Origin: Escherichia coli
GTDB lineage: Bacteria > Pseudomonadota > Gammaproteobacteria > Enterobacterales > Enterobacteriaceae
NCBI RefSeq assembly: GCF_016903815.1
Contig: NZ_CP069974.1
Length of the DNA stretch: 64,000 nucleotides
Reading direction: 5' to 3' (one strand)
How positions within the stretch are numbered: position 1 is the first letter of the stretch; each line of letters opens with the position of its first letter. Below the pieces are notes generated by a model that saw only the letters and a program-made list of their open reading frames with translations, made no database searches and was not told the origin of the DNA. The position numbers and the translations under genes were made by a program. Below, in pieces: positions 1 through 64,000 of this stretch.

Positions 1-7
1 CGCCGGT

Positions 8-934
8 GTGGCCTTCGGCAAGCAATTTCCCGAGCAGGGCCCGCTCACTGCTGACAGCTTCTCCGGTGGCGAGGCGACCGTCGTTCCGGCGCTGACGCGG
101 CTCGGGTTTCGCATCATTCGCATCGGCGAAGACTGGTCCGAAGAAGAGGTCCTGGCCACGGTCGAAGACTATTTCGACATGCTGCGTGCCGAGGCGGCTG
201 GGGAGCCGTACAACAAGTCCGAGCACAACCAGGCACTGCGCCAACTGCTGAACGGTCGCAGCAAGTCTTCAGTCGAGCTCAAGCACCAGAACATTAGCGC
301 CGTACTCGATGCCCTGGGCCTGCCCTATATCAACGGCTACAAGCCACGCGGCAACAGCCAACTGCTGCTGCGTAAATCCGTACACGCCTACGTTCTGGAA
401 CATCAGCAGACGGTCGGCGCTCTTGTCGATGCCCTGGAGGAGGTAAAACTTCCGGGTGACAAAACCTACCGAGCGGCTTTGGTAGAACCACCCGCCCGTG
501 AAGTGCTTGTGCGTACCCCGGCATCTCTACGGCAACGCCTACCGCGAAAGTTCGATTATGCCGCTCGCGATGAAGCCAACCGCAAGCTGGGCCGGGCAGG
601 GGAGCAGTGGGTGATTGGCTACGAACAGCAACGCCTGACCGAGCTCGGCCACCCAGAGCTTTTTCAGCGGCTGGATTGGGTGTCCGACACCCAGGGAGAC
701 GGTGCGGGGTTCGACATCCTGTCGTTCGAAGAGGACGCCCATGAGCGCTTCATCGAGGTGAAAACCACCAATGGCGGGGTAGGCTCGTCTTTCTTGGTCA
801 GCCACAACGAACTCGAATTCTCCAAGGAGGCGGGCGATCAATTCCATCTGTATCGCGTGTTCCAGTTTCGGGACGGTCCGCGCCTGTTCACGCTACCCGG
901 CGACCTCAGCCAACATGTGCATCTCAAGCCGACG
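8..934 (+). pseudogene. DUF3883-type (restriction-endonuclease-like) protein gene, 3' end replaced by IS26
   Basis: Track ORF 8-961, but sequence from 935 on is IS26. C-terminal half shows the DUF3883-like pattern GFDILSF..RFIEVKTT..VSHNELEF..HLYRVF. GTG start at the window edge, so the 5' end may lie outside. Visibly GC-richer than the F backbone. Confidence 0.5.
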
Positions 935-1754
935 GGCACTGTTGCAAATAGTCGGTGGTGATAAACTTATCATCCCCTTTTGCTGATGGAGCTGCACATG
1001 AACCCATTCAAAGGCCGGCATTTTCAGCGTGACATCATTCTGTGGGCCGTACGCTGGTACTGCAAATACGGCATCAGTTACCGTGAGCTGCAGGAGATGC
1101 TGGCTGAACGCGGAGTGAATGTCGATCACTCCACGATTTACCGCTGGGTTCAGCGTTATGCGCCTGAAATGGAAAAACGGCTGCGCTGGTACTGGCGTAA
1201 CCCTTCCGATCTTTGCCCGTGGCACATGGATGAAACCTACGTGAAGGTCAATGGCCGCTGGGCGTATCTGTACCGGGCCGTCGACAGCCGGGGCCGCACT
1301 GTCGATTTTTATCTCTCCTCCCGTCGTAACAGCAAAGCTGCATACCGGTTTCTGGGTAAAATCCTCAACAACGTGAAGAAGTGGCAGATCCCACGATTCA
1401 TCAACACGGATAAAGCGCCCGCCTATGGTCGCGCGCTTGCTCTGCTCAAACGCGAAGGCCGGTGCCCGTCTGACGTTGAACACCGACAGATTAAGTACCG
1501 GAACAACGTGATTGAATGCGATCATGGCAAACTGAAACGGATAATCAACGCCACGCTGGGATTTAAATCCATGAAGACGGCTTACGCCACCATCAAAGGT
1601 ATTGAGGTGATGCGTGCACTACGCAAAGGCCAGGCCTCAGCATTTTATTATGGTGATCCCCTGGGCGAAATGCGCCTGGTAAGCAGAGTTTTTGAAATGT
1701 AAGGCCTTTGAATAAGACAAAAGGCTGCCTCATCGCTAACTTTGCAACAGTGCC
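935..1754 (+). mobile_element. IS26
   Basis: 820 bp. Terminal inverted repeats GGCACTGTTGCAAA (935-948) and TTTGCAACAGTGCC (1741-1754). Flanking 8 bp differ (AGCCGACG vs CTTTTTTC), so there is no target duplication. Confidence 0.97.
998..1702 (+). CDS. tnpA: IS26 transposase (IS6 family DDE)
   Basis: 234-aa ORF MNPFKGRHFQRDIILWAVRWYCKYGISYREL... recognised as Tnp26. Track ORF 980-1702 adds 6 upstream codons. Confidence 0.95.
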   Translation: MNPFKGRHFQRDIILWAVRWYCKYGISYRELQEMLAERGVNVDHSTIYRWVQRYAPEMEKRLRWYWRNPSDLCPWHMDETYVKVNGRWAYLYRAVDSRGRTVDFYLSSRRNSKAAYRFLGKILNNVKKWQIPRFINTDKAPAYGRALALLKREGRCPSDVEHRQIKYRNNVIECDHGKLKRIINATLGFKSMKTAYATIKGIEVMRALRKGQASAFYYGDPLGEMRLVSRVFEM

Positions 1755-4479
1755 CTTTTTTCTGCCTCATACGACGCACGGGAAACCAGCAGACCTGTGC
1801 CATAGCCTTTTGCCACATCCACATACAGTAAGTCACCGCGTTTTATCTGCGCATTGATTTCCCCTCCCAGTTCAGTAAAACCGGTTCCTTCTGCAGCAAA
1901 CGACTTCGCCTCTGTCAGCAGGTCCACCATGCTGAAGGCCAGGTTTTTACTTTCCAGCACAGGAAGGGCCAGATGAATGGCCTGCTGTGCCGGCGTGTGA
2001 AGCCCGGCTTTCTGCAGACTGATAGCGGTTTCCAGCAATGTCTCACCGGCACGCGCCTTTATCTGATCAGAAACCACCGTAAAGGAGGGATGGCGGGCAA
2101 GTTTTTCCGCAGTACGGGGTTCATCCAGCGAGGAATACAGCCGGACATCACGACCACTGCGGGCCAGACCGTTCAGGGTCGCGTTGTCCATCGCCATCTG
2201 TGTGACGGAGGCAAAAACCGTCGCACTGTCGCTGACGGAATGCCCGGGCGTTTCCACCCAGCCGTTCTCCAGCTTCAGTGCCGTGAATGGTGAATCAGCC
2301 ACAGGCAGGGTGGCCGGTTCAGCCCGCCCCGGCACAACAACCGTCATCGCATCTTCACTGACGGATGCCACCTGCAGGCGGTCACCGCCGGAGACGCGGA
2401 GTCCGGGAATTTTCCCTGTCACCCTCAGTCGCTCGCCGTCTGCCACCGGCATTTTTTCCGGCCGGAACAGCGACCAGCTGCTGTCCAGGGAGGAAATACG
2501 CACCACCTGCGTTTCGCCCTGCGCATCCCGCAGGTTCAGGCTGTGACTCTGCGCTGTCACCCGGTCTATCACATAGCGGTCATGACTGCGTGTCTCCGGG
2601 TTCCACTGCTCCATCACCATCCCCGGTCGGTACATATCCCGCAGATAACGGCTCCGGCTGTCCAGCCAGACCGGTGACAGTGCAGTCATGGTCACCTCAG
2701 GGTGTCCGAGCACGCCCTGCGTTTTCAGCTCACTGCGAATGGCCTCTGTCAGTATGGCCTGTTCCCGTACCCCGCTGACCTGTGCCACGCTCTCTTCTCC
2801 GGCTTTCACGCTGGCCGCAAAATCTCCGGCCAGCCGGGCATAGCGGACATTACGGTCCGGTTCACTGATGATGGTGGCCGGTCGCTGTTCTCCCCCCTGC
2901 CAGCGATATGTGTTCACCCCGGCATCCTTCATGGCCATCAGTGCACTGCCTGTACCGGTTCGCTGCCCGCTGTCGGTTATCAGGACCTGTACGTTATGAC
3001 GTGCGGCACCATCCAGCAGGGTTAACGTCTCTTTCAGGGAGAGTTTTTCGCCCTGGTCGACGATAACGGTACTGCCCGGCGGGAAGGCCATGCCTTCCAG
3101 CAACTGACGACGTCCGGTTATCAGTTCACCGGACAGCCGTTCATCCTGCTTCAGGTTCATCTGCGAGCGACGGTCAGCAGCGATAATCTGCACCTCCCGC
3201 CCCTGCTCCCGGGCCATCATGACCAGTTCAGCCACCCGCTCACGCTGCCCGGCTGCACCGCCCTGCCCGGACACAATGGCCAGCGACGGGCGATCCTGTG
3301 CCAGAACACTGACGGCATCGCTGTAACCGGCCGTCCGGGGGACACTTTTCTCCGGATGTACGGTCACCCGGTTCTGTTTCATGATGTCACGACTGAGTGC
3401 CCGGACTGACAGCTCATCGAGCACATGAATCCCGGACGTGAACAGCCCCTTCTCACGATCGAGGGGGATAAGCTGCTCACGGCTGATGGCCTCATCGATA
3501 CCGGCGCGTGCCCGTTCAATCACACCATTTTCCGGCGGCAGTATGCCGACCGTCCTGGCCAGCACGTCCGTATACGTGAACTGCACTTTTCGTTCACTTA
3601 ATCCGGCAATGGCCTGTGTCACCGCCTGCTGCACATCCGGCCCGTCCTGTGAAGCAGGCCCGGGCGCCTGCGTGCGGATCTCCGCACGCTGATCCGCCGC
3701 GTCACGATATGCCCGGATGTCGAACCCGGTTTCCTTCAGCGTCTGCATCCATTCAGCCATTCTGACTTCAGGATCGACGTGCTGTTTGGATTTACGCGTA
3801 TCCAGTGCCGCCACATCCCGGGATTTCAGCGAGGCGTCTTCACCGACGGCCTCCCGGATAGCCTGTGAGCGTCCGGAGAAGGCTTCCACCGGTACGCCCG
3901 GCATCTCCCACATACCGTGCTTACCGACCACTTCGGTTTCATAACCCAGCGCCTCAACGCGCTGACGTAACTCACTCTGATATATTTTCCCGAACGCAAT
4001 CCGGTTCGCGAGCACGTTCTCGGAAAATCCGGTTTTCCCCACTTTGTCACTGCTCAGTGTCTTCCATTCGCCGTTATGCTGCGTGACATTAGCCACCACC
4101 ACATGCGTGTGTAACTGTGGGTCCTGATCGCGACTGGTGTCATGGTTAAACAGTGCCATCACCAGATTACCGGTCAGCACCGTTTCTGACTGTCCGTCCG
4201 TCATCACCCGTGTGGAAGCCAGCGCCTCCACCTGACGGACAGCAAAATCCACAGCCTGGTTATGTGCATCAATAAGACGTTTATCCCCCCCGAGCATGGC
4301 CATCATGGAGACACTTTTGGGGGCGGAGAAGGTCAGGTCGTAGCCGGGACGATGCTTATTACTGCCATCCTGCATGCGGCTTAAATCCGCCCCGTCCGGC
4401 AGCCTGCCCTCCAGAAGACGGGTAAAAACATCCTTATCGACGCTGCCCTGCAGCCCAAGCTGTTCAGCCCCCTGAACGG
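1755..4479 (-). pseudogene. traI: traI relaxase/helicase fragment missing both ends
   Basis: Track ORF 1736-4489 matches F-type TraI from [16 protein letters not shown] (about residue 37) through the relaxase histidine motif QLHTHVVVANV to ...SRASYEAEK (about residue 950 of about 1756, from memory), then reads into IS26. The C-terminal helicase half is absent. Confidence 0.9.
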
Positions 4480-4643
4480 AAAAAAGCACGGGTGTTCATG
4501 ACGTCAAACAGCGTGGCCGCCGCTTTCTCACCGTAGATATCTTCCAGCTGGGCATAGGACTGGATACCAAACACATAACAGCCACCGAACTTACGGGCTT
4601 CCGGCAGGATCTCCACCAGGTCCGGCAGTTTGTGTAACGTGGG
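4480..4643 (-). pseudogene. traD: internal traD fragment (about 55 codons)
   Basis: Minus-strand translation [56 protein letters not shown] matches an internal TraD segment. No start or stop of its own. Boundaries +/- 5 nt. Confidence 0.8.
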
Positions 4644-4809
4644 TACCCTGGCTGACTTTGATACTGCCCAGCGAGAGCGGGAAAATACAGCTCCAGCAGA
4701 TATCCGTGATCGGGTTTACAAAACGCCCCTCACAGGCAGAATCCGCAGACGCCGCAGGGACATGACCGGCGAGAAGGAATAACATCAGCAGCCACAGTCT
4801 TCGCTTCAT
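4644..4809 (-). pseudogene. traU: traU 5' fragment (signal peptide plus about 55 residues)
   Basis: [55 protein letters not shown] matches the TraU N-terminus. The frame then runs into traD-derived DNA (track ORF 4591-4809). Confidence 0.85.
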
Positions 4810-5150
4810 TTTCTGCCCTCCTCTGCCGGAATAAATTCCACCTTCAGGAAGCGATCGCCGGGAACGGCGCTCACCCGTGCCGGGACCTGATCAATGCCGA
4901 GGCGCTGGCAGAGCACACCGTTCTGGTCAAAGTAAATACGGCTGTCCAGCGCTTTCTGCATCTCCGGGATACTGCCCTGCACGAGGATAATTTTGCTCTC
5001 CAGTGTGGGCGGCGTCTGGCGTTTCATCCAGGCCACCTGCGCCGGATCATCGCCATTGATGAAATACAGCGTCTGGTTAAAAGGAACATACTGCAGCGGA
5101 TTCATCACTTCACCCTGACGGGCAAACACCCGCCCTTCGTTATCCCGGAT
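4806..5150 (-). pseudogene. traW: traW 3' fragment (last 114 codons)
   Basis: IRDNEGRVFARQGEVMNPLQYVPFNQTLYFINGDD...FIPAEEGRK matches the TraW C-terminus and has no own start. The upstream part of track ORF 4806-5384 is out-of-frame traC sequence. Confidence 0.85.
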
Positions 5151-7467
5151 ACAGCTGGTTGTATTTTGCGAACTCCTTCGCACTCTGTTTGAGGATAATT
5201 TTGTAGGAGGAGTTACCCCATGCCGCACGGGCCGCACTGGAGGCCTTGTCAGAGTCAAAGTCGACGATGTTCTGTGTGATGGTGATATAAGCACCGGTAT
5301 GACGACGGGCGGTACGGTAACCTTTCTCAATAAACTCACCGACCTTGTAATTTTTGAAGTCCAGCAGACGCCAGCCTTCATCAATGACGTTCAGTTTCTT
5401 GAGGTTACGCGGCGTGCGGTACATCCTGTTCTCGATGTAGATAATCAGGGAGAACATCACCGCAACCAGCAGTGACGGACGGTCTTCCAGTCCGCCCAGC
5501 TCCAGCACCACCATTTTTGCGTCATCCCGCAGGGACGGCTCATCAGAGTTAAAATACTGACCGTAAGTGCCGTTGGCAGTGTACTGGTCAAGCAGCACAA
5601 TCATTTCGTCCAGACGGCTGCGGATAGTCGGTGACCCGGCATACTGCTCGCTGTCACTGGCGTTTTTCAGGAAATCCACCACGTCATCAATACGTGCCCT
5701 GTTCTCTTTGGCCAGCCAGGAGGCCCTGACCGCCTGCAGCAGCAGACCTTCATGCACTTCATCCAGGTTACCGTTGGGGCTGGCCATCACTGACAACTGG
5801 TCACGGACACGCTCCGCTGACTGGTCGATATCGGTGATATTCGCAAACGGGTTAAAACGCAGGGTTTCACCGTCCAGATATACGCCACCCATGTTCTCAC
5901 ACAGGGACTTGTAGCCATCCCCCATGTCGAACACCACGGCAAAGCCCCCGGAGTCCAGCACGCTGCGGATAAGGGGCTGTATCAGTCCGGTTTTACCGGC
6001 CCCGGAGGTGCCACAGACCGCCATGTTGTAGTTGGTGTTATTCATCCCCCGGAAGAAAATATCGATAAACGCCAGCTGGTTACGGTAGGTGGGTGCCAGC
6101 AGACCTGCCGGTGTCAGGGGGTTATCCGCCACTAACGGCATCAGGTTGGCAACATTAAAGCTCTCTGCGCGCTGAACCACACCGGCCTCTTTCAGCTGTT
6201 TAAACAGCCCTTTCCCGGCCATAAAGGGCAGGCAGGTCAGGAAATTGCGCATGTGGTTAAAGCGCGGTGAAATCAGCTCAAAACCGTTTTTACGGAAGCT
6301 GTTCAGGATGTCCTGCTCCACTTCCAGTGCCGTTTCATTATTGTCCTTGCAGAAGGCTGTGATGTTGAGGAAGTAGGACACGACAGAAGACTGACCGGAG
6401 CCCAGCCGCTGACGCAGTTCCCCCCACTCCTTCGCCTCTTTCTCCACGGACGGAAACCATTTGGCATAGGAGGTCTTCGACTTTTTCTCCAGGTCCATGT
6501 ACTTCAGGTTGGCTTCGCTGTGGGTTTTCACCTGGTCTTCCACCACCAGAGTCAGCGTCAGGATGAACGGACAGGAGATGGACAGTTCCGGGTTCAGCAG
6601 GTTGCTGTAGTTGTCGGCCATATTCCACAGGAAGGCGATTTCCGGGTTACGGGCCAGATGGAAATTCAGGATGCGGGCCGTGCTGTTCCTGCCGTTCTCA
6701 CGCAGGCCCAGCGTCAGGTAATCAGCCCGGACTTTCAGGTCAAAACTGTCCTCCACACACTGATAATTCAGATCAGAATACGGGTCCAGCTGACGTCTTT
6801 TCGGGTACAGGGAGTCCGGGTTATGATTAATCATCTCCCCGACAATATCGATAAAGGCCTGTGCATCCACCGTCTGTGTGGCGATACTGGCCCCCTGTAA
6901 CGACGCCCGGATGATTTTCACCAGGTTTTCCATTTCCAGAATGTCAGCCCGGCTTTTTTTCTTCGAGGGAGAACAGTACGAGAAGAATACCCGGTAATGG
7001 CGCAGGGTCAGGGGCAGATTCATCCCCTCCGGCAGCGGAAACTGTGTCGCTGCCGCGTTCATATAATAGGCACGGGTAATGGCGTTAAACCGTTCAGCCT
7101 GTTCACCGGACCAGGAGAACTCACGCAGCCCGTATTCAATTCTGTCACCAACAAGCTGGCTGGACTTCAGATGGATGCAGAACGGCACTCCGCGTGGCAG
7201 TTTGGTGCGCAGCATGTGGTCGAGCGCCTCCACAATGGACTCATTCGCCCCATTGATGGGAATGGCTTCCAGCATAAAGCCCATCGTGGTGTCATTCATG
7301 AACAGACCGGACTCCTGGTTGTAATCACGGTACGGCAGCAGACGGCTGAACTGCGGGAAGCTCATTTCGCCCAGAACTTCATTGGCCTTTGCGGATTCGT
7401 CAGGCAGTTTCAGTGCTGTGACGAGGGAGTTAACCGCCTGAGTGACGGCCTCAAGTGGGTTATTCAC
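5140..7467 (-). pseudogene. traC: traC (VirB4-type ATPase) truncated at the 3' end by fusion to traW
   Basis: 775-aa ORF with Walker A GTSGAGKT, colinear with F TraC up to ...AKYNQLYP, then Gly-stop at the junction. About 100 C-terminal residues are missing (875 aa in F, from memory). Confidence 0.85.
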
Positions 7468-7626
7468 ATGAATTCCTTAGTTGAAAAATAAAGCGAGAAA
7501 TGCGGTAGCCATGAAGGGAATACCTGTAATTAACGCGCCATTTCCCGGCGCATATACAAAGATTTCGGTTTTCTGAATATCAACTCATGTTCATCCGGAA
7601 TTAAATCAATATGTTCTGCGACTGAC

Positions 7627-7848
7627 TTATGCATAATGTTTTCTCTGCTTTTCCTGATACGCCTGACATTCAACGCACAACGTCACACCGGGAAATATTT
7701 TCCGCCGGGCTTCCGGAATAGGATTTCCGCATGCTTCACAGAGATAAACAGGAATACCATGAACATTTATTTTCTGGCGTATCCGGTTTATTCCTGTCAT
7801 GGTCAGTTGTTCTGTCACTGAATATGCTTCATCGGCTTCATCACTCAC
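7627..7848 (-). CDS. traR: TraR (DksA-like zinc finger)
   Basis: 73 aa MSDEADEAYSVTEQLTMTGINRIRQKI...CEACGNPIPEARRKIFPGVTLCVECQ, matching F TraR. Confidence 0.9.
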   Translation of the reverse strand: MSDEADEAYSVTEQLTMTGINRIRQKINVHGIPVYLCEACGNPIPEARRKIFPGVTLCVECQAYQEKQRKHYA

Positions 7849-7982
7849 GGAATATTCCTCCCGACATGTTCTGACACGCTACCGCCCATCCCTTTTCACG
7901 CACAGGGCACTCGTTTTACAGGCAGATTTTGAATACAGAAAGCCCGCCGGCATTGCCGGCTGATATACAACTTCAGGGCCAG

Positions 7983-8498
7983 TTAATTAATACGTGGTTT
8001 TCCCCACGCAGACGGTTTAATAACAAAAAACACACTGGATGGCTGATGATAAACATCCTGATTATCAATATAAGGCGCTATCCATAATGCAGCCGTCTGC
8101 TCACCCGTTCTTAGCGGGCGGGGAGGTGTTACCGGCGCAACTGAACTGACCGGAACAATCGTTTTCACTTCCCGGGCAGCCGTAAACAACGGACGTGGTG
8201 CCAGCAGTTTCTGCTCCGGAAGTGCCGTCACCGCAGGTCTGCTGCCGGACGGAGGGGTCGCGGTGACGGTCTGCACCGGCATTGTCCGGAAGTTCCCTTC
8301 AGCCAGGCGCGGCAGTGATGCCGCAACCGGCTTTGCTTCTGAGGACTGCTCCAGTTCTTTGGCCTTCTCATTGGCCTGCTCCATCGTCATACAGGTATCG
8401 GATGTGGTGGCGTTACACTCAAATTCCGTACTGGTTCCGGCACAGCCGGAAAGTAATAACGTTCCCAGCAGAGGAATAAATAAAGAAATCTGTTTCAT
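7983..8498 (-). CDS. traV: TraV outer-membrane lipoprotein
   Basis: 171 aa with lipobox LLLSGC, colinear with F TraV. Confidence 0.9.
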   Translation of the reverse strand: MKQISLFIPLLGTLLLSGCAGTSTEFECNATTSDTCMTMEQANEKAKELEQSSEAKPVAASLPRLAEGNFRTMPVQTVTATPPSGSRPAVTALPEQKLLAPRPLFTAAREVKTIVPVSSVAPVTPPRPLRTGEQTAALWIAPYIDNQDVYHQPSSVFFVIKPSAWGKPRIN

Positions 8499-8857
8499 TA
8501 CCCTTCTCCTTTTTTATTACTCTCCACAACAGCAGAAATTAACTCTACTGTCAGATTTGTTTTTCCTGCACAGGGTTGTCCGGAGACTACTGTATTTCCC
8601 GGAGAAGAAAATAAGCTCATCGACATACCCTTCTTCATCACACCGACAGCTGCCATATTAAAATTGTGCGGCAATGATTCAGAACCGAATTCCTTCAGTG
8701 CAGGAAGTACGATTCTTGTGGTGCAGTTACTGAGAACAGCATTCATAAAATCATCTGATACGCTTTTATCCGGTACAGAGCGTGCAGTAATAATATTACG
8801 CATGTTCATTTTTATCTCCGTTGTTTCTGTTTGCCCTGTCATCAGGGAAATAAACAT
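8498..8857 (-). CDS. trbG: TrbG-like small tra protein (start uncertain, possibly 8809)
   Basis: ORF sits between traP and traV as in the F order traP-trbD-trbG-traV. Internal start MNMRNIITARSV is likely. Confidence 0.5.
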   Translation of the reverse strand: MFISLMTGQTETTEIKMNMRNIITARSVPDKSVSDDFMNAVLSNCTTRIVLPALKEFGSESLPHNFNMAAVGVMKKGMSMSLFSSPGNTVVSGQPCAGKTNLTVELISAVVESNKKGEG

Positions 8858-9383
8858 GGCATTTCCTGATTTTTTCCGACAGAGAAGTATCTTCCGTATA
8901 AACTTCCTTCAGATGTTCATCTGCGGTTCCCACCCGGACACATTTCATTTTTCCGGGTCGCACCGGATATTTCCCGGTGATCGCTGCCAGCGAGACATAC
9001 ATCAGTGCCAGTGTTGCCCAGAATGCGGTGACCAGTTGCATCAGTGACCGGTCAGTCTCCCTGACATAATCTGCAGCATCAGCCGCGCGGTAATGGCAGA
9101 TATCCTGTATTTCTGATCTGCCTGAAGAATCAGAGGAAGAAAACCAGCATTCACTGACCGGGAACTGTCCGGCAGGTGCTGTTTGTCTTACGAAGTTAAT
9201 CTCCTTAACCAGTAATTTCCCCGGCGTGGTGTTGTCCTTCCATAAAACAAACAGAGCCATCAGGGCCATTGTGGCCAGCGGCCAGATAACCACAAACCTG
9301 ACGACCCACAGCAGCCAGCGAACGACAAACGCCACACGGAATGTCAGTGCATCACCCGCCATTTCCGCCCTCCTTGCCGGCAT
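8796..9383 (-). CDS. traP: TraP
   Basis: 195 aa. The core ...ATMALMALFVLWKDNTTPGKLLVKEINFVRQTAPAGQFPVSECWF... matches F TraP. Confidence 0.8.
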   Translation of the reverse strand: MPARRAEMAGDALTFRVAFVVRWLLWVVRFVVIWPLATMALMALFVLWKDNTTPGKLLVKEINFVRQTAPAGQFPVSECWFSSSDSSGRSEIQDICHYRAADAADYVRETDRSLMQLVTAFWATLALMYVSLAAITGKYPVRPGKMKCVRVGTADEHLKEVYTEDTSLSEKIRKCHVYFPDDRANRNNGDKNEHA

Positions 9384-10803
9384 CCCCGCCCTGCGGGTTC
9401 TTGTCTCCGGACATAAACTGCTGCGGATTCAGATTGCCCAGCTGCTTCAGCATCTGGTCGGTGTTAAAACCGTTCAGGTGGCTTTCTGCCGAGGGAGGAT
9501 TCGGCACAGGGCTTTCCGGGTTACCCTCTTCCGCTGTACTCTGTGACTGCTCCAGCGCCATTTCCTCCACGGTTTTCAGCTGGAAGCCGTCCTGGAACAC
9601 CACTGTCACTTCGTTGCCCGCACCAATCGGTATCACCGGGTGATACTGTTCGGCACGTTTGATGTAGTAGTCACTGAGCGTCTGTGCGGCTTTCGATGCG
9701 CCGCCACCGATACCCATTTTAAGGACATCGCCGGCCCCGTAAGCGGCTGTGGCACCCAGCCCGACAGCCGGCTGGGAGGCGCGCTCCATTCCCTGACCGA
9801 TACCGTCAACAAATCCCGCGCCCCATGCCCAGCCGAGGATTTTGCCGTTACGCATCACCACTTCGCCCTTGATACCGTTTTTACCCCGGAAGCTGACATG
9901 CCCCTTAATCGGCATATCAATGGTTTTGCCATTCTTCAGGCAGCTGATATTACGGGTGCGAACAATAGCACGTTCACTGGAGACATCCCCCCAGGCTTCC
10001 AGCCCCACAAAACATCCCGTTGCGTCATACGTCTTGCTGTTCGGCATTTCCACCAGACCGGTGATACGCAGCTGCATCGGCACCGTGGATTCATTACCGG
10101 TGACTGAGGCATTGGCATCCGCCCCTTCAATCAGCATGGCTTTCGCAAAACTTCCTGACGGAATGTACGGCAGCGATGGTCCCTGTTTTCCCTCATTACG
10201 GGTAAACACCTTACGCTGTATCCGGTTAGGCACCGGCACAGACTGGTACATCACCTGTGGTGGTGGCGTGACACCATTCCCGGGATAAAACGCCGTCGGC
10301 GGTGGAACAGCAACGCTGCCCTGCGGCGGGAAGGATACGGGGGTGTTTCCCGGCTGTGGTTCGCCTTCCGGCCCGGGCGGTGAGGCTGGCGTCTGCGGTA
10401 CAGGCTCACCGGTCGCCGTGACGGGATTAGCACCCAGGGCTTTTACCTGCTCTGCCAGGGCGGCATTGTCCTGTCCCAGTTTTTCAATACGACGCTGGTC
10501 ATCACCGCGCTGTTTGTTCAGGACATCCAGTTCACGACGGATTTCCTCATACTGCTTCTGCATCTGCGCTGCCGTCACCTGCATCTCTGTGGTGGCATGC
10601 TGACGCACCTTGTCATCAAAGGTCGTATCCACCACACCGGTCATATCCGGCACAGGCTCCTGTTCAGCCACGGTTTCCCCGTTACCGGACATGTCCACAT
10701 CAGACAGATACAGTGCCCCACCAATCGCGGAGGCTGTACCGACAACCACAATCCCCAGCCACAGGTACTGCTTGCGTTTCACAATGGTGTTGATACTGGC
10801 CAT
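9352..10803 (-). CDS. traB: TraB (VirB10-like)
   Basis: 483 aa with an N-terminal TM segment, coiled coil, Pro-rich linker and a VirB10-like C-terminal domain. Position is between traK and traP. Confidence 0.9.
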   Translation of the reverse strand: MASINTIVKRKQYLWLGIVVVGTASAIGGALYLSDVDMSGNGETVAEQEPVPDMTGVVDTTFDDKVRQHATTEMQVTAAQMQKQYEEIRRELDVLNKQRGDDQRRIEKLGQDNAALAEQVKALGANPVTATGEPVPQTPASPPGPEGEPQPGNTPVSFPPQGSVAVPPPTAFYPGNGVTPPPQVMYQSVPVPNRIQRKVFTRNEGKQGPSLPYIPSGSFAKAMLIEGADANASVTGNESTVPMQLRITGLVEMPNSKTYDATGCFVGLEAWGDVSSERAIVRTRNISCLKNGKTIDMPIKGHVSFRGKNGIKGEVVMRNGKILGWAWGAGFVDGIGQGMERASQPAVGLGATAAYGAGDVLKMGIGGGASKAAQTLSDYYIKRAEQYHPVIPIGAGNEVTVVFQDGFQLKTVEEMALEQSQSTAEEGNPESPVPNPPSAESHLNGFNTDQMLKQLGNLNPQQFMSGDKNPQGGDAGKEGGNGG

Positions 10804-11531
10804 CAGTTGCCCTCCCCGTCACGGATGACATACACATCCATGCACGCACCTGCCAGTAACTGGCTGGCAGGCTGGCTGAACATCACGGCACGGGTTCCCG
10901 GCTGCCAGAAGTCACTTTCCCGGATATTCAGGGCAGACAGCGTTTTATTTTCCACGGCAAAGCGGACCATCTTCAGGTGATTCCCCGTCCATACGGCATC
11001 TGCCACTGAAGACAGCCCCGCCGGGGCCTGCAGGGTTTCCTTTGTCACAGGAACCTGATACCAGCCTGCAGGTAATTTTCCGCCACGGACAGCCTGGCTG
11101 ATGGTCACAAGCAGGGATTCGTAAGGCGTGGACGTTTCCCACGCACCGGCTTCTTCTCCGGTTCCGCGCAGGTCACTGACCAGCTGAATGGTACGCCCCG
11201 CGCCTTCACGGGGAACGGCCTGAATGGAAAGATTCAGACCACGTTCTGTTTCCAGAATGAACGTAAAGGGCTTTTTGTTGACGGTGGCAACCACCACACC
11301 GCCGGAGGCGGTCTGCTCATTATTGGTCAGGGCACCATCCAGACTGTTCACGGCGATAATCCGGTCACCGGGAACGGTAAACAGATTCGGGCTGGTATTG
11401 CTGATGGCAATACTGGCCTGACCACCGTTCACCATTGGCACCACGGTGGGGGACAGCGTACCGTTTGCGGCCATCACGCTGCAGGAAAAAAACAGGCTGC
11501 CGAATATTATTGCCGTATTATTTTTTCTCAT
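10803..11531 (-). CDS. traK: TraK (VirB9-like)
   Basis: 242 aa with a signal peptide, in the F order traE-traK-traB, with ATGA-type overlap to traB. Confidence 0.9.
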
Positions 11532-12084
11532 CGTCTGTTTCCCCGAAATTATCCAGCCAGGTCACCCCGTTTTCCCGCTTCAGAATAAGGATGTAATGTT
11601 TGATATCAGTGAAAGGTTTTGAATCACCAATCCAGGTTTTAAGCACACCACGAATTTCCACACGGCCATACTGAGGCCAGACACGAACACTGGTCTGGAA
11701 AAAGGCTGAGTTCACGTTATCGTTTTTAATACGCTTCGCTTCTTCAGCCAGAATAACTTTCATCTGGTTCTGTGCGCCCGGGCGGATATATTTCAGAAGC
11801 GCCTGATGTGAGGCATCGACGGTTTCTGATGAAACATTCAGACGGAGGGCAATAAATGACAGCGCCATCTGCTGTAAATAAGAGGCGTCGGCACTGTTCT
11901 GTGACACGGCAAAGGGGGCATTAAATGCCATTGGCGTCACGGCAGTGCGTTGCTCATTCTGAAGACGGTAGTTATTCACCCCCTGAATGACGTTAACAGA
12001 GAGGCTGAGAACAATAAGCACTGACATAAATATAAAGGCGATGGCCATTACACGACTGGTACTTAAACGGGCACCGTGTTCCAT
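11518..12084 (-). CDS. traE: TraE
   Basis: 188 aa with an N-terminal TM segment, colinear with F TraE. Confidence 0.9.
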
Positions 12085-12105
12085 ATAACAATCCTGGTAT
12101 CAGTT

Positions 12106-12417
12106 CTATTTAACCCACTGCCGGAAACACGAATCGGGAACATTATGAAAAATACCGCGCAGCAGGGCTGTTGGCATATACCAGTAAATCAGGTCTCGTA
12201 ACCAGGAACTGCCCCGCCCTTTTTTCAGTTTTTTAATCCCGAAATAAACCAGAACCGCTGCACCAATACCGAACAGATATTTTGATGTTGTGATACCCCA
12301 GCCAATACAGATTGCGGCGGGGATCAGTTCATCCAGTGGCAGGCCAAACCAGCGGCTCTGGTTGGTCAGTGTTTCCGGGAAACGATATTTCTTAAGTTTA
12401 TTCTCGTCTCCCGACAT
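12106..12417 (-). CDS. traL: TraL
   Basis: 103 aa [30 protein letters not shown]..., matching F TraL. Confidence 0.9.
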
Positions 12418-12421
12418 CGTT

Positions 12422-12784
12422 TTATTTCAGGCCAACGACGGCCATACCCACAGCAATAAATACAGAGATGATGGCAAAACCGGCCAGGAACTTGACGTTT
12501 TTGGTCATCATGTACATGACCGCACCGACCAGAACTTCAGCCAGAACAACCCATTTAACAACACTGGAGTCCTTACCGAAGGTCGCCTTAACCGTGGTGT
12601 TACCGCTTGCCATCAGGTCCTGGCCCTGTGCTGCCATTGCCAGTTGCGGGAAGAACATCATCAGAACAGCAGCAGGGATCACAGCGCGAGCCAGGCGAAG
12701 CATATTCAGACGAGTGAATTTAGAAAAAAACGATTTCTTTTTGACGGGCGCAGAAGCACCCTGAACACTTAAAAAGGCGTCCAT
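12422..12784 (-). CDS. traA: TraA propilin
   Basis: 120 aa with a long leader ending ...QLAMAA, followed by a pilin core ...[55 protein letters not shown]. Confidence 0.92.
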
Positions 12785-12817
12785 ATGATTCCTCTGTTTA
12801 ATATTGATAGATAAAAA

Positions 12818-13045
12818 CTAAAGTTCTTTAAATGTTGACTCGTTCTCTTCGATCACCTCCCTGAATATTTCTTCATTATAGAAATCAGGAAACCGTTTCA
12901 GATGATCTCTGAGACGGATCTGAACCTCTATAGTTTTACTTCTACCGCTACGATCTTTGGCCCGAATAAGTCGGTTATTTGTATCTTCATCGAGATACAC
13001 TGAGACTGTTCTGCTTATCCCGCCTCTCGCGTTACGCCTCCTCAC
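12818..13045 (-). CDS. traY: TraY (ribbon-helix-helix, R100-type 75 aa)
   Basis: 75 aa MRRRNARGGISRTVSVYLDEDTNNRLIRAKDRSGRSKT..., positioned between traJ and traA. Confidence 0.85.
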   Translation of the reverse strand: MRRRNARGGISRTVSVYLDEDTNNRLIRAKDRSGRSKTIEVQIRLRDHLKRFPDFYNEEIFREVIEENESTFKEL

Positions 13046-13132
13046 TCAATTCACCTCTGTTTCCTGACCAATAAAATCATGATTGCACAGAAATGGCCTG
13101 TCGAAAATGGGCCCAAAACGAGCCCTGCTTTA

Positions 13133-13810
13133 TTACATTTTTTTAACACCCATATATTCACTCAAAACATTTAATATTTCGTACATTACACCTGTCTTAA
13201 TACATTTATTCCTGAACAAATCGAAGGAACCCAATCTTTTATTGATATCCGCATTAATCTTTTTAATCCTTTTTTTAGAAGCCACTTCTGTGATTTTTAA
13301 TTCTTTAGCTATATTTATATGTTTATACCCTAATGCATAGAAACAAAAAACAACCAATGATTTTGCTGTCATATTCGATATAACAGACTGTACATAGCTA
13401 TCACGATGATAATAATTTTCTTTTTCCACACGAAAGAATGGATAGTCAGGAAATATATTAATTTGCCATAGAACAACAGATTCTTCATTATAAAATGAAA
13501 CATTTTCCATCCTTATTTGATAGATTTCTCCATGAAAATTAAAACGACGACAAAATGCGGAACCATGCCCAAGAGACTGGCATTCAAGCTCAAGTGATGA
13601 AAGAAAAATTTCAACCTGCAGACGTACATAACTTTCACCAGAGAAGGGTTTATCTTCTTTGGAAAAGAGTTCAATAAAGGCCCCATTGGCATAAAGGATT
13701 TTCCTTTTTTTGTTACGGACACAAACAGGAACAGGAGAATTCCTGTAGATATTTTGAACGTTAAGAATGTATTTATTTACAGATTGACTGTTAAGTGGCC
13801 TTTCTCTCAT
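13133..13810 (-). CDS. traJ: TraJ transfer activator (R100-like N-terminal part)
   Basis: 225 aa. The [32 protein letters not shown]... segment resembles R100 TraJ (from memory). AT-rich gene between traM and traY. Confidence 0.8.
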
Positions 13811-13943
13811 CGGCGATTTTTAATATCAAGTTTTAACGTGGCATTAACCACATAATTAATATAACCTTTATGCGGTTAATTGTCATCAAATTGAACCAGA
13901 TCAAAATCCTGTTATTTGAAGCAAATCAACTTTTAATTCTTTT

Positions 13944-14327
13944 TTAACCCTCATCATTTTCTGGAAAGAACCTCTCCATCTCAGATGACACCTTCTCCCT
14001 GATATCTTCGACCATATTCGCATATTCAAACTTTGGATTTCCGGAGACATGAGGACTGAGAGACTCAATACCCAAAATTTTCGCTACTGATGATTGTGTT
14101 TTTACAACGCATTCAAGAAGCAATTTATTAAACTCAGTCTGATTAAATGCAGACTCTTTACGCTCCATCTGAGTCTCATATACACGAAGCCCTAATTCGA
14201 GAAGCATAGTGGATATGCTTGAGAAACTTACATCTGTACTTTTAGCTCCTTCTGCACGTCTTCTTTCCACAATTTTATTTATTTTATAGACAATTTCGTC
14301 ACTGACATAAGCCTGCACTTTCGCCAT
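13944..14327 (-). CDS. traM: TraM relaxosome accessory protein
   Basis: 127 aa MAKVQAYVSDEIVYKINKIVERRRAEGAKSTDVSFSSISTMLLELGLRVYE..., matching TraM. Confidence 0.92.
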   Translation of the reverse strand: MAKVQAYVSDEIVYKINKIVERRRAEGAKSTDVSFSSISTMLLELGLRVYETQMERKESAFNQTEFNKLLLECVVKTQSSVAKILGIESLSPHVSGNPKFEYANMVEDIREKVSSEMERFFPENDEG

Positions 14328-14329
14328 AT

Positions 14330-14750
14330 GTATACCTCTTTATTTTCTTATCGCATCAAATTTATTTCACATATAAAAAAAAGACAATTCATCGATGAAT
14401 CGAATCGTGACGCAAGTTACGAAAATTACGATTCATGCAGCAAATCACATCACGAATTGAATCTAGAGTCAATTCGCTTTAACTCGTTGTTTTATTATTA
14501 CTGATTCATCTATGAGTTGTGTTAAATTCATTGGTGAATCATATGCGATTCACCAATGAATCCTTTTTATAATGTAAAATAAATTAAAATACATTATTTA
14601 AAACATAAGTTAATGATTCAAGTAGCAAATCAGCAAAAACTTGTTTTTGCGTAGTGTGTGGTGCTTTTGGTGGTGAGAACCACCAACCTGTTGAGCCTTT
14701 TTGTGGAGTGGGTTAAATTATTTACGGATAAAGTCACCAGAGGTGGAAAA
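14330..14750 (+). other. oriT: oriT (nic region, TraM/TraY/IHF binding region)
   Basis: GTAGTGTGT/GGTGCTTTTGGTGG at 14651-14673 is the R100/F-type nic sequence, with the predicted nick between 14659 and 14660 on the + strand. Inverted repeat TTGGTGGTGAGAACCACCAA at 14667-14686. TraM-type palindrome ATTCATTGGTGAATC-N6-GATTCACCAATGAAT at 14526-14561. Confidence 0.85.
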
Positions 14751-15260
14751 ATGAAAAAATGGATGTTAGCCATCTGCCTGATGTTTATAAATGAGATCTG
14801 CCAAGCCACTGATTGCTTTGATCTTGCAGGCCGGGATTACAAAATAGATCCTGATTTACTGAGAGCAATATCATGGCAAGAATCCCGTTACCGGGTTAAT
14901 GCCATCGGTATTAATCCGGTAACGGGATATGGCAGCGGACTGATGCAGGTAGATTCCCAGCATTTTAACGAACTGGCCCGCTACGGAATTAAGCCAGAAC
15001 ATCTGACAACAGATCCCTGCATGAACATTTATACCGGTGCTTATTATCTGGCAATAGCATTTAAAAAATGGGGCGTCACCTGGGAGGCCGTTGGTGCATA
15101 CAATGCCGGATTCAGGAAAACCGAACGCCAGAACCAGAGACGTCTTGCCTACGCATCAGATGTTTACCGGATTTATACCGGGATAAAAAGCAGTAAAGGT
15201 ATCCGGCTTCCGGCCACGAAGAAATCACTTCCGGAAATTAACAGCGTGCAGAACAATTAA
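14751..15260 (+). CDS. ORF169 / gene X lytic transglycosylase (P19 family)
   Basis: 169 aa [23 protein letters not shown]... with the SLT motif ISWQESRY. The track ORF starts at 14658 but that extension crosses the nic site. RBS GAGGTGG lies before 14751. Confidence 0.88.
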
Positions 15261-15507
15261 TCTTACAGACATTGTCAGATACCGGTTATGCCGCAAAAGC
15301 GGCATGGAAGGCCACACACAAAAATATCATATGAGTGACAATACTGACTGGCCGAAGCCCCGCGAAGCGGGAACCCATCTTATATATACCCGGTAACTGC
15401 GCAGCCTCCTGCCAGACCATTTTTCGCAGGCACAATATTTACAGACAACCGGAAAGCCGGTTGATGAAATTGAGGTATATCAGACGACACAGCAATGCCG
15501 AAAAATG

Positions 15508-15557
15508 ATAATATAAGTAAAGCCCCGAAAATTTTTTCGGGGCTTTACTTATATTAT
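15508..15557. terminator. bidirectional hairpin between convergent orf169 and yubP
   Basis: Near-perfect palindrome ATAATATAAGTAAAGCCCCGAAAA/TTTTTTCGGGGCTTTACTTATATTAT with a GC core stem and flanking A/T runs. Confidence 0.7.
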
Positions 15558-16378
15558 CATGACTTCCACTTTCTGAACTGTTCGGCAATCACCCATAACG
15601 CCTTGTTGATTCTTATATCACCATCAATACCTGTAATGGCTCTTGTCCTGGTATTTTTCCCGGAGGCACTTCGCCCCGATAATCCACCTTTTATCATATT
15701 CTCCTGAACCCGCTGCCAGGTTGTCCAGAGATCGTTCTGTTTGTCTTCCCGACGACGGGGAGTAATTATCTGTTCAGGTGTCACTGGCGTTTTATTTTCA
15801 TCTTCATACCTGACCATCAGTGCAGCTCTGCCAAATAAATGTTGCTCGTCACTGTTAAGATGAATTTCTTTCATCGCCTCCATATTATCAGTGACCTTAT
15901 CAAAGACACCGAGCACTTCATACGCTCCCTCGATAACCTGCCCGACAATATCACCTTTATGTGGAACGCGGATTTCGCCAAAATTATTTCCGCACACCAG
16001 GCCATTTGTGCAGACAAAACGAAAAATTCCGGGGATCATCTGATAACTGGATGAACCATCATGTGAATTAAGCAGGATAATTTCAGGAACTTCCTGTCCG
16101 TTAATATGCCCTTCCCTGCGAAGACGTAACATATGTTTACTGTATTCGCGACGTCCCAAATCACGAACCCGACTCTGACAGGCAAAGAATGGCTGGAAAC
16201 CTTCATCACGTAACTTATTGATGATATTGATTGTTGGAATATACGTATAACGTTCACTCCGGGACTCATGTTTATCACCGGAAAATACCGAAGGCACGAA
16301 CTGCATTAATTCATCATCCGTTAAAGGACGTTCACGGCGGATGGAATTATACCGACCAAAACGGGAAGCTAATCGCAT
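15557..16378 (-). CDS. yubP: YubP-like DUF932 protein (F ORF273)
   Basis: 273 aa from MRLASRFGRYNSIRRERPLTDDELMQFVPSVF.... The track ORF extends 27 codons further upstream. Position next to orf169 matches F. Confidence 0.75.
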   Translation of the reverse strand: MRLASRFGRYNSIRRERPLTDDELMQFVPSVFSGDKHESRSERYTYIPTINIINKLRDEGFQPFFACQSRVRDLGRREYSKHMLRLRREGHINGQEVPEIILLNSHDGSSSYQMIPGIFRFVCTNGLVCGNNFGEIRVPHKGDIVGQVIEGAYEVLGVFDKVTDNMEAMKEIHLNSDEQHLFGRAALMVRYEDENKTPVTPEQIITPRRREDKQNDLWTTWQRVQENMIKGGLSGRSASGKNTRTRAITGIDGDIRINKALWVIAEQFRKWKS

Positions 16379-16496
16379 AACAGCTACTCCTTTATGAAAG
16401 AATAAATTTAATAAAAAATTTTTCCGCTTAATATCATCCCCCCCGATCTCCATTAACAAGATTGCAACAATCAGGAGGGGTATTCATCACATCCGG

Positions 16497-16784
16497 TCAG
16501 CAGATCGCCCGGATATCGAGGCCGGCACGCTTAATCTGACGCAGGAACTGTTTGAAGTGATCGGCTTCCGCAATGTTGATATGGCGGAACTGCTTATCCA
16601 CACCCTGACTGAGCGCGTAGCTATAACTGAAGGCCATCTTTTCCGGGTGGCTTTTGCGATATTTTTTCAGCTCAGTCAGGCTGCTGAATTCCAGGACGTC
16701 CCACTCTTCCCCGGTGTTTTTTTTCTTCCCGGCAACAAGAAGCGTGTACGACGCGGTGTTAACGTGGATATTTCGGGTACTCAT
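16497..16784 (-). CDS. yubO: YubO-like 95-aa leading-region protein
   Basis: 95-aa ORF with RBS GAGAGGAGAAAGCAGG before the ATG, immediately downstream (minus sense) of repeat A1. Confidence 0.65.
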   Translation of the reverse strand: MSTRNIHVNTASYTLLVAGKKKNTGEEWDVLEFSSLTELKKYRKSHPEKMAFSYSYALSQGVDKQFRHINIAEADHFKQFLRQIKRAGLDIRAIC

Positions 16785-16804
16785 CCTGCTTTCTCCTCTC
16801 TCTG

Positions 16805-17392
16805 GTTTTCAGCCCCCATCATCTGTTGAGTTTCGGGAGCCGCGGTTTTGACGTTTTGCGGGGACCTGCCTTTTGTTCCCTCCGGTATTCACCATCACCT
16901 TTTTGAGAACCTTCGCCGCAAGGGGCATCACTGCCACGGACGGAAACGACTGTCCGGGGGCAGACCGCAAAAGTTTTTGCCTGCTTCTGGGCAAAAAGTT
17001 TTGCGGGATGTGCATTTCACCCCTGGACTGGCGGAGACGGTTGTGGCTGTCTTTGCCCCCGGCGACAGGGGCTTAAACAGGTGAATGGCACCGGACAGAA
17101 CAACGGGCAGGGACCCGCCGCAACGACGTGAAGCGCGGTTTGCGAAACGGCGTTGCCCCTTACATCCCGGCGGTCTTTTGCCGGGATGCCAGGAGCGCAG
17201 GCCACGGCGCGACAGAGGCGGCGCGACCGGAACGGTCGCTGCAAGCCAGGGGTTTTCACGCATCGGACCGTAGCGACAGCCCGAAACCGCGCCAGCGGGT
17301 TCGGCGGAGACTGGCAGGTGCGCCAGCAGCTGCCTGTCGGAGTCGGGCCTGACGACCGGATGCCGCCAGGCAGCCGGGAGCCGAAGGTGCGC
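16805..17392 (-). promoter_or_regulatory. GC-rich leading-region hairpin repeat, copy A1 (Frpo/ssi-like)
   Basis: About 590 nt, nearly identical to 28590-29177 and diverged from 34284-34848. Outer arms 16840-16870 / 17106-17138 enclose an inner 17-bp hairpin at 16965-17006. Overlapping ORFs on both strands are taken as non-coding. Confidence 0.6.
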
Positions 17393-19735
17393 GTGCGACA
17401 GGAAGTCGCTTAACGTATTGTTTTACATTGATAAAACCAGCTATCCCATTAGCTGTAGCCTACCGGGACAGGCGTTGCCGGCAACGGCGGGGTCTGAAGC
17501 TCCCGGGACAACGAGAGCCGGGCGTCAGCCCGGGTAATGCCCCGTGAGGGGCTTTACCTTGCTGCAAGCATCATGCGGCAGGAGAGCAAGGCTGGTCAGA
17601 AGGGTTAACACATGTGAACTGTTGATAAACACCGTTATCGGCAACAGGCCAAAGATGCTGACAGGCCTGAACCAAAAGGTACGGGGTCCGGTTGCTACCT
17701 CGCGCACAGGGAGCACATGGGCGCAGAGACCCCCGGTGAAGAGACAGAACCCGCCCTGACCCTCTGTATGTTAAGCGGAACCTGGTAAACCCGTATCGCT
17801 GCCTCACAGGCAGGTGAACCGCAAGGAACACTGTTAGCGGTGCGGGCATAGGAGGACGGAAAAAGCGAATGCCCGGCTGTAATAACCGGGATACGGGGCA
17901 GGTTCCCCGACGCGAAAGCGGGCAGACTTCCGTCTGGTCTTTAATTGCATGAAAAGCTGTAAAGCAGTCAAAAGGATATCAGCGAGATGAATACACACAT
18001 CAGTGTGTCCACGATACCCCACCCGACAGGCTGGCACACCATAAACTGGAAAGCATGCCATGCCCGGGTGCGAAAGCTACAGTTACGGATTGCAAAGGCA
18101 ACCCGACAGCAACAATGGCGGCAGGTCAGAGAACTACAGCGCATCCTCACCCGCTCATTCTCCGGCAAAGCCGTGGCTGTCAGGCGTGTAACTGAAAATA
18201 CCGGTAAAAGGACACCCGGTATTGACGGAAAAATATGGCACACACCGAAGGAGAAATGGGAAGGAATATGCAGCCTGAATCTGTGTGGTTACAGGCCACA
18301 GCCACTACGGCGAATACATATCCCAAAATCAAACGGCAAAACGCGACCGCTGGGCATACCCACAATGAGGGACCGGGCCATGCAGGCACTGTGGCTGCTG
18401 GCTCTGGAACCCGTATCCGAGACCACTGCTGACCATAACAGCTATGGTTTCAGACCAATGCGCAGCACGCATGACGCCATTGAGTCCATTTTTCTGCGGA
18501 TGAGCCAGAAAGTATCGCCCAAATGGATACTGGAGGGCGATATTAAAGGGTGCTTCGATAACATCAGCCATGACTGGCTGCTTTCCCATATTCCGATGGA
18601 CAGGAGACTGCTTAAAAAATGGTTGAAAGCAGGTTACATGGAAAGAGGCGTGTTTAACCATACGAACAGCGGGACACCGCAGGGAGGCATCATATCCCCT
18701 GTTCTCGCCAACATGGCTCTGGACGGACTGGAGAAGGAACTGATGCAAACGTTCAGGAAAAGTGGTTATCACAGTGCAAAGCACCAGGTGAATTATGTGA
18801 GATATGCTGATGATTTCATCTGTTCAGGCAGCTCCCGTGAATTGCTGGAAAATGAGGTCAGACCACTGATTGCAGCTTTCATGCGCGAACGAGGGCTGGA
18901 ACTGTCGGAAGAAAAAACAGCGATCACACATATAGATAAAGGCTTCGACTTTTTAGGGCAGAACGTCAGGAAGTACAACGGTAAAATGCTGATTAAACCG
19001 TCGAAGAAAAACCTGAAGAACTTCCTCTGTAAAGTCAGAGAAATAATTAAACGCAATCCGACGCTCCCGGCATGGAAACTGATAGGCCAGCTAAACCCGG
19101 TGATCCGGGGATGGGCTACCTATCACCGACACGTCGTGGCGAAAGAAACATTTAATTATGTCGACACCCAAATCTGGCGAGCTATATGGCGATGGTGTGT
19201 AAGACGGCATCCCCGGAAAGGATTGCGGTGGATCGCCGGACGATACTTCTCCTTTGAAGGCAGGCGCTGGATCTTTAAAGCCATAACCCCGGAAGGGAAA
19301 ATTCTGACACTCTTCCGGGCAATGGAAACACCGATAAAGCGCCATATAAAAATCAAAGGCGAAGCAACACCATACACCCCCGGAATGGAAATCTACTTTG
19401 AACGTCGTCTGGATCTAATCTGGAAAGGCAAATCAAAGAAGATGAAGACAGTAGTTCAACTCTGGAAGAGGCAGGGGAAACACTGTCCGCAGTGCGGACA
19501 ACTCATAACCAACCAGACCGGATGGAATATACATCACCGGATCAGGAAAGTTATGGGCGGCAGTGACGAACTGACCAATCTCGAGTTGTTACATCCGAAC
19601 TGCCACCGACAGTTACACAGCAGGGAAGCCGGTGCTCACCGAAAGCACTTATAAAGGCTTGAGCGGAGTGCGGGGAAACTCGCACGCTCCGTTCTTAGGG
19701 GGCGGCGGCGCAGCAATGTGCCGCTGCTACCCGAC
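17393..19735 (+). mobile_element. group II intron, type 1, copy 1
   Basis: 5' end GTGCGACAGGAAGTCGC (an alternative GTGCGC lies 6 nt upstream). Domain IV ORF encodes RT-maturase-HNH. Domain V GAGCGGAGTGCGGGGAAACTCGCACGCTCCGTTC at 19661-19694. Domain VI has a bulged A 7 nt from the 3' end ...CTACCCGAC. Confidence 0.85.
17987..19654 (+). CDS. group II intron-encoded protein (RT, maturase X, HNH endonuclease)
   Basis: 555 aa with RT motifs TPQGGIISPVLAN and YVRYADDF. C-terminal CPQCG...HHRIRKVMGGSDELTNLELLHPNCHRQLH is HNH-like. Confidence 0.9.
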   Translation: MNTHISVSTIPHPTGWHTINWKACHARVRKLQLRIAKATRQQQWRQVRELQRILTRSFSGKAVAVRRVTENTGKRTPGIDGKIWHTPKEKWEGICSLNLCGYRPQPLRRIHIPKSNGKTRPLGIPTMRDRAMQALWLLALEPVSETTADHNSYGFRPMRSTHDAIESIFLRMSQKVSPKWILEGDIKGCFDNISHDWLLSHIPMDRRLLKKWLKAGYMERGVFNHTNSGTPQGGIISPVLANMALDGLEKELMQTFRKSGYHSAKHQVNYVRYADDFICSGSSRELLENEVRPLIAAFMRERGLELSEEKTAITHIDKGFDFLGQNVRKYNGKMLIKPSKKNLKNFLCKVREIIKRNPTLPAWKLIGQLNPVIRGWATYHRHVVAKETFNYVDTQIWRAIWRWCVRRHPRKGLRWIAGRYFSFEGRRWIFKAITPEGKILTLFRAMETPIKRHIKIKGEATPYTPGMEIYFERRLDLIWKGKSKKMKTVVQLWKRQGKHCPQCGQLITNQTGWNIHHRIRKVMGGSDELTNLELLHPNCHRQLHSREAGAHRKHL

Positions 19736-20048
19736 CCGGCAGACAGGACAACACTGCAGTAGTCAGAATCAGAGCAGGAAGAAAAAGAGAATAATCACAG
19801 GGAAGGTGATGTGATTTCTGACAGGCCATAACCAGAGAAGGCGGGGGAAAAGAACGGGCGCCGCAGGCGCGCGTTCATCCCCGTTCCTGAAGGGAAACGA
19901 CCTTCCTGAAGTCAGGTTGTTCATGCCCGTACAACATCAGCAAGGAGAAAGGGGCTACCGGCGAACCAGCAGCCCCTTTATAAAGGCGCTTCAGTAGTCA
20001 GACCAGCATCAGTCCTGAAAAGGCGGGCCTGCGCCCGCCTCCAGGTTG

Positions 20049-20207
20049 CTACTTACCGGATTCGTAAGCCATGAAAGCCGCCACCTCTCTGTGTCCGTCT
20101 CTGTAACGAATCTCGCACAGCGATTTTCGTGTCAGATAAGTGAATATCAACAGTGTGAGACACACGATCAACACACACCAGACAAGGGAACTTCGTGGTA
20201 GTTTCAT
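20049..20207 (-). CDS. hok: Hok-family membrane toxin
   Basis: 52 aa [52 protein letters not shown]. Track ORF 20049-20351 is a chimera reading in from IS150. Confidence 0.92.
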
Positions 20208-20265
20208 GGCCTTCTTCTCCTTGCGCAAAGCGCGGTAAGAGGCTATCCTGATGTGGACTAGACAT
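20053..20265 (-). CDS. mok: Mok (modulator of killing) overlapping reading frame
   Basis: 70-aa [24 protein letters not shown]... overlapping hok as in R1 parB. Its start is 22 nt from the IS150 end. Confidence 0.7.
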
Positions 20266-20313
20266 AGGGATGCCTCGTGGTGGTTAATGTACTGACCCCA
20301 AAAAGTTGGACAG

Positions 20314-21165
20314 TTAAACACGAGGCATATAGGTCTGATTCCGATATTCAATTGGAGTCAGACCTTTTAATTTCAGGCTAATTCTTCTGCTGTTGTAGTA
20401 TTCAATATATTCCGTAACAGCATCCTTCAGTTCGCTTATATTACTGAACTCATCAAGATAAAAACACTCCGACTTTAAGGTTCCAAAGAAACACTCCACC
20501 ACAGCATTATCCAGACAATTGCCTTTTCTGGACATGCTTTGTTTAATACCATGTTCTTTAAGGATATTTTGATATCTTCTCATACGATACTGCCATCCCT
20601 GGTCAGAGTGCAGAACAGGATGCTCGTGAGGATTAAGCTTTTTGAATGCCTGATCGAGCATATTCTCAACCATGTTCATCACTGGTCTTTCCGAAAGGCT
20701 GTAAGAAATAACTTCGTTGTTGAAGAGATCTATTACTGGAGACAAATACAGCTTGCGCCCATTGACTGCAAATTCAGTAACATCGGTAACCCACTTCTCG
20801 TTTGGCCGCGTAGCCTTGAAATCTCTTTGGAGAACATTAGGGGCGGTTTGCCCTACCTCTCCTCTGTAAGAGCGGTATCGCTTGACCTTAATCGCTGCTT
20901 TAAGTGAGAGGGTTCCCATCAGGCGCTGAACAGCTTTATGGTTAATCTGTTTCCCTTCTCGATGAAGAGACAGCGTTACCCTACGGTATCCGTATCGGCC
21001 TCTATTCTCGTGATAAATCTCACTAATACGCTTTTTAACGTCCGCATACTTGTCAGGCTTGCTGAGAGCCTTTAGATGATAATAAAACGTACTGCGCGGT
21101 ATCTCCGCAGCCCTGAGAAGCTCATCAAGAGGATAAAACTGCCTTAGCTCGTTGAGTACTTTCAC
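20314..21165 (-). CDS. insB: IS150 OrfB (DDE integrase domain)
   Basis: 283 aa with an IS3-family integrase core ...HSDQGWQY...[12 protein letters not shown].... Confidence 0.9.
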
Positions 21166-21683
21166 TTTTTCGTGGGATGAGCTAAGGCTTTCAGCTTTTT
21201 TAGATACATAAGCCGCGTTTCAAGAAATCGAACTTGCCTTTCAAGATCCTCAATGCGTCGGTCTTTTGACAGCTCCAATGCTGATGCCGCTTTTTCTGGA
21301 TCAACTGATATTGCAATGTTTCTTTTGGTGCCAATCTTGAGCGCGCGTAAACCAGCTTCTCCGCGCTCTTCATAGACCTTCAGCCACCTGGCTACAGAAC
21401 CACTACCAGCAAGCATAAAGTGAGCAGCAGCCTGATTAAGGGACATGTGCTGCTCGATCACAGCTTTCACGACCTTAATACGCAACTCTGGATCAGCACT
21501 AACGCCTTTAGGTTTGGGAATTAAACCTTTTTCTCCATGTTTTTCATAGAGGGCAACCCATGTCCTGACCTGGGTTCGGGGGACACCAAAACGTGCCGAG
21601 ATGATCCTGTAACCATCATCAGTTGTGAAGTAGTGATTCACGACTTCAAGGCGCTTTTCAAAAGGGTATTTTGGCTTTGACAT
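21162..21683 (-). CDS. insA: IS150 OrfA (HTH)
   Basis: 173 aa MSKPKYPFEKRLEVVNHYFTTDDGYRIISARFGVPRTQVRTWV..., overlapping orfB as expected for -1 frameshifting. Confidence 0.9.
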   Translation of the reverse strand: MSKPKYPFEKRLEVVNHYFTTDDGYRIISARFGVPRTQVRTWVALYEKHGEKGLIPKPKGVSADPELRIKVVKAVIEQHMSLNQAAAHFMLAGSGSVARWLKVYEERGEAGLRALKIGTKRNIAISVDPEKAASALELSKDRRIEDLERQVRFLETRLMYLKKLKALAHPTKK

Positions 21684-21842
21684 ATTAGGGGCTATTCCAT
21701 TTCATCGTCCAACAAAATGGGTGCAGTACAAGCGCCGGGCACATCATAGCCCATATACCTGCACGCTGACCACACTCACTTTCCCTGAAAATAATCCGCT
21801 CATTCAGACCGTTCACGGGAAATCCGTGTGATTGTTGCCGCA

Positions 21843-22562
21843 TCACGCTGCCTCCCGGAGTTTGTTCGGCACCATCCACCGCTCCATCTCACGAACAGCA
21901 TGACCGACCACCCTTGCCGCCATACCAGCCTCTGCGATGACCTGCCAGAATGGCATATCCTGCCACTGCCAGCGTTCCATTCCGGCCAGTGACGGAAAAC
22001 GCTCGCCCCACTGCCAGAACAGGGTTTCCAGGTCATGCTCTGCCACCCGGTCACTCCAGCGTGCATGCCAGCTTCCGACTGTTTCCGGCGAATGGAATGC
22101 CAGTTCGATTTCAGCCTGAGCGACCAGCGCCTGGTACGCACGGGCTTTCTGCTCTGCCTCCCTCGCCTGCTGGCGGCTGTACTTCTGCATGACCAGCGCG
22201 GATTTATGGCGACTGCGTTCCCTGACACGAAACCGCACCGACGGGAACAAGCGCTCTGCTGCATCACCGGGAAGGGGAAGGAGGCAGACCTCGCCCTGTG
22301 TTTCAATCAGCACATCGATGGCATACAGCCACTGAAGACGGTTGCCGTGCAGTTCTTCTGCGGTCAGGGACGGCATGAAAAATCGCAGGTCAGACAGCGA
22401 TATCCTGCGGCTTCCGTTCAGACAGCGGAAAAACGCCCCCGCATACGGATATTCAGCCAGCGTGTTACCCTGATGGCGGCGTTTTTCGGTCTCCGCCACC
22501 GCCCGCCATGCGGCCTGTTGCTCTGTGCTGAGAGGAACCAGTGCCTGTGAACGTGCGCTCAT
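21843..22562 (-). CDS. psiA: PsiA
   Basis: 239 aa [45 protein letters not shown]..., overlapping the psiB stop. Confidence 0.9.
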
Positions 22563-22996
22563 GCCTGACCTCCTTCCGCCATCAGGATATGGATGATGTC
22601 ACTGACGCTGTACCCCTGCGCGTCCAGTGACGCCGCCAGTGCCAGTGAATGGCTGACGGCTTCCGGTGCAAACCGCCGCTGTACCTGAACCACCGCAAAC
22701 GGCTCACCACCGGCATTCACCAGAACCAGCACCCAGACCTGAGAGACATCGCCCGGTGAACATAACGCCAGGTGGAAACGTTCGTGGGCTGGCGTGAAAC
22801 GAACCTGGACGGGGAAAAAGCCCCCGAACTCACTGCCATACTCGCCATTCATCATCCAGTTGTCCGGCGCATCCAGTTCCCGCATCACGGCGTGTGTCAG
22901 CTCACGACGTTCATCACTTCCGGCTGCCCGGATATCTTCATATTCCTGTGCGCTCATGGTCTGTAATACATTCAGGGTCAGTTCAGTTTTCATCAC
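22559..22996 (-). CDS. psiB: PsiB (plasmid SOS inhibition, RecA antagonist)
   Basis: [66 protein letters not shown].... Confidence 0.92.
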
Positions 22997-23047
22997 GGTA
23001 TCTCCCTTGCTGCCGCCCCGTCTCCGGCGGGGCGGTGTGGTTGTTTA

Positions 23048-25006
23048 TCAGGCGGCATCAGCCAGGTTATCGGTGCGTTCAGTGGTATCCGTCTGTGGAT
23101 GTGGTGCACACATCCAGCCAGGCACCCAGCAGTTGTCTTTCATATGGTGCTCTGCATGTTCAGCCGCATCACCTTTCTTCATCTTCTCTGCATCCCGTGC
23201 AGCACCGGACAGTCCTGCCTCATTCAGGGCTGCGATAATCTGCGGCTTTTTCAGGTGTCCGAAGAAGTTTGCTTTTGTCGGCTGCCACCAGTCGCGCATG
23301 TGGAATCCGATAGCGGTTTCCAGCGAGTCAAGCGGACTGCGTGACGTGTGACCACACTCACGGGTCTGGACACCGTTAAGGCTGCATGCGGTGCAGAAAC
23401 TGAGCAGGGACAACAGCACCTCCTGACTGAGTGACAGGAATGTCGTCATGTCTCGTGACCATCCCTCCGGTAACAGGGCAGCAAGACGGGCTTTTTCTGC
23501 CATCAGCGCCATGAATGCGACACCTTCCTTCCCTGACGGCGCATCGCTGGTCAGCGAATAATGTTTACATTCCAGGCTGATTTGTGCCGGTTTACTGTAC
23601 GCTCCGCTGCCAAACACATTCAGGCAGAGCGTCCATGCCAGCAGTGCCAGAGATTTGTCCGGTTGCTGCATAAGCGCCGCCTGGACTGCCAGCGTGCGTT
23701 CGGAAGACATTTTCGTCAGCAGTGGCAGACTGATTCCCCCCACTGACGCTTTCTCCTGCACCTGTTCCGTGCGGTCAGCGTCGTCAGCCACGTCATCCTC
23801 ACTGCGCAACTGCACACCTCGCTGGACACACACGTTGCCATAACGCCAGGACACCACCACTCCACCTCCGGCACGCATCTCCGGCGTCCACGCTCTGACC
23901 TTCGCCATGCAGCGCATCAGCTTCATTTCTGCTTCCAGCAGGTCAGATTCCTCACACTGGTTTTCCAGCGCGTCGTAACGCGTCATCAGTTCGTTCAGAC
24001 GTTCTTCTTCCGCCTCCGTCAGCACCGCTTCCGGCTCCGGCAGACAGCGGTATGTTCCGGCATCCTCACGGCACTCACCTACAGGCTCCATGCGTCCGGC
24101 ACACCATCCCCAGCCTTCGGCTTCCCGAAGGAACTCTGCGACAGCCTGGAGTTTTTCCAGCAGGGCGGCATCGAGCGCCACGCAGTCCACATAGCCACCC
24201 TCGTCGTCGCTGAACAAATCGGTGCGCAGTTCGTCTGGCGAGAAGGCATCAGCCCCCACGAAGCGGAATTTACTGTTCCCAGCCACCGCCACTTCACTTT
24301 CGGTAATCAGGTTGCGGATAACCCGCACATCCGGTTTACCGCCCCATCCTGACTGGCAGGCGGCTTCAAACACCTGCACCTGACGCGCGGTGTCGTTCTC
24401 CAGCGCCAGCGCCTGACAGTGTTCGGTGGTGATGCGGTCTTCTGCCAGCGCATCAAGGATGACGGGTGCAAGGTCTGCCAGTTTCAGCATTCGCTGGACG
24501 TGGCGGGGTGAATAGCCCAGCAGGTCGCCAGTCTGCGCAGGTGTTTTGCCTTCCTGCGCCATTGCGCGGAATCCGGCAATCTGTTCGGCAGGGTGCATAT
24601 CCCGACGATGACCGTTTTCAGTCATTGATGCGGCAGTCGCCAGTTCCTGCAGAATAACCTTCACGCGTACAGGCCAGTCAGCCGGAAGGATGTTGCGCTC
24701 TGCCAGCATGTTGAGTGCAGCCAGTCGGCGACCACCTGCGGCGACACCGTAACGGTCACCAGGCAGGGTATGCACGACCAGATTCTGCAACAGGCCAACG
24801 CCCTTAATGGACTCAGCCAGTTCGCTGACGGACTCCACAGAATACGGCACCGTGCGCACATTCAGCGGTGATTTAATCAGTGAGGCCAGCGGCACGCTCA
24901 CTTCCTCCGTCTGCGCCAGCAGGGCAGACAGGACTGTTTCCTGCGTTTTTGCAGGTTTACGGCTGGATTTACGCTCCGTTTTTGCCTTAGACTCTGTAAC
25001 TGACAT
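23048..25006 (-). CDS. yubM: ParB-like nuclease-domain protein (F YubM-like, 652 aa)
   Basis: Start MSVTESKAKTERK is preceded by GGGAGG. N-terminal ParB/Srx-like region ...VHTLPGDRYGVAAGGRRLAALNML.... The track ORF carries 20 extra upstream codons. Confidence 0.75.
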   Translation of the reverse strand: MSVTESKAKTERKSSRKPAKTQETVLSALLAQTEEVSVPLASLIKSPLNVRTVPYSVESVSELAESIKGVGLLQNLVVHTLPGDRYGVAAGGRRLAALNMLAERNILPADWPVRVKVILQELATAASMTENGHRRDMHPAEQIAGFRAMAQEGKTPAQTGDLLGYSPRHVQRMLKLADLAPVILDALAEDRITTEHCQALALENDTARQVQVFEAACQSGWGGKPDVRVIRNLITESEVAVAGNSKFRFVGADAFSPDELRTDLFSDDEGGYVDCVALDAALLEKLQAVAEFLREAEGWGWCAGRMEPVGECREDAGTYRCLPEPEAVLTEAEEERLNELMTRYDALENQCEESDLLEAEMKLMRCMAKVRAWTPEMRAGGGVVVSWRYGNVCVQRGVQLRSEDDVADDADRTEQVQEKASVGGISLPLLTKMSSERTLAVQAALMQQPDKSLALLAWTLCLNVFGSGAYSKPAQISLECKHYSLTSDAPSGKEGVAFMALMAEKARLAALLPEGWSRDMTTFLSLSQEVLLSLLSFCTACSLNGVQTRECGHTSRSPLDSLETAIGFHMRDWWQPTKANFFGHLKKPQIIAALNEAGLSGAARDAEKMKKGDAAEHAEHHMKDNCWVPGWMCAPHPQTDTTERTDNLADAA

Positions 25007-25071
25007 AGTTAGTACCTCCCAAAACGGTAATAATGATTGTCTGCCGGACGTGTCCCCGTCCGGCACCTCTC

Positions 25072-25868
<797 letters not shown>

Positions 25869-28529
25869 GTAGGGTAGGGTACGTGTGGTCTTTCAAGATA
25901 AATGGCGAATATGTCCTGCTTATCTTGAGTTAGATCACCGTTACCCCCCCTCCGAACCGTACGTGCACCTTTCAATGCATACGGCTCTCCATTGCTAGCT
26001 TATTGGGGATAAACTCATTTAGCAGAATCCCCACTTGAGACAGGTGGTTGCAGGAGTATTCTTCCCTTTTCCTGTCTCAGATCGGGTAGTTTTCCGCTAT
26101 GTAACTTGTCGTGGCAACTTGCGCACAAAATCATCGTTTTCCGGCGGCGTGCGATCATCATTAGTTGCCACAGGCTGGGTTTATATCCGGCCTTACGACC
26201 TTTCTTCAGGTCTTTTAGCTTTCTGACATGATGTACTTCGCAGCGCCCAGTCTTCGCACAATACTCGCAGATCCTTGCCCCTAATCGACGCATGATCTCT
26301 GTTGTGCGGGTTGTGATATGTGCGGTTCTCGGTTCCGTATCGACAATCGTTGTTCGGTTGCGATTGACATGTTTGAGTTTGAAAACCTCAATCTTTCGGG
26401 ATCCATTTTTGGCCTGAACGGTAATAGCCAGATCTCCATTATTTTGCCGTAGCGATTTGGCGACTTTATTCACTGAACTACGTCGTTTATTCGCTAGGGT
26501 CTTAAAAAGGCTTATTTGCCATATGAAATATAATTTTGATAATTTATATTTCATGTCCAGCGCCAGACTGTAGTAGTTCGCCAATCCGCGCATTTCCGCG
26601 TTGAAAGTCAGAACAATTTCAGCTTCACTGAGATTTTGTAGACTTGAACGATGTACAGCCTTCACATTCTCATAACAGCCATATTTCTTTTGGTGACAAA
26701 ATTTAGCGGCTATATTGTCAGGAACGAAGAGCTGCACAATTCCTGTGGTGGATCTCCGGAGAGCGTGCCGCCCTTGCATTTTCTGCTTCAGCAATTTCTT
26801 TGCATCTGCCTGTCTGATTTCATAGCCTAAAAAATTAACTCCTTCTGAGATATGGCGGATCCTGGTCTTTGCTTCATTAACTTCCAATCCCAGTGAAGTA
26901 GTAATAAAGTTTCTGACCTGTCTTGATATATGTTCAGCATCTTTCTTCGAGCCGATGACACCAATTACGAAGTCATCAGCATATCGAACATAGTACATAC
27001 GCCTGAAGTTTGGATCGTTCATGACCTGAGATGGTATAGAACGTTTTTCTTCAAGCAGTCGTTCAATTTCTTTCTTTATGGCTTCTTTTTCTGATTCAGA
27101 ATCAGTTGCCATACCGTCTACTTTCTTTCGTAGTTTATGAATCTTATGGGCCAGCCTGTTCATATCTGGATTCGCTCTTCGTTTTGTACCGCTTGTATAT
27201 GCAGGAATTAAGTTCTGTTCTACAAAACGGTCCAGTTTGTCGAGGTATATATTTGCCAGTAAGGGAGAAATTATCCCACCTTGTGGCGTGCCAGAATATG
27301 AGCGATGGTATTTCCAATTGTCCACATATCCTGCCTTCAGCCACTGTTCGATTAATTTCAGGAAATTCTTATCCTTAATTTTCTCTGCCAGTGTATTCAG
27401 CAATAGTTTGTGGGGGATATTGTCAAAGAAACCTTTGATATCAACATCCACGATCCATTTAACTCCGTTCCAGACTGGACGAATAGATCTGAGCGCAGTT
27501 TCACACGAACGTTTTGGTCTGAATCCATGAGAGTGTTCAGAGAATACTGGTTCATAAACCCTTTCCAGAATAATTCTTGCTACTTCTTGCGCCAGTTTAT
27601 CGTCTCCACCTGGAATCCCCAGCGGTCTGGTTTTTCCGTCCTTTTTTGGGATCTGAACTCTGCGTACAGGTTTCGCTACGTATTCTCTACTCCGCAATGT
27701 TTTTGCCAGCTTCTCTGCTCTTTCGATAGAGAAGCCATCAATGGTATCTGTTGATACACCTTGAGTCAGTGCACCTGCATTGGCCCGTATATTCACGTAG
27801 GCTTGCAGCCACAGTCCGGGCTCACACGCAATTTTGTATAGATTACGTACTGGATACCCTTTTTTTGAAGCATCCTCAATTCCATCTAATCTTTTCTCAA
27901 GTTCATCAGGCAGCATTGGCTAACCCTCCTCTTAGAGATTGATGTATCTAACAACTGTCTCCCTTCCCCGCAGCACTGTGAGGCTTTCATCTCCCTTCCG
28001 GTTGATTTATACCTTTGCTGCTTCCGTATAATGCGGACTGCCGTAGCCCATTACAGGCCGACCTTGAGTACTATGGAGACTCCGCTACCATGCTGGGTAT
28101 AAATCCAGTTTAGGTAGTCCCGTAGTTTCACGGTGTGGAGATGCGATGTACTTAGGATGTCTTTCGATCGTTTAACTATTTCATCAATAGCTGGCCCGTT
28201 AGAGTGGTCACAATCAACGTAGGGCGGATTTCTTGTGCTATTACGGGAATAACGCTTCAATCGTTCTGCGTTATTGGTTTCCTGTTTCCCACATAGATCT
28301 CGACTTCAACAAACCCAGTTTATCCATATACATCTTGCATTGAGTGGTGATACTTATAACGATTTCCGTATTCACCACCCTTTTCTGTGGATGCTATGTT
28401 CACCTCTCCTTTTCAGGATCTCCGAGCCTGTTACCAAGCGAGGCTAACCACAGTATGCAATGGCTATACCACTAAGCCATGTTGCTTTTCATGCAACACT
28501 CCATAAAACACCGCGCTTCAACGGCGCAC
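25869..28529 (-). mobile_element. group II intron, type 2, inside ssb (sense orientation)
   Basis: Minus strand begins GTGCGCCGTTGAAGCGCGG at 28529. Domain V GAGCCGTATGCATTGAAAGGTGCACGTACGGTTC is the reverse complement of 25954-25987. Ends ...CCCTACCCTAC at 25869. 2661 nt with an internal RT ORF. Confidence 0.88.
26015..27916 (-). CDS. group II intron-encoded protein (RT, maturase, HNH-like C-terminus)
   Basis: 633 aa with GTPQGGIISPLLANIYL and YVRYADDFVIGV, and C-terminal CEYCAKTGRCEVHHVRKL...CASCHDKLHSG. Confidence 0.9.
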   Translation of the reverse strand: MLPDELEKRLDGIEDASKKGYPVRNLYKIACEPGLWLQAYVNIRANAGALTQGVSTDTIDGFSIERAEKLAKTLRSREYVAKPVRRVQIPKKDGKTRPLGIPGGDDKLAQEVARIILERVYEPVFSEHSHGFRPKRSCETALRSIRPVWNGVKWIVDVDIKGFFDNIPHKLLLNTLAEKIKDKNFLKLIEQWLKAGYVDNWKYHRSYSGTPQGGIISPLLANIYLDKLDRFVEQNLIPAYTSGTKRRANPDMNRLAHKIHKLRKKVDGMATDSESEKEAIKKEIERLLEEKRSIPSQVMNDPNFRRMYYVRYADDFVIGVIGSKKDAEHISRQVRNFITTSLGLEVNEAKTRIRHISEGVNFLGYEIRQADAKKLLKQKMQGRHALRRSTTGIVQLFVPDNIAAKFCHQKKYGCYENVKAVHRSSLQNLSEAEIVLTFNAEMRGLANYYSLALDMKYKLSKLYFIWQISLFKTLANKRRSSVNKVAKSLRQNNGDLAITVQAKNGSRKIEVFKLKHVNRNRTTIVDTEPRTAHITTRTTEIMRRLGARICEYCAKTGRCEVHHVRKLKDLKKGRKAGYKPSLWQLMMIARRRKTMILCASCHDKLHSGKLPDLRQEKGRILLQPPVSSGDSAK

Positions 28530-28568
28530 TCCTACGAGAATGACCTTGTTAATGCCACGAACTGCCAT
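28530..28568 (-). CDS. ssb: plasmid ssb, exon 1 (codons 1-13)
   Basis: ATGGCAGTTCGTGGCATTAACAAGGTCATTCTCGTAGGA encodes MAVRGINKVILVG, preceded by RBS AGGAGG, and abuts the intron 5' GTGCG. Confidence 0.88.
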
Positions 28569-28589
28569 GATGTGCCTCCTTCTGTTGAT

Positions 28590-29177
28590 GTTTTCAGCCC
28601 CCATCATCTTTTGAGTTTCGGGAGCCGCGGTTTTGACGTTTTGCGGGGACCTGCCTTTTGTTCCCTCCGGTATTCACCATCACCTTTTTGAGAACCTTCG
28701 CCGCATGGGGCATCACTGCCACGGACGGAAACGACTGTCCGGGGGCAGACCGCAAAAGTTTTTGCCTGCTTCTGGGCAAAAAGTTTTGCGGGATGTGCAT
28801 TTCACCCCTGGACTGGCGGAGACGGTTGTGGCTGTCTTTGCCCCCGGCGACAGGGGCTTAAACAGGTGAATGGCACCGGACAGAACAACGGGCAGGGACC
28901 CGCCGCAACGACGTGAAGCGCGGTTTGCGAAACGGCGTTGCCCCTTACATCCCGGCGGTCTTTTGCCGGGATGCCAGGAGCGCAGGCCACGGCGCGACAG
29001 AGGCGGCGCGACCGGAACGGTCGCTGCAAGCCAGGGGTTTTCACGCATCGGACCGTAGCGACAGCCCGAAACCGCGCCAGCGGGTTCGGCGGAGACTGGC
29101 AGGTGCGCCAGCAGCTGCCTGTCGGAGTCGGGCCTGACGACCGGATGCCGCCAGGCAGCCGGGAGCCGAAGGTGCGC
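28590..29177 (-). promoter_or_regulatory. GC-rich leading-region hairpin repeat, copy A2 (Frpo/ssi-like), upstream of ssb
   Basis: Offset +11785 from A1, with only a couple of substitutions seen by eye. It starts 22 nt from the ssb ATG. Confidence 0.6.
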
Positions 29178-31520
29178 GTGCGACAGGAAGTCGCTTAACG
29201 TATTGTTTTACATTGATAAAACCAGCTATCCCATTAGCTGTAGCCTACCGGGACAGGCGTTGCCGGCAACGGCGGGGTCTGAAGCTCCCGGGACAACGAG
29301 AGCCGGGCGTCAGCCCGGGTAATGCCCCGTGAGGGGCTTTACCTTGCTGCAAGCATCATGCGGCAGGAGAGCAAGGCTGGTCAGAAGGGTTAACACATGT
29401 GAACTGTTGATAAACACCGTTATCGGCAACAGGCCAAAGATGCTGACAGGCCTGAACCAAAAGGTACGGGGTCCGGTTGCTACCTCGCGCACAGGGAGCA
29501 CATGGGCGCAGAGACCCCCGGTGAAGAGACAGAACCCGCCCTGACCCTCTGTATGTTAAGCGGAACCTGGTAAACCCGTATCGCTGCCTCACAGGCAGGT
29601 GAACCGCAAGGAACACTGTTAGCGGTGCGGGCATAGGAGGACGGAAAAAGCGAATGCCCGGCTGTAATAACCGGGATACGGGGCAGGTTCCCCGACGCGA
29701 AAGCGGGCAGACTTCCGTCTGGTCTTTAATTGCATGAAAAGCTGTAAAGCAGTCAAAAGGATATCAGCGAGATGAATACACACATCAGTGTGTCCACGAT
29801 ACCCCACCCGACAGGCTGGCACACCATAAACTGGAAAGCATGCCATGCCCGGGTGCGAAAGCTACAGTTACGGATTGCAAAGGCAACCCGACAGCAACAA
29901 TGGCGGCAGGTCAGAGAACTACAGCGCATCCTCACCCGCTCATTCTCCGGCAAAGCCGTGGCTGTCAGGCGTGTAACTGAAAATACCGGTAAAAGGACAC
30001 CCGGTATTGACGGAAAAATATGGCACACACCGAAGGAGAAATGGGAAGGAATATGCAGCCTGAATCTGTGTGGTTACAGGCCACAGCCACTACGGCGAAT
30101 ACATATCCCAAAATCAAACGGCAAAACGCGACCGCTGGGCATACCCACAATGAGGGACCGGGCCATGCAGGCACTGTGGCTGCTGGCTCTGGAACCCGTA
30201 TCCGAGACCACTGCTGACCATAACAGCTATGGTTTCAGACCAATGCGCAGCACGCATGACGCCATTGAGTCCATTTTTCTGCGGATGAGCCAGAAAGTAT
30301 CGCCCAAATGGATACTGGAGGGCGATATTAAAGGGTGCTTCGATAACATCAGCCATGACTGGCTGCTTTCCCATATTCCGATGGACAGGAGACTGCTTAA
30401 AAAATGGTTGAAAGCAGGTTACATGGAAAGAGGCGTGTTTAACCATACGAACAGCGGGACACCGCAGGGAGGCATCATATCCCCTGTTCTCGCCAACATG
30501 GCTCTGGACGGACTGGAGAAGGAACTGATGCAAACGTTCAGGAAAAGTGGTTATCACAGTGCAAAGCACCAGGTGAATTATGTGAGATATGCTGATGATT
30601 TCATCTGTTCAGGCAGCTCCCGTGAATTGCTGGAAAATGAGGTCAGACCACTGATTGCAGCTTTCATGCGCGAACGAGGGCTGGAACTGTCGGAAGAAAA
30701 AACAGCGATCACACATATAGATAAAGGCTTCGACTTTTTAGGGCAGAACGTCAGGAAGTACAACGGTAAAATGCTGATTAAACCGTCGAAGAAAAACCTG
30801 AAGAACTTCCTCTGTAAAGTCAGAGAAATAATTAAACGCAATCCGACGCTCCCGGCATGGAAACTGATAGGCCAGCTAAACCCGGTGATCCGGGGATGGG
30901 CTACCTATCACCGACACGTCGTGGCGAAAGAAACATTTAATTATGTCGACACCCAAATCTGGCGAGCTATATGGCGATGGTGTGTAAGACGGCATCCCCG
31001 GAAAGGATTGCGGTGGATCGCCGGACGATACTTCTCCTTTGAAGGCAGGCGCTGGATCTTTAAAGCCATAACCCCGGAAGGGAAAATTCTGACACTCTTC
31101 CGGGCAATGGAAACACCGATAAAGCGCCATATAAAAATCAAAGGCGAAGCAACACCATACACCCCCGGAATGGAAATCTACTTTGAACGTCGTCTGGATC
31201 TAATCTGGAAAGGCAAATCAAAGAAGATGAAGACAGTAGTTCAACTCTGGAAGAGGCAGGGGAAACACTGTCCGCAGTGCGGACAACTCATAACCAACCA
31301 GACCGGATGGAATATACATCACCGGATCAGGAAAGTTATGGGCGGCAGTGACGAACTGACCAATCTCGAGTTGTTACATCCGAACTGCCACCGACAGTTA
31401 CACAGCAGGGAAGCCGGTGCTCACCGAAAGCACTTATAAAGGCTTGAGCGGAGTGCGGGGAAACTCGCACGCTCCGTTCTTAGGGGGCGGCGGCGCAGCA
31501 ATGTGCCGCTGCTACCCGAC
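29178..31520 (+). mobile_element. group II intron, type 1, copy 2
   Basis: Same sequence and same insertion point as copy 1 (…GCCGAAGGTGCGC | intron | CCGGCAGACAGG…). Confidence 0.85.
29772..31439 (+). CDS. group II intron-encoded protein (RT-maturase-HNH), copy 2
   Basis: The 555-aa track translation is identical to copy 1. Confidence 0.9.
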   Translation: MNTHISVSTIPHPTGWHTINWKACHARVRKLQLRIAKATRQQQWRQVRELQRILTRSFSGKAVAVRRVTENTGKRTPGIDGKIWHTPKEKWEGICSLNLCGYRPQPLRRIHIPKSNGKTRPLGIPTMRDRAMQALWLLALEPVSETTADHNSYGFRPMRSTHDAIESIFLRMSQKVSPKWILEGDIKGCFDNISHDWLLSHIPMDRRLLKKWLKAGYMERGVFNHTNSGTPQGGIISPVLANMALDGLEKELMQTFRKSGYHSAKHQVNYVRYADDFICSGSSRELLENEVRPLIAAFMRERGLELSEEKTAITHIDKGFDFLGQNVRKYNGKMLIKPSKKNLKNFLCKVREIIKRNPTLPAWKLIGQLNPVIRGWATYHRHVVAKETFNYVDTQIWRAIWRWCVRRHPRKGLRWIAGRYFSFEGRRWIFKAITPEGKILTLFRAMETPIKRHIKIKGEATPYTPGMEIYFERRLDLIWKGKSKKMKTVVQLWKRQGKHCPQCGQLITNQTGWNIHHRIRKVMGGSDELTNLELLHPNCHRQLHSREAGAHRKHL

Positions 31521-31577
31521 CCGGCAGACAGGACAACACTGCAGTAGTCAGAATCAGAGCAGCAGGAAAAAGAAGAA

Positions 31578-31616
31578 CAGTAGCAGTAGCAGTAGCAGTA
31601 GCAGTAGCAGTAGCAG
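31578..31616. repeat. hexanucleotide microsatellite (CAGTAG)x6 plus CAG
   Basis: Read directly: cagtag repeated six times. It is absent from the equivalent position beside intron copies 1 and 3. Confidence 0.95.
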
Positions 31617-31791
31617 GAACAACAACATCAGTAACAGACAAATGACAGGCATGAAGAAACAGAAGCCCCCATCAGAACGTCCGCGTAATGAAAGGGGCGG
31701 CGCGTGAGCGCGGCCCCTTTCAGCGCCACCGGCGCGCGTTTTTTCCCGGCGCGGGCAGACAGGCATTTATCCTCCCGCCGGCCCTGTGTCA

Positions 31792-32355
31792 TCAGGCACG
31801 CAGACGAATAATCATCGTCGGGACATCGGTATAAGCAAACGTGCCGCGCGGCAGCTCCTCGCGGACGTCAGAAAACGGTAACAGCTTCTCCTGCTGGCGT
31901 GGTCCGTTGAGACAGACGGCGACCAGCACGCCACCCGGACGCAACAGGGAAAAGGCCCGCAGGATATGCCGGATATCCTGCCCGTGGCTGAACGGCGGAT
32001 TCATGATAACCCGGCTGTAATACTGCACCGGCAGCCATTCCATGAAGTCGCCACACTGAACCCTGACACCGTTAAAATTTTCCCGCAGATACCGGACCAG
32101 CCCGCTGTTGATTTCCACCGCATCACACATGGCCCCCGGCGCGGTATCCCGAATCGCCCGCAGTATGGCCCCGGTGCCGGCAGAGGGTTCCAGAATGTGA
32201 TCACGGTTGCTGATCTCCGCCAGCATCACCAGGCGATCACAGACCGGGGCAGGAGTCACAAAAAGCTGAGATTCAGCCCGGATTTCAGCAACCGGCGCGG
32301 CGTTATCCAGCCTTGCGCGCATCAGCCGGATACGTTCTCTTAACTGACTGTGCAT
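31792..32355 (-). CDS. orphan SAM-dependent methyltransferase (N6-adenine type, NPPF motif)
   Basis: 187 aa with motif I ILEPSAGTGAIL and motif IV VIMNPPFS. No restriction partner is adjacent. Confidence 0.75.
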   Translation of the reverse strand: MHSQLRERIRLMRARLDNAAPVAEIRAESQLFVTPAPVCDRLVMLAEISNRDHILEPSAGTGAILRAIRDTAPGAMCDAVEINSGLVRYLRENFNGVRVQCGDFMEWLPVQYYSRVIMNPPFSHGQDIRHILRAFSLLRPGGVLVAVCLNGPRQQEKLLPFSDVREELPRGTFAYTDVPTMIIRLRA

Positions 32356-32402
32356 ATCATTATCTCCGTCATCCCCCGGGGATTTTCCCGGGGGGATATA
32401 CC

Positions 32403-33764
32403 TTATTTCTGTGGGATTTCCGTGATTTTCATGTCGGAGATATACACATTCACCAGGCGGAAATTATTGTCCATTGTGCGGCGGTACCGGTATGCCCCGT
32501 GGTCTTCTGCTTCTGCCACACTGCGCACGGCCTTACAGTCCCGGGGCAGGGCGGCCCACTGTGCCTTTGTCATTTCCCGGAAACCTTCCCCCGGATAGTT
32601 GACTACCGGCGGACGCTTCGCGGCCTGACTGGCGACGGCAGCCTCTTCTGCCGATGGTGCTTTGTAGTCCGTGATGCGATCGGGCGTCACTTTCATCGTG
32701 CCGCTGTACCCGAGAAAACTGTAATTTGGCGTTGTGACTGAACTCACCGCCCCGTTGCTTTTGTTCACACGGATGATGGTCAGCCACTCGCCCCGGCTGA
32801 AAACCTGTCCGCCCGGCTCAAAATCCTGTGTCCGGGTAACCACGCCGCCGCTTTCGTCCAGCATGGCACGCTCATAGATCAGGCGGTTCTGATAGTGGTT
32901 AACCCAGCGTTGTTGATGCTGAATCTGCCGTTCATGACAGCGGATCGCAATTTCGCGGGCCTGCTCCGTGGTGATGATGTCATCATCCAGGGCCGACCAT
33001 AACGATCGACTTCCTTCATACTGGCTTTTTTCTGCCGGGCGCGGATACGTATCCAGCGGGAAACAGGCGCTGATATGGTCATGACTGCTGATGAGTTTTG
33101 CCATATTCAGATCCAGCGATTCAGCCCGCCACATCGTCAGATATTTCTGCGACTGCGCGATGGTCTTTTCAGCCTTGCGCAAATCAGCTTCGATTTTTTT
33201 GATACGACGCCAGCGAACGTCCGGACGTTCTTTATACTTCGCGTGAAGCAGTGCCGACCGCGCCCGCTCTTCCCAGTATTCCGCACGTTCAAAGAGCATC
33301 ACGGCTCGTTTCATGCCGTTTTCAATACGCTGCGCATCACGACGGGCGCGGCGTTCGCTGTGATGCCCCACAAGAATGGGCTGACCGGGCGGGATCATCG
33401 CGGCCAGTCTTTCCACTTCATCAAGTGCCTGTGCGGATTCACTGGCCCGCTTTCCGCTGTATCCGGTAAACCGCTCCGCCCGTGCTTCCTGACGTTCAGC
33501 GAGCGTGCTGTCTTCATCCTCAATCTCTCCGGCAAGTGAGAGGAGCACGTCTTCCCGGCCCGGTGTCCAGGCTGGCGCGACAAACAGCGCCTGTTTTGGT
33601 GCCCAGCGGAAACCGGCATCATGCACTTTTTTATACGTCTCCGGGTCAAGACGTGACACGGCATACAGGCGCAGTTTGTTGTCATCCGGTGAGTAGGTCG
33701 CGCGGTACATCTGCACAGGGCTGGCGGCTTCCGGGGCGGTCATGGTGATTGCTGCTAATGTCAT
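32403..33764 (-). CDS. DUF3560-like leading-region protein
   Basis: 453 aa. The pattern ...FRWAPKQALFVAPAWTPGREDVLL...GQPILVGHHSERRARRD... is recalled as DUF3560 of IncF leading regions. Confidence 0.6.
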   Translation of the reverse strand: MTLAAITMTAPEAASPVQMYRATYSPDDNKLRLYAVSRLDPETYKKVHDAGFRWAPKQALFVAPAWTPGREDVLLSLAGEIEDEDSTLAERQEARAERFTGYSGKRASESAQALDEVERLAAMIPPGQPILVGHHSERRARRDAQRIENGMKRAVMLFERAEYWEERARSALLHAKYKERPDVRWRRIKKIEADLRKAEKTIAQSQKYLTMWRAESLDLNMAKLISSHDHISACFPLDTYPRPAEKSQYEGSRSLWSALDDDIITTEQAREIAIRCHERQIQHQQRWVNHYQNRLIYERAMLDESGGVVTRTQDFEPGGQVFSRGEWLTIIRVNKSNGAVSSVTTPNYSFLGYSGTMKVTPDRITDYKAPSAEEAAVASQAAKRPPVVNYPGEGFREMTKAQWAALPRDCKAVRSVAEAEDHGAYRYRRTMDNNFRLVNVYISDMKITEIPQK

Positions 33765-33815
33765 AAAATGTTCTCCTTCCGTCTGTTGCCGCCCCTCGCG
33801 GGGCGGCTCACCTCA

Positions 33816-34046
33816 TCAGTTAAAAGCGCGTTTCAGTTCGAGTGTGCGGAGCACCTGCCCGAAGGCCGTGTTTTTCATGGCGGGGATGTGTACACCACGC
33901 CCCCGGTGAAAACTCCGGGCAATGTGTCGCCCGAAGGCTTTCAGCACGGGGTCAATTTCCGGCGCGGGGATGTCTTCGCGTCTGAAACGGGGATGACGGC
34001 GGGGCTTTACAGCCGCTGCGGAAGGTGAAACAATACTTACTGTCAT
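33816..34046 (-). CDS. hypothetical basic 76-aa protein
   Basis: ORF with RBS AAGAGG 7 nt before the ATG. First gene downstream (minus sense) of repeat A3. Confidence 0.5.
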   Translation of the reverse strand: MTVSIVSPSAAAVKPRRHPRFRREDIPAPEIDPVLKAFGRHIARSFHRGRGVHIPAMKNTAFGQVLRTLELKRAFN

Positions 34047-34283
34047 AATTTAGCCTCTTATGACGTTAATTAATGAAACCGTAAAGACTGTTCGTGCAGT
34101 CTCTGCGGTGTGGATTAAGCAGGTCCCTGACCTGCTTTTTTCATATCTGCGTCTGACGTTCTCCGGTGTTTTCCTCCTTCTGTTCCTGCGTTCTCATTAC
34201 CTGCCAGCCGGATGACTGACAGAACACATAAATGCGTATTGCCGGAGCCTGAAATAAATCCTGATTTTTAAAGAACATCACCC

Positions 34284-34848
34284 GTTGAGTTTCGGGAGCC
34301 GCGGTTTTGACGTTTCGCGGGAACCTGCTGCTGTATACCCTGTGGTATGAACTTCACCCGTTTGAGAACCTTCGCCGCAAGGGGCATCACTGCCACGGCC
34401 TGACGCACCTGTCCTGGGCAGAACGCAAAATTTTTTACCGGGTTTTGGGTAAAAAATTTTGTGGGCTGTTCATTTACCCTGGACAGTCAGTGCGGCAGGT
34501 TGTGGCTGTATCAGCCCCAGGCGACAGGGACTCATACGGGTGTGTGGCACCGGCAGGCAATGAGCAGGGACCCGCCGCAACGACGGAGAGCGCGTGCGCG
34601 AAACGGCGTTGCCCCTTACATCCCGGCGGCCTTTTGCCGGGATGCCGGGAGCGCAGGCCACGGCGCGACAAGGGTGGCGCGACCGGAACGGTCGCTGCAA
34701 GCCCGGGGTTTTCACGCATCGGACCGTAGCGACAGCCCGAAACCGCGCCAGCGGGTTCGGCGGAGACTGGCGGGTGCGCCAGCAGCTGCCTGTCGGAGTC
34801 GGGCCTGACGACCGGATGCCGCCAGGCAGCCGGGAGCCGAAGGTGCGC
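34284..34848 (-). promoter_or_regulatory. GC-rich leading-region hairpin repeat, copy A3 (diverged)
   Basis: Alignable to A1/A2 along its whole length with many substitutions. The inner hairpin 34424-34463 keeps pairing through compensatory changes. The last approx. 75 nt before the intron are identical to A1. Confidence 0.55.
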
Positions 34849-37191
34849 GTGCGACAGGAAGTCGCTTAACGTATTGTTTTACATTGATAAAACCAGCTAT
34901 CCCATTAGCTGTAGCCTACCGGGACAGGCGTTGCCGGCAACGGCGGGGTCTGAAGCTCCCGGGACAACGAGAGCCGGGCGTCAGCCCGGGTAATGCCCCG
35001 TGAGGGGCTTTACCTTGCTGCAAGCATCATGCGGCAGGAGAGCAAGGCTGGTCAGAAGGGTTAACACATGTGAACTGTTGATAAACACCGTTATCGGCAA
35101 CAGGCCAAAGATGCTGACAGGCCTGAACCAAAAGGTACGGGGTCCGGTTGCTACCTCGCGCACAGGGAGCACATGGGCGCAGAGACCCCCGGTGAAGAGA
35201 CAGAACCCGCCCTGACCCTCTGTATGTTAAGCGGAACCTGGTAAACCCGTATCGCTGCCTCACAGGCAGGTGAACCGCAAGGAACACTGTTAGCGGTGCG
35301 GGCATAGGAGGACGGAAAAAGCGAATGCCCGGCTGTAATAACCGGGATACGGGGCAGGTTCCCCGACGCGAAAGCGGGCAGACTTCCGTCTGGTCTTTAA
35401 TTGCATGAAAAGCTGTAAAGCAGTCAAAAGGATATCAGCGAGATGAATACACACATCAGTGTGTCCACGATACCCCACCCGACAGGCTGGCACACCATAA
35501 ACTGGAAAGCATGCCATGCCCGGGTGCGAAAGCTACAGTTACGGATTGCAAAGGCAACCCGACAGCAACAATGGCGGCAGGTCAGAGAACTACAGCGCAT
35601 CCTCACCCGCTCATTCTCCGGCAAAGCCGTGGCTGTCAGGCGTGTAACTGAAAATACCGGTAAAAGGACACCCGGTATTGACGGAAAAATATGGCACACA
35701 CCGAAGGAGAAATGGGAAGGAATATGCAGCCTGAATCTGTGTGGTTACAGGCCACAGCCACTACGGCGAATACATATCCCAAAATCAAACGGCAAAACGC
35801 GACCGCTGGGCATACCCACAATGAGGGACCGGGCCATGCAGGCACTGTGGCTGCTGGCTCTGGAACCCGTATCCGAGACCACTGCTGACCATAACAGCTA
35901 TGGTTTCAGACCAATGCGCAGCACGCATGACGCCATTGAGTCCATTTTTCTGCGGATGAGCCAGAAAGTATCGCCCAAATGGATACTGGAGGGCGATATT
36001 AAAGGGTGCTTCGATAACATCAGCCATGACTGGCTGCTTTCCCATATTCCGATGGACAGGAGACTGCTTAAAAAATGGTTGAAAGCAGGTTACATGGAAA
36101 GAGGCGTGTTTAACCATACGAACAGCGGGACACCGCAGGAAGGCATCATATCCCCTGTTCTCGCCAACATGGCTCTGGACGGACTGGAGAAGGAACTGAT
36201 GCAAACGTTCAGGAAAAGTGGTTATCACAGTGCAAAGCACCAGGTGAATTATGTGAGATATGCTGATGATTTCATCTGTTCAGGCAGCTCCCGTGAATTG
36301 CTGGAAAATGAGGTCAGACCACTGATTGCAGCTTTCATGCGCGAACGAGGGCTGGAACTGTCGGAAGAAAAAACAGCGATCACACATATAGATAAAGGCT
36401 TCGACTTTTTAGGGCAGAACGTCAGGAAGTACAACGGTAAAATGCTGATTAAACCGTCGAAGAAAAACCTGAAGAACTTCCTCTGTAAAGTCAGAGAAAT
36501 AATTAAACGCAATCCGACGCTCCCGGCATGGAAACTGATAGGCCAGCTAAACCCGGTGATCCGGGGATGGGCTACCTATCACCGACACGTCGTGGCGAAA
36601 GAAACATTTAATTATGTCGACACCCAAATCTGGCGAGCTATATGGCGATGGTGTGTAAGACGGCATCCCCGGAAAGGATTGCGGTGGATCGCCGGACGAT
36701 ACTTCTCCTTTGAAGGCAGGCGCTGGATCTTTAAAGCCATAACCCCGGAAGGGAAAATTCTGACACTCTTCCGGGCAATGGAAACACCGATAAAGCGCCA
36801 TATAAAAATCAAAGGCGAAGCAACACCATACACCCCCGGAATGGAAATCTACTTTGAACGTCGTCTGGATCTAATCTGGAAAGGCAAATCAAAGAAGATG
36901 AAGACAGTAGTTCAACTCTGGAAGAGGCAGGGGAAACACTGTCCGCAGTGCGGACAACTCATAACCAACCAGACCGGATGGAATATACATCACCGGATCA
37001 GGAAAGTTATGGGCGGCAGTGACGAACTGACCAATCTCGAGTTGTTACATCCGAACTGCCACCGACAGTTACACAGCAGGGAAGCCGGTGCTCACCGAAA
37101 GCACTTATAAAGGCTTGAGCGGAGTGCGGGGAAACTCGCACGCTCCGTTCTTAGGGGGCGGCGGCGCAGCAATGTGCCGCTGCTACCCGAC
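34849..37191 (+). mobile_element. group II intron, type 1, copy 3
   Basis: Same ends and same insertion point as copies 1 and 2. Confidence 0.85.
35443..37110 (+). CDS. group II intron-encoded protein, copy 3 (G-to-E change in an RT motif)
   Basis: 555 aa, identical to copies 1 and 2 except TPQGGIISP becomes TPQEGIISP (GGA to GAA near 36139). Confidence 0.85.
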   Translation: MNTHISVSTIPHPTGWHTINWKACHARVRKLQLRIAKATRQQQWRQVRELQRILTRSFSGKAVAVRRVTENTGKRTPGIDGKIWHTPKEKWEGICSLNLCGYRPQPLRRIHIPKSNGKTRPLGIPTMRDRAMQALWLLALEPVSETTADHNSYGFRPMRSTHDAIESIFLRMSQKVSPKWILEGDIKGCFDNISHDWLLSHIPMDRRLLKKWLKAGYMERGVFNHTNSGTPQEGIISPVLANMALDGLEKELMQTFRKSGYHSAKHQVNYVRYADDFICSGSSRELLENEVRPLIAAFMRERGLELSEEKTAITHIDKGFDFLGQNVRKYNGKMLIKPSKKNLKNFLCKVREIIKRNPTLPAWKLIGQLNPVIRGWATYHRHVVAKETFNYVDTQIWRAIWRWCVRRHPRKGLRWIAGRYFSFEGRRWIFKAITPEGKILTLFRAMETPIKRHIKIKGEATPYTPGMEIYFERRLDLIWKGKSKKMKTVVQLWKRQGKHCPQCGQLITNQTGWNIHHRIRKVMGGSDELTNLELLHPNCHRQLHSREAGAHRKHL

Positions 37192-37423
37192 CCGGCAGAC
37201 AGAACAACACTGCAGTAGTCAGAATCAGAGCAGCAGATAAAGGAACAACAACATCAGGAACAGTTCCATAACATAAGAAAGAAACACTCCTGAGTCAGAC
37301 ACATCACAGACGGGAAGGGTAACGGGCGACGCGCCAGCGTGGCCCGCTTCCCTTCCGGCAGGCGTCAGCCTGCCAGGGGTTTTCGCGCGGACTGACAGGC
37401 GGCCTCCACCGCCTGCCCCTGTA

Positions 37424-37615
37424 TCACCTGTTTCTGCTACCCTGTAAGATGTAGTGACCGCCCAGGAAAACCGCCTGCTGATTCGCCACAAAATCGCAGA
37501 TTTCATCAACAATCTGCGCGGTGGTGAGCGGTTTCTGCCCCATTTCACGACGCCGCGCATTAATCACGGCCCTGTAATTACGCAGAATTTCGCGGGTTTC
37601 TGTGCTGATATTCAT
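37424..37615 (-). CDS. hypothetical 63-aa protein
   Basis: The ATG overlaps the stop of the upstream DUF1380 gene (ATGA). Function not recognised. Confidence 0.45.
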   Translation of the reverse strand: MNISTETREILRNYRAVINARRREMGQKPLTTAQIVDEICDFVANQQAVFLGGHYILQGSRNR

Positions 37616-38034
37616 GACATCGTCTCCCCGTCCAGCGCCTGTAACACAACGTCCATTGCTTCGCGTTCCTCCCTGACGAATGCGTCACCGTCGCCCCCGT
37701 TCTCACTCCCGACGGCATACAGGCGCTTCATTTCACTGCCTGCCAGCGCCATCACTTTTTCCAGCATCACCGCCGGGACTGTCACCTGACGGCTGGCGCG
37801 CTTTTCTTCCATCAGTTCACGAACAACGCCGTGAACAACGCTGACATCCGCACCATATTCAAAGGCATCGTCCAGCCGCTGCATGACGGTTTCCAGCTCA
37901 TCGTCTGTCAGACTCCAGTCCTGGGCTATGTGACGCACATCCCCACGGGTCAGCACTACGGCAAAAACGCATTCACTGTCCGGCACGTCTGTATCCAGCA
38001 CTTCGCGGATAATTTCTTTAACAGTACAGTACAT
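37612..38034 (-). CDS. DUF1380-like protein (140 aa)
   Basis: MYCTVKEIIREVLDTDVPDSECVFAVVLTRGDVRHIAQDW.... Paralogous in layout to 39750-40184 (both contain ...RQVTVPA..L...). Confidence 0.55.
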   Translation of the reverse strand: MYCTVKEIIREVLDTDVPDSECVFAVVLTRGDVRHIAQDWSLTDDELETVMQRLDDAFEYGADVSVVHGVVRELMEEKRASRQVTVPAVMLEKVMALAGSEMKRLYAVGSENGGDGDAFVREEREAMDVVLQALDGETMS

Positions 38035-38080
38035 GTTCTCGTCTCCTTTACAGGGGCGGCATTGCCGCCCCGTCCGTTAA

Positions 38081-38506
38081 TCAGTCCAGAGCCGCGTAAA
38101 TCGCGTTGCATTCGGGGTGAAATTCGATGTGACGCCACAACTGCGCATCGCGCATCCGGTAAAGCTGGGTCAGTCCTGCATCCCCGCTGTCGTGGTACAG
38201 CCACAACTGGCGGTTAATCACAAGGGAGGTCAGGATGATGCCTGCGGCATCAGCACTCACGGTACGGTCAAACCAGTTTGCACCGTTCACCATGTGGAAA
38301 CGGTCGCCATCCGGCATCATGTAACCGCCACCGTCCGGCAGGCGGATGAAGTGCCAGAAGCCTCCCTGATATTCCGGCATCATTTTTTGCGCCAGCGCGT
38401 ACACATACGCCTCGGCATACAGAAAATCGTTGCCAAACAGATACGGCAGAAAGGAGAGACGGTCGCACTCTTCAACATTCAGAGTGACAGGTTTCGCATA
38501 TTGCAT
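38081..38506 (-). CDS. klcA: KlcA/ArdB-family antirestriction protein
   Basis: 141 aa [65 protein letters not shown].... Confidence 0.85.
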
Positions 38507-38548
38507 GATGTTTTCCTCCGTTGTTCACATATTCCGCGACACCGGGCG

Positions 38549-38774
38549 GTGCCGTGCCTCCATAAAAGCCGGGCGAACAGGCGGGGATGCAGGGGCGCAA
38601 GGGAAGCCGCAGCCTGACGCACACGGCTGACGGGAGTTGCAGGGTGAGACCGCGAAATCTGAGCGGGTGAACGACCGGAAAATCACGGCAGACGGGAAGG
38701 AGGGACCGGGTGACCGCAGCGGCGAAGCGTACCCTTGCATCAACGCCAGCCCGGCTAAGATGGAGGCACGGCAC
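38549..38774 (-). promoter_or_regulatory. Frpo-like single-strand promoter hairpin B1 upstream of klcA
   Basis: 15-bp perfect basal stem GTGCCGTGCCTCCAT / ATGGAGGCACGGCAC. The 3' arm carries TTGCAT (38735-38740), N15, then TAAGAT (38756-38761). AAG of the -10 faces AAA on the 5' arm, giving a 3-nt bubble. The base lies about 45 nt from the klcA ATG. Confidence 0.55.
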
Positions 38775-38922
38775 AGCCCGCACACGACGCTGAGGCCACA
38801 TAACTGAAAAACCACAAGGCCATGCCCTGCATGGCCGGGTAAAGCGGAGCCGGCGGCGACTTCCTTTGTGCTCTGTCCGGGGACCGGCAGGAAAAAGGCG
38901 GGGATTTACCCCGCCAGTGTCA

Positions 38923-39750
38923 TCATTTCCGGATTTTTGCCAGGGCATCCGCCATGCTGCGGATTTCGGTCCGGGCTTCCCGGACCACCTCCCGCAGAAC
39001 ACCACGGTCAAACCAGCGGCGGGGCGGTTCATCCGGTATACGCAGCACATCGCAGGCCAGCCCACTGGACAGGATATGCTCAATACACTCACTGACCAGA
39101 TACATTTCCACCGACGAAAAACGTGCTCCCCGGTTCACGATGGCATCGAGCACCACGGGCAGGTTTTCGTCATCTTCATCGAGCCAGCAGGGGTGATCGC
39201 TTTCCTTCACGACCAGGCGAAAGCGGCGCGTCTGGCGGGTCAGCAACGTCTGACCGGTGGTGGTCAGCGCCGCACGGATACGCCGCGCATCTTCTGCCAC
39301 CTGGTAACAGATGCTTCGTACCGCATCGTGCACCGCATCAAGAACAGCCCTGATTTCGTCTTCGGTCAGCCATTCTCCGGCATACGGGAAAGACACCTGC
39401 GTTCCGTCTGCCGGAAGTACCGGCAGCGACTGCCACTGACTGCCGGACAGTACCAGTTCCGCCCCGGTTCCGGTCAGTCTCTGAATGGCGGAGGCCAGGA
39501 GCGGCGGCAGTACGCCGCCGTGACGGTTGATAAGTAACGTCGCCAGCCGGGGCGCATCCAGCCGCACGTAAATGCTGATCCAGCCCGGATAGTTCGGATT
39601 TCGCTGGTCAACATCCGTCTCTTCCGGCCAGCCCTGCGCCAGCAGCAGGTTACGGGCGTGACGACAAATCAGTGCGTTCAGCGTGCTGTTTTCGTTCATG
39701 ATTAAGCGTTCTCCCTGTATCGCCGCCCGCAGGGCAGGCGGCGATAACAT
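38923..39750 (-). CDS. hypothetical protein (275 aa; alternative start 39699 gives 258 aa)
   Basis: The ATG at 39750 overlaps the upstream stop (TGATG). The alternative [11 protein letters not shown] start has RBS GGGAGA. No motif recognised. Confidence 0.55.
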
Positions 39751-40184
39751 CAGTTGTTTTCGTGTGTGTTGTTTTTCAGCAGGGTGCGGGCCTGATTAAC
39801 CACCGCCTGACGGCGGGTAACGCATTCCGGGACGGCGAGGCCGTTATCACGGGCGGCCCACTCACGTTTCCACAGTGCCTGTTCAGCGGTCTGAATCAGG
39901 GACGCCAGCAGTTCAGCAGGGACGGTCACCTGGCGGTTTTCGCTCACGTTGCTGATAATCTCCATCACCGCGGCGGAAGAAATACCGGATTCAGTCCGCT
40001 GGTCTTCCGGGATGTCCTCCATGCGCGCCAGGACGGTCCTGATTTCATGATCGGTCAGAGAAATTTCCATACCGTCAGCCAGTGCCTGAATCTCTTCCGG
40101 GGACCAGATAACCAGCATCAGCGGCGCGTCTCCCGGATACTTTGCTGCCAGCTCCCGGCATAGCGTTTCGCATGTTCCGTACAT
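39750..40184 (-). CDS. DUF1380-like protein (144 aa)
   Basis: [52 protein letters not shown].... Confidence 0.55.
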
Positions 40185-40197
40185 TCTCGTCTCCTTC

Positions 40198-40419
40198 TCA
40201 ATCTTTGAAGCAGGAATCCAGTTCCAGAATTTCGGTATACGCCTCCATAAACAGGCGATTGGCGCGATACAGCGTCTGGCGTGTCAGGCGTTCAACAAGC
40301 ACATCGGAATCAAAGCGACAGCGATGCTCCATATCGTTCAGCCTGGCCCGAAGGTCACACATGGTGTTGGCCACCTCCGCCACGTCGGCGCGAAGTTTTT
40401 CGTGTCCGGCATAGTTCAT
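40198..40419 (-). CDS. hypothetical 73-aa protein
   Basis: ORF immediately after the methyltransferase stop, helical-looking, not recognised. Confidence 0.45.
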   Translation of the reverse strand: MNYAGHEKLRADVAEVANTMCDLRARLNDMEHRCRFDSDVLVERLTRQTLYRANRLFMEAYTEILELDSCFKD

Positions 40420-41103
40420 TTACGCAGCCTCCGGCATAAACCAGTCATCATTCGCGGCCCCCTGCTGCATGGCCCGTTGCACGGCGGCAAGGCGTTGCTG
40501 CCCGGCACGGTGATACTGCTCAAGCAGCTCGATACCGATATACCGGCGTCCGGACTGGAGGGCGGCGACGCAGGTTGAGCCGCTGCCTGCAAACGGGTCC
40601 AGCACAATTGCGTTCGGGTGTGTGAAGCTCTCAATCAGCGGTTGCAGGCTGGTAACGGGCTTTTCCGTCGGGTGATGACGATTGCCAGAATATTTCCAGC
40701 CCAGCACGTCCGGCAGCGGGTTTTGTGGCAGACGTGGACGGCCTTTTGCCAGGATGTAGGCGCATTCGTGGCGATAGCCCACATATGCGGCCTTCGATGT
40801 GTAGTTTTTGGTGAAGACCAGGTGACCAACAACGCTGAATCCCGCATTTTTCCAGGCGGCCATAAAGCGATCGACGCGGTTCCAGCCGTAGAAGCTCACC
40901 ATCAGCGCGTCTTTTTTGAGTACGCGGTACATTTCATTACAGGCCGGTTGCAGCCATTCATCGGTTTTATCGCCGGCGATGGTGCGCCCGGAACGGTCAC
41001 GAAAACCGACGAGATATGGCGGGTCAGTTAATATGAAATCAATGGCGTTATCAGGGATACGCGTCATAACATCGATGCAGTTACCAAGGACAAAACGGGA
41101 CAT
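40420..41103 (-). CDS. orphan DNA methyltransferase (beta-class N6A/N4C, DPPY)
   Basis: 227 aa with motif IV ILTDPPYL early and motif I VLDPFAGSGSTCVAA late. No cognate endonuclease is present. Confidence 0.85.
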   Translation of the reverse strand: MSRFVLGNCIDVMTRIPDNAIDFILTDPPYLVGFRDRSGRTIAGDKTDEWLQPACNEMYRVLKKDALMVSFYGWNRVDRFMAAWKNAGFSVVGHLVFTKNYTSKAAYVGYRHECAYILAKGRPRLPQNPLPDVLGWKYSGNRHHPTEKPVTSLQPLIESFTHPNAIVLDPFAGSGSTCVAALQSGRRYIGIELLEQYHRAGQQRLAAVQRAMQQGAANDDWFMPEAA

Positions 41104-41487
41104 AACAACGCTCCTTCTCTTACAGAGGGCACCGGGAGGGCCCCCCTGTGGTGCCCGTTCCCCGCTGCCTGTGGGCTGTTCACCGCGTCCGGTAACGGGT
41201 CAGGCCGACCGTGGAATATCGCAGCCGTCGTCTTTTTGACGGCGAGAATATGCCGCGAAAGCGGCTTGAAGGGCGTTCATCAGAAAAGGGCGACAGGCTG
41301 GCGTACACTGTCACCGGTGCCAGCCGGGAGCAGTAAAAGCGCCCGTCCCGTGCCCGCCGGACGCGGGACACTGACCACAGGCAGCGTTCCTGCCGCGCCG
41401 CGTCAGCCGGCGCAGTAAAAAGAGGAGCACGGCGACATCCTTTGTCGGAAAAGAAACGGGCGGTTGCCCGCCCGTCTCCGTCATACT

Positions 41488-42414
41488 TCATCCCCCGTAA
41501 TGCGCCACCTTGTCGACTATCCACTCCGGCGCGGTGACTTCCGGCAGCTCATCATCATCTGTCGGGGAAGACCATTCCAGTTCCCCCCACAGCACATCAA
41601 CAAGCTCTCCACGCTCATATCGCTGCCAGCCACAGAAATTGCAGCCCTGTTCGGCGTACCAGTGCTCCAGCGTGCAGCCGAAACGGCGGCTTAATTCTGC
41701 AACAACGTTGCTTTCCGGCTGACACCACGGCGTGTCGAAATCCACTTGAATGAAGTTTTCTCCCTGACGGCTGATATTCACCTCATACCCCACAGGCCAC
41801 TTCACGCCATACTGTTCCGTATACCAGTGATACGCAGAAGGAACACCGTTCAGAACACCACCGTTAAAGCCATTCACTTCAACATCCAGGCGGGTGGGCA
41901 GAACCGTCAGCAGGTCAAACGGCATGGTTTTTTCCGGCAGTACATTGTCACACAGACGGTTCCACCACACCGATACATCCTCGTTACTCCAGAAGCCACA
42001 CCAGTCACCTCTTTTTGCGGTGAAATGCACGGTGATGGTTTCCCTGACCTCATCCGGTAATCCTTCCCAGCGACGCTGGCCAGTACCACTCTGCAGCCAG
42101 AGTTCATGCAGCATCAGGCAGTTTTGCTCATCCAGCAGTACACCGTTCTGCAGGTGTGTCAGCCAGCGGGTGAACGCGATATTCTCCGGCGATACAACAC
42201 CACGTCCGGCATCCGTCAGTCCGGGGCACGGTTCAAACTGCACATCTTCAGTGGTCTGCAGAAGTCCGGCACTTCCGGCCAGAAACAGCTGAATACCTTC
42301 ATTTGTGGCGCGGCGATAAAGCGGTGTGACGGCACCGCTGGCCAGTCGTTTAATCTCAGCAATCTGTGCCGGTTCACCAGAAAAATGCATACGATTCGAG
42401 CACCAGTTTGGCAT
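41488..42414 (-). CDS. DUF1281-like protein (308 aa)
   Basis: Start MPNWCSNRMHFSG with RBS GAGAGGAG. The track ORF adds 15 upstream codons. Confidence 0.55.
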   Translation of the reverse strand: MPNWCSNRMHFSGEPAQIAEIKRLASGAVTPLYRRATNEGIQLFLAGSAGLLQTTEDVQFEPCPGLTDAGRGVVSPENIAFTRWLTHLQNGVLLDEQNCLMLHELWLQSGTGQRRWEGLPDEVRETITVHFTAKRGDWCGFWSNEDVSVWWNRLCDNVLPEKTMPFDLLTVLPTRLDVEVNGFNGGVLNGVPSAYHWYTEQYGVKWPVGYEVNISRQGENFIQVDFDTPWCQPESNVVAELSRRFGCTLEHWYAEQGCNFCGWQRYERGELVDVLWGELEWSSPTDDDELPEVTAPEWIVDKVAHYGG

Positions 42415-42446
42415 GGGAATTCTCCTCTCACATGCGGCCTCCATCA

Positions 42447-42607
42447 GGCCGTGCCGCACCTGTAACCGGGCGACCGCATACGAATGCAGGTGCGGCCCCG
42501 AAGCCGCAGCGCGTGGAGGAGGAACGACGAAACGTGACCGGGTGAGGAGGCCGGCGACAGCGACACACTTGCATCGGATGCAGCCCGGTTAACGTGCCGG
42601 CACGGCC
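42447..42607 (-). promoter_or_regulatory. Frpo-like single-strand promoter hairpin B2 upstream of the DUF1281 gene
   Basis: Arms GGCCGTGCCGCACCTGTAACCGGGC... / ...GCCCGGTTAACGTGCCGGCACGGCC. The 3' arm carries TTGCAT (42569-42574), N15, then TAACGT (42590-42595), with a bulge opposite the -10. Homologous to B1. Confidence 0.5.
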
Positions 42608-42789
42608 TGGGTAACCAGGTATTTTGTCCACATAACCGTGCGCAAAATGTTGTGGATAAGCAGGACACAGCAGCAATCCACAGCAGGCATACAACCGCAC
42701 ACCGAGGTTACTCCGTTCTACAGGTTACGACGACATGTCAATACTTGCCCTTGACAGGCATTGATGGAATCGTAGTCTCACGCTGATAG

Positions 42790-43175
42790 TCTGATCGACA
42801 ATACAAGTGGGACCGTGGTCCCAGACCGATAATCAGACCGACAACACGAGTGGGATCGTGGTCCCAGACTAATAATCAGACCGACGATACGAGTGGGACC
42901 GTGGTCCCAGACTAATAATCAGACCGACGATACGAGTGGGACCGTGGTCCCAGACTAATAATCAGACCGACGATACGAGTGGGACCATGGTCCCAGACTA
43001 ATAATCAGACCGACGATACGAGTGGGACCATGGTCCCAGACTAATAATCAGACCGACGATACGAGTGGGACCGTGGTCCCAGACTAATAATCAGACCGAC
43101 GATACGAGTGGGACCGTGGTCCCAGTCTGATTATCAGACCGACGATACAAGTGGAACAGTGGGCCCAGAGAGAAT
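42790..43175. repeat. sopC: sopC centromere: 43-bp direct repeats, 8 good plus 1 degenerate
   Basis: TGGGACC(G/A)TGGTCCCA cores at 42808, 42851, 42894, 42937, 42980, 43023, 43066 and 43109 (exact 43-nt spacing), plus a degenerate unit at 43152. Confidence 0.92.
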
Positions 43176-43256
43176 ATTCAGGCCAGTTATGCTTTCTGGC
43201 CTGTAACAAAGGACATTAAGTAAAGACAGATAAACGTAGACTAAAACGTGGTCGCA

Positions 43257-44228
43257 TCAGGGTGCTGGCTTTTCAAGTTCCTTAAGAATGGCCTCAATTT
43301 TCTCTATACACTCAGTTGGAACACGAGACCTGTCCAGGTTAAGCACCATTTTATCGCCCTTATACAATACTGTCGCTCCAGGAGCAAACTGATGTCGTGA
43401 GCTTAAACTAGTTCTTGATGCAGATGACGTTTTAAGCACAGAAGTTAAAAGAGTGATAACTTCTTCAGCTTCAAATATCACCCCAGCTTTTTTCTGCTCA
43501 TGAAGGTTAGATGCCTGCTGCTTAAGTAATTCCTCTTTATCTGTAAAGGCTTTTTGAAGTGCATCACCTGACCGGGCAGATAGTTCACCGGGGTGAGAAA
43601 AAAGAGCAACAACTGATTTAGGCAATTTGGCTGTGTTGATACAGCGGGTAATAATCTTACGTGAAATATTTTCCGCATCAGCCAGCGCAGAAATATTTCC
43701 AGCAAATTCATTCTGCAATCGGCTTGCATAACGCTGACCACGTTCATAAGCACTTGTTGGGCGATAATCGTTACCCAATCTGGATAATGCAGCCATCTGC
43801 TCATCATCCAGCTCGCCAACCAGAACACGATAATCACTTTCGGTAAGTGCAGCAGCTTTACGACGGCGACTCCCATCGGCAATTTCTATGACACCAGATA
43901 CTCTTCGACCGAACGCCGGTGTCTGTTGACCAGTCAGTAGAAAAGAAGGGATGAGATCATCCAGTGAGTCCTCAGTAAGCAGCTCCTGGTCACGTTCATT
44001 ACCTGACCATACCCGAGAGGTCTTCTCAACACTATCACCCCGGAGCACTTCAAGAGTAAACTTCACATCCCGACCACATACAGGCAAAGTAATGGCATTA
44101 CCGCGAGCCATTACTCCTACGCGCGCAATTAACGAATCCACCATCGGGGCAGCTGGTGTCGATAACGAAGTATCTCCAACCGGTTGAGTATTGAGCGTAT
44201 GTTTTGGAATAACAGGCGCACGCTTCAT
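43257..44228 (-). CDS. sopB: SopB (ParB-type partition protein)
   Basis: 323 aa [57 protein letters not shown].... Confidence 0.95.
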
Positions 44229-45403
44229 TATCTAATCTCCCAGCGTGGTTTAATCAGACGATCGAAAATTTCATTGCAGACAGGTTCCCAAATAGAAAGA
44301 GCATTTCTCCAGGCACCAGTTGAAGAGCGTTGATCAATGGCCTGTTCAAAAACAGTTCTCATCCGGATCTGACCTTTACCAACTTCATCCGTTTCACGTA
44401 CAACATTTTTTAGAACCATGCTTCCCCAGGCATCCCGAATTTGCTCCTCCATCCACGGGGACTGAGAGCCATTACTATTGCTGTATTTGGTAAGCAAAAT
44501 ACGTACATCAGGCTCGAACCCTTTAAGATCAACGTTCTTGAGCAGATCACGAAGCATATCGAAAAACTGCAGTGCGGAGGTGTAGTCAAACAACTCAGCA
44601 GGCGTGGGAACAATCAGCACATCAGCAGCACATACGACATTAATCGTGCCGATACCCAGGTTAGGCGCGCTGTCAATAACTATGACATCATAGTCATGAG
44701 CAACAGTTTCAATGGCCAGTCGGAGCATCAGGTGTGGATCGGTGGGCAGTTTACCTTCATCAAATTTGCCCATTAACTCAGTTTCAATACGGTGCAGAGC
44801 CAGACAGGAAGGAATAATGTCAAGCCCAGGCCAGCAAGTGGGCTTTATTGCATAAGTGACATCGTCCTTTTCCCCAAGATAGAAAGGCAGGAGAGTGTCT
44901 TCTGCATGAATATGAAGATCTGGTACCCATCCGTGATACATTGAGGCTGTTCCCTGGGGGTCGTTACCTTCCACGAGCAAAACACGTAGCCCCTTCAGAG
45001 CCAGATCCTGAGCAAGATGAACAGAAACTGAGGTTTTGTAAACGCCACCTTTATGGGCAGCAACCCCGATCACCGGTGGAAATACGTCTTCAGCACGTCG
45101 CAATCGCGTACCAAACACATCACGCATATGATTAATTTGTTCAATTGTATAACCAACACGTTGCTCAACCCGTCCTCGAATTTCCATATCCGGGTGCGGT
45201 AGTCGCCCTGCTTTCTCGGCATCTCTGATAGCCTGAGAAGAAACCCCAACTAAATCCGCTGCTTCACCTATTCTCCAGCGCCGGGTTATTTTCCTCGCTT
45301 CCGGGCTGTCATCATTAAACTGTGCAATGGCGATAGCCTTCGTCATTTCATGACCAGCGTTTATGCACTGGTTAAGTGTTTCCATGAGTTTCATTCTGAA
45401 CAT
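44228..45403 (-). CDS. sopA: SopA (ParA Walker-type ATPase)
   Basis: 391 aa with deviant Walker [12 protein letters not shown], matching F SopA. Confidence 0.95.
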
Positions 45404-45560
45404 CCTTTAATCATTGCTTTGCGTTTTTTTATTAAATCTTGCAATTTACTGCAAAGCAACAACAAAATCGCAAAGTCATCAAAAAACCGCAAAGTTGTTT
45501 AAAATAAGAGCAACACTACAAAAGGAGATAAGAAGAGCACATACCTCAGTCACTTATTAT

Positions 45561-45617
45561 CACTAGCGCTCGCCGCAGCCGTGTAACCGAGCATAGCGAG
45601 CGAACTGGCGAGGAAGC
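45561..45617 (-). other. candidate primosome assembly (n'-pas/ssi) sequence
   Basis: The reverse complement GCTTCCTCGCCAGTTCGCTCGCTATGCTCGGTTACACGGCTGCGGCGAGCGCTAGTG resembles 47103-47160, and by recollection the ColE1/pBR322 pas region (CTTCCTCGCTCACTGACTCGCTGCGCTCGG...GGCTGCGGCGAGCGG). Confidence 0.35.
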
Positions 45618-45732
45618 AAAGAAGAACTGTTCTGTCAGATAGCTCTTACGCTCAGCGCAAGAAGAAATATCCACCGTGGGAAAAACTCCAGGTAGAGGTA
45701 CACACGCGGATAGCCAATTCAGAGTAATAAAC

Positions 45733-45980
45733 TGTGATAATCAACCCTCATCAATGATGACGAACTAACCCCCGATATCAGGTCACATGACGAAGGGAAA
45801 GAGAAGGAAATCAACTGTGACAAACTGCCCTCAAATTTGGCTTCCTTAAAAATTACAGTTCAAAAAGTATGAGAAAATCCATGCAGGCTGAAGGAAACAG
45901 CAAAACTGTGACAAATTACCCTCAGTAGGTCAGAACAAATGTGACGAACCACCCTCAAATCTGTGACAGATAACCCTCAG
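45733..45980 (+). repeat. incC: incC: five RepE 19-bp iterons
   Basis: TGTGA(C/T)A...CCCTCA units begin at 45733, 45816, 45907, 45940 and 45962. Confidence 0.85.
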
Positions 45981-45981
45981 A

Positions 45982-47050
<1,069 letters not shown>

Positions 47051-47102
47051 AGTTTTTTCAGGCATCGTGTGTAAGCAGAATATATAAGTGCTGTTCCCTG
47101 GT

Positions 47103-47160
47103 GCTTCCTCGCTCACTCGAGGGCTTCGCCCTGTCGCTCGACTGCGGCGAGCACTACTGG
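47103..47160 (+). other. candidate primosome assembly (n'-pas/ssi) sequence
   Basis: GCTTCCTCGCTCACTCGAGGGCTTCGCCCTGTCGCTCGACTGCGGCGAGCACTACTGG is an inverted partner of 45561-45617. Confidence 0.35.
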
Positions 47161-47510
47161 CTGTAAAAGGACAGACCACATCATGGTGCTGTGTTCATTA
47201 GGTTGTTCTGTCCATTGCTGACATAATCCGCTCCACTTCAACGTAACACCGCACGAAGATTTCTATTGTTCCTGAAGGCATATTCAAATCGTTTTCGTTA
47301 CCGCTTGCAGGCATCATGACAGAACACTACTTCCTATAAACGCTACACAGGCTCCTGAGATTAATAATGCGGATCTCTACGATAATGGGAGATTTTCCCG
47401 ACTGTTTCGTTCGCTTCTCAGTGGATAACAGCCAGCTTCTCTGTTTAACAGACAAAAACAGCATATCCACTCAGTTCCACATTTCCATATAAAGGCCAAG
47501 GCATTTATTC

Positions 47511-48317
47511 TCAGGATAATTGTTTCAGCATCGCAACCGCATCAGACTCCGGCATCGCAAACTGCACCCGGTGCCGGGCAGCCACATCCAGCGCAAAAAC
47601 CTTCGTGTAGACTTCCGTTGAACTGATGGACTTATGTCCCATCAGGCTTTGCAGAACTTTCAGCGGTATACCGGCATACAGCATGTGCATCGCATAGGAA
47701 TGGCGGAACGTATGTGGTGTGACCGGAACAGAGAACGTCACACCGTCAGCAGCAGCGGCGGCAACCGCCTCCCCAATCCAGGTCCTGACCGTTCTGTCCG
47801 TCACTTCCCAGATCCGCGCTTTCTCTGTCCTTCCTGTGCGACGGTTACGCCGCTCCATGGGTATTTTCAGTGTTGCCACCATCGTCTGCAGCTGGCTGAC
47901 GTACCAGGAGTCAGAGAGCGGAACCAGCCGGTGAGTCTGCTGACCGGCGGGCATTCTCCCCGCCGTCCTGGCAGCTTTTTCGGTCCGTTGTTTCAGGGTC
48001 GCAAGCTGCACAAACGGATACGGAGGCGCAAGCGAAAAATCCCCCCGCGTCAGCGCCAGTGCTTCATTAATGCGTGCTCCGGTGTTCCACAGTGTGGCCA
48101 GCAGCATCTTGCGGTGCAGATCCGGGACGTAATGGAGCAGGGCACTCACTTCCGGAGCCAGCAGATATTTTGGCAGTTCATCATGGACCATCGACATCTG
48201 GCGAAGTGCCAGAGCTGCCGGATAATCAATGGCAACAGGCAGCGATGCAGGCTGCCCGGCAGAATACACTGCCGGTACCATGACTGCAGACTGGCTGTGT
48301 ATAACGGAGCCTGACAT
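47511..48317 (-). CDS. resD: ResD tyrosine site-specific recombinase (F D protein)
   Basis: 268 aa with the C-terminal catalytic region ...HTFRHSYAMHMLYAGIPLKVLQSLMGHKSISSTEVYTKV. Confidence 0.9.
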   Translation of the reverse strand: MSGSVIHSQSAVMVPAVYSAGQPASLPVAIDYPAALALRQMSMVHDELPKYLLAPEVSALLHYVPDLHRKMLLATLWNTGARINEALALTRGDFSLAPPYPFVQLATLKQRTEKAARTAGRMPAGQQTHRLVPLSDSWYVSQLQTMVATLKIPMERRNRRTGRTEKARIWEVTDRTVRTWIGEAVAAAAADGVTFSVPVTPHTFRHSYAMHMLYAGIPLKVLQSLMGHKSISSTEVYTKVFALDVAARHRVQFAMPESDAVAMLKQLS

Positions 48318-48843
<526 letters not shown>

Positions 48844-49234
48844 AGCACACCTCTTTTTGACATACTTCGGGTATACATATCAGTATATATTCTTATGCCG
48901 CAAAAATCAGCGCGCAAATACGCATACTGCTATCTGGCTTTTAGTAAGCCTTATGTATTTTACCTTTCGTTATGTTAACCAATAAAAATTAAAATCTGAC
49001 TTATAAAAACAAAGCGTAATTACCGCATTCCCGTTTCGTATGGATCCGACTTTATTTGAATAAACGACTTTCCGGAAGTGTACAACGCTGAGAAAATCAT
49101 CATATCGCTGTTTTCCGCCCCTGCACGGCGCATCACAGGTCAGGGAAATAACACAACATATAGTGTCATCAGCAGCTGAATCCGGCACCACATGTTGTGC
49201 TTACAGGAAGTGGCGTTGTGTGGGGGGGAGAGGA

Positions 49235-49281
49235 AGATCCGTAACTGCCGGAAACCGGATCTCAGAAGAGAAAAAGAAGAG
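49235..49281 (+). repeat. hairpin-plus-polypurine junction repeat, copy 1
   Basis: AGATCCG-N14-CGGATCT (49235-49262), then the purine run AGAAGAGAAAAAGAAGAG (49264-49281). Another purine run (GGGGGGGAGAGGAAG) lies just upstream. Confidence 0.7.
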
Positions 49282-49476
49282 TTGTTGCAAGATAAGCACA
49301 AAAAATGGTGGTTTGTTGAGATATGGTAATTATTGCTCAGTGGGCAAAATTCAGAACAGAGTTAGCCTGAAATTGCAAAAAACAGGCCAGAAAAACTTTT
49401 TTCAGCTCATTTTCATCAACCGGCCTTAAAGGCTGCTTCGGATTTCCTAAATACAGTTTTACATAAGGAACATCGT

Positions 49477-49674
49477 ATGACTGTATTTCTCATGGCCGTT
49501 TTCTATGGCCTCTTAAAAACTGGCTCTCTCATTGCCCTACTTGTTGATGCCTATAAAGGCTGGACCTTGTTCTGGAAGAACTATGATCGACTCCCCCATA
49601 TCTACCGTTCGCAATGGCGATATCAGCGACGCTTCATTCTCAAAAGAATCTGGAAACGCATCAGAACCGGCTAA
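49477..49674 (+). CDS. possible small membrane protein (65 aa)
   Basis: RBS-like AAGGAA 7 nt before the ATG. One hydrophobic helix MTVFLMAVFYGLLKTGSLIALLV, then a W/R/K-rich tail. Convergent with the HTH gene, overlapping it by 4 nt. Confidence 0.35.
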   Translation: MTVFLMAVFYGLLKTGSLIALLVDAYKGWTLFWKNYDRLPHIYRSQWRYQRRFILKRIWKRIRTG

Positions 49675-49955
49675 GCCGGTTCTTCCAGCAGCATCCCCAA
49701 CCCGGCCAGCCAGCACAGACAGCACCAGGTGGTGAACACCATTCTGGTCTCGCCGGATTTCCACTTACGGATGGTGCGCTCGTCCACATCTAGCCGGTTG
49801 GCCAGCTGGATATCTGTGAGCGGGATCAGCGCCCGGACCACGCTGACTTCACTGGCTGAAGGTGCCATCCAGCTCTCGCCCGAGCACAGTGTTTCAGGGT
49901 TAAATTTCTCTAGTTCTATCAGCCCCTGAACCTGACGGGCATTTTCTGCCTTCAT
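49671..49955 (-). CDS. XRE/HigA-like helix-turn-helix protein (94 aa)
   Basis: ...SASEVSVVRALIPLTDIQLANRLDVDERTIRKWKSGETRMVFTTW..LAGL fits the antitoxin/regulator HTH pattern. It lies 20 nt after the DUF3800 gene. Confidence 0.6.
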   Translation of the reverse strand: MKAENARQVQGLIELEKFNPETLCSGESWMAPSASEVSVVRALIPLTDIQLANRLDVDERTIRKWKSGETRMVFTTWCCLCWLAGLGMLLEEPA

Positions 49956-49974
49956 ATGCGGTTAACCTTTCTGA

Positions 49975-51108
49975 TCAGGATTGCGACACACTTTGTACAC
50001 GATGGGCAAGACGGCGCGTTTCTTCCACGGCCCTGAGTTCATTTGCTTTTTCTATCATTTCTGCGGTTGGTTCAGAAAGTTTTTCAAAAAACTCCTTAAA
50101 CCTCTTTGCAACTGACTGCAGAGAAACACTGTCAGTTCTCGCTGTTTTAAGATTGGTGTAGACGAGGCGGGAAAGGGGTTTGGTCAGTTCCTTCCGTTCC
50201 ATGTATCGTTTGAAGATCCAGAGATAAATATCAACCAGTTCCAGCCCGGCACTCATCGTTCCCGACTGGAAGACAAGCGGTTTTGCTGGCATGTTCTTCA
50301 TATCCATGACAGGCAAACCCGGCCCCAGTGCCCACGGCTGTTCGCGGATCTGGTAGTAAAACTCGTTCAACTCCCGCTGGGTGGTGTTGAACTGTGACTG
50401 CTGGTCAACAATGATATCTGCTTTCCGGTTCGGTGCCCCCAGACGAGAGCAGATCCCGTGCAAAACGGACTGAAAACCAATCATATTGGGCATGATCTGC
50501 AACTTTTCCTTATTGGTTTTGCAGTTGTACCCCAGCTCATCAAAGTTGACCATCGCCCAAGATAGGGCATCGGTAATGAGTTCAACTGAACGGGCATCAC
50601 CCAGAGAGTGAACGCGCTGAAGCAGCACTCCACAAACCTCACTGAATAATGAGCAAGAACGTTCATCATGAGCCTCAAGACGGGCACGCCACGCTTTTTC
50701 AGCCAGCTCATCATCAAACAGATTAGACAGATTCAGCAGCAGGGGATAGCGCAGAGGGGTCCAGTAGGCACTCCAGGGCACAACCGGATTCAGTCCCTGA
50801 TCAAACACCTGGTCGAAGAACGAAATAATGGCGTGATCGCGCTTAACCACCTGCCAGATATCAAACCGTATCCGGTGATTTTTCTGCAGGACCAGCAGCG
50901 TATCCACAACTTCTGAAAGGCGGTGCACGCCCAGTTCCGCAGCGTGCAGGCGCTCCACGCCCAGAGTTTTGCGTAATGCGGCAAGATCCGCTTCAGCAAC
51001 CTTATCTAGGTCAGCCTCTGAGGACAGTACTCCGTAGGAGAGGATTGGCTGGGTTTTGTCAAAAAGGTTTCGGCCAGTCTGGCCTGTTTCATCCACATAA
51101 AAGTGCAT
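49975..51108 (-). CDS. DUF3800-like protein (377 aa)
   Basis: The N-terminus MHFYVDETGQTG matches the [FY]xDE[ST]G signature recalled for DUF3800. The rest is not recognised. Confidence 0.55.
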   Translation of the reverse strand: MHFYVDETGQTGRNLFDKTQPILSYGVLSSEADLDKVAEADLAALRKTLGVERLHAAELGVHRLSEVVDTLLVLQKNHRIRFDIWQVVKRDHAIISFFDQVFDQGLNPVVPWSAYWTPLRYPLLLNLSNLFDDELAEKAWRARLEAHDERSCSLFSEVCGVLLQRVHSLGDARSVELITDALSWAMVNFDELGYNCKTNKEKLQIMPNMIGFQSVLHGICSRLGAPNRKADIIVDQQSQFNTTQRELNEFYYQIREQPWALGPGLPVMDMKNMPAKPLVFQSGTMSAGLELVDIYLWIFKRYMERKELTKPLSRLVYTNLKTARTDSVSLQSVAKRFKEFFEKLSEPTAEMIEKANELRAVEETRRLAHRVQSVSQS

Positions 51109-51190
51109 TCAGATATCCTTTTCAAGGCAGGAGGAAAAGAAACGGCATAATTCAAATCAATGTAAAACCTTCCTGTTGCCGGCTGCAAGT

Positions 51191-51236
51191 GATCCTCTTA
51201 AATGAGTTTTCGGATCTAAGGAAGAGAGAAGAGGGA
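51191..51236 (+). repeat. hairpin-plus-polypurine junction repeat, copy 2
   Basis: GATCC-N16-GGATC (51191-51216), then AAGGAAGAGAGAAGAGGGA (51218-51236). The next approx. 40 nt resemble those after copy 1 (TTRTTGYA.GA...GCACAAAAA). Confidence 0.7.
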
Positions 51237-51370
51237 TTATTGTATGAATGGCACAAAAAGCGACGGATTGTTGCGGTGAATAGATTATTGCTTAGGAAGC
51301 AAAATTTATAGTAATTGATAACTCTAATGCAATTAAACAGCGACCCCATCAGGGGTCACCGTAATTTTGA

Positions 51371-54300
51371 TCAGCGATGTTCAAACCGCGCCACTGGAGT
51401 ATCAGTGATTTCCATCTCTATTTCCCAGAGCGTTTTCATCACACCTTCAAGTGGATCGTCGCTGCTGCGGTAGAAGGTATTGAAAAGGGTTCCATCCGGA
51501 TACCTGAACAGCCTGAGTTCACCAAAGGATTCAGCACTGACCATAAGCGAAAACTCCTGTTCGGAATTGAGGACAAGGTAAATAAGACAGTTATTGATCC
51601 TGAAGGGCAGAGAGCGGCTACCCCTGGCCGATACATCAACATGTATGCTAAACGCGTCATGCCTTTCCGGCTGATAGACCAGTTCCCTCAGTTCCTCGCT
51701 GAAGCGGGAACCATAGATCACCAGAATGTAGTTATTCTGATCAGCGGACCGTTGCGCGACTTCCATTAACAGCGTTTCGAGGTTATTGACCTCAATCGTT
51801 AATTTAGCCTGTGACTGCCACAGTACATAATGCAGTCTGCGGAGAATATTTCTGTTCACTTCTGATACCGAAGGGAAATCTCCGTAGTCAGTCTGATTAA
51901 GCTCTCTGGCAACATACTCTTTGGAAACACCAACAGGAATATATATCGCCAGCCAGTTGCGATCACATTCTGAATTTTGAGTAAACGTGAAGTATTTAAG
52001 CAGAACATCTTCAGACAATGCCCCAGGAAGTTCATTTGTAAGACGAGCATCAGTGTTTCTCAGTCGAGCCTGGTCTACTTCAGCAGCAACGATATCTGCC
52101 GTTTTACTACGACTGAATACATCTATGTATTTATCCAGAACATCATTAAAGAACACCACATTCGTTGCATAATCCGCTTCTGAAATGATATAACCTTCAT
52201 AGGGAACTGAAGGGTCTCGTTTCAGTCGTTTAAGAATAGAAATTATTCTGTCTTTACTGGAATAGGAAAACACCCCTCCAGCCAGGGCTTCATTAACACG
52301 CTGTGTAACCTGCTCCGCAGGCCTTGCGAGCTTTATAGCCAGCAAGGCAAACGCCCCGTAGAGACTCCCTAAATCTTCATATTCCCCTGTATACATACGC
52401 CCGGGAATGTAAGGCCTTTCATTATATGAGTTCATAACCTCAATGGTTTCTGATAACCCGCTGTACCAGCTTGTATTCGTATGCAGATTGCAGTGCTCAA
52501 TTCTCAGTATCATGTCAATGATATCGACAGAACGTCTGAATGCAGGCGTCAGCGTGTCATGTGTATCTCTATCTTCATATAATTCAGACATAATGAGATG
52601 ATTCACAAGATCGGCTAAGTCTATATTTTTTTGCGATTCAAAATGAGCAATAAGATACCCTGCCATTAACAACCGCAAATCGGATAAGGCATTTGCAAAC
52701 ATAATGGACAAAGCGGCATCTTTTTTATACTTGCTGCCCCTGAGTAACATATTCCACTGCGGTTCTGTCTCCTTCAGGGACAGATAATCCGGAGTCAGGA
52801 AGAAACTGTGCCAGCGGTACTCTTCCTCCCAGTAACGTGTAAACCGGCTCTGATTAAACCAGAGGCAGAGAACGTCGTGAGCATATCGCACGGAAGAGGC
52901 ATTATCGGCAACCACTGACGGAATAAGAAGCCTGGCGGTATTATGCAGATGATACATCAGGCGGCCAGTAGAATCTTCACTCCCGGGTTTGCCAGTGATC
53001 GTGGTCATACTCCAGCCTTCCCACAGTCCGATATACCCGCGGATAAGGGCCTGGTGAGTCAGCTCCTGGCTGGCCGAGAGGGGGCCCCCCAGTCCCGCTT
53101 TCCACTCGTTTAACACATGCCACACCCTGAAAAGCGAGAGTAAAAACTGTCTGAAATCGGTAAAACACGTGCTCTGTGTTTTTCTGTACACACGCAATGG
53201 AATGAGCATCGATTCACGGAAATATTCGCCTGAATATTCCGTTGATTTTACGGATTCACGAAAAAACTTTCTCAATTCATAATGGAATGAATCGCTGAAA
53301 GTATGGCTAAAACCTGATTCTTTTACTTCATCCAGATAATTTTTATCGACCTCGTAATTGTAACTTCTTTTGATAGAGGTATAGGTATCTGTTAATCGTT
53401 CAATCCCTGTTCTGAAGACGCTAATATTTTTATCGTTAAGCGCATCGTAAGCCTCACCAAAGAAATCAAAAGTAATATCATCCAGATCCCTTTTGTTCTC
53501 AGGGCGCCCTGTTACAATACAACGACGCAATAACCACCGCCACAATCCTGAAACAGGCTTGACATTTCTCGATGACAATAAAGTCAGTTCACCAGAACGA
53601 ACACCAAAGGAGGGCAGAATGATAATTTCCGCATCCTGCCCATCTACCGCCTCTAGCCTTCTCAGTAGGAATAAAAAAGGCCTTATATAAATATCAGTAA
53701 CAACATCACCTTTACTGATATTAGATTTAACATGAAGCATATCGTCTTTCTCAGAAATTGAGTAAGGCAGTATTTTAATATTACCGAGGTAATTTTGACC
53801 TACATGACCCCCCGGGTAACGCAGCCACGCCTGAATATATGCTTTTTGAATGTAGTCATCCACTATCTGAGATAAAAAAAACTTATTCATTAGTCGATCG
53901 CGTTTGCTCTCATCCAGGACATTCAGACTGGAGACGAAGAACCAGATAGACAGAATAATATTGAAAAGCATCCACACAAAAGCTGTTACGGCAAAAGAAG
54001 TATTAAGATATCCGTCACCTATAGATAACGTCATACCGCCCAGCACGACAAATGCAGCCAGTGAAAGACCACTCAGGCCCGCAAACATATATCCGGAATG
54101 AAGTTGATACGCGGACTGAATATGGATCCTTGCTGATTTCTTTTGAAATAAAACACTTATAAGCCCCACAACCAGCGGAAATACAATACCGATTATAGTC
54201 AACTGGCTACCCAGTAAATTAGACATCCAATCTGAAAGCTTGGTAATGCCCTTAAAATGCTGCACAGCGAAAGGTAGCAATACAGGGCGAAAATATTCGA

Positions 54301-54490
54301 CCACGCCAACAGCCCCGAAGGCTGCGGACCATAGAACCAGCATAGCCCGGACGTAATGGGTGGAGCAGGAAACAAGTATTCTCTCCACCGGGTTCCAGCG
54401 AAGTTTTTTGTAATCCCGGTTCGACTTCAGGCTCCGTCGGAGTTCAGCTCTCACCTGCCATGAGACACTTTTCAGAAGTTTTCCAAACAT
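51371..54490 (-). CDS. large membrane-anchored protein of unknown function (1039 aa)
   Basis: About five hydrophobic helices in the first approx. 190 residues, followed by an approx. 850-aa soluble region with no motif I recognise. AT-rich codon usage. Hairpin GTGACCCCTGATGGGGTCGC follows the stop. Confidence 0.7.
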   Translation of the reverse strand: MFGKLLKSVSWQVRAELRRSLKSNRDYKKLRWNPVERILVSCSTHYVRAMLVLWSAAFGAVGVVEYFRPVLLPFAVQHFKGITKLSDWMSNLLGSQLTIIGIVFPLVVGLISVLFQKKSARIHIQSAYQLHSGYMFAGLSGLSLAAFVVLGGMTLSIGDGYLNTSFAVTAFVWMLFNIILSIWFFVSSLNVLDESKRDRLMNKFFLSQIVDDYIQKAYIQAWLRYPGGHVGQNYLGNIKILPYSISEKDDMLHVKSNISKGDVVTDIYIRPFLFLLRRLEAVDGQDAEIIILPSFGVRSGELTLLSSRNVKPVSGLWRWLLRRCIVTGRPENKRDLDDITFDFFGEAYDALNDKNISVFRTGIERLTDTYTSIKRSYNYEVDKNYLDEVKESGFSHTFSDSFHYELRKFFRESVKSTEYSGEYFRESMLIPLRVYRKTQSTCFTDFRQFLLSLFRVWHVLNEWKAGLGGPLSASQELTHQALIRGYIGLWEGWSMTTITGKPGSEDSTGRLMYHLHNTARLLIPSVVADNASSVRYAHDVLCLWFNQSRFTRYWEEEYRWHSFFLTPDYLSLKETEPQWNMLLRGSKYKKDAALSIMFANALSDLRLLMAGYLIAHFESQKNIDLADLVNHLIMSELYEDRDTHDTLTPAFRRSVDIIDMILRIEHCNLHTNTSWYSGLSETIEVMNSYNERPYIPGRMYTGEYEDLGSLYGAFALLAIKLARPAEQVTQRVNEALAGGVFSYSSKDRIISILKRLKRDPSVPYEGYIISEADYATNVVFFNDVLDKYIDVFSRSKTADIVAAEVDQARLRNTDARLTNELPGALSEDVLLKYFTFTQNSECDRNWLAIYIPVGVSKEYVARELNQTDYGDFPSVSEVNRNILRRLHYVLWQSQAKLTIEVNNLETLLMEVAQRSADQNNYILVIYGSRFSEELRELVYQPERHDAFSIHVDVSARGSRSLPFRINNCLIYLVLNSEQEFSLMVSAESFGELRLFRYPDGTLFNTFYRSSDDPLEGVMKTLWEIEMEITDTPVARFEHR

Positions 54491-54600
54491 AGATATCCTG
54501 CGTATTACATAAGAAATTTTATGAATAATAAGCGGTAGGAACCTTTTTTTCTCTGGAAAATGTCACCCGATACCCTTCATACAGGCTTTGTCATCCTAAA

Positions 54601-54652
54601 ATCCGGTTTAACCTTTTTTCGGATCTCCGATAAAAAAGAAAGAAATAGAGAT
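54601..54652 (+). repeat. hairpin-plus-polypurine junction repeat, copy 3
   Basis: ATCCG-N14-CGGAT (54601-54624) overlaps the palindrome TTTTTTCGGATCTCCGATAAAAAA, then the A/G-rich run AAAAAGAAAGAAATAGAG. Confidence 0.6.
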
Positions 54653-54796
54653 ATGCATAAACATATGCCTGGCATCTACATATGCTACCGCTATACATAT
54701 GCCACACATCTGCCTATACTAAACATATGCACACACCCGGTGCTTTGAATATTCCGGATATGTTTCACATATCCATATGCTCGGGAGAGAAAGAAC

Positions 54797-55027
54797 ATGA
54801 GAACCGTATCGATATTTAAAAATGGCAACAACCGCGCCATCCGTCTGCCTCGTGATCTGGATTTTGAGGGGGTGAGCGAGCTCGAGATCGTCCGGGAAGG
54901 GGACAGCATCATCCTGCGCCCCGTCCGGCCAACCTGGGGATCATTCCTAGAGTACGAAAAAGCCGATCCAGATTTTATGGCGGAGCGCGAGGATGTTGTC
55001 AGCGACGAAGGGCGATTTAACCTGTGA
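54797..55027 (+). CDS. vapB: VapB/VagC antitoxin (AbrB/SpoVT fold)
   Basis: 76 aa MRTVSIFKNGNNRAIRLPRDLDFEGVSELEIVREGDSIILRPV.... Confidence 0.9.
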   Translation: MRTVSIFKNGNNRAIRLPRDLDFEGVSELEIVREGDSIILRPVRPTWGSFLEYEKADPDFMAEREDVVSDEGRFNL

Positions 55028-55440
55028 ACAAGACTTATATGCTTGATACCTGTATCTGCTCGTTCATCATGCGTGAACAGCCAGAAGCCGTCCTGAAGCG
55101 TCTGGAGCAGGCGGTGCTACGCGGCCACCGTATAGTGGTCTCGGCCATCACCTACTCTGAAATGCGCTTCGGGGCTACCGGCCCAAAGGCCTCACCACGT
55201 CACGTCCAACTGGTCGATGAATTCTGCGCCCGCCTCGATGCCATCCTGCCCTGGGATCGCGCCGCAGTAGACGCCACCACGAAGATTAAAGTGGCACTGC
55301 GGCTGGCCGGGACGCCGATCGGCCCGAACGACACGGCGATTGCCGGGCACGCCATCGCCGCCGGGGCGATACTGGTAACGAATAATACAAGAGAATTTGA
55401 GCGAGTGCCTGACCTGGTGCTGGAAGACTGGGTGAAGTAA
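55024..55440 (+). CDS. vapC: VapC/VagD PIN-domain toxin
   Basis: 138 aa (GTG start overlapping the vapB stop) ...YMLDTCICSFIMRE...TNNTREFERVPDL with PIN acidic residues. Confidence 0.9.
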   Translation: MNKTYMLDTCICSFIMREQPEAVLKRLEQAVLRGHRIVVSAITYSEMRFGATGPKASPRHVQLVDEFCARLDAILPWDRAAVDATTKIKVALRLAGTPIGPNDTAIAGHAIAAGAILVTNNTREFERVPDLVLEDWVK

Positions 55441-55477
55441 GACACTCTTTTCAAAGTCAGGAGATAAGGGCACCAAG

Positions 55478-55502
55478 AAACAGCCCGTATACGGGCTGTT
55501 TT
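55478..55502. terminator. bidirectional intrinsic terminator
   Basis: AAACAGCCCGTATACGGGCTGTTTT lies between the convergent vapC and the ATPase gene. Confidence 0.8.
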
Positions 55503-55601
55503 AACAGATATCTACAGTAAGCGGTCCTAAACTGTAGGGTATCTTCGAAGATCAGACTATCAGGGAGCTAAAGCCTATCTTCCGGCGGCAAAAACAGTGG
55601 C

Positions 55602-57740
55602 TCAAGCGATACGGGCAACCGAGCTCTGGTTTGCTGCCGGTGGCAGGGCGATGAGCTTGTCACATTCCATAATCACGTACTCCGGGATGAGATCGAATCT
55701 GGACGGATCTAGTTGACAGATGAACTCATTTTCAATGTGGTACGTTTCGTTAACGAATTTTCGTATTACCGGATGGTCCTGATCCAGTTCCAGTAAACGG
55801 AATACCTGCAGTTTTTCATAGCCGTTACGACAGCGACGGTACAGGTTTTTTATTTCATCTGGGCTGCTGACGAGAGCCTGAAGTCGCGGGTAATCAAAAC
55901 TGTCCACATACTCCCGGATATCCCGCAAGGCCTGCTGAATTTTCTCAGGAGCCATTTTGGGATAGCCCGAGCCCGCAGCGGCAGGCTCGCGATAATCCAG
56001 CGGGGCGACGCGTCGATGGAATAGATTGGATAGAAGCTGATAAGCATCACCACGTTCGTCAACGATTTCAAAGTAGCGACGAAGATAGATGAGCTTAATG
56101 ATCTCCTCACAGTCTGCTGACGCGGTGATGGATTTGCAGATCTGCATGAATGTCATGATATCGCCGTCGTTAACAGGTAATTCTTCTATGACTCCAGCAG
56201 ACAGGCGCAGGCAGGAGGCGGTCACCTGATTACTGAACAACCTTCTGACTGACTTCAGCGTGTCAATCACAGGCTCCACGTCATGCGTCAGCATAAGTAC
56301 AGTCCGGTTCTTCAGGCATTCACCACTTGCACGTCTGAACAGCATTTCAAGAATGGCAAACTTCTTGTTTTTATCAAAAGAAGATATGGGATCATCAAGG
56401 ATAATCAGTCCCGGGTTTTTTGACAGGCATTCATACATGAATAACACAATCGCAAAGGCGTTCCGTTCTCCATAGCTGAGATGCTGGCTACCGCCGCTGA
56501 CGTACCCGTCAAAATCTATGTGTCGTAGCCTGAGTTTTCTCTGCTCTCCCTCGCCGGCTATATCCACCCTGTATTTATAGCCTGCATAAGTGAGGAAATT
56601 ATTGATGTTTGTTTTGTGCTGTGCGATCAGCCGGATCATGCTGTCCCGGTGCCGGTTAATTTTTCCCTGCAGCGGTCCGGCAAGGTTTATCAGGTCCATA
56701 AGGGCCGCGTTCAGTCTGTCGGTGATCCCCTGCATGAGTTCGGATTGCAGATCAGGGAAGAACTGCAGGTCAATCAACCTGGCAGTGAGCACCTCCCGAA
56801 CGTTCTGCTGTTCCTGCAGGCTGAAAACATTCAGGCCTCTCAGCGCAGTGAGTTTCTCTGTCAGCGTATCGGTCTGGCGTTTCAACGCCACTAGGTACTC
56901 GATATGTTCGGCTTCCGGACCGTTCTGAAGCATAGTAATGGCCAGAAGGCGTTCTCTGGCGCTCTCCGTCAGGTAATTACCGAGGTTTTCCACCAGTCTG
57001 ATGATAGCGGTCAGGTTTTTAATGGTGGATTTATCGTATTCCTCTCTGACTTGGCGAATTTGTGCTTCCTTTCCCGTGATATCACCGGTACAGAACGGAC
57101 AGCAGCCATCCGAAAGGGGCGAAAACTCGAGTCCCTTTGTCTGCCAGTCAATCCATTCCACGCGGCGTTCACTGCGGATGTAGGGTTGATAGTTCTCAAG
57201 ACCAGCCGGAATGTGGTGTATTTTATTTCCGCCTGACAGACCTCTCATGCCGGTTGAAGAACGTGAAATCCCGGAACTGGTTGATTTGAAAGCATTACTG
57301 AGTTCCTGTAGATGGTCTATCAGAGAGTTCAGCTCAGTGTGATCCGTGAAAACAGCCCGGATCTTTTGCGTCATTTCTTCTATTTCACGCTCTCTTTCCG
57401 CATGGGCTTGATTGCGGATAAGAATATTAAAGCTGTCACTGATGAGCTCGTCCGGTTGGAACGTAAACTGACTGACGTACTCCTCGTTGAAGCACATCAC
57501 GTCCCCAATCCCGTCAGCACCGATGACAATGGGCCCGGTGCTATCGGGGTTTTCTCCGCGCAGCCGGAAGGGCATCAGTGCCTGTAGTCCCTGAATGTCG
57601 TCCCGCGCCGCACAGCTTATGGCCCGTGACAGCGTACTTTTTCCAGTACCATTTGGCGCAAACTTAATGTTCAGTTTATCGGCAGTGAGGGTGATATGTG
57701 CTCGTACGATGTTATTGCAGTGGCGTATTTCAATGTCCAT
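55602..57740 (-). CDS. AAA_13/RloC-like ABC-type ATPase with coiled-coil zinc hook (712 aa)
   Basis: Walker A APNGTGKST, signature LSYGERNA, Walker B LIILDDP and H-loop LTHD are split by a long helical insert containing CCPFC. The approx. 170-aa C-terminal domain is of unknown function. Confidence 0.7.
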   Translation of the reverse strand: MDIEIRHCNNIVRAHITLTADKLNIKFAPNGTGKSTLSRAISCAARDDIQGLQALMPFRLRGENPDSTGPIVIGADGIGDVMCFNEEYVSQFTFQPDELISDSFNILIRNQAHAEREREIEEMTQKIRAVFTDHTELNSLIDHLQELSNAFKSTSSGISRSSTGMRGLSGGNKIHHIPAGLENYQPYIRSERRVEWIDWQTKGLEFSPLSDGCCPFCTGDITGKEAQIRQVREEYDKSTIKNLTAIIRLVENLGNYLTESARERLLAITMLQNGPEAEHIEYLVALKRQTDTLTEKLTALRGLNVFSLQEQQNVREVLTARLIDLQFFPDLQSELMQGITDRLNAALMDLINLAGPLQGKINRHRDSMIRLIAQHKTNINNFLTYAGYKYRVDIAGEGEQRKLRLRHIDFDGYVSGGSQHLSYGERNAFAIVLFMYECLSKNPGLIILDDPISSFDKNKKFAILEMLFRRASGECLKNRTVLMLTHDVEPVIDTLKSVRRLFSNQVTASCLRLSAGVIEELPVNDGDIMTFMQICKSITASADCEEIIKLIYLRRYFEIVDERGDAYQLLSNLFHRRVAPLDYREPAAAGSGYPKMAPEKIQQALRDIREYVDSFDYPRLQALVSSPDEIKNLYRRCRNGYEKLQVFRLLELDQDHPVIRKFVNETYHIENEFICQLDPSRFDLIPEYVIMECDKLIALPPAANQSSVARIA

Positions 57741-57888
57741 TTATCTGTCCTTTGCCAGTTATTCCGGGGGGATTCATATCCTGCCGCAAAATGTGCCCGC
57801 ATGCTGTGATGCAGATACATAATACATTTCGTTTATACCATTGCTTACACCTCTCCGAGATGTTCATATCAGAAACAAAGATTAGGTC

Positions 57889-57934
57889 GATCCGACTTTT
57901 ACTTTTTTCGGATCTCTGGAGAGGGGAAGAAGGA
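57889..57934 (+). repeat. hairpin-plus-polypurine junction repeat, copy 4
   Basis: GATCCGA-N12-TCGGATC (57889-57914), then GGAGAGGGGAAGAAGGA (57918-57934). Confidence 0.7.
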
Positions 57935-58204
57935 TTTGTGCTGATGATGCAATACTAATGATATATTTTGAACTTAATTGCATTATTGCTTATCTGGCAT
58001 TAATAACTGAAATACTTTGCATAATTATCAATGAAAGAACGAGGCTCATATTTCCCATGTAAATTATATGCCCTTGCAGAGAGCGAGACGGTAGTGAACT
58101 TGCGGCACTAATAATAAACTGTACCGACTCTTCCCGGGCACTGGAATGTTCAGATGTACGACAGAGCCCCGCGCCTTTTGCAATAAATAATTAAAGGACT
58201 GAAC

Positions 58205-59200
58205 ATGGCGACCACAGTAATAGCTGCCTTTAACGAATTTATGAAAGATACCGTGAATCTCAAAAAGGCAGATACCGATGACGCGCGTGCAAGTCGCGAC
58301 TGGCTTATCGGTAAGATGAATGATTTTGAGAAGGACGATAAATTTCCGGTGAGTTTTCCAGCGATCCATATTGCCTTTGGCTCCTTTGCCAGAAGAACCA
58401 AAATCCGTCCGCTTGATGATATCGATCTGATGTTTGGCTTAACCGGGCAAGGTGCCACCTATACCATCCTGAGTGACCGGATAACTGTAACCTCCTCCGG
58501 AGAGGGGTCACGTCTGCACAGTTACCGCCATTCCGGAGCTGACACCGTCTGCTCCGTCAGAATTCTGAATGCCTTTAAAAACCGCCTGCAGGACATTGCC
58601 CAGTACGCCCAGGCTGATATCAGGCGTAACCAGGAAGCTGTCACGCTGAAACTGGTCAGCAAGGACTGGAATTTTGACATCGTCCCCTGCTTTATTACCA
58701 GCGAAGATGCCTTTGGACGGACTTACTACCTGATCCCCGATGGCAACGGCCACTGGAAGTTTACCGACCCCCGTAAAGACAGGGACAGAGTCACTACTAT
58801 CAATGTGCAGAATAACGGCAATGTGCTCAATGTCATCAGAGCAGTCAAATACTGGCAGCGGCGACCGACGATGCCATCCATGAGTTCCTACCTGCTGGAA
58901 ACGCTGATTCTGGACTATTACGCTGGCAGGACATCCTGCTCATCGTTTGTTGACATGGAGCTGGAAGCGCTTTTCCGCCACCTTGGTCAATCCGTGCGGT
59001 ACTCTGTCAACGATCCCAAAGGCATACAGGGTGATATCAACTCACTTTCAGCCGAGGCACGTAAGGCGATATCGGACAGATGTTATCTCGATGCGCAAAA
59101 GGTATCGGAGGCGAGATGGTTTGAAAATAATAAAGAGTATGAAAAATCCATCAATAAATGGCGCGATGTGTTCGGGCCATTCTTTCCTGTTTACGGGTGA
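58205..59200 (+). CDS. SMODS/CD-NTase-like nucleotidyltransferase (CBASS cyclase)
   Basis: 331 aa with the pol-beta NTase signature FGSFARRTKIRPLDDIDLMF and third carboxylate NFDIVPCF. Confidence 0.75.
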   Translation: MATTVIAAFNEFMKDTVNLKKADTDDARASRDWLIGKMNDFEKDDKFPVSFPAIHIAFGSFARRTKIRPLDDIDLMFGLTGQGATYTILSDRITVTSSGEGSRLHSYRHSGADTVCSVRILNAFKNRLQDIAQYAQADIRRNQEAVTLKLVSKDWNFDIVPCFITSEDAFGRTYYLIPDGNGHWKFTDPRKDRDRVTTINVQNNGNVLNVIRAVKYWQRRPTMPSMSSYLLETLILDYYAGRTSCSSFVDMELEALFRHLGQSVRYSVNDPKGIQGDINSLSAEARKAISDRCYLDAQKVSEARWFENNKEYEKSINKWRDVFGPFFPVYG

Positions 59201-59203
59201 ATC

Positions 59204-60136
59204 ATGAATGCCATTTACACAAACCAGTCGACCAGAGAAAACATGGATTTACTGTATGCGCAGGCCCGTGTCTACGACAGGGTAAAAAACTGGAACAGAC
59301 TGAATTTTCTCTTCAGCATCATCGTACCGCTCCTGCTTTCTTTCGTTACCGTATACAACCGGAGCCGGGAATTTGTCGATTCAGAGTTGTTGTCTTCGCT
59401 GTTGGGGTTATATGGACTCCTGGTGCTTACCTTTAACATTGTTATCAGTGGACACATCTCGGCTCTGCGCAGGAAGGCAGCCTCAATCCAGGAAATGTAC
59501 GACTGCCGGGTACTTGGCATCCGGCGTAATGAACTGAAGGTGGAGGAGATCCCACGGGATGACATCATCCGGGAAGCTGCATATTTTAGAGACAGCCCGG
59601 AAAAAGCACGAAAGCGATTTGGCGAAGAGGGGTGGTACGTCAGTAAGGTGTATGACGCGCCGCAGGCCGTAATGGCGCTCCTTTGCCACGGAAAAAATCT
59701 CGGCTGGGACAAATCGCTCAGGGAGGTTCTGCACGTATTTTATCTTTCCGCTTTTATTGTCTCGCCTGTCGCGATGCTTGTTTACGGCATCGTCATGAAA
59801 TCCGGGCTGAATGAGATCCTCTTCTATGTGGTGTTCACACTGCCGGTCATCCGCTATTTCTTGCTTCAGTTTCTGGATAATCGCAGCAGTATGAAAAGAA
59901 GCGAGAAGCTGAAAAAGTACGTTGAGAAGGAATTATCCGGCATAAGGGTGTCCGGAAGGGCAGAAGAAGAGCAACTGGCTTATACGCTCCGGAATATCCA
60001 AGATGAGATGTTTACCTACCGGGCCTCATGTCCGCCCGTACCCAACGGTATTCAGCTGATAATGAAGCCCAAAAATGAACGAATTTATGTTGATTACTTT
60101 GAAACAAATCTGAAGGAGCTGCACCTTCAGAAGTAA
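59204..60136 (+). CDS. four-TM effector (S-4TM-like) of the CBASS operon
   Basis: 310 aa starting 4 nt after the cyclase stop. Two pairs of hydrophobic helices (about 33-51 and 62-85; 185-208 and 214-233) are separated by a soluble segment. Confidence 0.65.
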   Translation: MNAIYTNQSTRENMDLLYAQARVYDRVKNWNRLNFLFSIIVPLLLSFVTVYNRSREFVDSELLSSLLGLYGLLVLTFNIVISGHISALRRKAASIQEMYDCRVLGIRRNELKVEEIPRDDIIREAAYFRDSPEKARKRFGEEGWYVSKVYDAPQAVMALLCHGKNLGWDKSLREVLHVFYLSAFIVSPVAMLVYGIVMKSGLNEILFYVVFTLPVIRYFLLQFLDNRSSMKRSEKLKKYVEKELSGIRVSGRAEEEQLAYTLRNIQDEMFTYRASCPPVPNGIQLIMKPKNERIYVDYFETNLKELHLQK

Positions 60137-60272
60137 TCCCTCCTTAGCTCCGGTGTAGGATTTACGTATGCCGGAGCACATCCGATAAACAATTCTTGGT
60201 TGCCTGAGTGTCAGCGTAAACCCATAGTCACCTTCGCCTCAGACGGTTAGTAACACAGGTAATGACTCCAAC

Positions 60273-60776
60273 TTACTGATAGTGTTTTATGTTCAGATAA
60301 TGCCCGATGACTTTGTCATGCAGCTCCACCGATTTTGAGAACGACAGCGACTTCCGTCCCAGCCGTGCCAGGTGCTGCCTCAGATTCAGGTTATGCCGCT
60401 CAATTCGCTGAGTGTAACGCTTGCTGATTACGTGCAGCTTTCCTTTCAGGCGGGATTCATACAGCGGCCAGCCATCCGTCATCCATATCACCACGTCAAA
60501 GGGTGACAGCAGGCTCATAAGACGCCCCAGCGTCGCCATAGTGCGTTCACCGAATACGTGCGCAACAACCGTCTTCCGGAGCCTGTCATACGCGTAAAAC
60601 AGCCAGCGCTGGCGCGATTTAGCCCCGACGTATCCCCACTGTTCGTCCATTTCCGCGCAGACGATGACGTCACTGCCCGGCTGTATGCGCGAGGTTACCG
60701 ACTGCAGCCTGAGTTTTTTAAGTGACGTAAAATCGTGTTGAGGCCAACGCCCATAATGCGGGCTGTTGCCCGGCAT
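60273..60776 (-). CDS. insB: IS1 InsB
   Basis: 167 aa ...[58 protein letters not shown].... Confidence 0.92.
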
Positions 60777-60970
60777 CCAACGCCATTCATGGCCATATCA
60801 ATGATTTTCTGGTGCGTACCGGGTTGAGAAGCGGTGTAAGTGAACTGCAGTTGCCATGTTTTACGGCAGTGAGAGCAGAGATAGCGCTGATGTCCGGCAG
60901 TGCTTTTGCCGTTACGCACCACCCCGTCAGTAGCTGAACAGGAGGGACAGCTGATAGAAACAGAAGCCAC
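60695..60970 (-). CDS. insA: IS1 InsA
   Basis: 91 aa [88 protein letters not shown]. Confidence 0.92.
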
Positions 60971-61183
60971 AGGAGCACCTCAAAAACACCATCATACACT
61001 AAATCAGTAAGTTGGCAGCATCACCGGCATTCAAAATCATTATGGCCGCGATCTATTTCTGGCTGTTCTCTATCACTTTTGGCGGCATCGTCGCTCATGG
61101 GTAAGGGGAGTATATTAGCCATTTGGAACCCCACGGTCTCTTGCGGGTTTAATTAAGAACCCGCAAGAAAAACACGAATTGGG

Positions 61184-64000
61184 CTATATTTTTCCGCCTA
61201 CGCCTTTAAACTTCTCAATAAACGAGACGATTTTCTGGAAAACTGCCTGTTTTTTCGTTTTATATTGCGGGTTTAACGGACTAAGTTTTGGTAATGTCTC
61301 GTTTAATTCTGTGCCATTTTCGGTGGCGTATTCGCGTTTTAAAGACGTGCGAATATAGCGTTTCGCCGCCTCTTCATTGAGATTTTCTTCTTTAATCAAC
61401 GCTTCTGCTTCACGTAGCTGTTCGTGTTGAGCAAAGGTAAAGAACGCGTCAATGATGCTGGCTTTGTCTGGTAAATCATCCAGGTTCGTTTGCTGAATAA
61501 AATCGACCACCAGGCCCTCTTTCGCCCGGTTCCCCAGGCTTGAACGAATTAAGCGTTTGACCTCTTCGATCATTTCGCCCTTGCCTTTATTTTGTCTGTT
61601 ATGTTCGAAAATCAGTCCAAGGATATAATCCAGGTTTATTTCCTGAGACTTCAGCAAATCGACCTCAAAAACCACGTCATCCCAGTCAGTGGTTGATTTC
61701 TCTTTTTTCTCAGCTTCTTTCTCACGGCGCTGCCAGTCGCGAATATCGTTATAGGCAGAACGATAATCCTGAATCTTGCGATCAGCAGGGAGACGAATTG
61801 TTTGCAATTCAGCGAGCTTTTCATCATCCACATAATGTTCTGCTTTGAATTTTTCTACTGCAACAGGATCGCTAAGATCGATTTGTTGCAGGGCTTTCAG
61901 CGTGGCAAATTCATCATAGTTTTGCAGGATGTTCTCGGTACGCAGGTATTCACCAAACAGTTTTACGAAGTCTTTCTTCTCTTTTTCACTTTCAATACTG
62001 GCAGGGTCAGGGAACCGTTGTTCCAGTTCTGCAACTACTGCCATAAAGCCGCGCTTAGCTTCACCAGTAGCAGCATCAGTAAAGCCTTCCATATACTCTG
62101 CATAACTCTTTTCTAACACTACATTTTTGGTGTTTTTGTCACCAAACAGCGTTATGGCATCAATAGTTGAGCGTTCCAGATCCCGGAAAGTGACGATATT
62201 ACCGAAGGTTTTAGTGGCGTCATAAATGCGGTTGGTGCGGGAAAATGCCTGCATCAGGCCGTGAAAACGTAAGTTTTTATCGACGAATAGCGTGTTCAAT
62301 GTTGGAGCATCGAAGCCGGTTAAGAACATCCCCACGACAATTAGCAGATCGATATCCTGATTTTTAACCCGCTGGGCTAAATCACGATAGTAGTTCTGAA
62401 AACCGTTACTGTCGGTGCTAAAGTTAGTTTTAAAATGGCTGTTATATTCACGAATTGCAGCGTCCAGAAACTCTTTAGCACTGCTGTCCATTGCGCTGGT
62501 ATCAAAAGTTTCATCGGAAATCTCACCAATGGCATTTTGTTCTTCATTGGCGGCAAAGGAGAAGATTGTCGCAATACGCAGCGGTTTATAGGTAGCCGAT
62601 TTATTAGCGGCTTCTTCTTGTAACCGTTTAAACGTCGCATAATAGGCTTTCGCGGCATCCACGCTGCTCACTGCCAACATAGCATTAAAACCTTTTGAGC
62701 CAGGGAAGGTACGGTGAGTTTTCTGGCGGAAATTATTCAGAATATATTGCGTAATTTCCTGTATACGCATGGGATGAAGAAACGCCTGCTGATTTTCAGC
62801 CGCACTCAGTTTTTTCTCGTCGGTTTCTGTCTCTAAAGACTTAAACTGTGGCCGCACATCGTTGTAGTCCACCTTGAATTTAAGCACTTTTTCATCTCGA
62901 ATCGCATCGGTAATAACATATGAATGCAATTCACGACCAAATACGCTGGCGGTTGTTTCTGAGCCTAAGGCGTTTTCCGGGAAAATAGGGGTACCGGTAA
63001 AACCAAACTGATAATAGCGTTTGAATTTCTTCTTCAGGTTTTTCTGTGCTTCTCCAAACTGGCTGCGGTGGCATTCATCAAATATAAACACCACTTGCTG
63101 ATTGTATACAGGCAGGTCGCTTTCTGCTTTCATCAGGTTATTGAGTTTCTGAATAGTGGTGACGATAATTTTGTTATCATCCTTATCCAGATTTCGTTTA
63201 AGACCTGCGGTATTTTCCGATCCATTGACACTGTCTGGCGAAAAACGCTGATATTCCTTCATGGTCTGGTAATCGAGGTCTTTCCTGTCGACCACAAAGA
63301 AGACTTTATCAATAAAGTCCAGTTCTGTTGCCAGACGCGCGGCTTTAAAGCTGGTCAGGGTTTTACCAGAACCGGTAGTGTGCCAGATAAAGCCACCACT
63401 TTCGGGGGTAGACCAGTTTTTCGCTTTATAGGAGCTGTTGATTTTCCATAAGATACGCTCAGTGGCGGCAATCTGGTACGGTCGCATCACCAGTAGCGTC
63501 TGGCTACTGTCAAAAACGCTGTAGTTCACCAGAACATTCAGCAGAGTATGTTTCTGGAAAAAGGTAGCGGTAAAGTCTTTGAGGTCTTTAATCAGCGTGT
63601 TGTCTGATTTTGCCCAATTCATGGTGAAGTCAAAACTGTTTTTATCGCGCTTTGTCGTGTTGGCAAAATAATGGGTATCGGTGCCGTTAGAAATGACAAA
63701 CAGTTGCAGATACTTAAACAGGGAATTTTCGCTGTTAAAACTCTCTTTACTGTAACGATGTATCTGGTTGAAAGCCTCACGAATCGCCACCCCGCGTTTT
63801 TTTAGTTCGATTTGCACCAGCGGTAAACCATTAACCAGGATCGTGACGTCATAACGGTTAGCATGAGAACCCGTCTGTTCAAACTGCTGGATAATCTGCA
63901 CCTTATTGCGCATGAGATTCTTTTTATCTATCAAATAGATGTTCTCAAGACGCTCGTCATCAAAAATAAAGTCGCAAATATAGTCGATATGGATTTTACG
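61184..64000 (-). CDS. hsdR: type I restriction enzyme R subunit (type IC, EcoR124I-like), 5' end outside the window
   Basis: The reading frame is open to the window edge (…[34 protein letters not shown]…). Helicase motifs HTTGSGKT and [10 protein letters not shown]. Hairpin TCTTGCGGGTT-N-AACCCGCAAGA follows the stop. Confidence 0.9.

Follow-up and report, generated by a model that had tools for sequence, protein, structure and literature searches.

Exchange of cassettes by ResD, as proposed here for an F-type resistance plasmid of Escherichia coli, resembles what is described for the attC sites of integrons or the pdif modules of Acinetobacter plasmids. In the literature, rfsF has been put forward as a point of exchange in plasmids of the IncI1, IncR, and IncFII types. 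The paper on plasmid pEC958 (PMC4398462) places the start of RepFIA, with “two rfsF sites,” at nt 45,922 and lists oriV-1, ccdAB, and resD after them, which is also the order in the plasmid's annotation.

We analyzed a stretch of 64,000 nucleotides (the window), of which the part from 48.9 to 64 kb contains vapBC, an AAA_13/ABC ATPase, a type I CBASS, IS1, hsdR, and three uncharacterized units (Table 1). The data support the view that this region is a genuine cluster of anti-phage and toxin–antitoxin genes. An earlier note had described it as organized like a defense island, a description that was upheld in every test run; PADLOC recognized three units within the 15 kb, namely the type I CBASS, a type I restriction subunit, and the PDC-S06 candidate. 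In our view, the region probably forms the accessory arm of RepFIA in a multireplicon IncF plasmid and is built as an array of independently exchangeable defense and addiction cassettes. At least 118 sequenced IncF plasmids in PLSDB carry the island with 100% identity, which means that the sequence is not new, and a query without IS1 retrieved 156 PLSDB plasmids.

Table 1. Features of the region and its left flank (window coordinates).
Feature	Position	Strand	Evidence
resD, small tyrosine recombinase, 268 aa	47511–48317	−	Pfam Phage_integrase 6.8e-18
ccdB (48318–48623) and ccdA (48625–48843)	48318–48843	−	Pfam CcdB 2.4e-32, CcdA 1.2e-26
Noncoding backbone; by position, oriV-1 region of RepFIA	48844–49222	none	
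J1, left boundary of cassette array, putative rfsF	49223–49289	+	R1 E 8.8e-13; loop 14 nt
65-aa ORF	49477–49674	+	One N-terminal hydrophobic helix, Lys/Arg-rich tail (hydropathy)
94-aa protein, weak HTH_3/Cro-like signal, C-terminal hydrophobic helix	49671–49955	−	
DUF3800 protein, 377 aa	49975–51108	−	Pfam PF12686 4e-6, over gathering score
J4	51181–51244	+	R1 E 2.6e-10
1039-aa membrane protein, candidate defense gene	51371–54490	−	
Predicted HK97-fold domain (major capsid protein/encapsulin-like) of 1039-aa protein, residues 760–1039	51374–52213	−	
J3	54590–54653	+	R1 E 4e-12
vapB (54797–55027) and vapC (55024–55440), 4-bp overlap	54797–55440	+	MazE_antitoxin 3.2e-9, PIN 2.8e-15
712-aa ABC-type ATPase	55602–57740	−	Pfam AAA_13 8.7e-18; PADLOC PDLC04889 (PDC-S06) 3e-286, full length, residues 1–698
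J2	57880–57943	+	R1 E 1.2e-12
Type I CBASS: CD-NTase (58205–59200), S-4TM effector (59204–60136)	58205–60136	+	Pfam SMODS 1e-13, S_4TM 7.3e-47
IS1, exactly 768 bp	60258–61025	−	InsA and DDE_Tnp_IS1 domains; inverted repeat 61003–61025
hsdR, EcoR124-family (type IC)	61184–64000 (5' end past window)	−	Pfam EcoR124_C 7.7e-72 and four other domains

The G+C content of the island is 46.9%, compared with 52.4% for window positions 1–48899, and no other 15.1-kb stretch of the window falls below 48.6%. The claim that the island is poorer in G+C than the F backbone therefore holds against the rest of the window but not against the adjoining RepFIA backbone (sopAB/repE, 43–47 kb), which has 44–48%; the contrast is one with the resistance and transfer regions. 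Base composition is also uneven within the island, ranging from 57.6% in vapBC and 57.5% in the HTH ORF to 44.3% in the 1039-aa gene and 43.1% in hsdR.

To the left lies RepFIA backbone, whose toxin–antitoxin pair, ccdAB, had been noted at this side of the island and is found just outside its start. The resD product carries the annotation site-specific integrase (WP_000016982.1) both in plasmid F and in identical plasmids. The noncoding backbone is 98.2% identical to pU302L and pMTY2809 up to about position 49279, and plasmid F carries the same noncoding sequence between ccdA and pifC.

Every cassette starts at a copy of an element of approximately 65 bp, here called J, and all copies have the same orientation. 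J consists of 7-bp inverted arms (AGATCCG/CGGATCT), each containing one GATC, with a T-rich spacer of 14–17 nt between them and a purine tract after them. A search of the 64-kb window with a profile of the element (R1), whose training set included the four J sites of the window, returned exactly four sites, all on the + strand and with E ≤ 2.6e-10. Outside the training set, plasmid F has a site at roughly 41.1 kb (E 8e-8), each of the two vapBC copies of pU302L has one upstream, and, in three further plasmids, sites flank homologues of the 1039-aa protein with 27–45% identity; each of these three plasmids encodes a ResD-like integrase of 261–268 aa within 4 kb. The R1 search gave no J site in approximately 150 kb of conjugative-element, chromosomal, and prophage loci, and none bounding hsdRSM or phd/doc. 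Plasmid F has a J copy at nt 45,922–45,950, where rfsF is placed, and this copy and the one at 41.1 kb flank pifC, pifA, and a CAP12/Pycsar-TIR-like gene. Judged by this position, which is the basis of the identification, J would be rfsF and ResD the enzyme that acts on it. Compared with a classical tyrosine-recombinase core site, the arms of J are short and its spacer is long.

The order of the array is J1, 65-aa ORF, 94-aa HTH-like ORF, and DUF3800; J4 and the 1039-aa gene; J3, vapBC, and the ATPase; and J2 and CBASS. The genes that had been grouped as one cluster of a TM protein, DUF3800, and HTH belong, in fact, to two independent cassettes. Sub-blocks of the array are found singly in other plasmids, with ends at 49256–49262, 51207, 54578–54608, and 57889–57899. 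Homology with other plasmids stops at J1, the match of an Enterobacter cloacae plasmid to the 1039-aa cassette begins at 51207 in J4, and the vapBC–ATPase block of pMRY15-131_1 starts at 54597–54608 in J3. At J2, pMTY2809, pMRY15-131_1, pJJ1887-5, and a K. quasipneumoniae plasmid all have breakpoints at 57898/57899. The breakpoints lie in the spacer in at least six independent comparisons. In AP026480, 47001–49279 is fused straight to 57899–64000, the intervening 8.6 kb being absent, and the site at the fusion is a hybrid, in which the left arm and the start of the loop come from J1 and the end of the loop and the right arm from J2.

Between DUF3800 and vapBC, the slot that here holds the 1039-aa gene contains a HEPN (pEK499_p136) pair in pU302L and PHP plus an ABC ATPase in pJJ1887-5, and is empty in a Klebsiella plasmid. 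Across plasmids, the contents of variable slots include HEPN, YobI NTPase, PHP–ABC ATPase, RES–Xre, and PifA. With slot contents that vary and units that also occur singly elsewhere, the uncharacterized genes do not look like conserved backbone genes. To what is observed directly (gene identities, four repeats, spacer breakpoints, the hybrid site, and differing slot genes), we add the proposal that ResD would excise and insert cassettes at J sites.

The SMODS and 4TM genes form a CBASS pair, as anticipated, on which Pfam and PADLOC agree (PADLOC cyclase, 4.3e-152; 4TM effector, 1.1e-165); the closest solved cyclases are of the CdnD type (8.6e-16). Upon infection, the cyclase would produce a cyclic nucleotide and the effector would damage the membrane, leading to abortive infection. 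The hsdR gene is EcoR124I-like, as described before (PADLOC REase_I, E = 0), with about 17 differences over 916 aligned residues, or approximately 98% identity, to EcoR124I HsdR (PDB 2w00, residues 123–1038); the restriction–modification system would cut unmodified incoming DNA. VapB (NCBIfam VapB, 1.6e-27) forms a type II toxin–antitoxin pair with VapC. The main effect of this pair, like that of ccdAB to the left of the island and of phd/doc past the window end, would be to stabilize the plasmid. The protein described earlier as an RloC-like ATPase is indeed an ATPase and, by sequence, the PADLOC defense candidate PDC-S06, and its relation to RloC is one of resemblance, not demonstrated membership. 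Among 34 homologues (54–88% identity), a CPxC motif in the insert is invariant and the C-terminal domain is conserved. The protein might act as a PrrC/RloC-style guard, with the C-terminal domain as its toxic part.

In the first cassette, the 65-aa ORF matches no family in Pfam, PADLOC, NCBIfam, or PHROG and is named hypothetical protein in RefSeq plasmids. The HTH signal claimed for its 94-aa neighbor is weak (Pfam HTH_3, E 0.14; NCBIfam VC1465 family, 1.8e-4, below cut-off); this protein matches PHROG 8351 (function unknown) at 3.8e-13 and a CII-like regulator at 0.003, and one annotator labels it “korC” in CP058799. The DUF3800 gene was correctly recognized, and its product is predicted to be an RNase H-like enzyme. 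An RNase H-like fold is described for DUF3800 in the literature, which also associates the family with retron type VII and Cas12a2 loci. Ten residues (D6, E7, D83, D91, H92, D103, D235, Q237, E290, and D293) are invariant among 30 homologues of 50–95% identity, and near relatives lie at a prophage end, adjoining an integrase.

The TM protein of the former cluster is the 1039-aa protein, which has no match in Pfam, PADLOC, NCBIfam, or PHROG and is a candidate for a new defense gene. Its AF2 model (pLDDT 86.4, pTM 0.71) comprises four hydrophobic TM helices within residues 46–190, a β domain (235–335), an all-α solenoid (336–760), and a C-terminal domain (~760–1039) that is predicted to fold like the phage HK97 capsid protein. 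The family comprises 778 representatives and is found in 421 of 72,556 plasmids and in conjugative elements and islands. Homologues lie between hsdS and hsdR in nonplasmid type I operons of Aliikangiella, Kangiella, and Psychromonas, after McrBC in a Salmonella conjugative element, and in a P4-like satellite. The protein may be a single-gene sensor–effector, in which the conserved 4-TM module would be the effector and the capsid-fold tail would engage phage head-assembly components or just oligomerize in a capsomer-like manner. A nonimmune role seems possible, if doubtful: the protein could be a transporter or membrane scaffold, or a domesticated prophage capsid remnant with a membrane anchor that serves plasmid or conjugative-element biology, for example, surface or entry exclusion. 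Certain homologues are labeled “MFS transporter” or “chromate transporter” in source records, the family is restricted to mobile elements, and at 23 loci many neighbors have no PADLOC match. However, none of 47 members matches a transporter family at the Pfam level, and there are just four TM helices for a soluble portion of about 840 aa. In three genera, the gene directly adjoins hsdS and hsdR and shares their strand. Within the family, the TM module is conserved and the C-terminal domain evolves fast, which is the usual effector-plus-sensor pattern.

Another reading, which we regard as unlikely, is that the region is a plasmid-addiction or stability arm in which phage defense is incidental, and that ccdAB, vapBC, phd/doc, restriction–modification, and toxic effectors persist because their loss kills the cell. 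Three type II toxin–antitoxin pairs lie in or next to the region, and addiction by itself could explain these modules and restriction–modification. The region also adjoins genes for replication, partition, and multimer resolution. In the related plasmid pEC958, insertions in ccdA were selected against in TraDIS, and the authors call vagCD a stability locus (PMC4398462), both of which count in favor of addiction. Against it, defense or conflict families (CBASS, type I restriction–modification, PifA, HEPN, YobI, and ABC ATPase) occupy the same slots in related plasmids, and the 1039-aa family occurs in type I operons and beside McrBC on nonplasmid elements. The addiction and anti-phage readings are mutually compatible.

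It is similarly improbable that J is a regulatory site, that is, a shared operator or promoter-proximal element, rather than a recombination site. J typically lies 160–300 bp upstream of a cassette's first gene, in most cassettes one on the + strand (pifC, vapB, the cyclase, the 65-aa ORF, and a 170-aa ORF), and could thus be a regulatory element common to the cassettes where ordinary recombination takes place; boundaries would then coincide with J because short shared sequences favor homologous or illegitimate recombination. The F D protein (ResD) has been reported as both a resolvase and a transcriptional repressor. ResD could act here as a repressor, or J, since it has two GATC sites, one in each arm, could be a Dam/SeqA-sensitive switch. 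However, at J4 and at two Enterobacter loci, J lies on the 3' side of the 1039-aa gene with the opposite orientation, and is therefore not its promoter. The clustering of breakpoints in so short a spacer, the one clean hybrid site, and the shared orientation of the copies of any one array relative to the recombinase gene also argue for recombination.

On the right, the earlier note was correct that IS1 lacks a target duplication: the flanks are AGTAACACA and GGCATTCAA, with no duplication of 8–9 bp. IS1 is not the right edge of the island but an internal junction between the array and the 3' end of hsdR. In identical plasmids, hsdS, hsdM, and phd/doc come after hsdR, with RepFIB next in one plasmid of 100% identity; hsdS and hsdM come next in NZ_CP024863. 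CBASS has no right-hand J in the window because IS1 replaced whatever came after it, and the homology of pJJ1887-5 ends at 60250, short of IS1. A chance pile-up of IS-assembled cargo without an organizing principle is already disfavored and very improbable, since, although IS1 connects two unrelated segments and variants of the region carry IS66, IS2, and IS26 insertions, there is a single IS in 15 kb and the four internal boundaries have J and no IS ends. If the region is indeed an array of cassettes exchanged by ResD, the plasmid would carry a swappable set of defense genes beside its multimer-resolution site.

The window belongs to an IncF plasmid with several replicons. The whole of the island at 48900–64000 recurs at 100% identity in at least 118 PLSDB plasmids (megablast), and when IS1 is left out of the query, 156 plasmid records cover at least 80% of the island. 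Most of the identical plasmids are from E. coli of human blood, urine, sewage, and animals. One of them, NZ_CP024863 (100% identity across 48900–64000), carries, in order, sopAB, repE, resD, ccdB, ccdA, the island, hsdR, hsdS, hsdM, phd/doc, and the RepFIB initiator gene; this gene order places the island as an accessory arm between RepFIA and RepFIB. The island DNA is already in databases, mostly under hypothetical annotations, and both the sequence itself and the plasmid defense island as a kind of thing are known. Two features appear to be undescribed in the literature searched, namely tandem rfsF-type junction elements that delimit cassettes and a membrane protein with a predicted capsid fold. 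Coordinates are collected in the table.

Coordinates of features in the window and in the comparison loci
Feature	Sequence	Coordinates	Strand	Remark
Lowest G+C of the window	window	12001–15000		
555-aa ORF	window	17987–19654	+	
555-aa ORF	window	29772–31439	+	
555-aa ORF	window	35443–37110	+	
resD	window	47511–48317	−	Phage_integrase match 7e-18
Junction element J1	window	49223–49289	+	GATC pair 49235–49262
65-aa ORF	window	49477–49674	+	one TM helix, Lys/Arg-rich tail
94-aa HTH-like ORF	window	49671–49955	−	C-terminal hydrophobic helix
Junction element J4	window	51181–51244	+	GATC pair ~51193–51218
Gene for 1039-aa protein	window	51371–54490	−	
Junction element J3	window	54590–54653	+	GATC pair ~54600–54627
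Gene for 712-aa ATPase	window	55602–57740	−	
Junction element J2	window	57880–57943	+	GATC pair ~57888–57916
IS1	window	60258–61025		768 bp
Junction element	plasmid F (L047, NC_002483)	3066–3126		same orientation as next element
Genes between the elements	plasmid F (L047)	3217–7761		
Junction element	plasmid F (L047)	7896–7962		
Slot cargo	pU302L (L038)	7357–8643 and 9596–13390		
Slot cargo	pJJ1887-5 (L040)	8621–11112 and 14922–17543		
ATPase homologue, overlapping 387-aa gene	Nitrosomonas (L043)	6001–9262		
ATPase homologue beside TIR_2 protein	Serratia (L041)	3440–8139		
1039-aa homologue split into two ORFs	L019, L021, L033, L036, L037	~10001–13200 each		

The earlier note had described the island as visibly lower in G+C than the F backbone and as ending at an IS1 without a target duplication, and each of these statements holds in part. 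The G+C content is 46.9%, against 52.4% in the remaining window, and no other 15.1-kb stretch of the window falls below 48.6%; however, the RepFIA backbone adjoining the island (43–47 kb) has 44–48%, and individual island genes span 43% to 58%. Hence, the composition argument is good relative to the resistance and transfer regions and not relative to the F backbone. As for IS1, its nine-base flanks, AGTAACACA and GGCATTCAA, differ, which means that there is no target duplication, but hsdRSM and phd/doc lie beyond it in identical plasmids, and it is not the right edge of the island. Homology to pJJ1887-5 ends at 60250, at the IS1 end (pairwise blastn).

Elsewhere in the window, the stretch of lowest G+C (0.34–0.37 at 13–15 kb) lies below any island value. 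Three ORFs share a length of 555 aa, and AT skew is strongly positive across the stretches that hold them; in the region of these ORFs, matching plasmids carry three annotated copies of a group II intron reverse transcriptase/maturase (ltrA). In pEC958, a related plasmid from ST131, TraDIS found the hypothetical gene EC958_A0140 to be needed for stable maintenance, and this gene occurs in 17 other plasmids, 16 of them IncF (PMC4398462).

Most of the modules named in the earlier note were recovered by profile searches, which confirmed ccdAB and vapBC. In the latter, the gene for a small antitoxin of the AbrB/MazE fold overlaps that for a PIN-domain toxin, and VapC scores 122 bits against the tRNA(fMet)-specific VapC equivalog, under the 140-bit cut-off. 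The SMODS and 4TM pair was likewise found: the cyclase matches Pfam SMODS (1e-13) and, over its full length, the PADLOC Cyclase profile (4.3e-152), and the S-4TM gene, which begins 4 nt past the cyclase stop codon, matches Pfam S_4TM (7.3e-47) and the PADLOC 4TM effector profile (1.1e-165). The active-site GS...DID and a later D were identified by eye in the cyclase translation, and the nearest solved structures are of the CdnD type. No Cap2/Cap3 or HORMA/TRIP13 genes were found at the flanks of the pair (the intergenic region with junction element J2, and IS1), and by its gene content the pair is a type I CBASS, predicted to protect against phage through cyclic-nucleotide signaling. This two-gene architecture resembles that of the E. 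coli CdnD-4TM operons, which also lack Cap2/Cap3 or HORMA; those operons are known to restrict Drexlerviridae, and the phages escape by mutating the prohead protease and capsid (Richmond-Buccola et al., bioRxiv 10.1101/2023.05.21.541620). The EcoR124I-like hsdR is borne out by its domains (Pfam HSDR_N, ResIII/SWI2_SNF2, T1R_D3-like, and EcoR124_C) and by an identity of about 98% to PDB 2w00, about 17 of 916 aligned residues differing from the crystallized EcoR124I HsdR, which makes the predicted product a type IC (EcoR124 family) restriction subunit. The hsdM and hsdS genes lie beyond the end of the window and are present in NZ_CP024863.

Comparison among plasmids revealed that these modules travel separately. 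Spread was judged from a “spread” listing of plasmid matches together with pairwise blastn. The vapBC genes plus the ATPase gene occur alone on other plasmids at 99.8% identity (rows H62–64 of the listing) and together with CBASS on a Salmonella plasmid (row H60); the 1039-aa gene occurs alone in Enterobacter cloacae (row H66, 90.5%), the unit of 65-aa ORF, HTH ORF, and DUF3800 alone at 97% (rows H72–73), and CBASS alone in K. quasipneumoniae (row H71). The earlier note had grouped the TM protein, DUF3800, and the HTH ORF as a single cluster. That they form one operon or system was rejected, as the units are separable across loci and each is found alone on plasmids: DUF3800 or HTH neighbors are absent from all 26 loci with 1039-aa homologues, and the 1039-aa gene is absent from all eight DUF3800 loci.

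What stands between DUF3800 and vapBC varies from plasmid to plasmid: pU302L has genes there for a 257-aa protein and a HEPN protein (pEK499_p136 family), pJJ1887-5 has genes for PHP and an ABC ATPase, and in a Klebsiella plasmid the slot is empty. Beyond vapBC, pU302L has a 1264-aa YobI-type NTPase and then a second vapBC, and in pMRY15-131_1, pifC-pifA and a TIR-type gene adjoin vapBC plus the ATPase gene. The occupants in these three plasmids are all assigned by their sequences to conflict-system families, and the unknown genes of the island are thus not conserved backbone genes; the defense-island reading is supported. The slot cargo of pU302L and pJJ1887-5 (the HEPN protein with its 257-aa partner, the 1264-aa YobI-like NTPase, and AAA_15/21 and PHP-ABC ATPases) provides a ready list of more candidate cassettes.

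The boundaries of the units carry a common junction element, consisting of AGATCCG, a T-rich spacer of 14 to 17 nt, (TTTT)CGGATCTC, and about 20 purine-rich bases. Four copies, near 49.25, 51.2, 54.6, and 57.9 kb, lie on the + strand of the window, and the element stands at every cassette boundary in one orientation both here and in seven other plasmids, which have two or three copies each. The exchange points seen in other plasmids fall inside the site: AP026480 matches window 47001–49279 and then 57899–64000, with sharp breakpoints, and pMRY15-131_1 matches 54597–57898 (pairwise blastn). The AP026480 junction is a hybrid: its left arm and the start of its loop are those of J1, and the end of its loop and its right arm are those of J2, which is exactly what recombination inside the spacer would leave. 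A recombinase gene, resD, lies beside the array, 0.9 kb from J1.

To search for the element, we used a profile of 71 positions derived from 13 copies. In the 64-kb window, this profile found exactly four sites (E ≤ 2.6e-10); these are among the training copies, and the weight therefore rests on sites outside the training set. Plasmid F has such a site at about 41.1 kb (E 8e-8), which pairs with the site at 45.9 kb, and pU302L has such sites 5′ (upstream) of both vapBC copies. In three further plasmids (L048–L050), sites with E values of 1e-10 to 4e-3 flank divergent 1039-aa homologues (27–45% identity), a ResD-like integrase of 261 to 268 aa lies within 4 kb in each, and in one of the three the next cassette is a RES/Xre pair. 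The profile found no sites in approximately 150 kb of conjugative-element, chromosomal, and prophage loci. A search with a 12-mer of the junction core gave six matches against 5.8 expected at two mismatches; this is not significant on its own, and hence the full profile is needed.

From position and pattern, we infer that the junction elements are rfsF, the annotated ResD target in plasmid F, and rfsF-like sites. The F copy occupies nt 45,922–45,950, 162 bp upstream of pifC. Previous studies have proposed rfsF as the swap point of the IncI1 “Delta” and “Col” gene sets, including pifA and ibfA, and have described foreign DNA entering IncR and IncFII plasmids beside vagCD at the rfsF point (PMC8004404, PMC9412624). 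By the same considerations of position and pattern, ResD is the putative enzyme of cassette excision and insertion. On a more far-reaching view, which we advance only tentatively and separately from the capsid-mimic reading discussed later, ResD acting with rfsF-type sites would shuffle defense cassettes among F-like plasmids, much as an integron does. The chief competing explanation is a regulatory element that also provides a patch prone to recombination, as would fit its usual position 160 to 300 bp upstream of the first gene of a cassette and the two GATC sites within it; against this, the element is found past the 3′ end of the 1039-aa gene, oriented opposite to it, at J4 and in two Enterobacter plasmids. 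The idea that the junction hairpin is a terminator was rejected, the stem having no following T-run on either strand. Each arm of the element contains one GATC (Dam) site, the two sites of an element being about two helical turns apart, and the pair may bear on methylation-dependent binding or on timing after conjugative entry.

In its location and adjacent resD, the array resembles the rfsF/ResD multimer-resolution system of F-like, IncI1, and IncR plasmids; it differs from the described systems in having four tandem sites (two or three on other plasmids), each delimiting a defense or toxin–antitoxin cassette, an arrangement for which we found no description in the literature searched. As in integrons and the pdif (XerC/D) modules of Acinetobacter, a recombinase gene lies beside the cassette array, a short imperfect inverted-repeat site in one orientation bounds each cassette, cassettes occur singly or reordered on other replicons, and hybrid sites would mark excision. 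Unlike in those systems, the putative enzyme is ResD, a multimer-resolution tyrosine recombinase, the site is unrelated in sequence to attC or dif, and the cassettes have their own promoters and either orientation.

The island also parallels the pif (phage inhibition by F) region of plasmid F in its position relative to ccdAB, oriV-1, and resD. In F, pifC-pifA fill the slot that is here filled by four cassettes, and the pif segment is bracketed by the same junction element; the cargo here is CBASS, the PDC-S06 ATPase, DUF3800, and the 1039-aa protein instead of PifA, in several tandem cassettes rather than one. The genes between the F elements are pifC, pifA (KAP NTPase), a gene for a 299-aa CAP12/Pycsar-effector TIR protein (3.7e-37), and a 96-aa ORF. 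Given this junction pair, the classical pif region has the appearance of a single cassette of this kind, one that holds a second, unstudied defense-type gene.

The DUF3800 protein was confirmed by its match to PF12686 (Pfam 4e-6; 28 bits against a cut-off of 21). Its invariant acidic residues are D6, E7, D83, D91, D103, D235, E290, and D293. The N-terminal D6-E7 motif is invariant, as is D235-x-Q237, and at the C terminus an acidic pair, E290-x-x-D293, is conserved instead of the QxxD motif described for DUF3800 (PMC7736814). This acidic set would fit the RNase H-like fold reported for the family, which serves as effector in type VII retrons and has been linked to Cas12a2 loci. Close relatives occur singly, either adjoining a prophage integrase (Proteus) or beside IS elements. 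None of the Rfam DUF3800-I to XI RNA motifs came near its gathering score in window 48000–64000, even at E ≤ 10, where matches were at chance level. The neighbors of DUF3800, here and in Klebsiella, are a weak-HTH protein of 94 to 97 aa and a TM/basic peptide of 65 to 68 aa; in pU302L and pJJ1887-5, a 170-aa protein takes their place. The 65-aa and 94-aa ORFs converge, their 3′ ends overlapping by 4 bp, and the 97-aa counterpart on a Klebsiella virulence plasmid, which is paired with one of 68 aa, is labeled korC. The pair could be a small toxin with its regulator.

The 712-aa ATPase had been called RloC-like. It matches Pfam AAA_13 (8.7e-18) and, essentially over its full length, the PDC-S06 profile of PADLOC (PDLC04889, 3e-286, residues 1–698 against 1–688 of 693 profile positions); PDC-S06 is a predicted family, a candidate rather than a validated system. 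Among 34 homologues, the ABC motifs (G31-T36, L421-S-x-G-E425, D449-D450, and T485-H486) are invariant, as is C214-P-x-C217 in the insert, and the C-terminal 220 residues are conserved (R554, R555, E558, H575, H668, and E670) and match no named family. A CxxC zinc-hook in a coiled-coil insert is a feature of RloC. The protein resembles RloC in its ABC ATPase core, its CxxC-bearing insert, and its separate conserved C-terminal domain, but naming it RloC or PrrC is not justified, as the PADLOC PrrC profile (in a profile set without RloC) covers residues 421–473 of the ATPase core only (E 3.3e-4). A PDB sequence search retrieved ABC-transporter cores only. The family is widespread, with more than 3,600 clusters and about 55% identity across phyla. 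In Nitrosomonas, the homologue has an overlapping downstream 387-aa gene of unknown type, and in Serratia it lies beside a TIR_2 protein; the ATPase may work with a partner in some lineages.

Profiles of Pfam, NCBIfam, PADLOC, and PHROGs all failed to match the 1039-aa protein, and Pfam searches with 47 family members gave nothing significant, the best hit being SU10_MCP at E 0.16 in two members. A HMMER scan with a 47-sequence profile yielded 778 representatives (50% clustering), nearly all of 1030 to 1150 residues. The family is present in 421 of 72,556 plasmids, and a tblastn search of 50,697 phage genomes gave no match; its carriers are plasmids, conjugative elements, and satellites. Some members are embedded in type I R-M operons: in Aliikangiella, Kangiella, and Psychromonas, a homologue abuts hsdS and hsdR, between them and on the same strand. 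PrrC occupies the same slot of the prr locus, the basis of “guilt by embedding” (Payne et al. 2024); unlike PrrC and RloC, the 1039-aa protein has no ATPase or nuclease domain. Another homologue lies directly 3′ of McrB-McrC in a Salmonella conjugative element. In Pantoea, a P4-like element has one with an integrase and an AAA_15/21 ATPase at its side, and a plasmid has one next to pifA; the Vibrio homologue has SIR2 and PIN genes nearby. Many other neighbors are unannotated, and the defense association is hence suggestive rather than statistical. A PADLOC scan of 122 neighbor ORFs gave family counts without an enrichment statistic (PifA, retron RT, PDC-S11/S25, mad8, and DpdC), and three of 10 large neighbors had matches, which makes the neighborhood evidence modest outside the embedded, McrBC, and PifA cases. 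Two ORFs take the place of an intact homologue in five of 23 genome loci (e.g., 193 + 837 aa or 464 + 603 aa); this suggests frequent inactivation, as often for costly defense genes, and sequencing errors are also possible.

The AlphaFold2 model, built with the family alignment, is confident (pLDDT 86.4, pTM 0.71) and comprises four TM helices in residues 46–190, a β domain, an α solenoid of about 425 residues, and an α/β C-terminal domain (residues 761–1039), whose predicted three-dimensional fold, HK97-like, matches solved capsid proteins or encapsulins; no sequence homology to a capsid or encapsulin family was detected (Pfam with 47 members, PHROG). The TM region is the conserved part, with 41% identity to distant members and at least 90% conservation in 41 of its 160 columns, compared with 15% identity across the family in the HK97-like and β domains; Q96, P105, G109, Q116, W173, and N177 are invariant TM residues. 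Such a contrast is commonly seen where a conserved effector is joined to a diversifying sensor. Compared with encapsulins and satellite proteins that redirect capsids, such as the Ccm of SaPIbov5, all of them HK97-fold proteins outside virions, the 1039-aa protein has no detectable sequence similarity to them, its domain is fused to a 4-TM anchor and the α solenoid, and its gene has no neighboring head-assembly genes and is absent from the phage genomes searched. The principle of a defense protein bearing a viral capsid fold was not found described in the literature searched.

We prefer, with low confidence, an abortive-infection-type sensor-effector that reads phage head assembly. The conserved four-helix membrane module would be coupled via the α solenoid to the fast-diversifying HK97-fold domain, and the latter, as a capsomer mimic, would co-assemble with, or be recognized by, phage head-assembly proteins (major capsid protein, scaffold, prohead protease, or portal); contact would trigger membrane damage or poison head assembly at the membrane. 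Alternatively, the protein could interfere directly with head assembly, or the domain could be a capsomer-like oligomerization scaffold for a pore; a role outside immunity is the remaining alternative. A wider reading has two separate parts: the 1039-aa protein would be the founding member of a family of single-gene anti-phage systems, as yet undescribed, with a capsomer-mimic domain (about 780 representatives at 50% identity), and the array that carries it would be an integron-like platform for ResD. As a whole, we consider this possible and rather unlikely.

In clinical E. coli, multidrug resistance is carried mainly by IncF plasmids of this type, and far more than a hundred of those sequenced have these 15 kb without change. 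Should the cassettes function as predicted, any one of these plasmids would confer several layers of phage resistance along with antibiotic resistance, which bears directly on phage therapy. The 1039-aa family is an easily cloned candidate for a defense protein carrying a viral capsid fold. If the junction elements are ResD substrates, a multimer-resolution site would double as a capture platform, which would explain the shuffling of defense genes among F-like plasmids, and the junction profile would be a sequence handle for harvesting unknown cassettes.

Follow-up and report, generated by a model that had tools for sequence, protein, structure and literature searches.

Probable rfsF-type sites for the ResD recombinase at the module boundaries of an island on an Escherichia coli IncF plasmid

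Introduction

The F plasmid possesses a site-specific recombination system comprising the site rfsF and the recombinase ResD, also termed the D protein, for which the key sources are O'Connor, Kilbane, and Malamy (1986), Lane et al., and PMC8299605. The site is given by the 28-bp pattern AGATCCGNAANNNNNNNNTTNCGGATCT, at which plasmids have been shown experimentally to fuse and to resolve (PMC8299605). Neither the rfsF site nor its part in the fusion of plasmids is new.

Several other systems offer parallels. The pdif modules of Acinetobacter plasmids are resistance or toxin-antitoxin modules with XerC/XerD-type sites around them, and these sites stand in alternating orientation. In integrons, the recombinase gene lies by a primary site (attI) and is followed by modules that are parted by secondary sites (attC). 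The conserved upstream (CUP) repeats of IncN plasmids are promoter-containing elements of 230 to 450 bp in the leading region (Delver and Belogurov 1997).

The window analyzed here, a stretch of 64,000 nucleotides, belongs to an E. coli IncF plasmid. An earlier note on it described four copies of a repeat, taken as a single unit of a hairpin, a polypurine run, and a further 40 to 60 nt, and offered recombination or junction sites, a shared operator, or structured 5′ leaders as explanations. All four copies and their common orientation were recovered, with starts at 49235, 51190, 54599, and 57888 and a span within 8.7 kb. Taking together the sequence identity to rfsF, the linked resD gene and the orientation of the sites with respect to it, and the positions of junctions across plasmids, we estimate a probability of roughly 85% that the four repeats are rfsF-type cores for ResD and that the island was assembled by recombination at those cores.

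Candidate rfsF cores beside resD

Each copy presents the outer arms AGATCCG and CGGATCT as an inverted repeat, with an identical 14-bp separation in all four. The right 7-mer is exact in 4/4 copies, and the left 7-mer is matched at 7/7, 5/7, 6/7, and 6/7 positions in copies 1 to 4, respectively. The site reads best as an 11-6-11 geometry, i.e., a left arm AGATCCGNAAC, a 6-bp center, and a right arm TTTNCGGATCT, the half-site spacing read from the sequence being constant at 22 bp. Thus laid out, copy 1 (49235 to 49262, plus strand) is AGATCCGTAAC TGCCGG AAACCGGATCT, with a canonical left arm and a variant right arm; copy 2 (51190 to 51217, plus strand) is TGATCCTCTTA AATGAG TTTTCGGATCT; copy 3 (54599 to 54626, plus strand) is AAATCCGGTTT AACCTT TTTTCGGATCT; and copy 4 (57888 to 57915, plus strand) is CGATCCGACTT TTACTT TTTTCGGATCT. 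The four centers all differ, and copies 2 to 4 combine weaker left arms with an exact right arm, TTTTCGGATCT. This 11-mer has three exact occurrences in the window, all on the plus strand and inside 6.7 kb, against a chance expectation of about 0.03 (the observed count was reached in 0 of 100 shuffles).

Of the 18 bases that the published rfsF pattern specifies, copies 1 to 4 share 16, 14, 15, and 15, respectively, and none of the four window copies matches the 28-bp pattern exactly. The left half of copy 1 joined to the right half of copy 4 does yield the exact pattern, and that very sequence exists in the plasmid loci L006 and L105. Because no copy is an exact match, though joined halves are, we class the copies as variant or hybrid rather than canonical rfsF sites. 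F's own rfsF, AGATCCGTAAC TTGGGG TTTTCGGATCT, lies at the homologous position beside ccdA, and the left half and left flank of copy 1 are homologous to it, the alignment with F and with pEC743_1 running from ccdA to the core. This F-type position and left flank (ccdA, oriV1 region) are not found at copies 2 to 4, whose left flanks are module-specific. On sequence grounds, copy 1 is the backbone site, with its conserved left flank and canonical left arm, and copies 2 to 4 are hybrids of a weak, GATCC-containing module left end and an exact rfsF right half. The earlier note had not recognized the element as attC, REP, or an insertion sequence end; it corresponds to a site already named and known, rfsF.

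The gene for the tyrosine recombinase acting at rfsF, resD, lies at 47511 to 48317 on the minus strand (Pfam Phage_integrase, E = 6.8e-18), to the left of copy 1 and 918 nt from it. Its product is identical to F plasmid ResD over 268/268 amino acids and is annotated as the site-specific integrase WP_000016982.1 both in identical plasmids and in F. The backbone genes ccdB and ccdA (48318 to 48843, minus strand; ORF list and annotation of NZ_CP024863, a plasmid of 100% identity) occupy the interval between resD and copy 1. A resD homologue is present in 27 loci of our survey and in 27/27 lies on the left side of the site and on the opposite strand, at 1.1 to 3.9 kb in those loci with a full-length gene. 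Across 43 canonical sites the arms are conserved and the center varies freely, a pattern that fits recognition by a protein. The locus thus resembles the F system in its AGATCCG...CGGATCT arms, 28-bp spacing, location beside ccdAB-resD, and identical recombinase, as well as in the documented role of rfsF as a point of plasmid fusion and gene-set switching. It differs from F in having four direct-repeat sites rather than one, which delimit separate gene modules, in lacking an exact match to the pattern, and in that three of the sites have a weak left arm and no conserved left flank.

The inverted repeat might instead act as a folded nucleic acid, either an RNA leader or terminator or a single-stranded DNA signal for conjugation or replication (ssi- or Frpo-like). 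Every copy has an inverted repeat of 5 to 7 bp, the region reaches recipients as single-stranded DNA in conjugation by F transfer, and a terminator scan returned one weak match, at 57884. However, the single-stranded DNA fold energies lie within the range of shuffled sequences (z = -1.66, +0.51, -0.46, and -0.84), only copy 4 has the proposed hairpin as its minimum-energy fold, and the hairpin loops measure 12 to 16 nt. The left-arm substitutions of copies 2 to 4 are uncompensated in the right arm, an Rfam search gave no match at E up to 1, and the conservation of the arms around a free center in the 43 sites likewise speaks against folding. The hairpin or structured leader proposed earlier is hence not supported, and we consider a folded element highly improbable.

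In their geometry, the sites also invite comparison with dif-like sites used by host XerC/XerD, as in the pdif modules. The 28 bp can be read as 11-6-11, and, as with pdif, short 28-bp tyrosine recombinase cores bound discrete accessory modules, toxin-antitoxin genes included, that recur in varied plasmid contexts. Nevertheless, identities to E. coli dif amount to 7 to 10 of 28 in either orientation, which is the chance level, so that there is no dif sequence similarity. In contrast to the alternating pdif sites, all sites here are direct and form an array that is polar from a backbone site adjoining the recombinase gene. The fixed-side linkage to a resD homologue in all 27 informative loci, and the identity of the core with the experimentally defined fusion site of F, point to plasmid ResD rather than host XerCD as the recombinase. 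We give the use of these sites by the host enzymes very little credence.

Flanking elements and a possible regulatory role

The backbone site is preceded by a conserved left-flank region (49043 to 49234, plus strand), which possibly constitutes an accessory region. It begins at the half-site GGATCCGACTT; the half-copy observed earlier at about 49043 is real and is the left edge of a region of about 190 bp that is conserved beside the core in other plasmids. The region is kept in F, pEC743_1, and a pESI-like Salmonella plasmid, in the last of which the sequence further to the left is unrelated. Its part closest to the core (tACATnTTGTGT..GCCGCTGCGCGCCGG) is conserved across the 43 canonical sites, and the flank is absent to the left of copies 2 to 4.

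To the right, the purine run reported for every copy is borne out, with a purine fraction over the 20 nt after the core of 0.80 to 0.95 for copies 2 to 4 and of 0.9 for copy 1 (tract at 49263 to 49281, plus strand; computed on the identical sequence in L001). Such a tract, about 17 nt long and located on the far side of the core from resD, is general to the 43 canonical sites, where the purine frequency is 0.7 to 1.0 at +3 to +19. Beyond the copy 1 tract lies a right flank of family 'b' (49282 to 49476, plus strand; from alignments), which contains three ATTRTTGC motifs and an inverted GCAAAAT upstream of a 65-aa ORF, and which precedes the same ORF in L002 and L003. Copy 2 is followed by a purine tract and a remnant of flank 'b' to about 51310, copy 3 by a short purine tract to about 54652, and copy 4 by a purine tract at 57916 to 57934 and a flank to about 58010. 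A flank of about 100 nt is common to copies 1, 2, and 4, while copy 3 shares just the core and a short A/G run; this flank is one of at least three unrelated right-flank families attached to rfsF cores. The similarity beyond the core proposed for copies 1 and 2 is thus present, but it is longer than the 40 to 60 nt then suggested, with copies 1, 2, and 4 aligning over about 100 to 130 nt. The supposed single unit separates into a core, a general purine tract, and a module-specific flank.

These flanks bear on the reading of the repeat as mainly a shared operator or promoter, at which ResD or a 94-aa HTH protein would act as a repressor co-regulating the adjacent modules, the boundary position being that of intergenic control regions. 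In its favor, 4/4 copies are intergenic and precede a gene on one strand or both, the flanks of copies 1, 2, and 4 carry the three direct ATTRTTGC motifs with the inverted GCAAAAT, and the right flank of F's rfsF runs into pifC. The title of Lane et al. (1986) names the D protein as a transcription repressor as well as a resolvase, which would suit such a role. Conversely, a promoter scan of the four units was negative for sigma-70-like sites, copy 2 and the copy in L004 have no co-oriented gene downstream, and the shared flank is only one of several families on the same core. Moreover, regulation alone leaves the single breakpoint position inside the core, described below, unexplained. We hence regard a mainly regulatory element as unlikely, though a regulatory function could coexist with recombination. 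The CUP repeats provide a comparable case, being intergenic, repeated ahead of several accessory genes on a conjugative plasmid, and bound by a plasmid regulator; unlike the present sites, they are not recombinase cores. A blastn comparison of the four units with R46 gave chance matches only (E >= 0.06), while the CUPs of R46 itself were readily detected, and identity with CUP repeats was rejected.

Gene modules between the sites

Module 1 (49263 to 51200; ORFs and Pfam DUF3800) comprises the 65-aa ORF on the plus strand and the genes for the 94-aa HTH and a DUF3800 protein on the minus strand. Other plasmids have it but lack module 2, their alignments stopping at window position 51201, and L002 has it in a circularly permuted arrangement. 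Module 2 (51201 to 54609, minus strand; ORF list) encodes a 1039-aa protein that has no Pfam match and no PADLOC match. In L102, an IncR plasmid of Klebsiella, the same module comes first after a canonical site and has a different right neighbor. Module 3 (54610 to 57898; ORFs, annotation, and Pfam) combines vapBC on the plus strand with a 712-aa AAA ATPase on the minus strand. In PADLOC, the ATPase gives a match to the candidate defence family PDC-S06 (E = 3e-286), and the neighbors of the module differ in L007, L104, L105, and L107. Module 4 (57899 to 60250, plus strand) is a type I CBASS with a CD-NTase and an S-4TM effector (Pfam SMODS and S_4TM; PADLOC cyclase and 4TM effector). Its right side is cut by IS1 according to the annotation, and an intact CBASS module in L106 ends in a site of its own, weak in the left arm and exact in the right. 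The location at module boundaries thus holds: copy 2 divides the 65-aa ORF/HTH/DUF3800 block from the 1039-aa gene, copy 3 divides that gene from vapBC with the ATPase, and copy 4 divides the latter from CBASS. The gene blocks joined at the sites are mostly anti-phage, and the island looks to have been built by site-specific recombination.

Module junctions in other plasmids

Other plasmids hold each module without its neighbor, and the breakpoint falls inside the core at 4/4 copies. Wherever it can be resolved, it lies between nt 11 and 12, with the 6-bp center always accompanying the right half. At copy 4, plasmids with CBASS only begin at 57899 and those with the ATPase only end at 57898. 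At copy 3, plasmids that have vapBC and lack module 2 begin at 54601 to 54610. At copy 2, plasmids with only the DUF3800 module end at 51201 and those with only the 1039-aa gene begin at 51207; this junction is placed only to within the center, because the start at 51207 reflects the different center of L102.

The half-sites also recur in new combinations. In L006, L105, and F, the left half of copy 1 stands before right halves other than its own; in L006, for example, AGATCCGTAAC/TTACTT TTTTCGGATCT (the slash marking the junction) unites it with the right half of copy 4. Reciprocally, in L007 and L107 the left half of copy 4 is joined to another right half, as CGATCCGACTT/AGCCGG AAACCGGATCT. 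The right half of copy 2 follows a different left arm in L007, and that of copy 3 follows two others, in L104 and L105. Overall, each of four right-half families is found with at least two different left arms, its center unchanged, and each of two left arms with at least two different right halves. These observations support the earlier proposal of recombination or junction sites, the apparent core being rfsF and the module breakpoints lying inside it at all four copies. Two observations depart from this pattern. The DUF3800 module of L103 ends in the left arm of copy 2, but there the arm is joined to DNA without a right arm, so that not every junction is a site-by-site event. In addition, the right half of copy 1, TGCCGG AAACCGGATCT, recurs in L007, L107, and L002 as AGCCGG... 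with another flank family adjoining it, which is not explained by a single crossover at nt 11/12.

A possible mechanism of island assembly

We propose that ResD would be the catalyst of the joining events and that strand exchange would take place at the left edge of the center, between nt 11 and 12. With this as the single exchange point, every center would stay with the right half. The purine tract and the left flank might serve as accessory elements. ResD-mediated deletion between the four direct repeats should be rare, because the centers differ and copies 2 to 4 lack the left flank.

It is a real possibility, if not the one that we favor, that copies 2 to 4 are inert scars of old rfsF events, or of cointegration followed by deletions mediated by insertion sequences or otherwise, in a static island without cassette-like mobility, in which only copy 1 functions, in multimer resolution. 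The weakened left arms and missing left flanks of copies 2 to 4 and the dissimilarity of all four centers are in keeping with this. At least 80% of the 9.4-kb island is held by 168 plasmids, of which the 25 listed show full cover at 100% identity, implying that the island is stably inherited. Further, the junction predicted for a circle excised jointly from modules 1 to 3 was not found in 72,556 plasmids, and IS1, IS2, IS26, and IS66 also remodel these regions. Against inert scars, vapBC-ATPase, the 1039-aa gene, CBASS, and pif recur with different neighbors in IncF, IncR, IncI, and pESI-like plasmids and are always joined at the same core position, which requires repeated events rather than a single old one. 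The circular permutation of module 1 in L002 is as expected of a circular intermediate or unequal exchange. Left arms also retain a GATCC or ATCCG core well above chance (at a single site, 5/9 or more matches have a P of about 0.05, and they were seen at no fewer than five independent sites).

Assembly by recombination at the cores could be taken a step further. The arrays of F, L102, L002, L007, L092, and L105 open with a canonical or near-canonical site, and in the sites downstream of it a weak left arm is paired with an exact right one. It is possible, though we hold it as a tentative and rather doubtful proposal, that ResD/rfsF, beyond its part in multimer resolution and plasmid fusion, is a platform for the polar capture of genes by which the defence islands of Enterobacterales plasmids are built. 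The canonical site by resD would then play a part like that of integron attI, and modules would bring a half-weak site, consisting of a weak left arm, an exact right arm, and a purine tract, to be inserted adjoining the backbone. Owing to the single exchange point at nt 11/12, mismatched centers would be tolerated and the finished array would be stable. The likeness to integrons lies in the recombinase gene by a primary site with modules parted by secondary sites, in junctions at a single position, and in a layout compatible with first-position insertion. In contrast to integrons, there is here no IntI-type integrase and no common promoter, the modules are multi-gene, lie in both orientations, and have their own control regions, and the predicted excision circle junction was missing from the plasmids searched. 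Identity with attC was itself rejected, the copies having no recombinogenic single-stranded hairpin (folds no better than shuffles; hairpin as the minimum-energy fold in 1/4 copies).

Implications for plasmid defence islands

In the searchable literature, we found no description of a multi-site, cassette-like array of defence modules or of its polarity. In Enterobacterales, resistance and virulence genes are carried mainly on plasmids of the IncF, IncR, IncI, and pESI-like types, and the assembly of the accessory regions of these plasmids is mostly credited to insertion sequences and homologous recombination. If the cores mark or mediate the joining of defence modules, the boundaries of plasmid defence islands would be predictable from a 28-bp motif. 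Uncharacterized blocks between sites, namely, the 1039-aa protein, the DUF3800-HTH pair, and a gene pair of about 258 plus 591 nt, would then be candidate defence genes. The fixed junction position would amount to a testable statement on where ResD cuts first, and such recombination would account for the multi-site plasmids left unexplained by Xu et al. (2021).

Identity of the repeats

Four hairpin-plus-polypurine repeats had been described in an earlier note at the boundaries between the modules of this plasmid island. All four lie where they were placed and, as claimed, share one orientation, being on the + strand with identical half-site spacing. Read as an 11-bp left arm, a 6-bp center and an 11-bp right arm, they are AGATCCGTAAC TGCCGG AAACCGGATCT (copy 1, start 49235), TGATCCTCTTA AATGAG TTTTCGGATCT (copy 2, 51190), AAATCCGGTTT AACCTT TTTTCGGATCT (copy 3, 54599), and CGATCCGACTT TTACTT TTTTCGGATCT (copy 4, 57888). 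The exact 11-mer TTTTCGGATCT occurs 3 times in the window versus ~0.03 expected by chance. The 9.4-kb region that carries them is 100% identical to many E. coli IncF (FIA/FIB/FII) plasmids; in an annotated relative, NZ_CP024863, it is flanked by the RepFIA backbone (sopAB, repE, resD, and ccdBA) and by IS1, followed by a type I restriction-modification system.

We relate these repeats to rfsF, the 28-bp target of the F-plasmid tyrosine recombinase ResD. The rfsF of F itself, AGATCCGTAAC TTGGGG TTTTCGGATCT, occupies the position homologous to copy 1, and the product of the resD gene in the window is identical to F ResD (268/268). Compared with the pattern given by Xu et al. 2021 (PMC8299605), AGATCCGNAANNNNNNNNTTNCGGATCT, copies 1 to 4 match 16, 14, 15, and 15 of the 18 specified bases; the right outer 7-mer is exact in all four, while the left 7-mer matches at 7/7, 5/7, 6/7, and 6/7 positions. 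Judged by sequence, they are variant or hybrid rfsF sites, representing the rfsF/ResD system in variant form, and we file them as such because none fits the published pattern exactly. Neither the site nor its recombinase is new, and rfsF already has a known role in plasmid fusion: Xu et al. 2021 (PMC8299605), who credit the name to O'Connor, Kilbane & Malamy 1986, demonstrated by experiment the fusion of pOX38 with a Klebsiella virulence plasmid at rfsF and their resolution there. In the paper on pEC958, a close relative of the plasmid studied here, rfsF stands beside oriV-1, ccdAB, and resD, and gene-set switches at rfsF have been described in papers on IncI1 and IncR plasmids.

Several other identities were considered. 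The proposed hairpin did not hold up: as single-stranded DNA the copies fold no better than shuffled sequences (z = -1.66, +0.51, -0.46, and -0.84 for copies 1 to 4), the suggested fold is adopted by copy 4 only, and left-arm changes are uncompensated on the right. The layout is like that of an integron, but the copies fail this test of structure. They would likewise work somewhat like the Acinetobacter pdif modules but fail the sequence test, their similarity to dif being at chance level. IncN CUP repeats are unrelated, as R46 compared with the four units displayed no similarity. A small ORF conserved across the repeats was rejected by hand inspection, the reading frames differing between copies. 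A permissive Rfam search of 44 to 64 kb of the window recovered nothing relevant, and a sigma-70 promoter scan found no match within any of the four units.

Conserved and variable flanks

Scanning the published pattern in one genome per species recovered 93 loci, ~38 of them in Enterobacterales; those from elsewhere look like chance terminator-type palindromes without any of the features of genuine sites. The genuine sites share a left flank, tACATnTTGTGT..GCCGCTGCGCGCCGG, and a purine-rich tract on the right (purine frequency of 0.7 to 1.0 at +3 to +19), and the polypurine run of the repeats is, on this comparison, a general companion of rfsF on its cargo side. A resD homologue is present in 27 loci, in 27/27 on the left side and the opposite strand, at 1.1 to 3.9 kb from the site wherever it was recovered full length. 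The conserved left region spans ~190 bp, and the half-copy noted earlier at ~49043 is real and constitutes its left end. This region is retained in a pESI-like Salmonella plasmid despite an unrelated backbone further left. In the window, the ~90 nt immediately left of copy 1 (49140-49234) show many differences from F and pEC743_1 and in part agree instead with the pESI-like plasmid, and the sequence beyond them is almost the same as in F; this combination leads us to regard the site-proximal left flank as a small mosaic patch.

Beyond the purine tract lie several unrelated right-flank families, each tied to its downstream module: family a to vapBC, family b to the 65-aa ORF, family c to a pair of genes of ~258 and ~591 nt, and a fourth to pif. 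Copies 1 and 2 had been thought alike for 40 to 60 nt further; the likeness is real, but it extends over ~100 to 130 nt and includes copy 4, with the three aligning through the purine run, three ATTRTTGC motifs, and an inverted GCAAAAT. The ~100-nt likeness of these copies corresponds to family b; what copy 3 has in common with the others is confined to the core and a short A/G run. As a universal part of the site the ~100-nt unit was rejected: its HMM matches full length at only ~9 canonical Enterobacterales sites, the others having the core and purine tract only. The core and purine tract recur beside different cargo; the full unit is not general.

Module junctions and the probable point of exchange

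We mapped junctions by megablast with queries spanning each copy, reading the points at which partial matches stop. At copy 4, plasmids with the type I CBASS but not the ATPase begin at 57899, and those with the ATPase but not CBASS stop at 57898. At copy 2, plasmids with only the DUF3800 module stop at 51201, and those with the 1039-aa gene alone begin at 51207; at copy 3, plasmids with vapBC only begin at 54601-54610. In pEC743_1 (L006), ccdA leads directly to CBASS via AGATCCGTAAC|TTACTT TTTTCGGATCT, i.e., the left half of copy 1 and the right half of copy 4, which form a perfect canonical site. After the ATPase, pCFS3246-1 (L007) and locus L107 have CGATCCGACTT|AGCCGG AAACCGGATCT, the left half of copy 4 with another right half. 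By these comparisons, copies 1 to 4 are module junctions.

In every hybrid the 6-bp center stays with the right half. AACCTT with vapBC is found with three left arms (copy 3, L104, and a pESI-like plasmid, L105), and two left arms each are found for AATGAG with flank b (copy 2 and L007), AGCCGG with flank c (L007/L107 and the IncI-gamma/K plasmid pSa64-96, L002), and TTACTT with CBASS (copy 4, and the backbone arm in L006 and L105). The backbone arm AGATCCGTAAC in turn joins TGCCGG (copy 1), TTACTT (L006 and L105), and TTGGGG (F). As halves are swapped with the center fixed to the right one, the junction lies between nt 11 and 12. The 11-6-11 reading fits 43 canonical sites, in which C occupies position 11 and T position 18. 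A tyrosine recombinase with a 6-bp overlap would be predicted to cleave one strand at this 11/12 edge; on the top strand, such a cut may fall after AGATCCGNAAC. The one-sided pattern suggests products of exchange at that single edge, which would tolerate unlike centers.

Further junctions were observed. The right half of copy 1, xGCCGG AAACCGGATCT (49246-49262), is common to L007 (8889-8916), L107, and L002 (~9741-9768); it is shared with a widespread site after the PDC-S06 ATPase, but the flanks that directly follow ATCT come from different families. The reverse complement of AAACCGGATCT, AGATCCGGTTT, resembles two left arms, that of copy 3 and that of the second site of F, which suggests that a second type of arm recurs or that inversions have occurred. 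In p47EC (L108, ~4990-5001), the match to the copy 1 right half begins exactly at core nt 12; left of this breakpoint is unrelated sequence with no recognizable left arm, ~230 nt downstream of an IS3-family transposase gene. In locus L103, the left arm of copy 2 is joined to non-site DNA. The K. michiganensis IncFII plasmid pRHBSTW-00909_3 (L106, 6958-6985) has a head-to-head core whose two halves and two flanks are all of the right type, with the flank of CBASS on one strand and a family c flank on the opposite strand; inversion between oppositely oriented sites would give such a product.

Polar arrays and their cargo

Arrays of two or three sites are found in L002, the IncR plasmid pNTU107224-2 (L102), L007, L105, L106, and locus L092. 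F too has a second site, AGTTCCGGTTT TACCTT TTTTCGGATCT, 4.8 kb off, bracketing pifC, pifA, and two more genes. The arrays are polar: the site closest to resD has a canonical or near-canonical sequence, and downstream sites combine a weak left arm with an exact right arm and a purine tract.

We propose that copy 1 is the working backbone site and that copies 2 to 4 are hybrid sites that arose by the joining of DNA at an rfsF core, each retaining from an earlier site the right half, center, purine tract, and module. ResD-mediated deletion between copies would be expected to be rare, as their centers are unlike and copies 2 to 4 have weak left arms and no left flank; these features would account for the persistence of four direct repeats alongside an intact resD. 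The weak left arms of the downstream sites in arrays keep the GATCC/ATCCG core more often than expected by chance (P of ~0.05 per site, at least 5 of 9 matches). The excision-circle junction predicted for modules 1 to 3 (module 3 end with module 1 start) occurs in no plasmid of the collection. A rival reading, that copies 2 to 4 are only fossils that no longer recombine, we consider a serious contender, if the less probable one.

Among the cargo carried between sites are pifA (the gene by which F excludes phage T7), type I CBASS, the PDC-S06 ATPase adjoining vapBC, DUF3800 with an HTH protein, DUF4238 with a TIR-like protein, a HEPN nuclease, and the 1039-aa protein, which is unannotated. The last (51371-54490, - strand) has no match in Pfam or PADLOC. 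Its gene behaves as a self-contained module between two rfsF-type sites, also present in Klebsiella plasmids at 86 to 91% nucleotide identity and, in the IncR plasmid, as the first module after the canonical site; we consider it a candidate uncharacterized defense gene. The 712-aa AAA_13/ABC-type ATPase (55602-57740, - strand) gives a near full-length PADLOC match to PDC-S06 (E = 3e-286) and weaker ones to LmuB, AriA, AbiLi, and PrrC; it is convergent with vapBC, and both occur together in all plasmids examined. Upstream of vapB (54658-54781 and 55037-55060) are at least four copies of a ~17- to 24-nt ATATGC-containing repeat (families D1 and D3), probably a VapB operator array; comparable CATATCCATATG motifs stand after the purine tract of many other family a flanks. 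IS1 truncates the right end of the CBASS module (~60250-60970). L106 retains the whole module, bounded at its end by a weak-left/exact-right site of its own and then a TrlF-family ATPase gene; a fifth site has probably been lost from the window.

Relation to the known system

The searchable literature on rfsF arrays and defense cassettes yielded only papers on fusion sites and gene-set switches; in it we found no description of a four-site array delimiting defense modules, of array polarity, of the purine tract as a general rfsF feature, or of a single junction position. Multisite plasmids were explicitly left without explanation by Xu et al. 2021 (PMC8299605). Taken together, the repeats are a real feature, correctly seen from the sequence and largely explained by a known system, the rfsF/ResD system, which they extend in a testable way.

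Follow-up and report, generated by a model that had tools for sequence, protein, structure and literature searches.

Among the proteins described so far, the capsid homologues through which phage satellites interfere with their helper phages (SaPIbov5 Ccm; PDB 7rwz_A) are one of the closest kinds to the 1039-aa membrane protein considered here, referred to as BIG. Ccm is soluble, about 260-350 aa long and co-assembles into small capsids for satellite packaging; in contrast, BIG combines four predicted TM helices with a helical region of 430 aa, and its carriers are plasmids, ICEs, R-M operons and prophages. Encapsulins (families 1 and 2, about 260-400 aa) form closed shells around cargo enzymes encoded alongside, whereas BIG is membrane-anchored, has no conserved neighbour gene and no Pfam match to Linocin_M18 or the capsid families. 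Like the defence genes embedded in R-M loci (PrrC in EcoprrI and the Rlo genes), BIG occurs in type I R-M operons; PrrC, however, is a soluble ABC-ATPase anticodon nuclease, while BIG is a membrane protein without an NTPase motif and matches no PADLOC model, that of PrrC included. With the CBASS 4TM and S-4TM effectors and exclusion genes of the P2 fun(Z) type BIG shares an N-terminal multi-TM part joined to a cytoplasmic domain, as well as a location in defence islands and in an accessory slot by prophage tail genes, but it has no sequence similarity to S_4TM, SLATT or PADLOC effectors, is three times larger and carries a putative sensor of its own.

The neighbouring genes have other relatives. 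DUF3800 proteins are reported to have an RNase H-like fold and to be associated with retrons and Cas12a2 (PMC7736814, PMC10910872), their marks being an N-terminal D-E motif and a C-terminal QxxD motif (PMC7736814). The DUF3800 protein of the window (the whole stretch of 64,000 nucleotides that was analysed) resembles the DUF3800 proteins of type VII retrons and of the TPR-DUF3800 loci associated with Cas12a2 in its PF12686 domain and N-terminal D-E motif, the RNase H-like fold being that of the family report. It differs from them in being a 377-aa protein that stands alone, in having E290-x-x-D293 rather than QxxD, and in lying within 48.8-55.1 kb devoid of a reverse transcriptase, CRISPR-Cas and any Rfam DUF3800-associated RNA motif. 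The putative HTH regulator next to it is small, plasmid-borne and last in its operon, as is KorC in the kil/kor circuits of IncP, IncU and IncL plasmids, and some of its relatives are named korC by NCBI, but it shares just 33% identity over 60 residues with an HTH regulator of an IncL plasmid, and no curated family was hit.

The host replicon is an E. coli IncF plasmid, in which the region adjoins ccdAB/resD/repE/sopAB. Around the four ORFs lies a defence island of vapBC, the PADLOC candidate PDC-S06, a type I CBASS and, downstream as seen in an identical plasmid, a type I R-M system. The sequence-only reading of this region had already placed the genes in such an island, which is borne out by PDC-S06, the CBASS cyclase with its 4TM effector and the R-M genes; it had also assigned them to no named defence system, and PADLOC, Pfam and NCBIfam are all negative in this respect. 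With the PADLOC-DB v2 HMMs, the only hit for the four proteins was BrxL for DUF3800 (E 0.015), the other three giving nothing. The ORF coordinates stand as first given, as does the 4-nt overlap of the HTH and 65-aa genes; the gap between DUF3800 and HTH is 19 nt and not 20. The features are as follows.

49235-51128, no strand: DUF3800/HTH/65-aa cassette (blastn borders, tblastn across loci; 88.5% to an Enterobacter chromosomal island)
49235-49350, plus: junction element R, backbone-side copy (alignment A5)
49477-49674, plus: small membrane protein gene, 65 aa, convergent with the HTH gene, 4-nt overlap of 3' ends
49671-49955, minus: KorC-like HTH regulator, 94 aa (phrog_8351, weak HTH_3), last gene of the DUF3800 transcription unit
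49975-51108, minus: DUF3800 gene, 377 aa, putative RNase H-like nuclease (Pfam PF12686; alignment A4)
51207-54626, no strand: BIG cassette (blastn borders; 90-93% to Enterobacter contigs without the other three genes)
51207-51308, plus: junction element R, second copy, between the DUF3800 gene and BIG (alignment A5; blastn matches to L015, L016, L133-L141)
about 51335-51360, minus: terminator-like hairpin directly after the BIG stop codon (read from the sequence)
51371-54490, minus: BIG gene, 1039-aa membrane protein (ORF, annotation; identical to WP_023909028.1)
51374-52180, minus: predicted C-terminal HK97 capsid-fold domain of BIG, residues about 771-1039
52181-53485, minus: predicted cytoplasmic all-helical, alpha-solenoid-like region of BIG, residues about 336-770
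53933-54355, minus: four-TM region of BIG, residues 46-186 (hydropathy, conservation, invariant columns, model helices)
55602-57740: PDC-S06, in the defence island of the window
58205-60136: CBASS cyclase and 4TM effector, in the defence island of the window

The DUF3800 transcription unit and the KorC-like pair

The 377-aa protein, which starts MHFYVDETGQTG, matches PF12686 above the gathering score (E 4e-6, 28 bits against a cut-off of 21, profile positions 1-148 of 149), confirming what had been called a DUF3800-like protein. In alignment A4 of 33 DUF3800 homologues the conserved acidic set is intact (D6 E7, D83, D91, D103, D235, E290, D293); D6-E7 and D235-Q-Q-S are invariant, and the C-terminal motif reads E290-L-V-D293, the Q of QxxD not being clearly present. 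Beyond the ORFs already identified, no reverse transcriptase-sized ORF is found in 48.8-55.1 kb and Rfam gives no match there, so the locus does not present itself as a type VII retron. A cmscan of 48800-55100 with E up to 5 returned three chance-level hits and none of the DUF3800-associated RNA motifs (DUF3800-I to -XI, drum, skipping-rope). The neighbours of DUF3800 vary between loci, vapBC lying directly upstream in some of them. It would best be read as an independent nuclease of the RNase H-like type, controlled by a KorC-type protein; co-transcribed with this putative HTH repressor, it would be a candidate effector in its own right.

That the 94-aa protein is an HTH regulator is supported by phrog_8351 (E 3.8e-13) and by 197 homologues, for many of which NCBI uses the name korC, but not by HTH_3, which stays below threshold with just 12.7 bits against a cut-off of 23. 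Its gene follows DUF3800 in 28 of 101 loci and DUF4238 in eight of the loci L133-L141 (in L133 it follows a 283-aa ORF). Its start comes 19 nt past the end of DUF3800 or shares 4 nt with DUF4238, a spacing indicative of co-transcription. The 65-aa gene accompanies it in nearly every HTH-bearing locus, including L133-L141, where it has the same position by the KorC-like gene (truncated in L139). In none of 17 distinct variants, 65-70 aa long, is the frame disrupted, and all retain a hydrophobic N-terminus, one TM helix and a basic/aromatic motif that is conserved at the C-terminus; the ORF is therefore a real gene. The HTH and 65-aa genes form a conserved pair on the backbone side, with DUF3800 or DUF4238 as the upstream gene. 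Nor is the HTH protein, first described as of the antitoxin/regulator type, a typical antitoxin partner of DUF3800; it pairs with the 65-aa ORF, and the pair follows DUF4238 in other plasmids. A type II TA assignment does not fit, the 65-aa gene being convergent and without a family match and DUF3800 matching no toxin family. Of a type I TA locus one would expect a hydrophobic toxin of less than about 70 aa and an overlapping antisense transcript; the protein here has 65 aa, one TM helix and a basic tail, its gene overlaps the convergent HTH gene by 4 nt at the 3' end, and Rfam gave no antitoxin RNA in 48800-55100.

The pair might also be regarded as a backbone plasmid-addiction module, kil/kor or type-I-toxin-like, by ccdAB, with DUF3800 as unrelated and unregulated cargo upstream of HTH. 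The backbone DNA homology to other plasmids at 47523-49845, which extends from resD over ccdAB and the 65-aa gene and reaches the HTH gene in its 3' part, points in this direction, as do the conservation of the pair under a changing upstream gene, the likeness of the 65-aa protein to a small membrane toxin, and the convergence and overlap of the two transcripts, an arrangement shared with some type I TA loci. To this may be added KorC of pOXA-48, the last gene of an autoregulated operon, the loss of which is deleterious and which cannot be inactivated (PMC12365149). However, DUF3800, HTH and 65-aa genes also travel as a trio, being found in a chromosomal island of Enterobacter at a distance from ccdAB (L032-L035), and the spacing that indicates co-transcription with DUF3800 or DUF4238 is hard to reconcile with unregulated cargo; an addiction pair beside unrelated cargo is thus thought possible, though doubtful. 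In the preferred reading, a nuclease under a KorC-type regulator, the HTH gene and the convergent 65-aa gene would be a kil/kor-like pair closing the island on the ccdAB side.

The BIG family and its predicted capsid-fold domain

BIG is a stand-alone gene family with 107 homologues and 782 cluster representatives at 50% identity, nearly all of the latter being 1030-1150 aa long and aligned over their full length. Searches with the 1039-aa protein brought no family match in Pfam, NCBIfam or PADLOC. Its N-terminus does contain several TM segments, as first noted, but hydropathy gives four strong ones (46-67, 97-115, 139-157 and 162-186) instead of about five. The region includes the invariant polar residues Q96, T98, Q116, Q129, S132 and N177 and, according to family searches, resembles none of the known pore-forming effectors. 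Identity to distant members is highest in the TM region (40%) and lowest in the C-terminal HK97 domain (16%); on this basis the four-TM region would presumably be the effector of BIG and the HK97 domain the sensor.

The C-terminal part of BIG is predicted to have the fold of phage capsid proteins (HK97). The AF2 model (pLDDT 86.6, pTM 0.72), compared by structure, shows the overall arrangement of a long spine helix, a P-domain sheet and an A-domain, and a second AF2 model (pLDDT 91.3) supports the fold. In the structural alignments with HK97-fold proteins some 200 of the roughly 270 residues are paired; the BIG domain may therefore lack peripheral elements. The sequence-only reading had recognised no catalytic motif in the roughly 850 residues after the TM helices; in the predicted models this stretch ends in the HK97 capsid-fold domain, which was missed because structure prediction could not be run there. 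Such a capsid fold could also serve oligomerisation instead of sensing.

In the window, BIG sits between vapBC/PDC-S06/CBASS and the DUF3800 cassette. Five other loci have the arrangement hsdM-hsdS-BIG-hsdR (L022, L024, L025, L028, L152), and the position between hsdS and hsdR is kept across at least four genera; the HsdM proteins of these five are related (74-80% identity), and the cases may therefore trace to one ancestral insertion and not to five. As to the exact slot, BIG lies between hsdS and hsdR in L022, L024, L028 and L152 and inside the operon in L025. It adjoins McrBC in a Salmonella ICE and DpdC in L006, and is found in predicted prophages whose tail genes are of the P2 type, next to those for tail sheath and tape measure, as well as beside an integrase. 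A Pfam tally of 27 species-level loci gave no obvious defence neighbour in about half of them and no conserved cargo-type or partner gene next to BIG in the set.

A role of the defence type seems likeliest for BIG; in the preferred reading it would be an abortive-infection or exclusion protein encoded by one gene, its capsid-like part serving as sensor and its membrane part as effector. BIG would be an inner-membrane protein with both ends cytoplasmic, comprising four TM helices, a long helical-repeat region and the HK97-fold C-terminus, and would act as a one-protein abortive-infection or superinfection-exclusion device. Its capsid-like part may interact with one of the proteins from which phage heads are assembled (major capsid protein, scaffold, prohead protease, portal) or, alternatively, may oligomerise like a capsomer; either event would switch the TM bundle to a membrane-permeabilising state, by which infection would be stopped. 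It is conceivable, though less likely than not, that BIG founds a new immune class, in which a homologue of the major capsid protein of phages is tethered to the membrane; HK97 mimicry would join, sense or poison head assembly and the four-helix module would kill or protect the cell.

BIG could instead have no immune role and be a domesticated relative of capsids or encapsulins, such as a membrane-attached shell or scaffold, or have an entry-exclusion or other function of benefit to its element, the island location reflecting hitch-hiking in cargo hotspots. Its carriers are mostly plasmids, ICEs and prophages, many neighbourhoods are without a recognisable defence gene, and the HK97 fold is otherwise known just from shell-forming proteins; to our knowledge it has been found only in builders of closed shells, i.e. 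the capsids of tailed phages and herpesviruses, gene transfer agents, encapsulins and the capsid-remodelling proteins of satellites. This alternative is nevertheless unlikely in view of the conserved hsdS/hsdR slot, the neighbours McrBC, DpdC, CBASS and PDC-S06, the accessory slot next to prophage tail genes and the lack of a conserved cargo-type or partner gene alongside. Furthermore, the capsid-like domain is the fastest-evolving part, as expected of an arms-race sensor.

The HK97 likeness itself could be an artefact of prediction or a convergent alpha/beta arrangement, leaving the C-terminus without any evolutionary or functional link to capsids. Sequence-level signal is indeed absent from Pfam and PDB profile searches: the window BIG has no Pfam match to capsid or encapsulin families (Phage_capsid, Linocin_M18 and similar), Pfam on 24 BIG members gave SU10_MCP alone, sub-threshold and in 2 of the 24 (E 0.16), and the PDB profile search for capsid similarity was negative. 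The structural alignments, moreover, have just 5-13% sequence identity. An artefact or convergence is nevertheless regarded as quite improbable.

Two cassettes joined at a recurring junction element

Although each of the four genes is real, together they do not make up a single system: the region contains two cargo cassettes, unrelated and lying side by side. The edges of the BIG cassette are the same 11 bp, TTTTCGGATCT, at 51207-51217 and 54616-54626 (direct repeat family D2). In Enterobacter contigs the DNA past BIG runs straight into the equivalent of window 49018-49337 (blastn), and relative to contigs with BIG alone the DUF3800/HTH/65-aa cassette is an insertion. The latter is flanked by two copies of junction element R, which consists of a hairpin GATCCG-N12-14-CGGATC and two GGATTATTGC-like boxes; the copies of the window and those of seven other loci, nine in all, are aligned in A5. 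Cassettes with an identical DUF3800 protein but without BIG occur in L043 and L047-L049, and the plasmid counts are 422 for BIG, 2551 for DUF3800 and 171 for the joint arrangement. Both the hairpin after the large gene (GGTGACCCC-TGAT-GGGGTCGC, then TGTTT) and the 262-nt spacer to DUF3800 (51109-51370) are present as originally described. DUF3800, HTH or the 65-aa ORF is found within 10 kb of BIG relatives in none of 30 further loci, those with relatives at 90-93% identity included. The sequence-only reading, which had taken the four genes as one system, had itself treated a lack of co-occurrence elsewhere as speaking against it, and this is what was found for the 1039-aa gene versus the other three; the BIG-free DUF3800 cassettes and the hairpin, spacer and repeated junction element contradict it as well.

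A single membrane-anchored abortive-infection or plasmid-competition system, with BIG as effector, DUF3800 as partner enzyme, HTH as regulator and the 65-aa protein as toxin, would account for the adjacency of the genes, three of four in the same orientation, for the identical 5.5 kb with the arrangement 100% conserved in 171 plasmid records, and for a second, diverged juxtaposition in one soil metagenome contig (L098; BIG 85%, DUF3800 84%), but it is largely refuted by the missing co-occurrence and highly improbable, the DUF3800 cassette being far commoner without BIG, the parts being separated as described, and L098 representing an independent juxtaposition at the same hotspot because another gene intervenes there between BIG and DUF3800.

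The overall best explanation, probable on balance, is that of two independent stacked cassettes, with BIG as a one-protein defence device and DUF3800 as a nuclease with a KorC-type regulator. The stacking would have taken place by recombination at the common junction element of ~110 nt, in the variable defence island of the IncF plasmid.

The map of the region is thereby corrected to separate cassettes that meet at a recurring junction element, and a pair of KorC-like regulator and small membrane protein closes islands whose effector gene differs, being DUF3800 or DUF4238. The BIG family is widespread, its predicted HK97 fold fused to a conserved membrane module, in plasmid islands, R-M operons, ICE cargo and accessory slots of prophages. 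If BIG founds the proposed immune class, it would be the first HK97-fold protein to serve as a cellular antiviral receptor or effector and not as a shell subunit. If it is antiviral, it would represent a new host-side use of a viral structural fold, and its single gene would offer a simple system in which to study the sensing or sabotage of capsid assembly. Epidemic IncF resistance plasmids of E. coli carry BIG, which may therefore shape the phage susceptibility of clinical strains.

Gene layout and plasmid setting

The window derives from an E. coli plasmid of the IncFIA/FIB/FII type, and its features in and around the four-gene region are as follows.

Features of the four-gene region and its surroundings (coordinates, strand where assigned, description)
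43257-45403, sopB/sopA, left of the four-gene region
repE and resD, left of the four-gene region
48318-48843, ccdB/ccdA, just left of the four-gene region
49235-49350, junction element R (about 110 nt, at cassette borders), first copy
49477-49674, plus, 65-aa ORF, present
49671-49955, minus, gene of the 94-aa HTH protein, ORF present
49975-51108, minus, 377-aa DUF3800 gene, Pfam PF12686 (28 bits; cut-off 21)
51207-51308, junction element R, second copy
51371-54490, minus, gene of the 1039-aa membrane protein (BIG), ORF present
55602-57740, minus, 712-aa ATPase, full-length match to the PADLOC candidate PDC-S06 (E 3e-286)
58205-59200, plus, type I CBASS cyclase (PADLOC, E 4e-152)
59204-60136, plus, CBASS 4TM effector (PADLOC, E 1e-165)

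All four ORFs claimed by the sequence-only reading were found in their places, and the sequence also shows the 262-nt spacer and, behind the stop codon of BIG, the hairpin. The description of the setting as a defence island was borne out by vapBC, PDC-S06, CBASS and type I restriction-modification (R-M) genes to the right of BIG, and the statement that the genes match no named defence system agreed with PADLOC, whose models matched none of the four proteins. BIG and the 65-aa ORF gave no match in Pfam, NCBIfam, PADLOC and PHROGs scans either. No minus-strand match was obtained in a sigma-70 promoter scan, a search of 48.8-55.1 kb with Rfam for RNAs, linked to DUF3800 or not, produced no match above chance level, and no paper citing the RefSeq accessions of the four proteins was found in the literature.

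The 5.5-kb stretch was found again in 171 plasmid records, when at least 80% of it was required in one place, the best 25 being 100% identical. In some otherwise identical plasmids (NZ_AP019191.1, NZ_CP095637.1) it is interrupted by ISEc8 (IS66 family) or IS2. Further to the right, a 916-aa ORF (61184-63934, minus strand) is the counterpart of a gene annotated as HsdR in the identical plasmid NZ_CP024863.1; the type I R-M system to which it belongs extends past the window end. Just upstream of vapB (54797), three 17-nt-spaced repeats with ACATATGC at 54658-54721 are probably the VapB operator.

Two cassettes and their junctions

The four genes had been read as one novel abortive-infection or plasmid-competition system; comparison of the loci of relatives (L plus a number in the following) indicates that the region very probably consists of two cassettes instead. 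A word-indexed search found 107 homologues of BIG, and an exhaustive profile search found 782 cluster representatives, nearly all of them 1030-1150 aa long and aligned over their full length. In the 30 further BIG loci compared (27 from one-genome-per-species contigs and three by exact look-up, with at most 10 kb of flank each), tblastn found none of the DUF3800, HTH and 65-aa proteins, so that co-occurrence of BIG with any of them was rejected and the single four-gene system is not supported. The same absence was seen in Enterobacter contigs whose BIG is 90-93% identical.

The borders of the BIG cassette, as determined by blastn, are 51207 and 54626. An 11-bp sequence, TTTTCGGATCT, is present at both ends (51207-51217 and 54616-54626), and its two copies coincide exactly with the start and stop of homology to the Enterobacter contigs. 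In those contigs the DNA right after the BIG cassette corresponds to 49018-49337 of the window (blastn), and the stretch 49338-51206, carrying the other three genes, therefore represents an insertion relative to them. The DUF3800 cassette (49235-51128), for its part, shares 88.5% identity with a chromosomal island of Enterobacter that has no BIG, and in metagenome contigs L043 and L047-L049 the HTH and 65-aa genes accompany a DUF3800 gene whose product is 100% identical, again without BIG. Furthermore, vapBC lies directly upstream of DUF3800 in six loci, without BIG in between. The numbers of plasmid records with BIG (422), with DUF3800 (2551) and with the joint arrangement (171) agree with two stacked cassettes. 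One soil contig (L098) has BIG (85%) near DUF3800 (84%) with another gene between them, which is taken as an independent event that brought the two together at the same hotspot.

Element R consists of a hairpin, GATCCG-N12-14-CGGATC, followed by a purine-rich run and two GGATTATTGC-like boxes; its inverted repeat of 6-7 bp is invariant. It is present at cassette borders in plasmids and islands (L006 13180-13320; L010 9840-9975; L015 13330-13445; L016 12310-12440; L032 7730-7880; L133 5585-5715; L140 5600-5730), including positions after BIG genes only about 27% identical in protein (L015, L016) and, in other plasmids, after the 65-aa gene. R may serve as a site of recombination, perhaps by the ResD-type recombinase whose gene lies close by, and the simplest reading of the region is that two cargo cassettes were stacked via recombination at R. 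Since the cassettes are bounded by repeats, the match of the HTH protein to the NCBIfam VC1465/XafT family (Xer recombination activation; E 1.8e-4) was also considered; at 21.5 bits against a cut-off of 70 it is far below threshold, probably reflects a generic HTH motif only, and was rejected.

The DUF3800 cassette

The DUF3800 family has at least 958 homologues and retains an invariant set of acidic residues, D6, E7, D83, D91, D103, D235, E290 and D293. It has been described as having an RNase H-like fold, and as occurring in fusion or association with reverse transcriptases of type VII retrons, with Cas12a2 and with eleven unexplained RNA motifs (PMC7736814, PMC10910872, PMC5737381). None of these partners was found in this region among the ORFs or by the Rfam scan of 48.8-55.1 kb. 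A family-wide conserved partner was not found, the neighbours differing between loci: a HEPN protein (pEK499_p136, 166 aa) and a 254-257-aa protein are encoded directly upstream in 15-18 loci (e.g. L052 2548-3834), DUF4145 holds this position in six (cf. L032 5192-5950), and Mrr-like and Dam-like genes, among others, lie beside it elsewhere. These arrangements with HEPN or DUF4145 may represent further two-gene modules at the same hotspot. The HTH and 65-aa genes follow DUF3800 only in a close clade: this was seen in 28 of 101 loci, in each of which DUF3800 identity is 79% or higher.

The HTH family comprises 197 proteins, many of them named 'korC' by NCBI, and the listed members with a named source are all from Enterobacterales. 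In other plasmids a 65%-identical HTH protein and a 69-72%-identical 65-aa partner occupy the same backbone position, adjoining ccdAB or a ResD-like recombinase. In the sister plasmids L134-L141 (e.g. L140 2251-5484), a 530-aa gene and a DUF4238 gene, the stop of which overlaps the HTH start by 4 nt, replace DUF3800 ahead of the HTH/65-aa pair; in L133 the place of these two genes is taken by ORFs of 507 and 283 aa. Upstream in the sister plasmids lie HEPN pEK499_p136 with a 259-aa protein, and SMODS/S_4TM. No PADLOC model matched the DUF4238 protein or the other unknown proteins of these plasmids (four in all), and the DUF4238 protein could thus not be equated with a validated defence gene.

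Members of the 65-aa family vary in the hydrophobic helix and share a conserved tail, Y-x-G-(W/L)-T-x-F...LP(H/Y)I...RRF..RIW(K/R)R, from which it is concluded that the gene is real. In pOXA-48, KorC is encoded last in an operon under autoregulation, and loss of KorC is deleterious (PMC12365149), which provides a kil/kor working analogy for the HTH protein, although the latter shares no more than 33% identity with an HTH regulator of an IncL plasmid. DUF3800 would most likely act as a nuclease effector in its own right, with its operon under repression by the KorC-like HTH protein; the 65-aa protein may be a toxic 'kil' partner that is restrained by the HTH protein or by the convergent transcript.

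The large membrane protein and its putative role

Hydropathy analysis of BIG placed four transmembrane (TM) segments at residues 46-67, 97-115, 139-157 and 162-186. The N-terminus, the loop 115-133 and the stretch behind TM4 are basic, so that by the positive-inside rule both termini are predicted to be cytoplasmic. The TM region is the most conserved part of the protein, with 40% identity to the most distant members and invariant polar residues Q96, T98, Q116, Q129, S132 and N177; for residues 193-335 and 771-1039 the identity is about 16%. An AlphaFold2 model from a 67-sequence alignment (pLDDT 86.6, pTM 0.72) has an N-terminal helical bundle, a small beta unit (238-330), an all-helical part (336-830) and an alpha/beta C-terminus, and on predicted models the C-terminal domain very probably adopts an HK97 capsid fold. 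Profile searches with the BIG and DUF3800 families found nothing among PDB sequences, and scanning 24 relatives of BIG against Pfam, with hits accepted up to E 1, returned noise only, including SU10_MCP at E 0.16; with no capsid signal at the sequence level, the relationship is therefore a structural one, drawn from predicted models. No description of a membrane-anchored HK97-fold (defence) protein or of the BIG gene was found in the literature.

The genomic contexts of BIG are typical of defence genes. No conserved partner emerged from Pfam and PADLOC tallies of 142 neighbour genes (Pfam: up to three either side of BIG at 26 loci). In Aliikangiella, Kangiella, Psychromonas and one IMG/VR contig, BIG forms part of a type I R-M operon, flanked by hsdS and hsdR; a second Psychromonas also has it inside such an operon, and hsdM-hsdS-BIG-hsdR is a conserved operon in marine gammaproteobacteria (L022, L024, L025, L028, L152). 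The HsdM proteins of these cases are related (74-80% identity), and the cases may therefore go back to a single old insertion, kept since, rather than to five events. An AAA_5 ATPase and a McrC-like gene follow this operon in L024, and in L025 a 388-aa ORF running the other way (10391-11557) apparently interrupts the BIG gene. Elsewhere BIG adjoins McrBC (in the cargo region of an ICE from Salmonella), an AAA_15 ATPase together with an integrase (Pantoea), DpdC (Enterobacter), or an integrase and a replication initiator (L143).

In eight IMG/VR contigs that carry P2-type tail genes, BIG stands immediately next to the operon for tail sheath, tube and tape measure, as judged from the neighbours scanned in one of them (L147) and the same ORF layout in L153; this site resembles the Z/fun accessory slot of P2. 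The homologues in these predicted prophages (L145-L151, L153; e.g. L147 3411-13120), which also have tail-protein genes nearby, are 24-35% identical to BIG. Neither BIG nor DUF3800 is present in the INPHARED phage records.

The closest analogues of BIG include satellite capsid homologues such as Ccm, which share the fold and have an anti-phage effect but are soluble and shell-forming, as well as encapsulins, PrrC- and Rlo-type genes in R-M operons, and 4TM effectors of CBASS; BIG belongs to none of these groups by sequence. The conserved membrane module combined with a fast-evolving cytoplasmic domain gives BIG the layout of a single-protein Abi system, and we consider it probably a defence or exclusion protein. 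The capsid-fold domain would engage phage head-assembly components, or oligomerise like a capsomer, and thereby trigger membrane permeabilisation by the TM bundle; in a variant, BIG would poison capsid assembly directly by tethering capsomers to the membrane. That capsid sensing is the trigger is a tentative proposal, and the odds are against it.

On its modelled structure, BIG may be considered a candidate single-gene, membrane-bound Abi-type protein with an unprecedented capsid-fold domain. A capsid-mimic immune receptor would be a categorically new reading of such a protein, and a somewhat doubtful one. A defence-type role is plausible for both cassettes, with the best support from context for BIG.

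Follow-up and report, generated by a model that had tools for sequence, protein, structure and literature searches.

A gene for a 712-aa ATPase lies in a plasmid-borne defence island of Escherichia coli, and the locus raises the question of whether its product is one more RloC or a different protein built on the same scaffold. In a first-pass annotation of the window (the whole stretch of DNA analysed, 64,000 nucleotides of contig NZ_CP069974.1), the gene was read as a stand-alone RloC-like ATPase with a zinc hook and possibly an anticodon nuclease. The present observations concern the architecture of the protein, the homology of its scaffold, its conservation pattern, its setting among restriction-modification (R-M) genes and defence islands, and the lack of an obligate partner. 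The protein is very probably an anti-phage defence protein. Its ATPase/hook scaffold is homologous to that of RloC-type proteins as judged by profile alignment, and its C-terminal domain (C-domain) appears, from sequence comparison, to be an effector distinct from that of canonical RloC.

All of the ABC motifs quoted in the annotation (APNGTGKST, LSYGERNA, LIILDDP and LTHD) were located in the 712-aa reading frame. The Walker A motif is FAPNGTGKST (aa 27-36), the signature is LSYGERNA (aa 421-428), the Walker B/D-loop is LIILDDPISSFD (aa 445-456, with LIILDDP at 445-451), and the H-loop is LTHD (aa 484-487). The C-terminal motifs LRRYFE and NLFHRR occupy aa 553-558 and 572-577. The features are collected in Table 1.

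Table 1. Coordinates, in the window, of the features of the 712-aa ATPase gene and of its neighbours
Feature	Position	Strand	Basis or remark
Whole gene, 712 aa	55602..57740	minus	ORF list; RefSeq protein WP_000350635.1, 'AAA family ATPase'; PADLOC PDC-S06 sub-model PDLC04889
ABC ATPase N-lobe, aa 1-105, incl. Q91	57426..57740	minus	Motifs, AF2 model, conservation
Walker A residues G31-K34-S35	57633-57659	minus	K34 at least 97% conserved
Helical (coiled-coil-like) insert, aa 106-385, dividing the ABC head as in Rad50/SMC/RloC	56586..57425	minus	AF2 model, fold search, hhalign
CCPFC, aa 213-217, CPxC zinc-hook motif	57090..57104	minus	Conservation and alignment to VCPLC of the RloC-type protein
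ABC ATPase C-lobe, aa 386-522	56175..56585	minus	Signature LSYGE 421-425; Walker B/D-loop ILDDPISSFD 447-456; H-loop H486
Family-specific all-alpha C-terminal domain, aa 523-712, presumed effector	55605..56174	minus	AF2, Pfam, PDB fold and profile searches
R554-R555-Y-F-E558, R-x3-E within helix	56067..56081	minus	Conservation
H575, catalytic His candidate of the first-pass annotation	56016..56018	minus	Only 72% conserved
K661-F-V-N-E-T-Y-H668-I-E-N-E672, K-x6-H block	55725..55760	minus	Conservation
Palindromic hairpin between convergent vapC (vapBC) and the 712-aa gene	55477-55502		11-bp stem, dG -17.9 kcal/mol, z -4.8
Divergent intergenic region, 464 nt, common to the 712-aa gene and the CBASS cyclase gene	57741..58204		Promoter presumed here
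Type I CBASS pair, divergent from the ATPase gene, IS1 at its flank	58205-60136	plus	SMODS cyclase PDLC00802 4e-152; S-4TM effector PDLC00717 1e-165
IS1	60273-60970		Between the 712-aa gene and hsdR
hsdR, part of a complete same-strand hsdM-hsdS-hsdR operon	61184..64000	minus	Intact; runs past the window end

The helical insertion bearing CCPFC, which had been proposed to interrupt the ABC motifs, was recovered by structure prediction. The full-length AF2 model (32 homologs, mean pLDDT 79.6) shows an ABC head split by a helical insert at aa ~105-385, with an all-alpha C-terminal domain set apart from it, and its best PDB matches are the SMC, Rad50, RecN and SbcC heads with coiled coils. When a solved relative was sought in the PDB by sequence and profile searches, only the ABC-transporter signature region was matched. 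Conservation was assessed in 84 divergent relatives showing 28-53% identity. The hook residue C214 is conserved in 100% of them and P215 and C217 in at least 97%, as is each of K34, S422, E425, D449, D450 and H486. Because Walker A/B, the signature, the H-loop and CPxC are all retained at the level of at least 97%, the ATPase and the hook are both functional constraints.

The proposed likeness to the hook of RloC and AAA_13 proteins was also confirmed at the profile level. Pfam AAA_13 matches the protein at 8.7e-18, confined to the ATPase parts. The PADLOC PrrC model reaches 3.3e-4 over aa 421-473 only, i.e., the ABC signature region, leaving the nuclease domain of PrrC unmatched. A Burkholderia plasmid protein of 878 aa was used as the RloC-type comparator; it carries a CPLC hook, and its C-terminus (LRLAWE-x48-SSKFEH) agrees with the published C-proximal RloC triad R-X3-E-X36-52-H (PMC2610378). 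In hhalign, the 712-aa family and the RloC-type clade are collinear (Prob 96.3%), with Walker A, the CxxC hook, the signature, DDPxSSxD and the H-loop in register. CCPFC pairs with VCPLC of the RloC-type protein, and the two C-lobes align with Prob 95.6%.

Sub-model PDLC04889 of PADLOC PDC-S06 matches the protein over its full length (3e-286, aa 1-698 against profile positions 1-688 of 693), so that PADLOC already lists the family, on computational grounds, as a candidate for a single-gene defence system. The other 12 of the 13 sub-models match in the ATPase/hook part only, none of them being aligned past aa ~520. PDC-S06 pools several AAA_13/hook families, and the sub-models that match the canonical RloC-type comparator (4e-216) cover only the ATPase/hook of the 712-aa protein. 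In the literature searched, PDC-S06 is mentioned in five papers, as a prediction only, and no functional validation of it, no mention of WP_000350635 and no experimental study of the 712-aa family were found; the S. thermophilus study did not include PDC-S06 in its tests.

The C-domain comprises about 190 aa and roughly 10 helices. Modelled in isolation it is a confident all-alpha domain (pLDDT 84.6, pTM 0.80), and the model found no neighbour among PDB folds; no HEPN structure was present among the fold-search hits. No Pfam family matches aa 523-712. The PDB match of the C-domain profile was rejected as a chance YHIENE hit to an engineered GCN4 zipper. The sole profile match for the domain is PHROG 2801 (4.5e-104), a family of unknown function with the same architecture. 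An exhaustive HMMER search with the C-domain profile found 508 representative clusters among 1.84 billion. All full-length matches are 680-750 aa long with the domain at the C-terminus, so the C-domain is restricted to the hook-ATPase architecture.

Within the same 84 relatives, R554 and H668 are 100% conserved, K661 98%, E558 93% and R555 91%, while S571, K643, R648, E665, E670, N671 and Q676 are conserved at 90-97%. The conserved pattern is R554-x3-E558 ... K661-x6-H668, with H668 located 109 residues past E558. Conservation of this kind indicates a site that is either catalytic or precisely shaped. It peaks in the segment TYHIENEF (aa 666-673), which is helical when the domain is modelled alone but falls below pLDDT 50 in the full-length model; the contrast between these predictions may reflect gating. 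The invariant TYHIENE (aa 666-672), predicted to be disordered in the full-length model, corresponds to 55725-55745 of the window. It is possible, though we hold it with more doubt than confidence, that the C-domain is a new non-HEPN effector (toxin) in which a new fold and the R554/E558/K661/H668 constellation are joined to the RloC-type zinc-hook ATPase sensor.

On the plasmid, the hsdR end at 61184 was measured at 3.44 kb from the start codon of the 712-aa gene, with IS1 and CBASS between them, as the annotation had noted. The gene order is Phd/Doc-hsdM-hsdS-hsdR (same strand, upstream), IS1, the oppositely oriented CBASS pair and the 712-aa gene, and the defence island of the window around this gene includes hsdMSR, CBASS, VapBC and CcdAB. 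On plasmid pEcIMT16316, the complete hsdM-hsdS-hsdR operon adjoining a Phd/Doc pair lies at 15685-22543 (L091). The setting of hsdMSR with Phd/Doc recalls the neighbourhoods of R-M, Doc and ABC-HEPN genes (PMC3710099). The boundaries proposed for the gene, a bidirectional terminator on one side and an intergenic region of about 460 nt on the other, both hold. The hairpin next to vapC is trailed on one strand by UUUU and on the opposite strand by UUUCUU, and from its sequence it is likely a bidirectional terminator; it escaped a simple terminator scan owing to its short T runs. An Rfam search of the gene flanks, including 57741-58204, gave no match to an RNA element. Between ccdAB and vapBC, there are a 1039-aa ORF (51371-54490, minus strand), with a hydrophobic N-terminal third and no Pfam or PADLOC match, and the adjoining DUF3800 gene (49975-51108, minus strand). 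These two could be another uncharacterised defence or exclusion pair.

The association with R-M genes extends beyond this plasmid. Among 80 species-level loci fetched, 65 had at least 8 kb of flank and were used for the 10-kb count; 20 of these (31%) have R-M genes within 10 kb, 17 of type I and 3 of type III, nearly all on the same strand. An R-M gene within 400 bp on the same strand was found in 14 of the 80 fetched loci, no flank filter being applied. Among the close arrangements are hsdR-hsdM-hsdS-[gene], mod-res-[gene] and, as for prrC, hsdM-hsdS-[gene]-x-hsdR. The commonest immediate neighbours, 121 having been scanned, are HsdS, ResIII, HSDR_N, SWI2_SNF2, AlbA_2-type, BrxL, Fic/Doc and SbcCD-like. 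Where the ATPase gene is embedded in an hsd locus, it is preceded by a 77-aa DUF2188 gene and followed, before hsdR, by an AlbA_2/HATPase_c_4-type gene (L004, 7755-7988 and 10106-11453; also L015, L020, L025 and L038). A conserved partner was sought in the 80 loci, and no neighbour cluster occurred in more than 12 of them. On other plasmids, solitary copies are bordered by IS elements or a recombinase. From the lack of a conserved partner, the solitary copies and the R-M linkage, it follows that the gene is autonomous, as "stand-alone" had implied, yet prefers R-M operons and defence islands. The same preference was described for RloC-like ABC-HEPN genes (PMC3710099).

The frequent embedding in R-M operons would also suit a C-domain that is non-enzymatic and serves as an adaptor linking the hook ATPase in trans to the Hsd/Res complex or to another effector; on that view, the protein would sense or regulate R-M instead of acting as a toxin. 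PrrC physically binds EcoprrI (PMC2610378), the all-alpha C-domain is without a nuclease-like fold neighbour, and in the full-length model its most conserved motif shows disorder, a frequent property of interface segments. However, two thirds of the loci are without an R-M gene within 10 kb, no partner is conserved, and solitary copies lie between IS elements. Furthermore, R, K, H, E and N residues that are invariant across phyla with differing neighbours are easier to reconcile with a catalytic site than with an interface specific to one partner. The adaptor is therefore considered unlikely.

The split ABC head with a helical insert is common to Rad50/SbcC, SMC, RecN and Lamassu LmuB, and the CPxC of the 712-aa family is identical in form to the Rad50 hook. 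An effector that targets DNA instead of RNA is regarded as unlikely; with it, the protein would be a device of the SMC/Rad50 kind directed against plasmids or phages, analogous to Lamassu or Wadjet, and the C-domain a new DNA nuclease/nickase or a topoisomerase/recombinase-like module. Unlike Rad50/SbcC and SMC, the 712-aa family has no conserved partner of the Mre11/SbcD or kleisin type, and its arms are far shorter than those of Rad50, SMC, RecN and LmuB, while a fused C-terminal domain is present. An SbcD-like neighbour was found in only ~4-7 of the 80 loci, where it stands alongside its own SbcC. In several unrelated taxa, a pair of SbcD-like (Metallophos + SbcD_C) and SbcC-like (AAA_23) genes lies directly downstream of the homolog (L007, 10129-14654; L011, 12097-16622; also L013, L016 and L019). 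Such a pair may represent a defence module in its own right or, in some of the loci, a functional partner.

RloC of Geobacillus kaustophilus is an anticodon nuclease (ACNase) controlled by its hook and DNA-dependent ATPase (Davidov & Kaufmann 2008, PMC2610378; Klaiman 2012, PMC3458546). Wobble-nucleotide excision is part of the RloC activity, and Zn at the hook is part of its control. Like RloC, the protein studied here is a single polypeptide, its 712 aa lying within the 658-897 aa of RloC. Both have AAA_13-type ABC motifs with DDP[IV]SS[FL]D, a helical insert with a CxxC hook and an extra C-terminal domain opening with an R-x3-E helix, and both are occasionally embedded in type I/III R-M loci (8 of 72 for RloC in the original paper, PMC2610378) without an obligate partner. 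In contrast to RloC, the 712-aa family has its invariant His 109 residues after the Glu instead of 36-52, possesses an extra invariant K-x6-H block, and carries a shorter, more broken insert (about 280 aa). PrrC, the E. coli anticodon nuclease, shares an ABC head of the same clade and the R-x3-E motif, and some relatives of the 712-aa gene are placed between hsdS and hsdR. However, PrrC is only ~340-420 aa long and has no coiled-coil or hook, whereas the 712-aa protein has the insert; prrC is always found in a type Ic hsd locus, whereas most loci here are without hsd, and on the present plasmid IS1 and CBASS intervene.

The C-domain of the 712-aa protein is not detectably similar to that of the RloC-type protein. 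Their hhalign comparison gave Prob 0.1% and E 0.5, the same as reversed-sequence controls, for one comparator clade with Neff ~2. Splicing out aa 576-639, on the supposition that they are an insertion in a RloC-type nuclease domain, left hhalign still without a signal. Lacking such similarity, as well as any Pfam assignment and any neighbour among PDB folds, the domain is not recognisable as an anticodon nuclease. Very distant homology to the RloC/PrrC nuclease domain may nevertheless exist, since the comparator profiles are of low diversity, PrrC and G. kaustophilus RloC lie outside the comparison, and the RloC and PrrC triads were themselves aligned only after manual adjustment (PMC2610378). 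HEPN fusions with ABC ATPases (PrrC/RloC/APECO1_4465; Anantharaman 2013, PMC3710099) share the ABC ATPase with a C-terminal alpha-helical domain and the neighbourhood themes of R-M, RhuM, Fic/Doc and BREX/Pgl. The resemblance to HEPN itself is in the motif only: HEPN has R-x4-6-H where its last core helix begins and an acidic residue in helix 1, and the C-domain has K661-x6-H668, with Lys for Arg, and E558 in an earlier helix. The C-domain is larger than HEPN, and the four-helix up-down HEPN fold is not seen in it.

These comparisons bear on the exact reading of the annotation, according to which LRRYFE...NLFHRR forms the triad R554-E558-H575 and the protein is a canonical RloC, homologous to the HEPN-type anticodon nucleases PrrC/RloC. 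An R-x3-E helix followed by a His is indeed present with R554 and E558 conserved, it stands behind the ABC head just as in RloC, and R-M linkage is observed. But H575 is conserved in 72% of the relatives against 100% for H668, the x16 spacing falls outside X36-52 (PMC2610378), and profile or fold similarity of the C-domain is lacking. A canonical RloC is thus very unlikely.

The gene was found in 724 of 5,426 complete E. coli genomes (13%), with 748 of the 761 E. coli copies being plasmid-borne, and tblastn located it on 925 of 72,556 PLSDB plasmids, mostly conjugative enterobacterial ones. Its region is 100% identical across many E. coli IncF plasmids. More than 3,600 relatives, all of about 700 aa and ~55% identity, occur in Proteobacteria, Kiritimatiellia, Cyanobacteria, Desulfobulbaceae and others. 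This patchy spread across phyla resembles horizontal gene transfer (HGT), as is usual for strongly constrained genes that move horizontally. Phage origin, prompted by the PHROG 2801 match, was rejected after no match was found in 50,697 phage records. About 25% of the E. coli records carry less than 80% of the gene as truncated or remnant copies, which suggests that it is dispensable or costly. Truncated copies are usual for costly defence genes. Examples are the IS600 insertion in NZ_CP071714.1 and NZ_CP074732.1 (H51, H65) and 3' remnants elsewhere. A plasmid housekeeping role of Rad50/RecN type in DNA repair, partition or stability, suggested by the SMC/RecN-like fold and by the location on conjugative plasmids near the maintenance genes ccdAB, vapBC and repE, is scarcely tenable in view of the HGT-like distribution, the embedding in R-M and BREX operons and defence islands, the frequent truncation in E. 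coli plasmids and the absence from most IncF plasmids.

The original reading was right about the RloC-like scaffold and its hook, and also about autonomy and the association with R-M; its specific triad was wrong, and the nuclease is unproven. The reading that we prefer, and to which about half of our credence is given, is a single-polypeptide switch of the abortive-infection type on the RloC/PrrC (AAA_13) scaffold, with the C-domain as effector and the cleavage of RNA, possibly tRNA, as the most likely output. By homology of the scaffold, the protein would dimerise through its Zn-bound CPxC hook, and ATP-driven engagement of the heads would also dimerise it. The ATPase/hook would sense a signal at the level of DNA, for example ends, damage or the condition of the linked R-M enzyme; RloC provides a precedent for DNA-responsive control (PMC3458546). 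The family-specific C-domain of 190 aa would act as the output. Through toxicity and RNase chemistry, it would cleave RNA (possibly tRNA), leading to translation arrest and abortive infection. RNA cleavage is considered the most likely output because the invariant Arg, Glu, Lys and His suit a metal-independent RNase.

The family was already known computationally; its effector domain is apparently distinct from that of canonical RloC. A new family of toxins or nucleases could be founded on this orphan domain, and the protein offers a compact single-gene model for the gating of a fused effector by a Rad50-like hook ATPase. If the effector is indeed new, the RloC/PrrC scaffold would be a modular "sensor chassis" to which at least two unrelated effectors were recruited, one of them carried, unstudied, on plasmids by roughly one complete E. 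coli genome in eight. The strong, non-obligate embedding in type I/III R-M loci makes the idea drawn from PrrC, a second line behind restriction, testable in a much larger family. In E. coli, the gene nearly always rides on conjugative plasmids of IncF type, which are also vehicles for resistance genes. Should it prove to be an active module of abortive infection or exclusion, it would affect phage susceptibility, and so phage therapy, and possibly plasmid competition in clinically dominant lineages.
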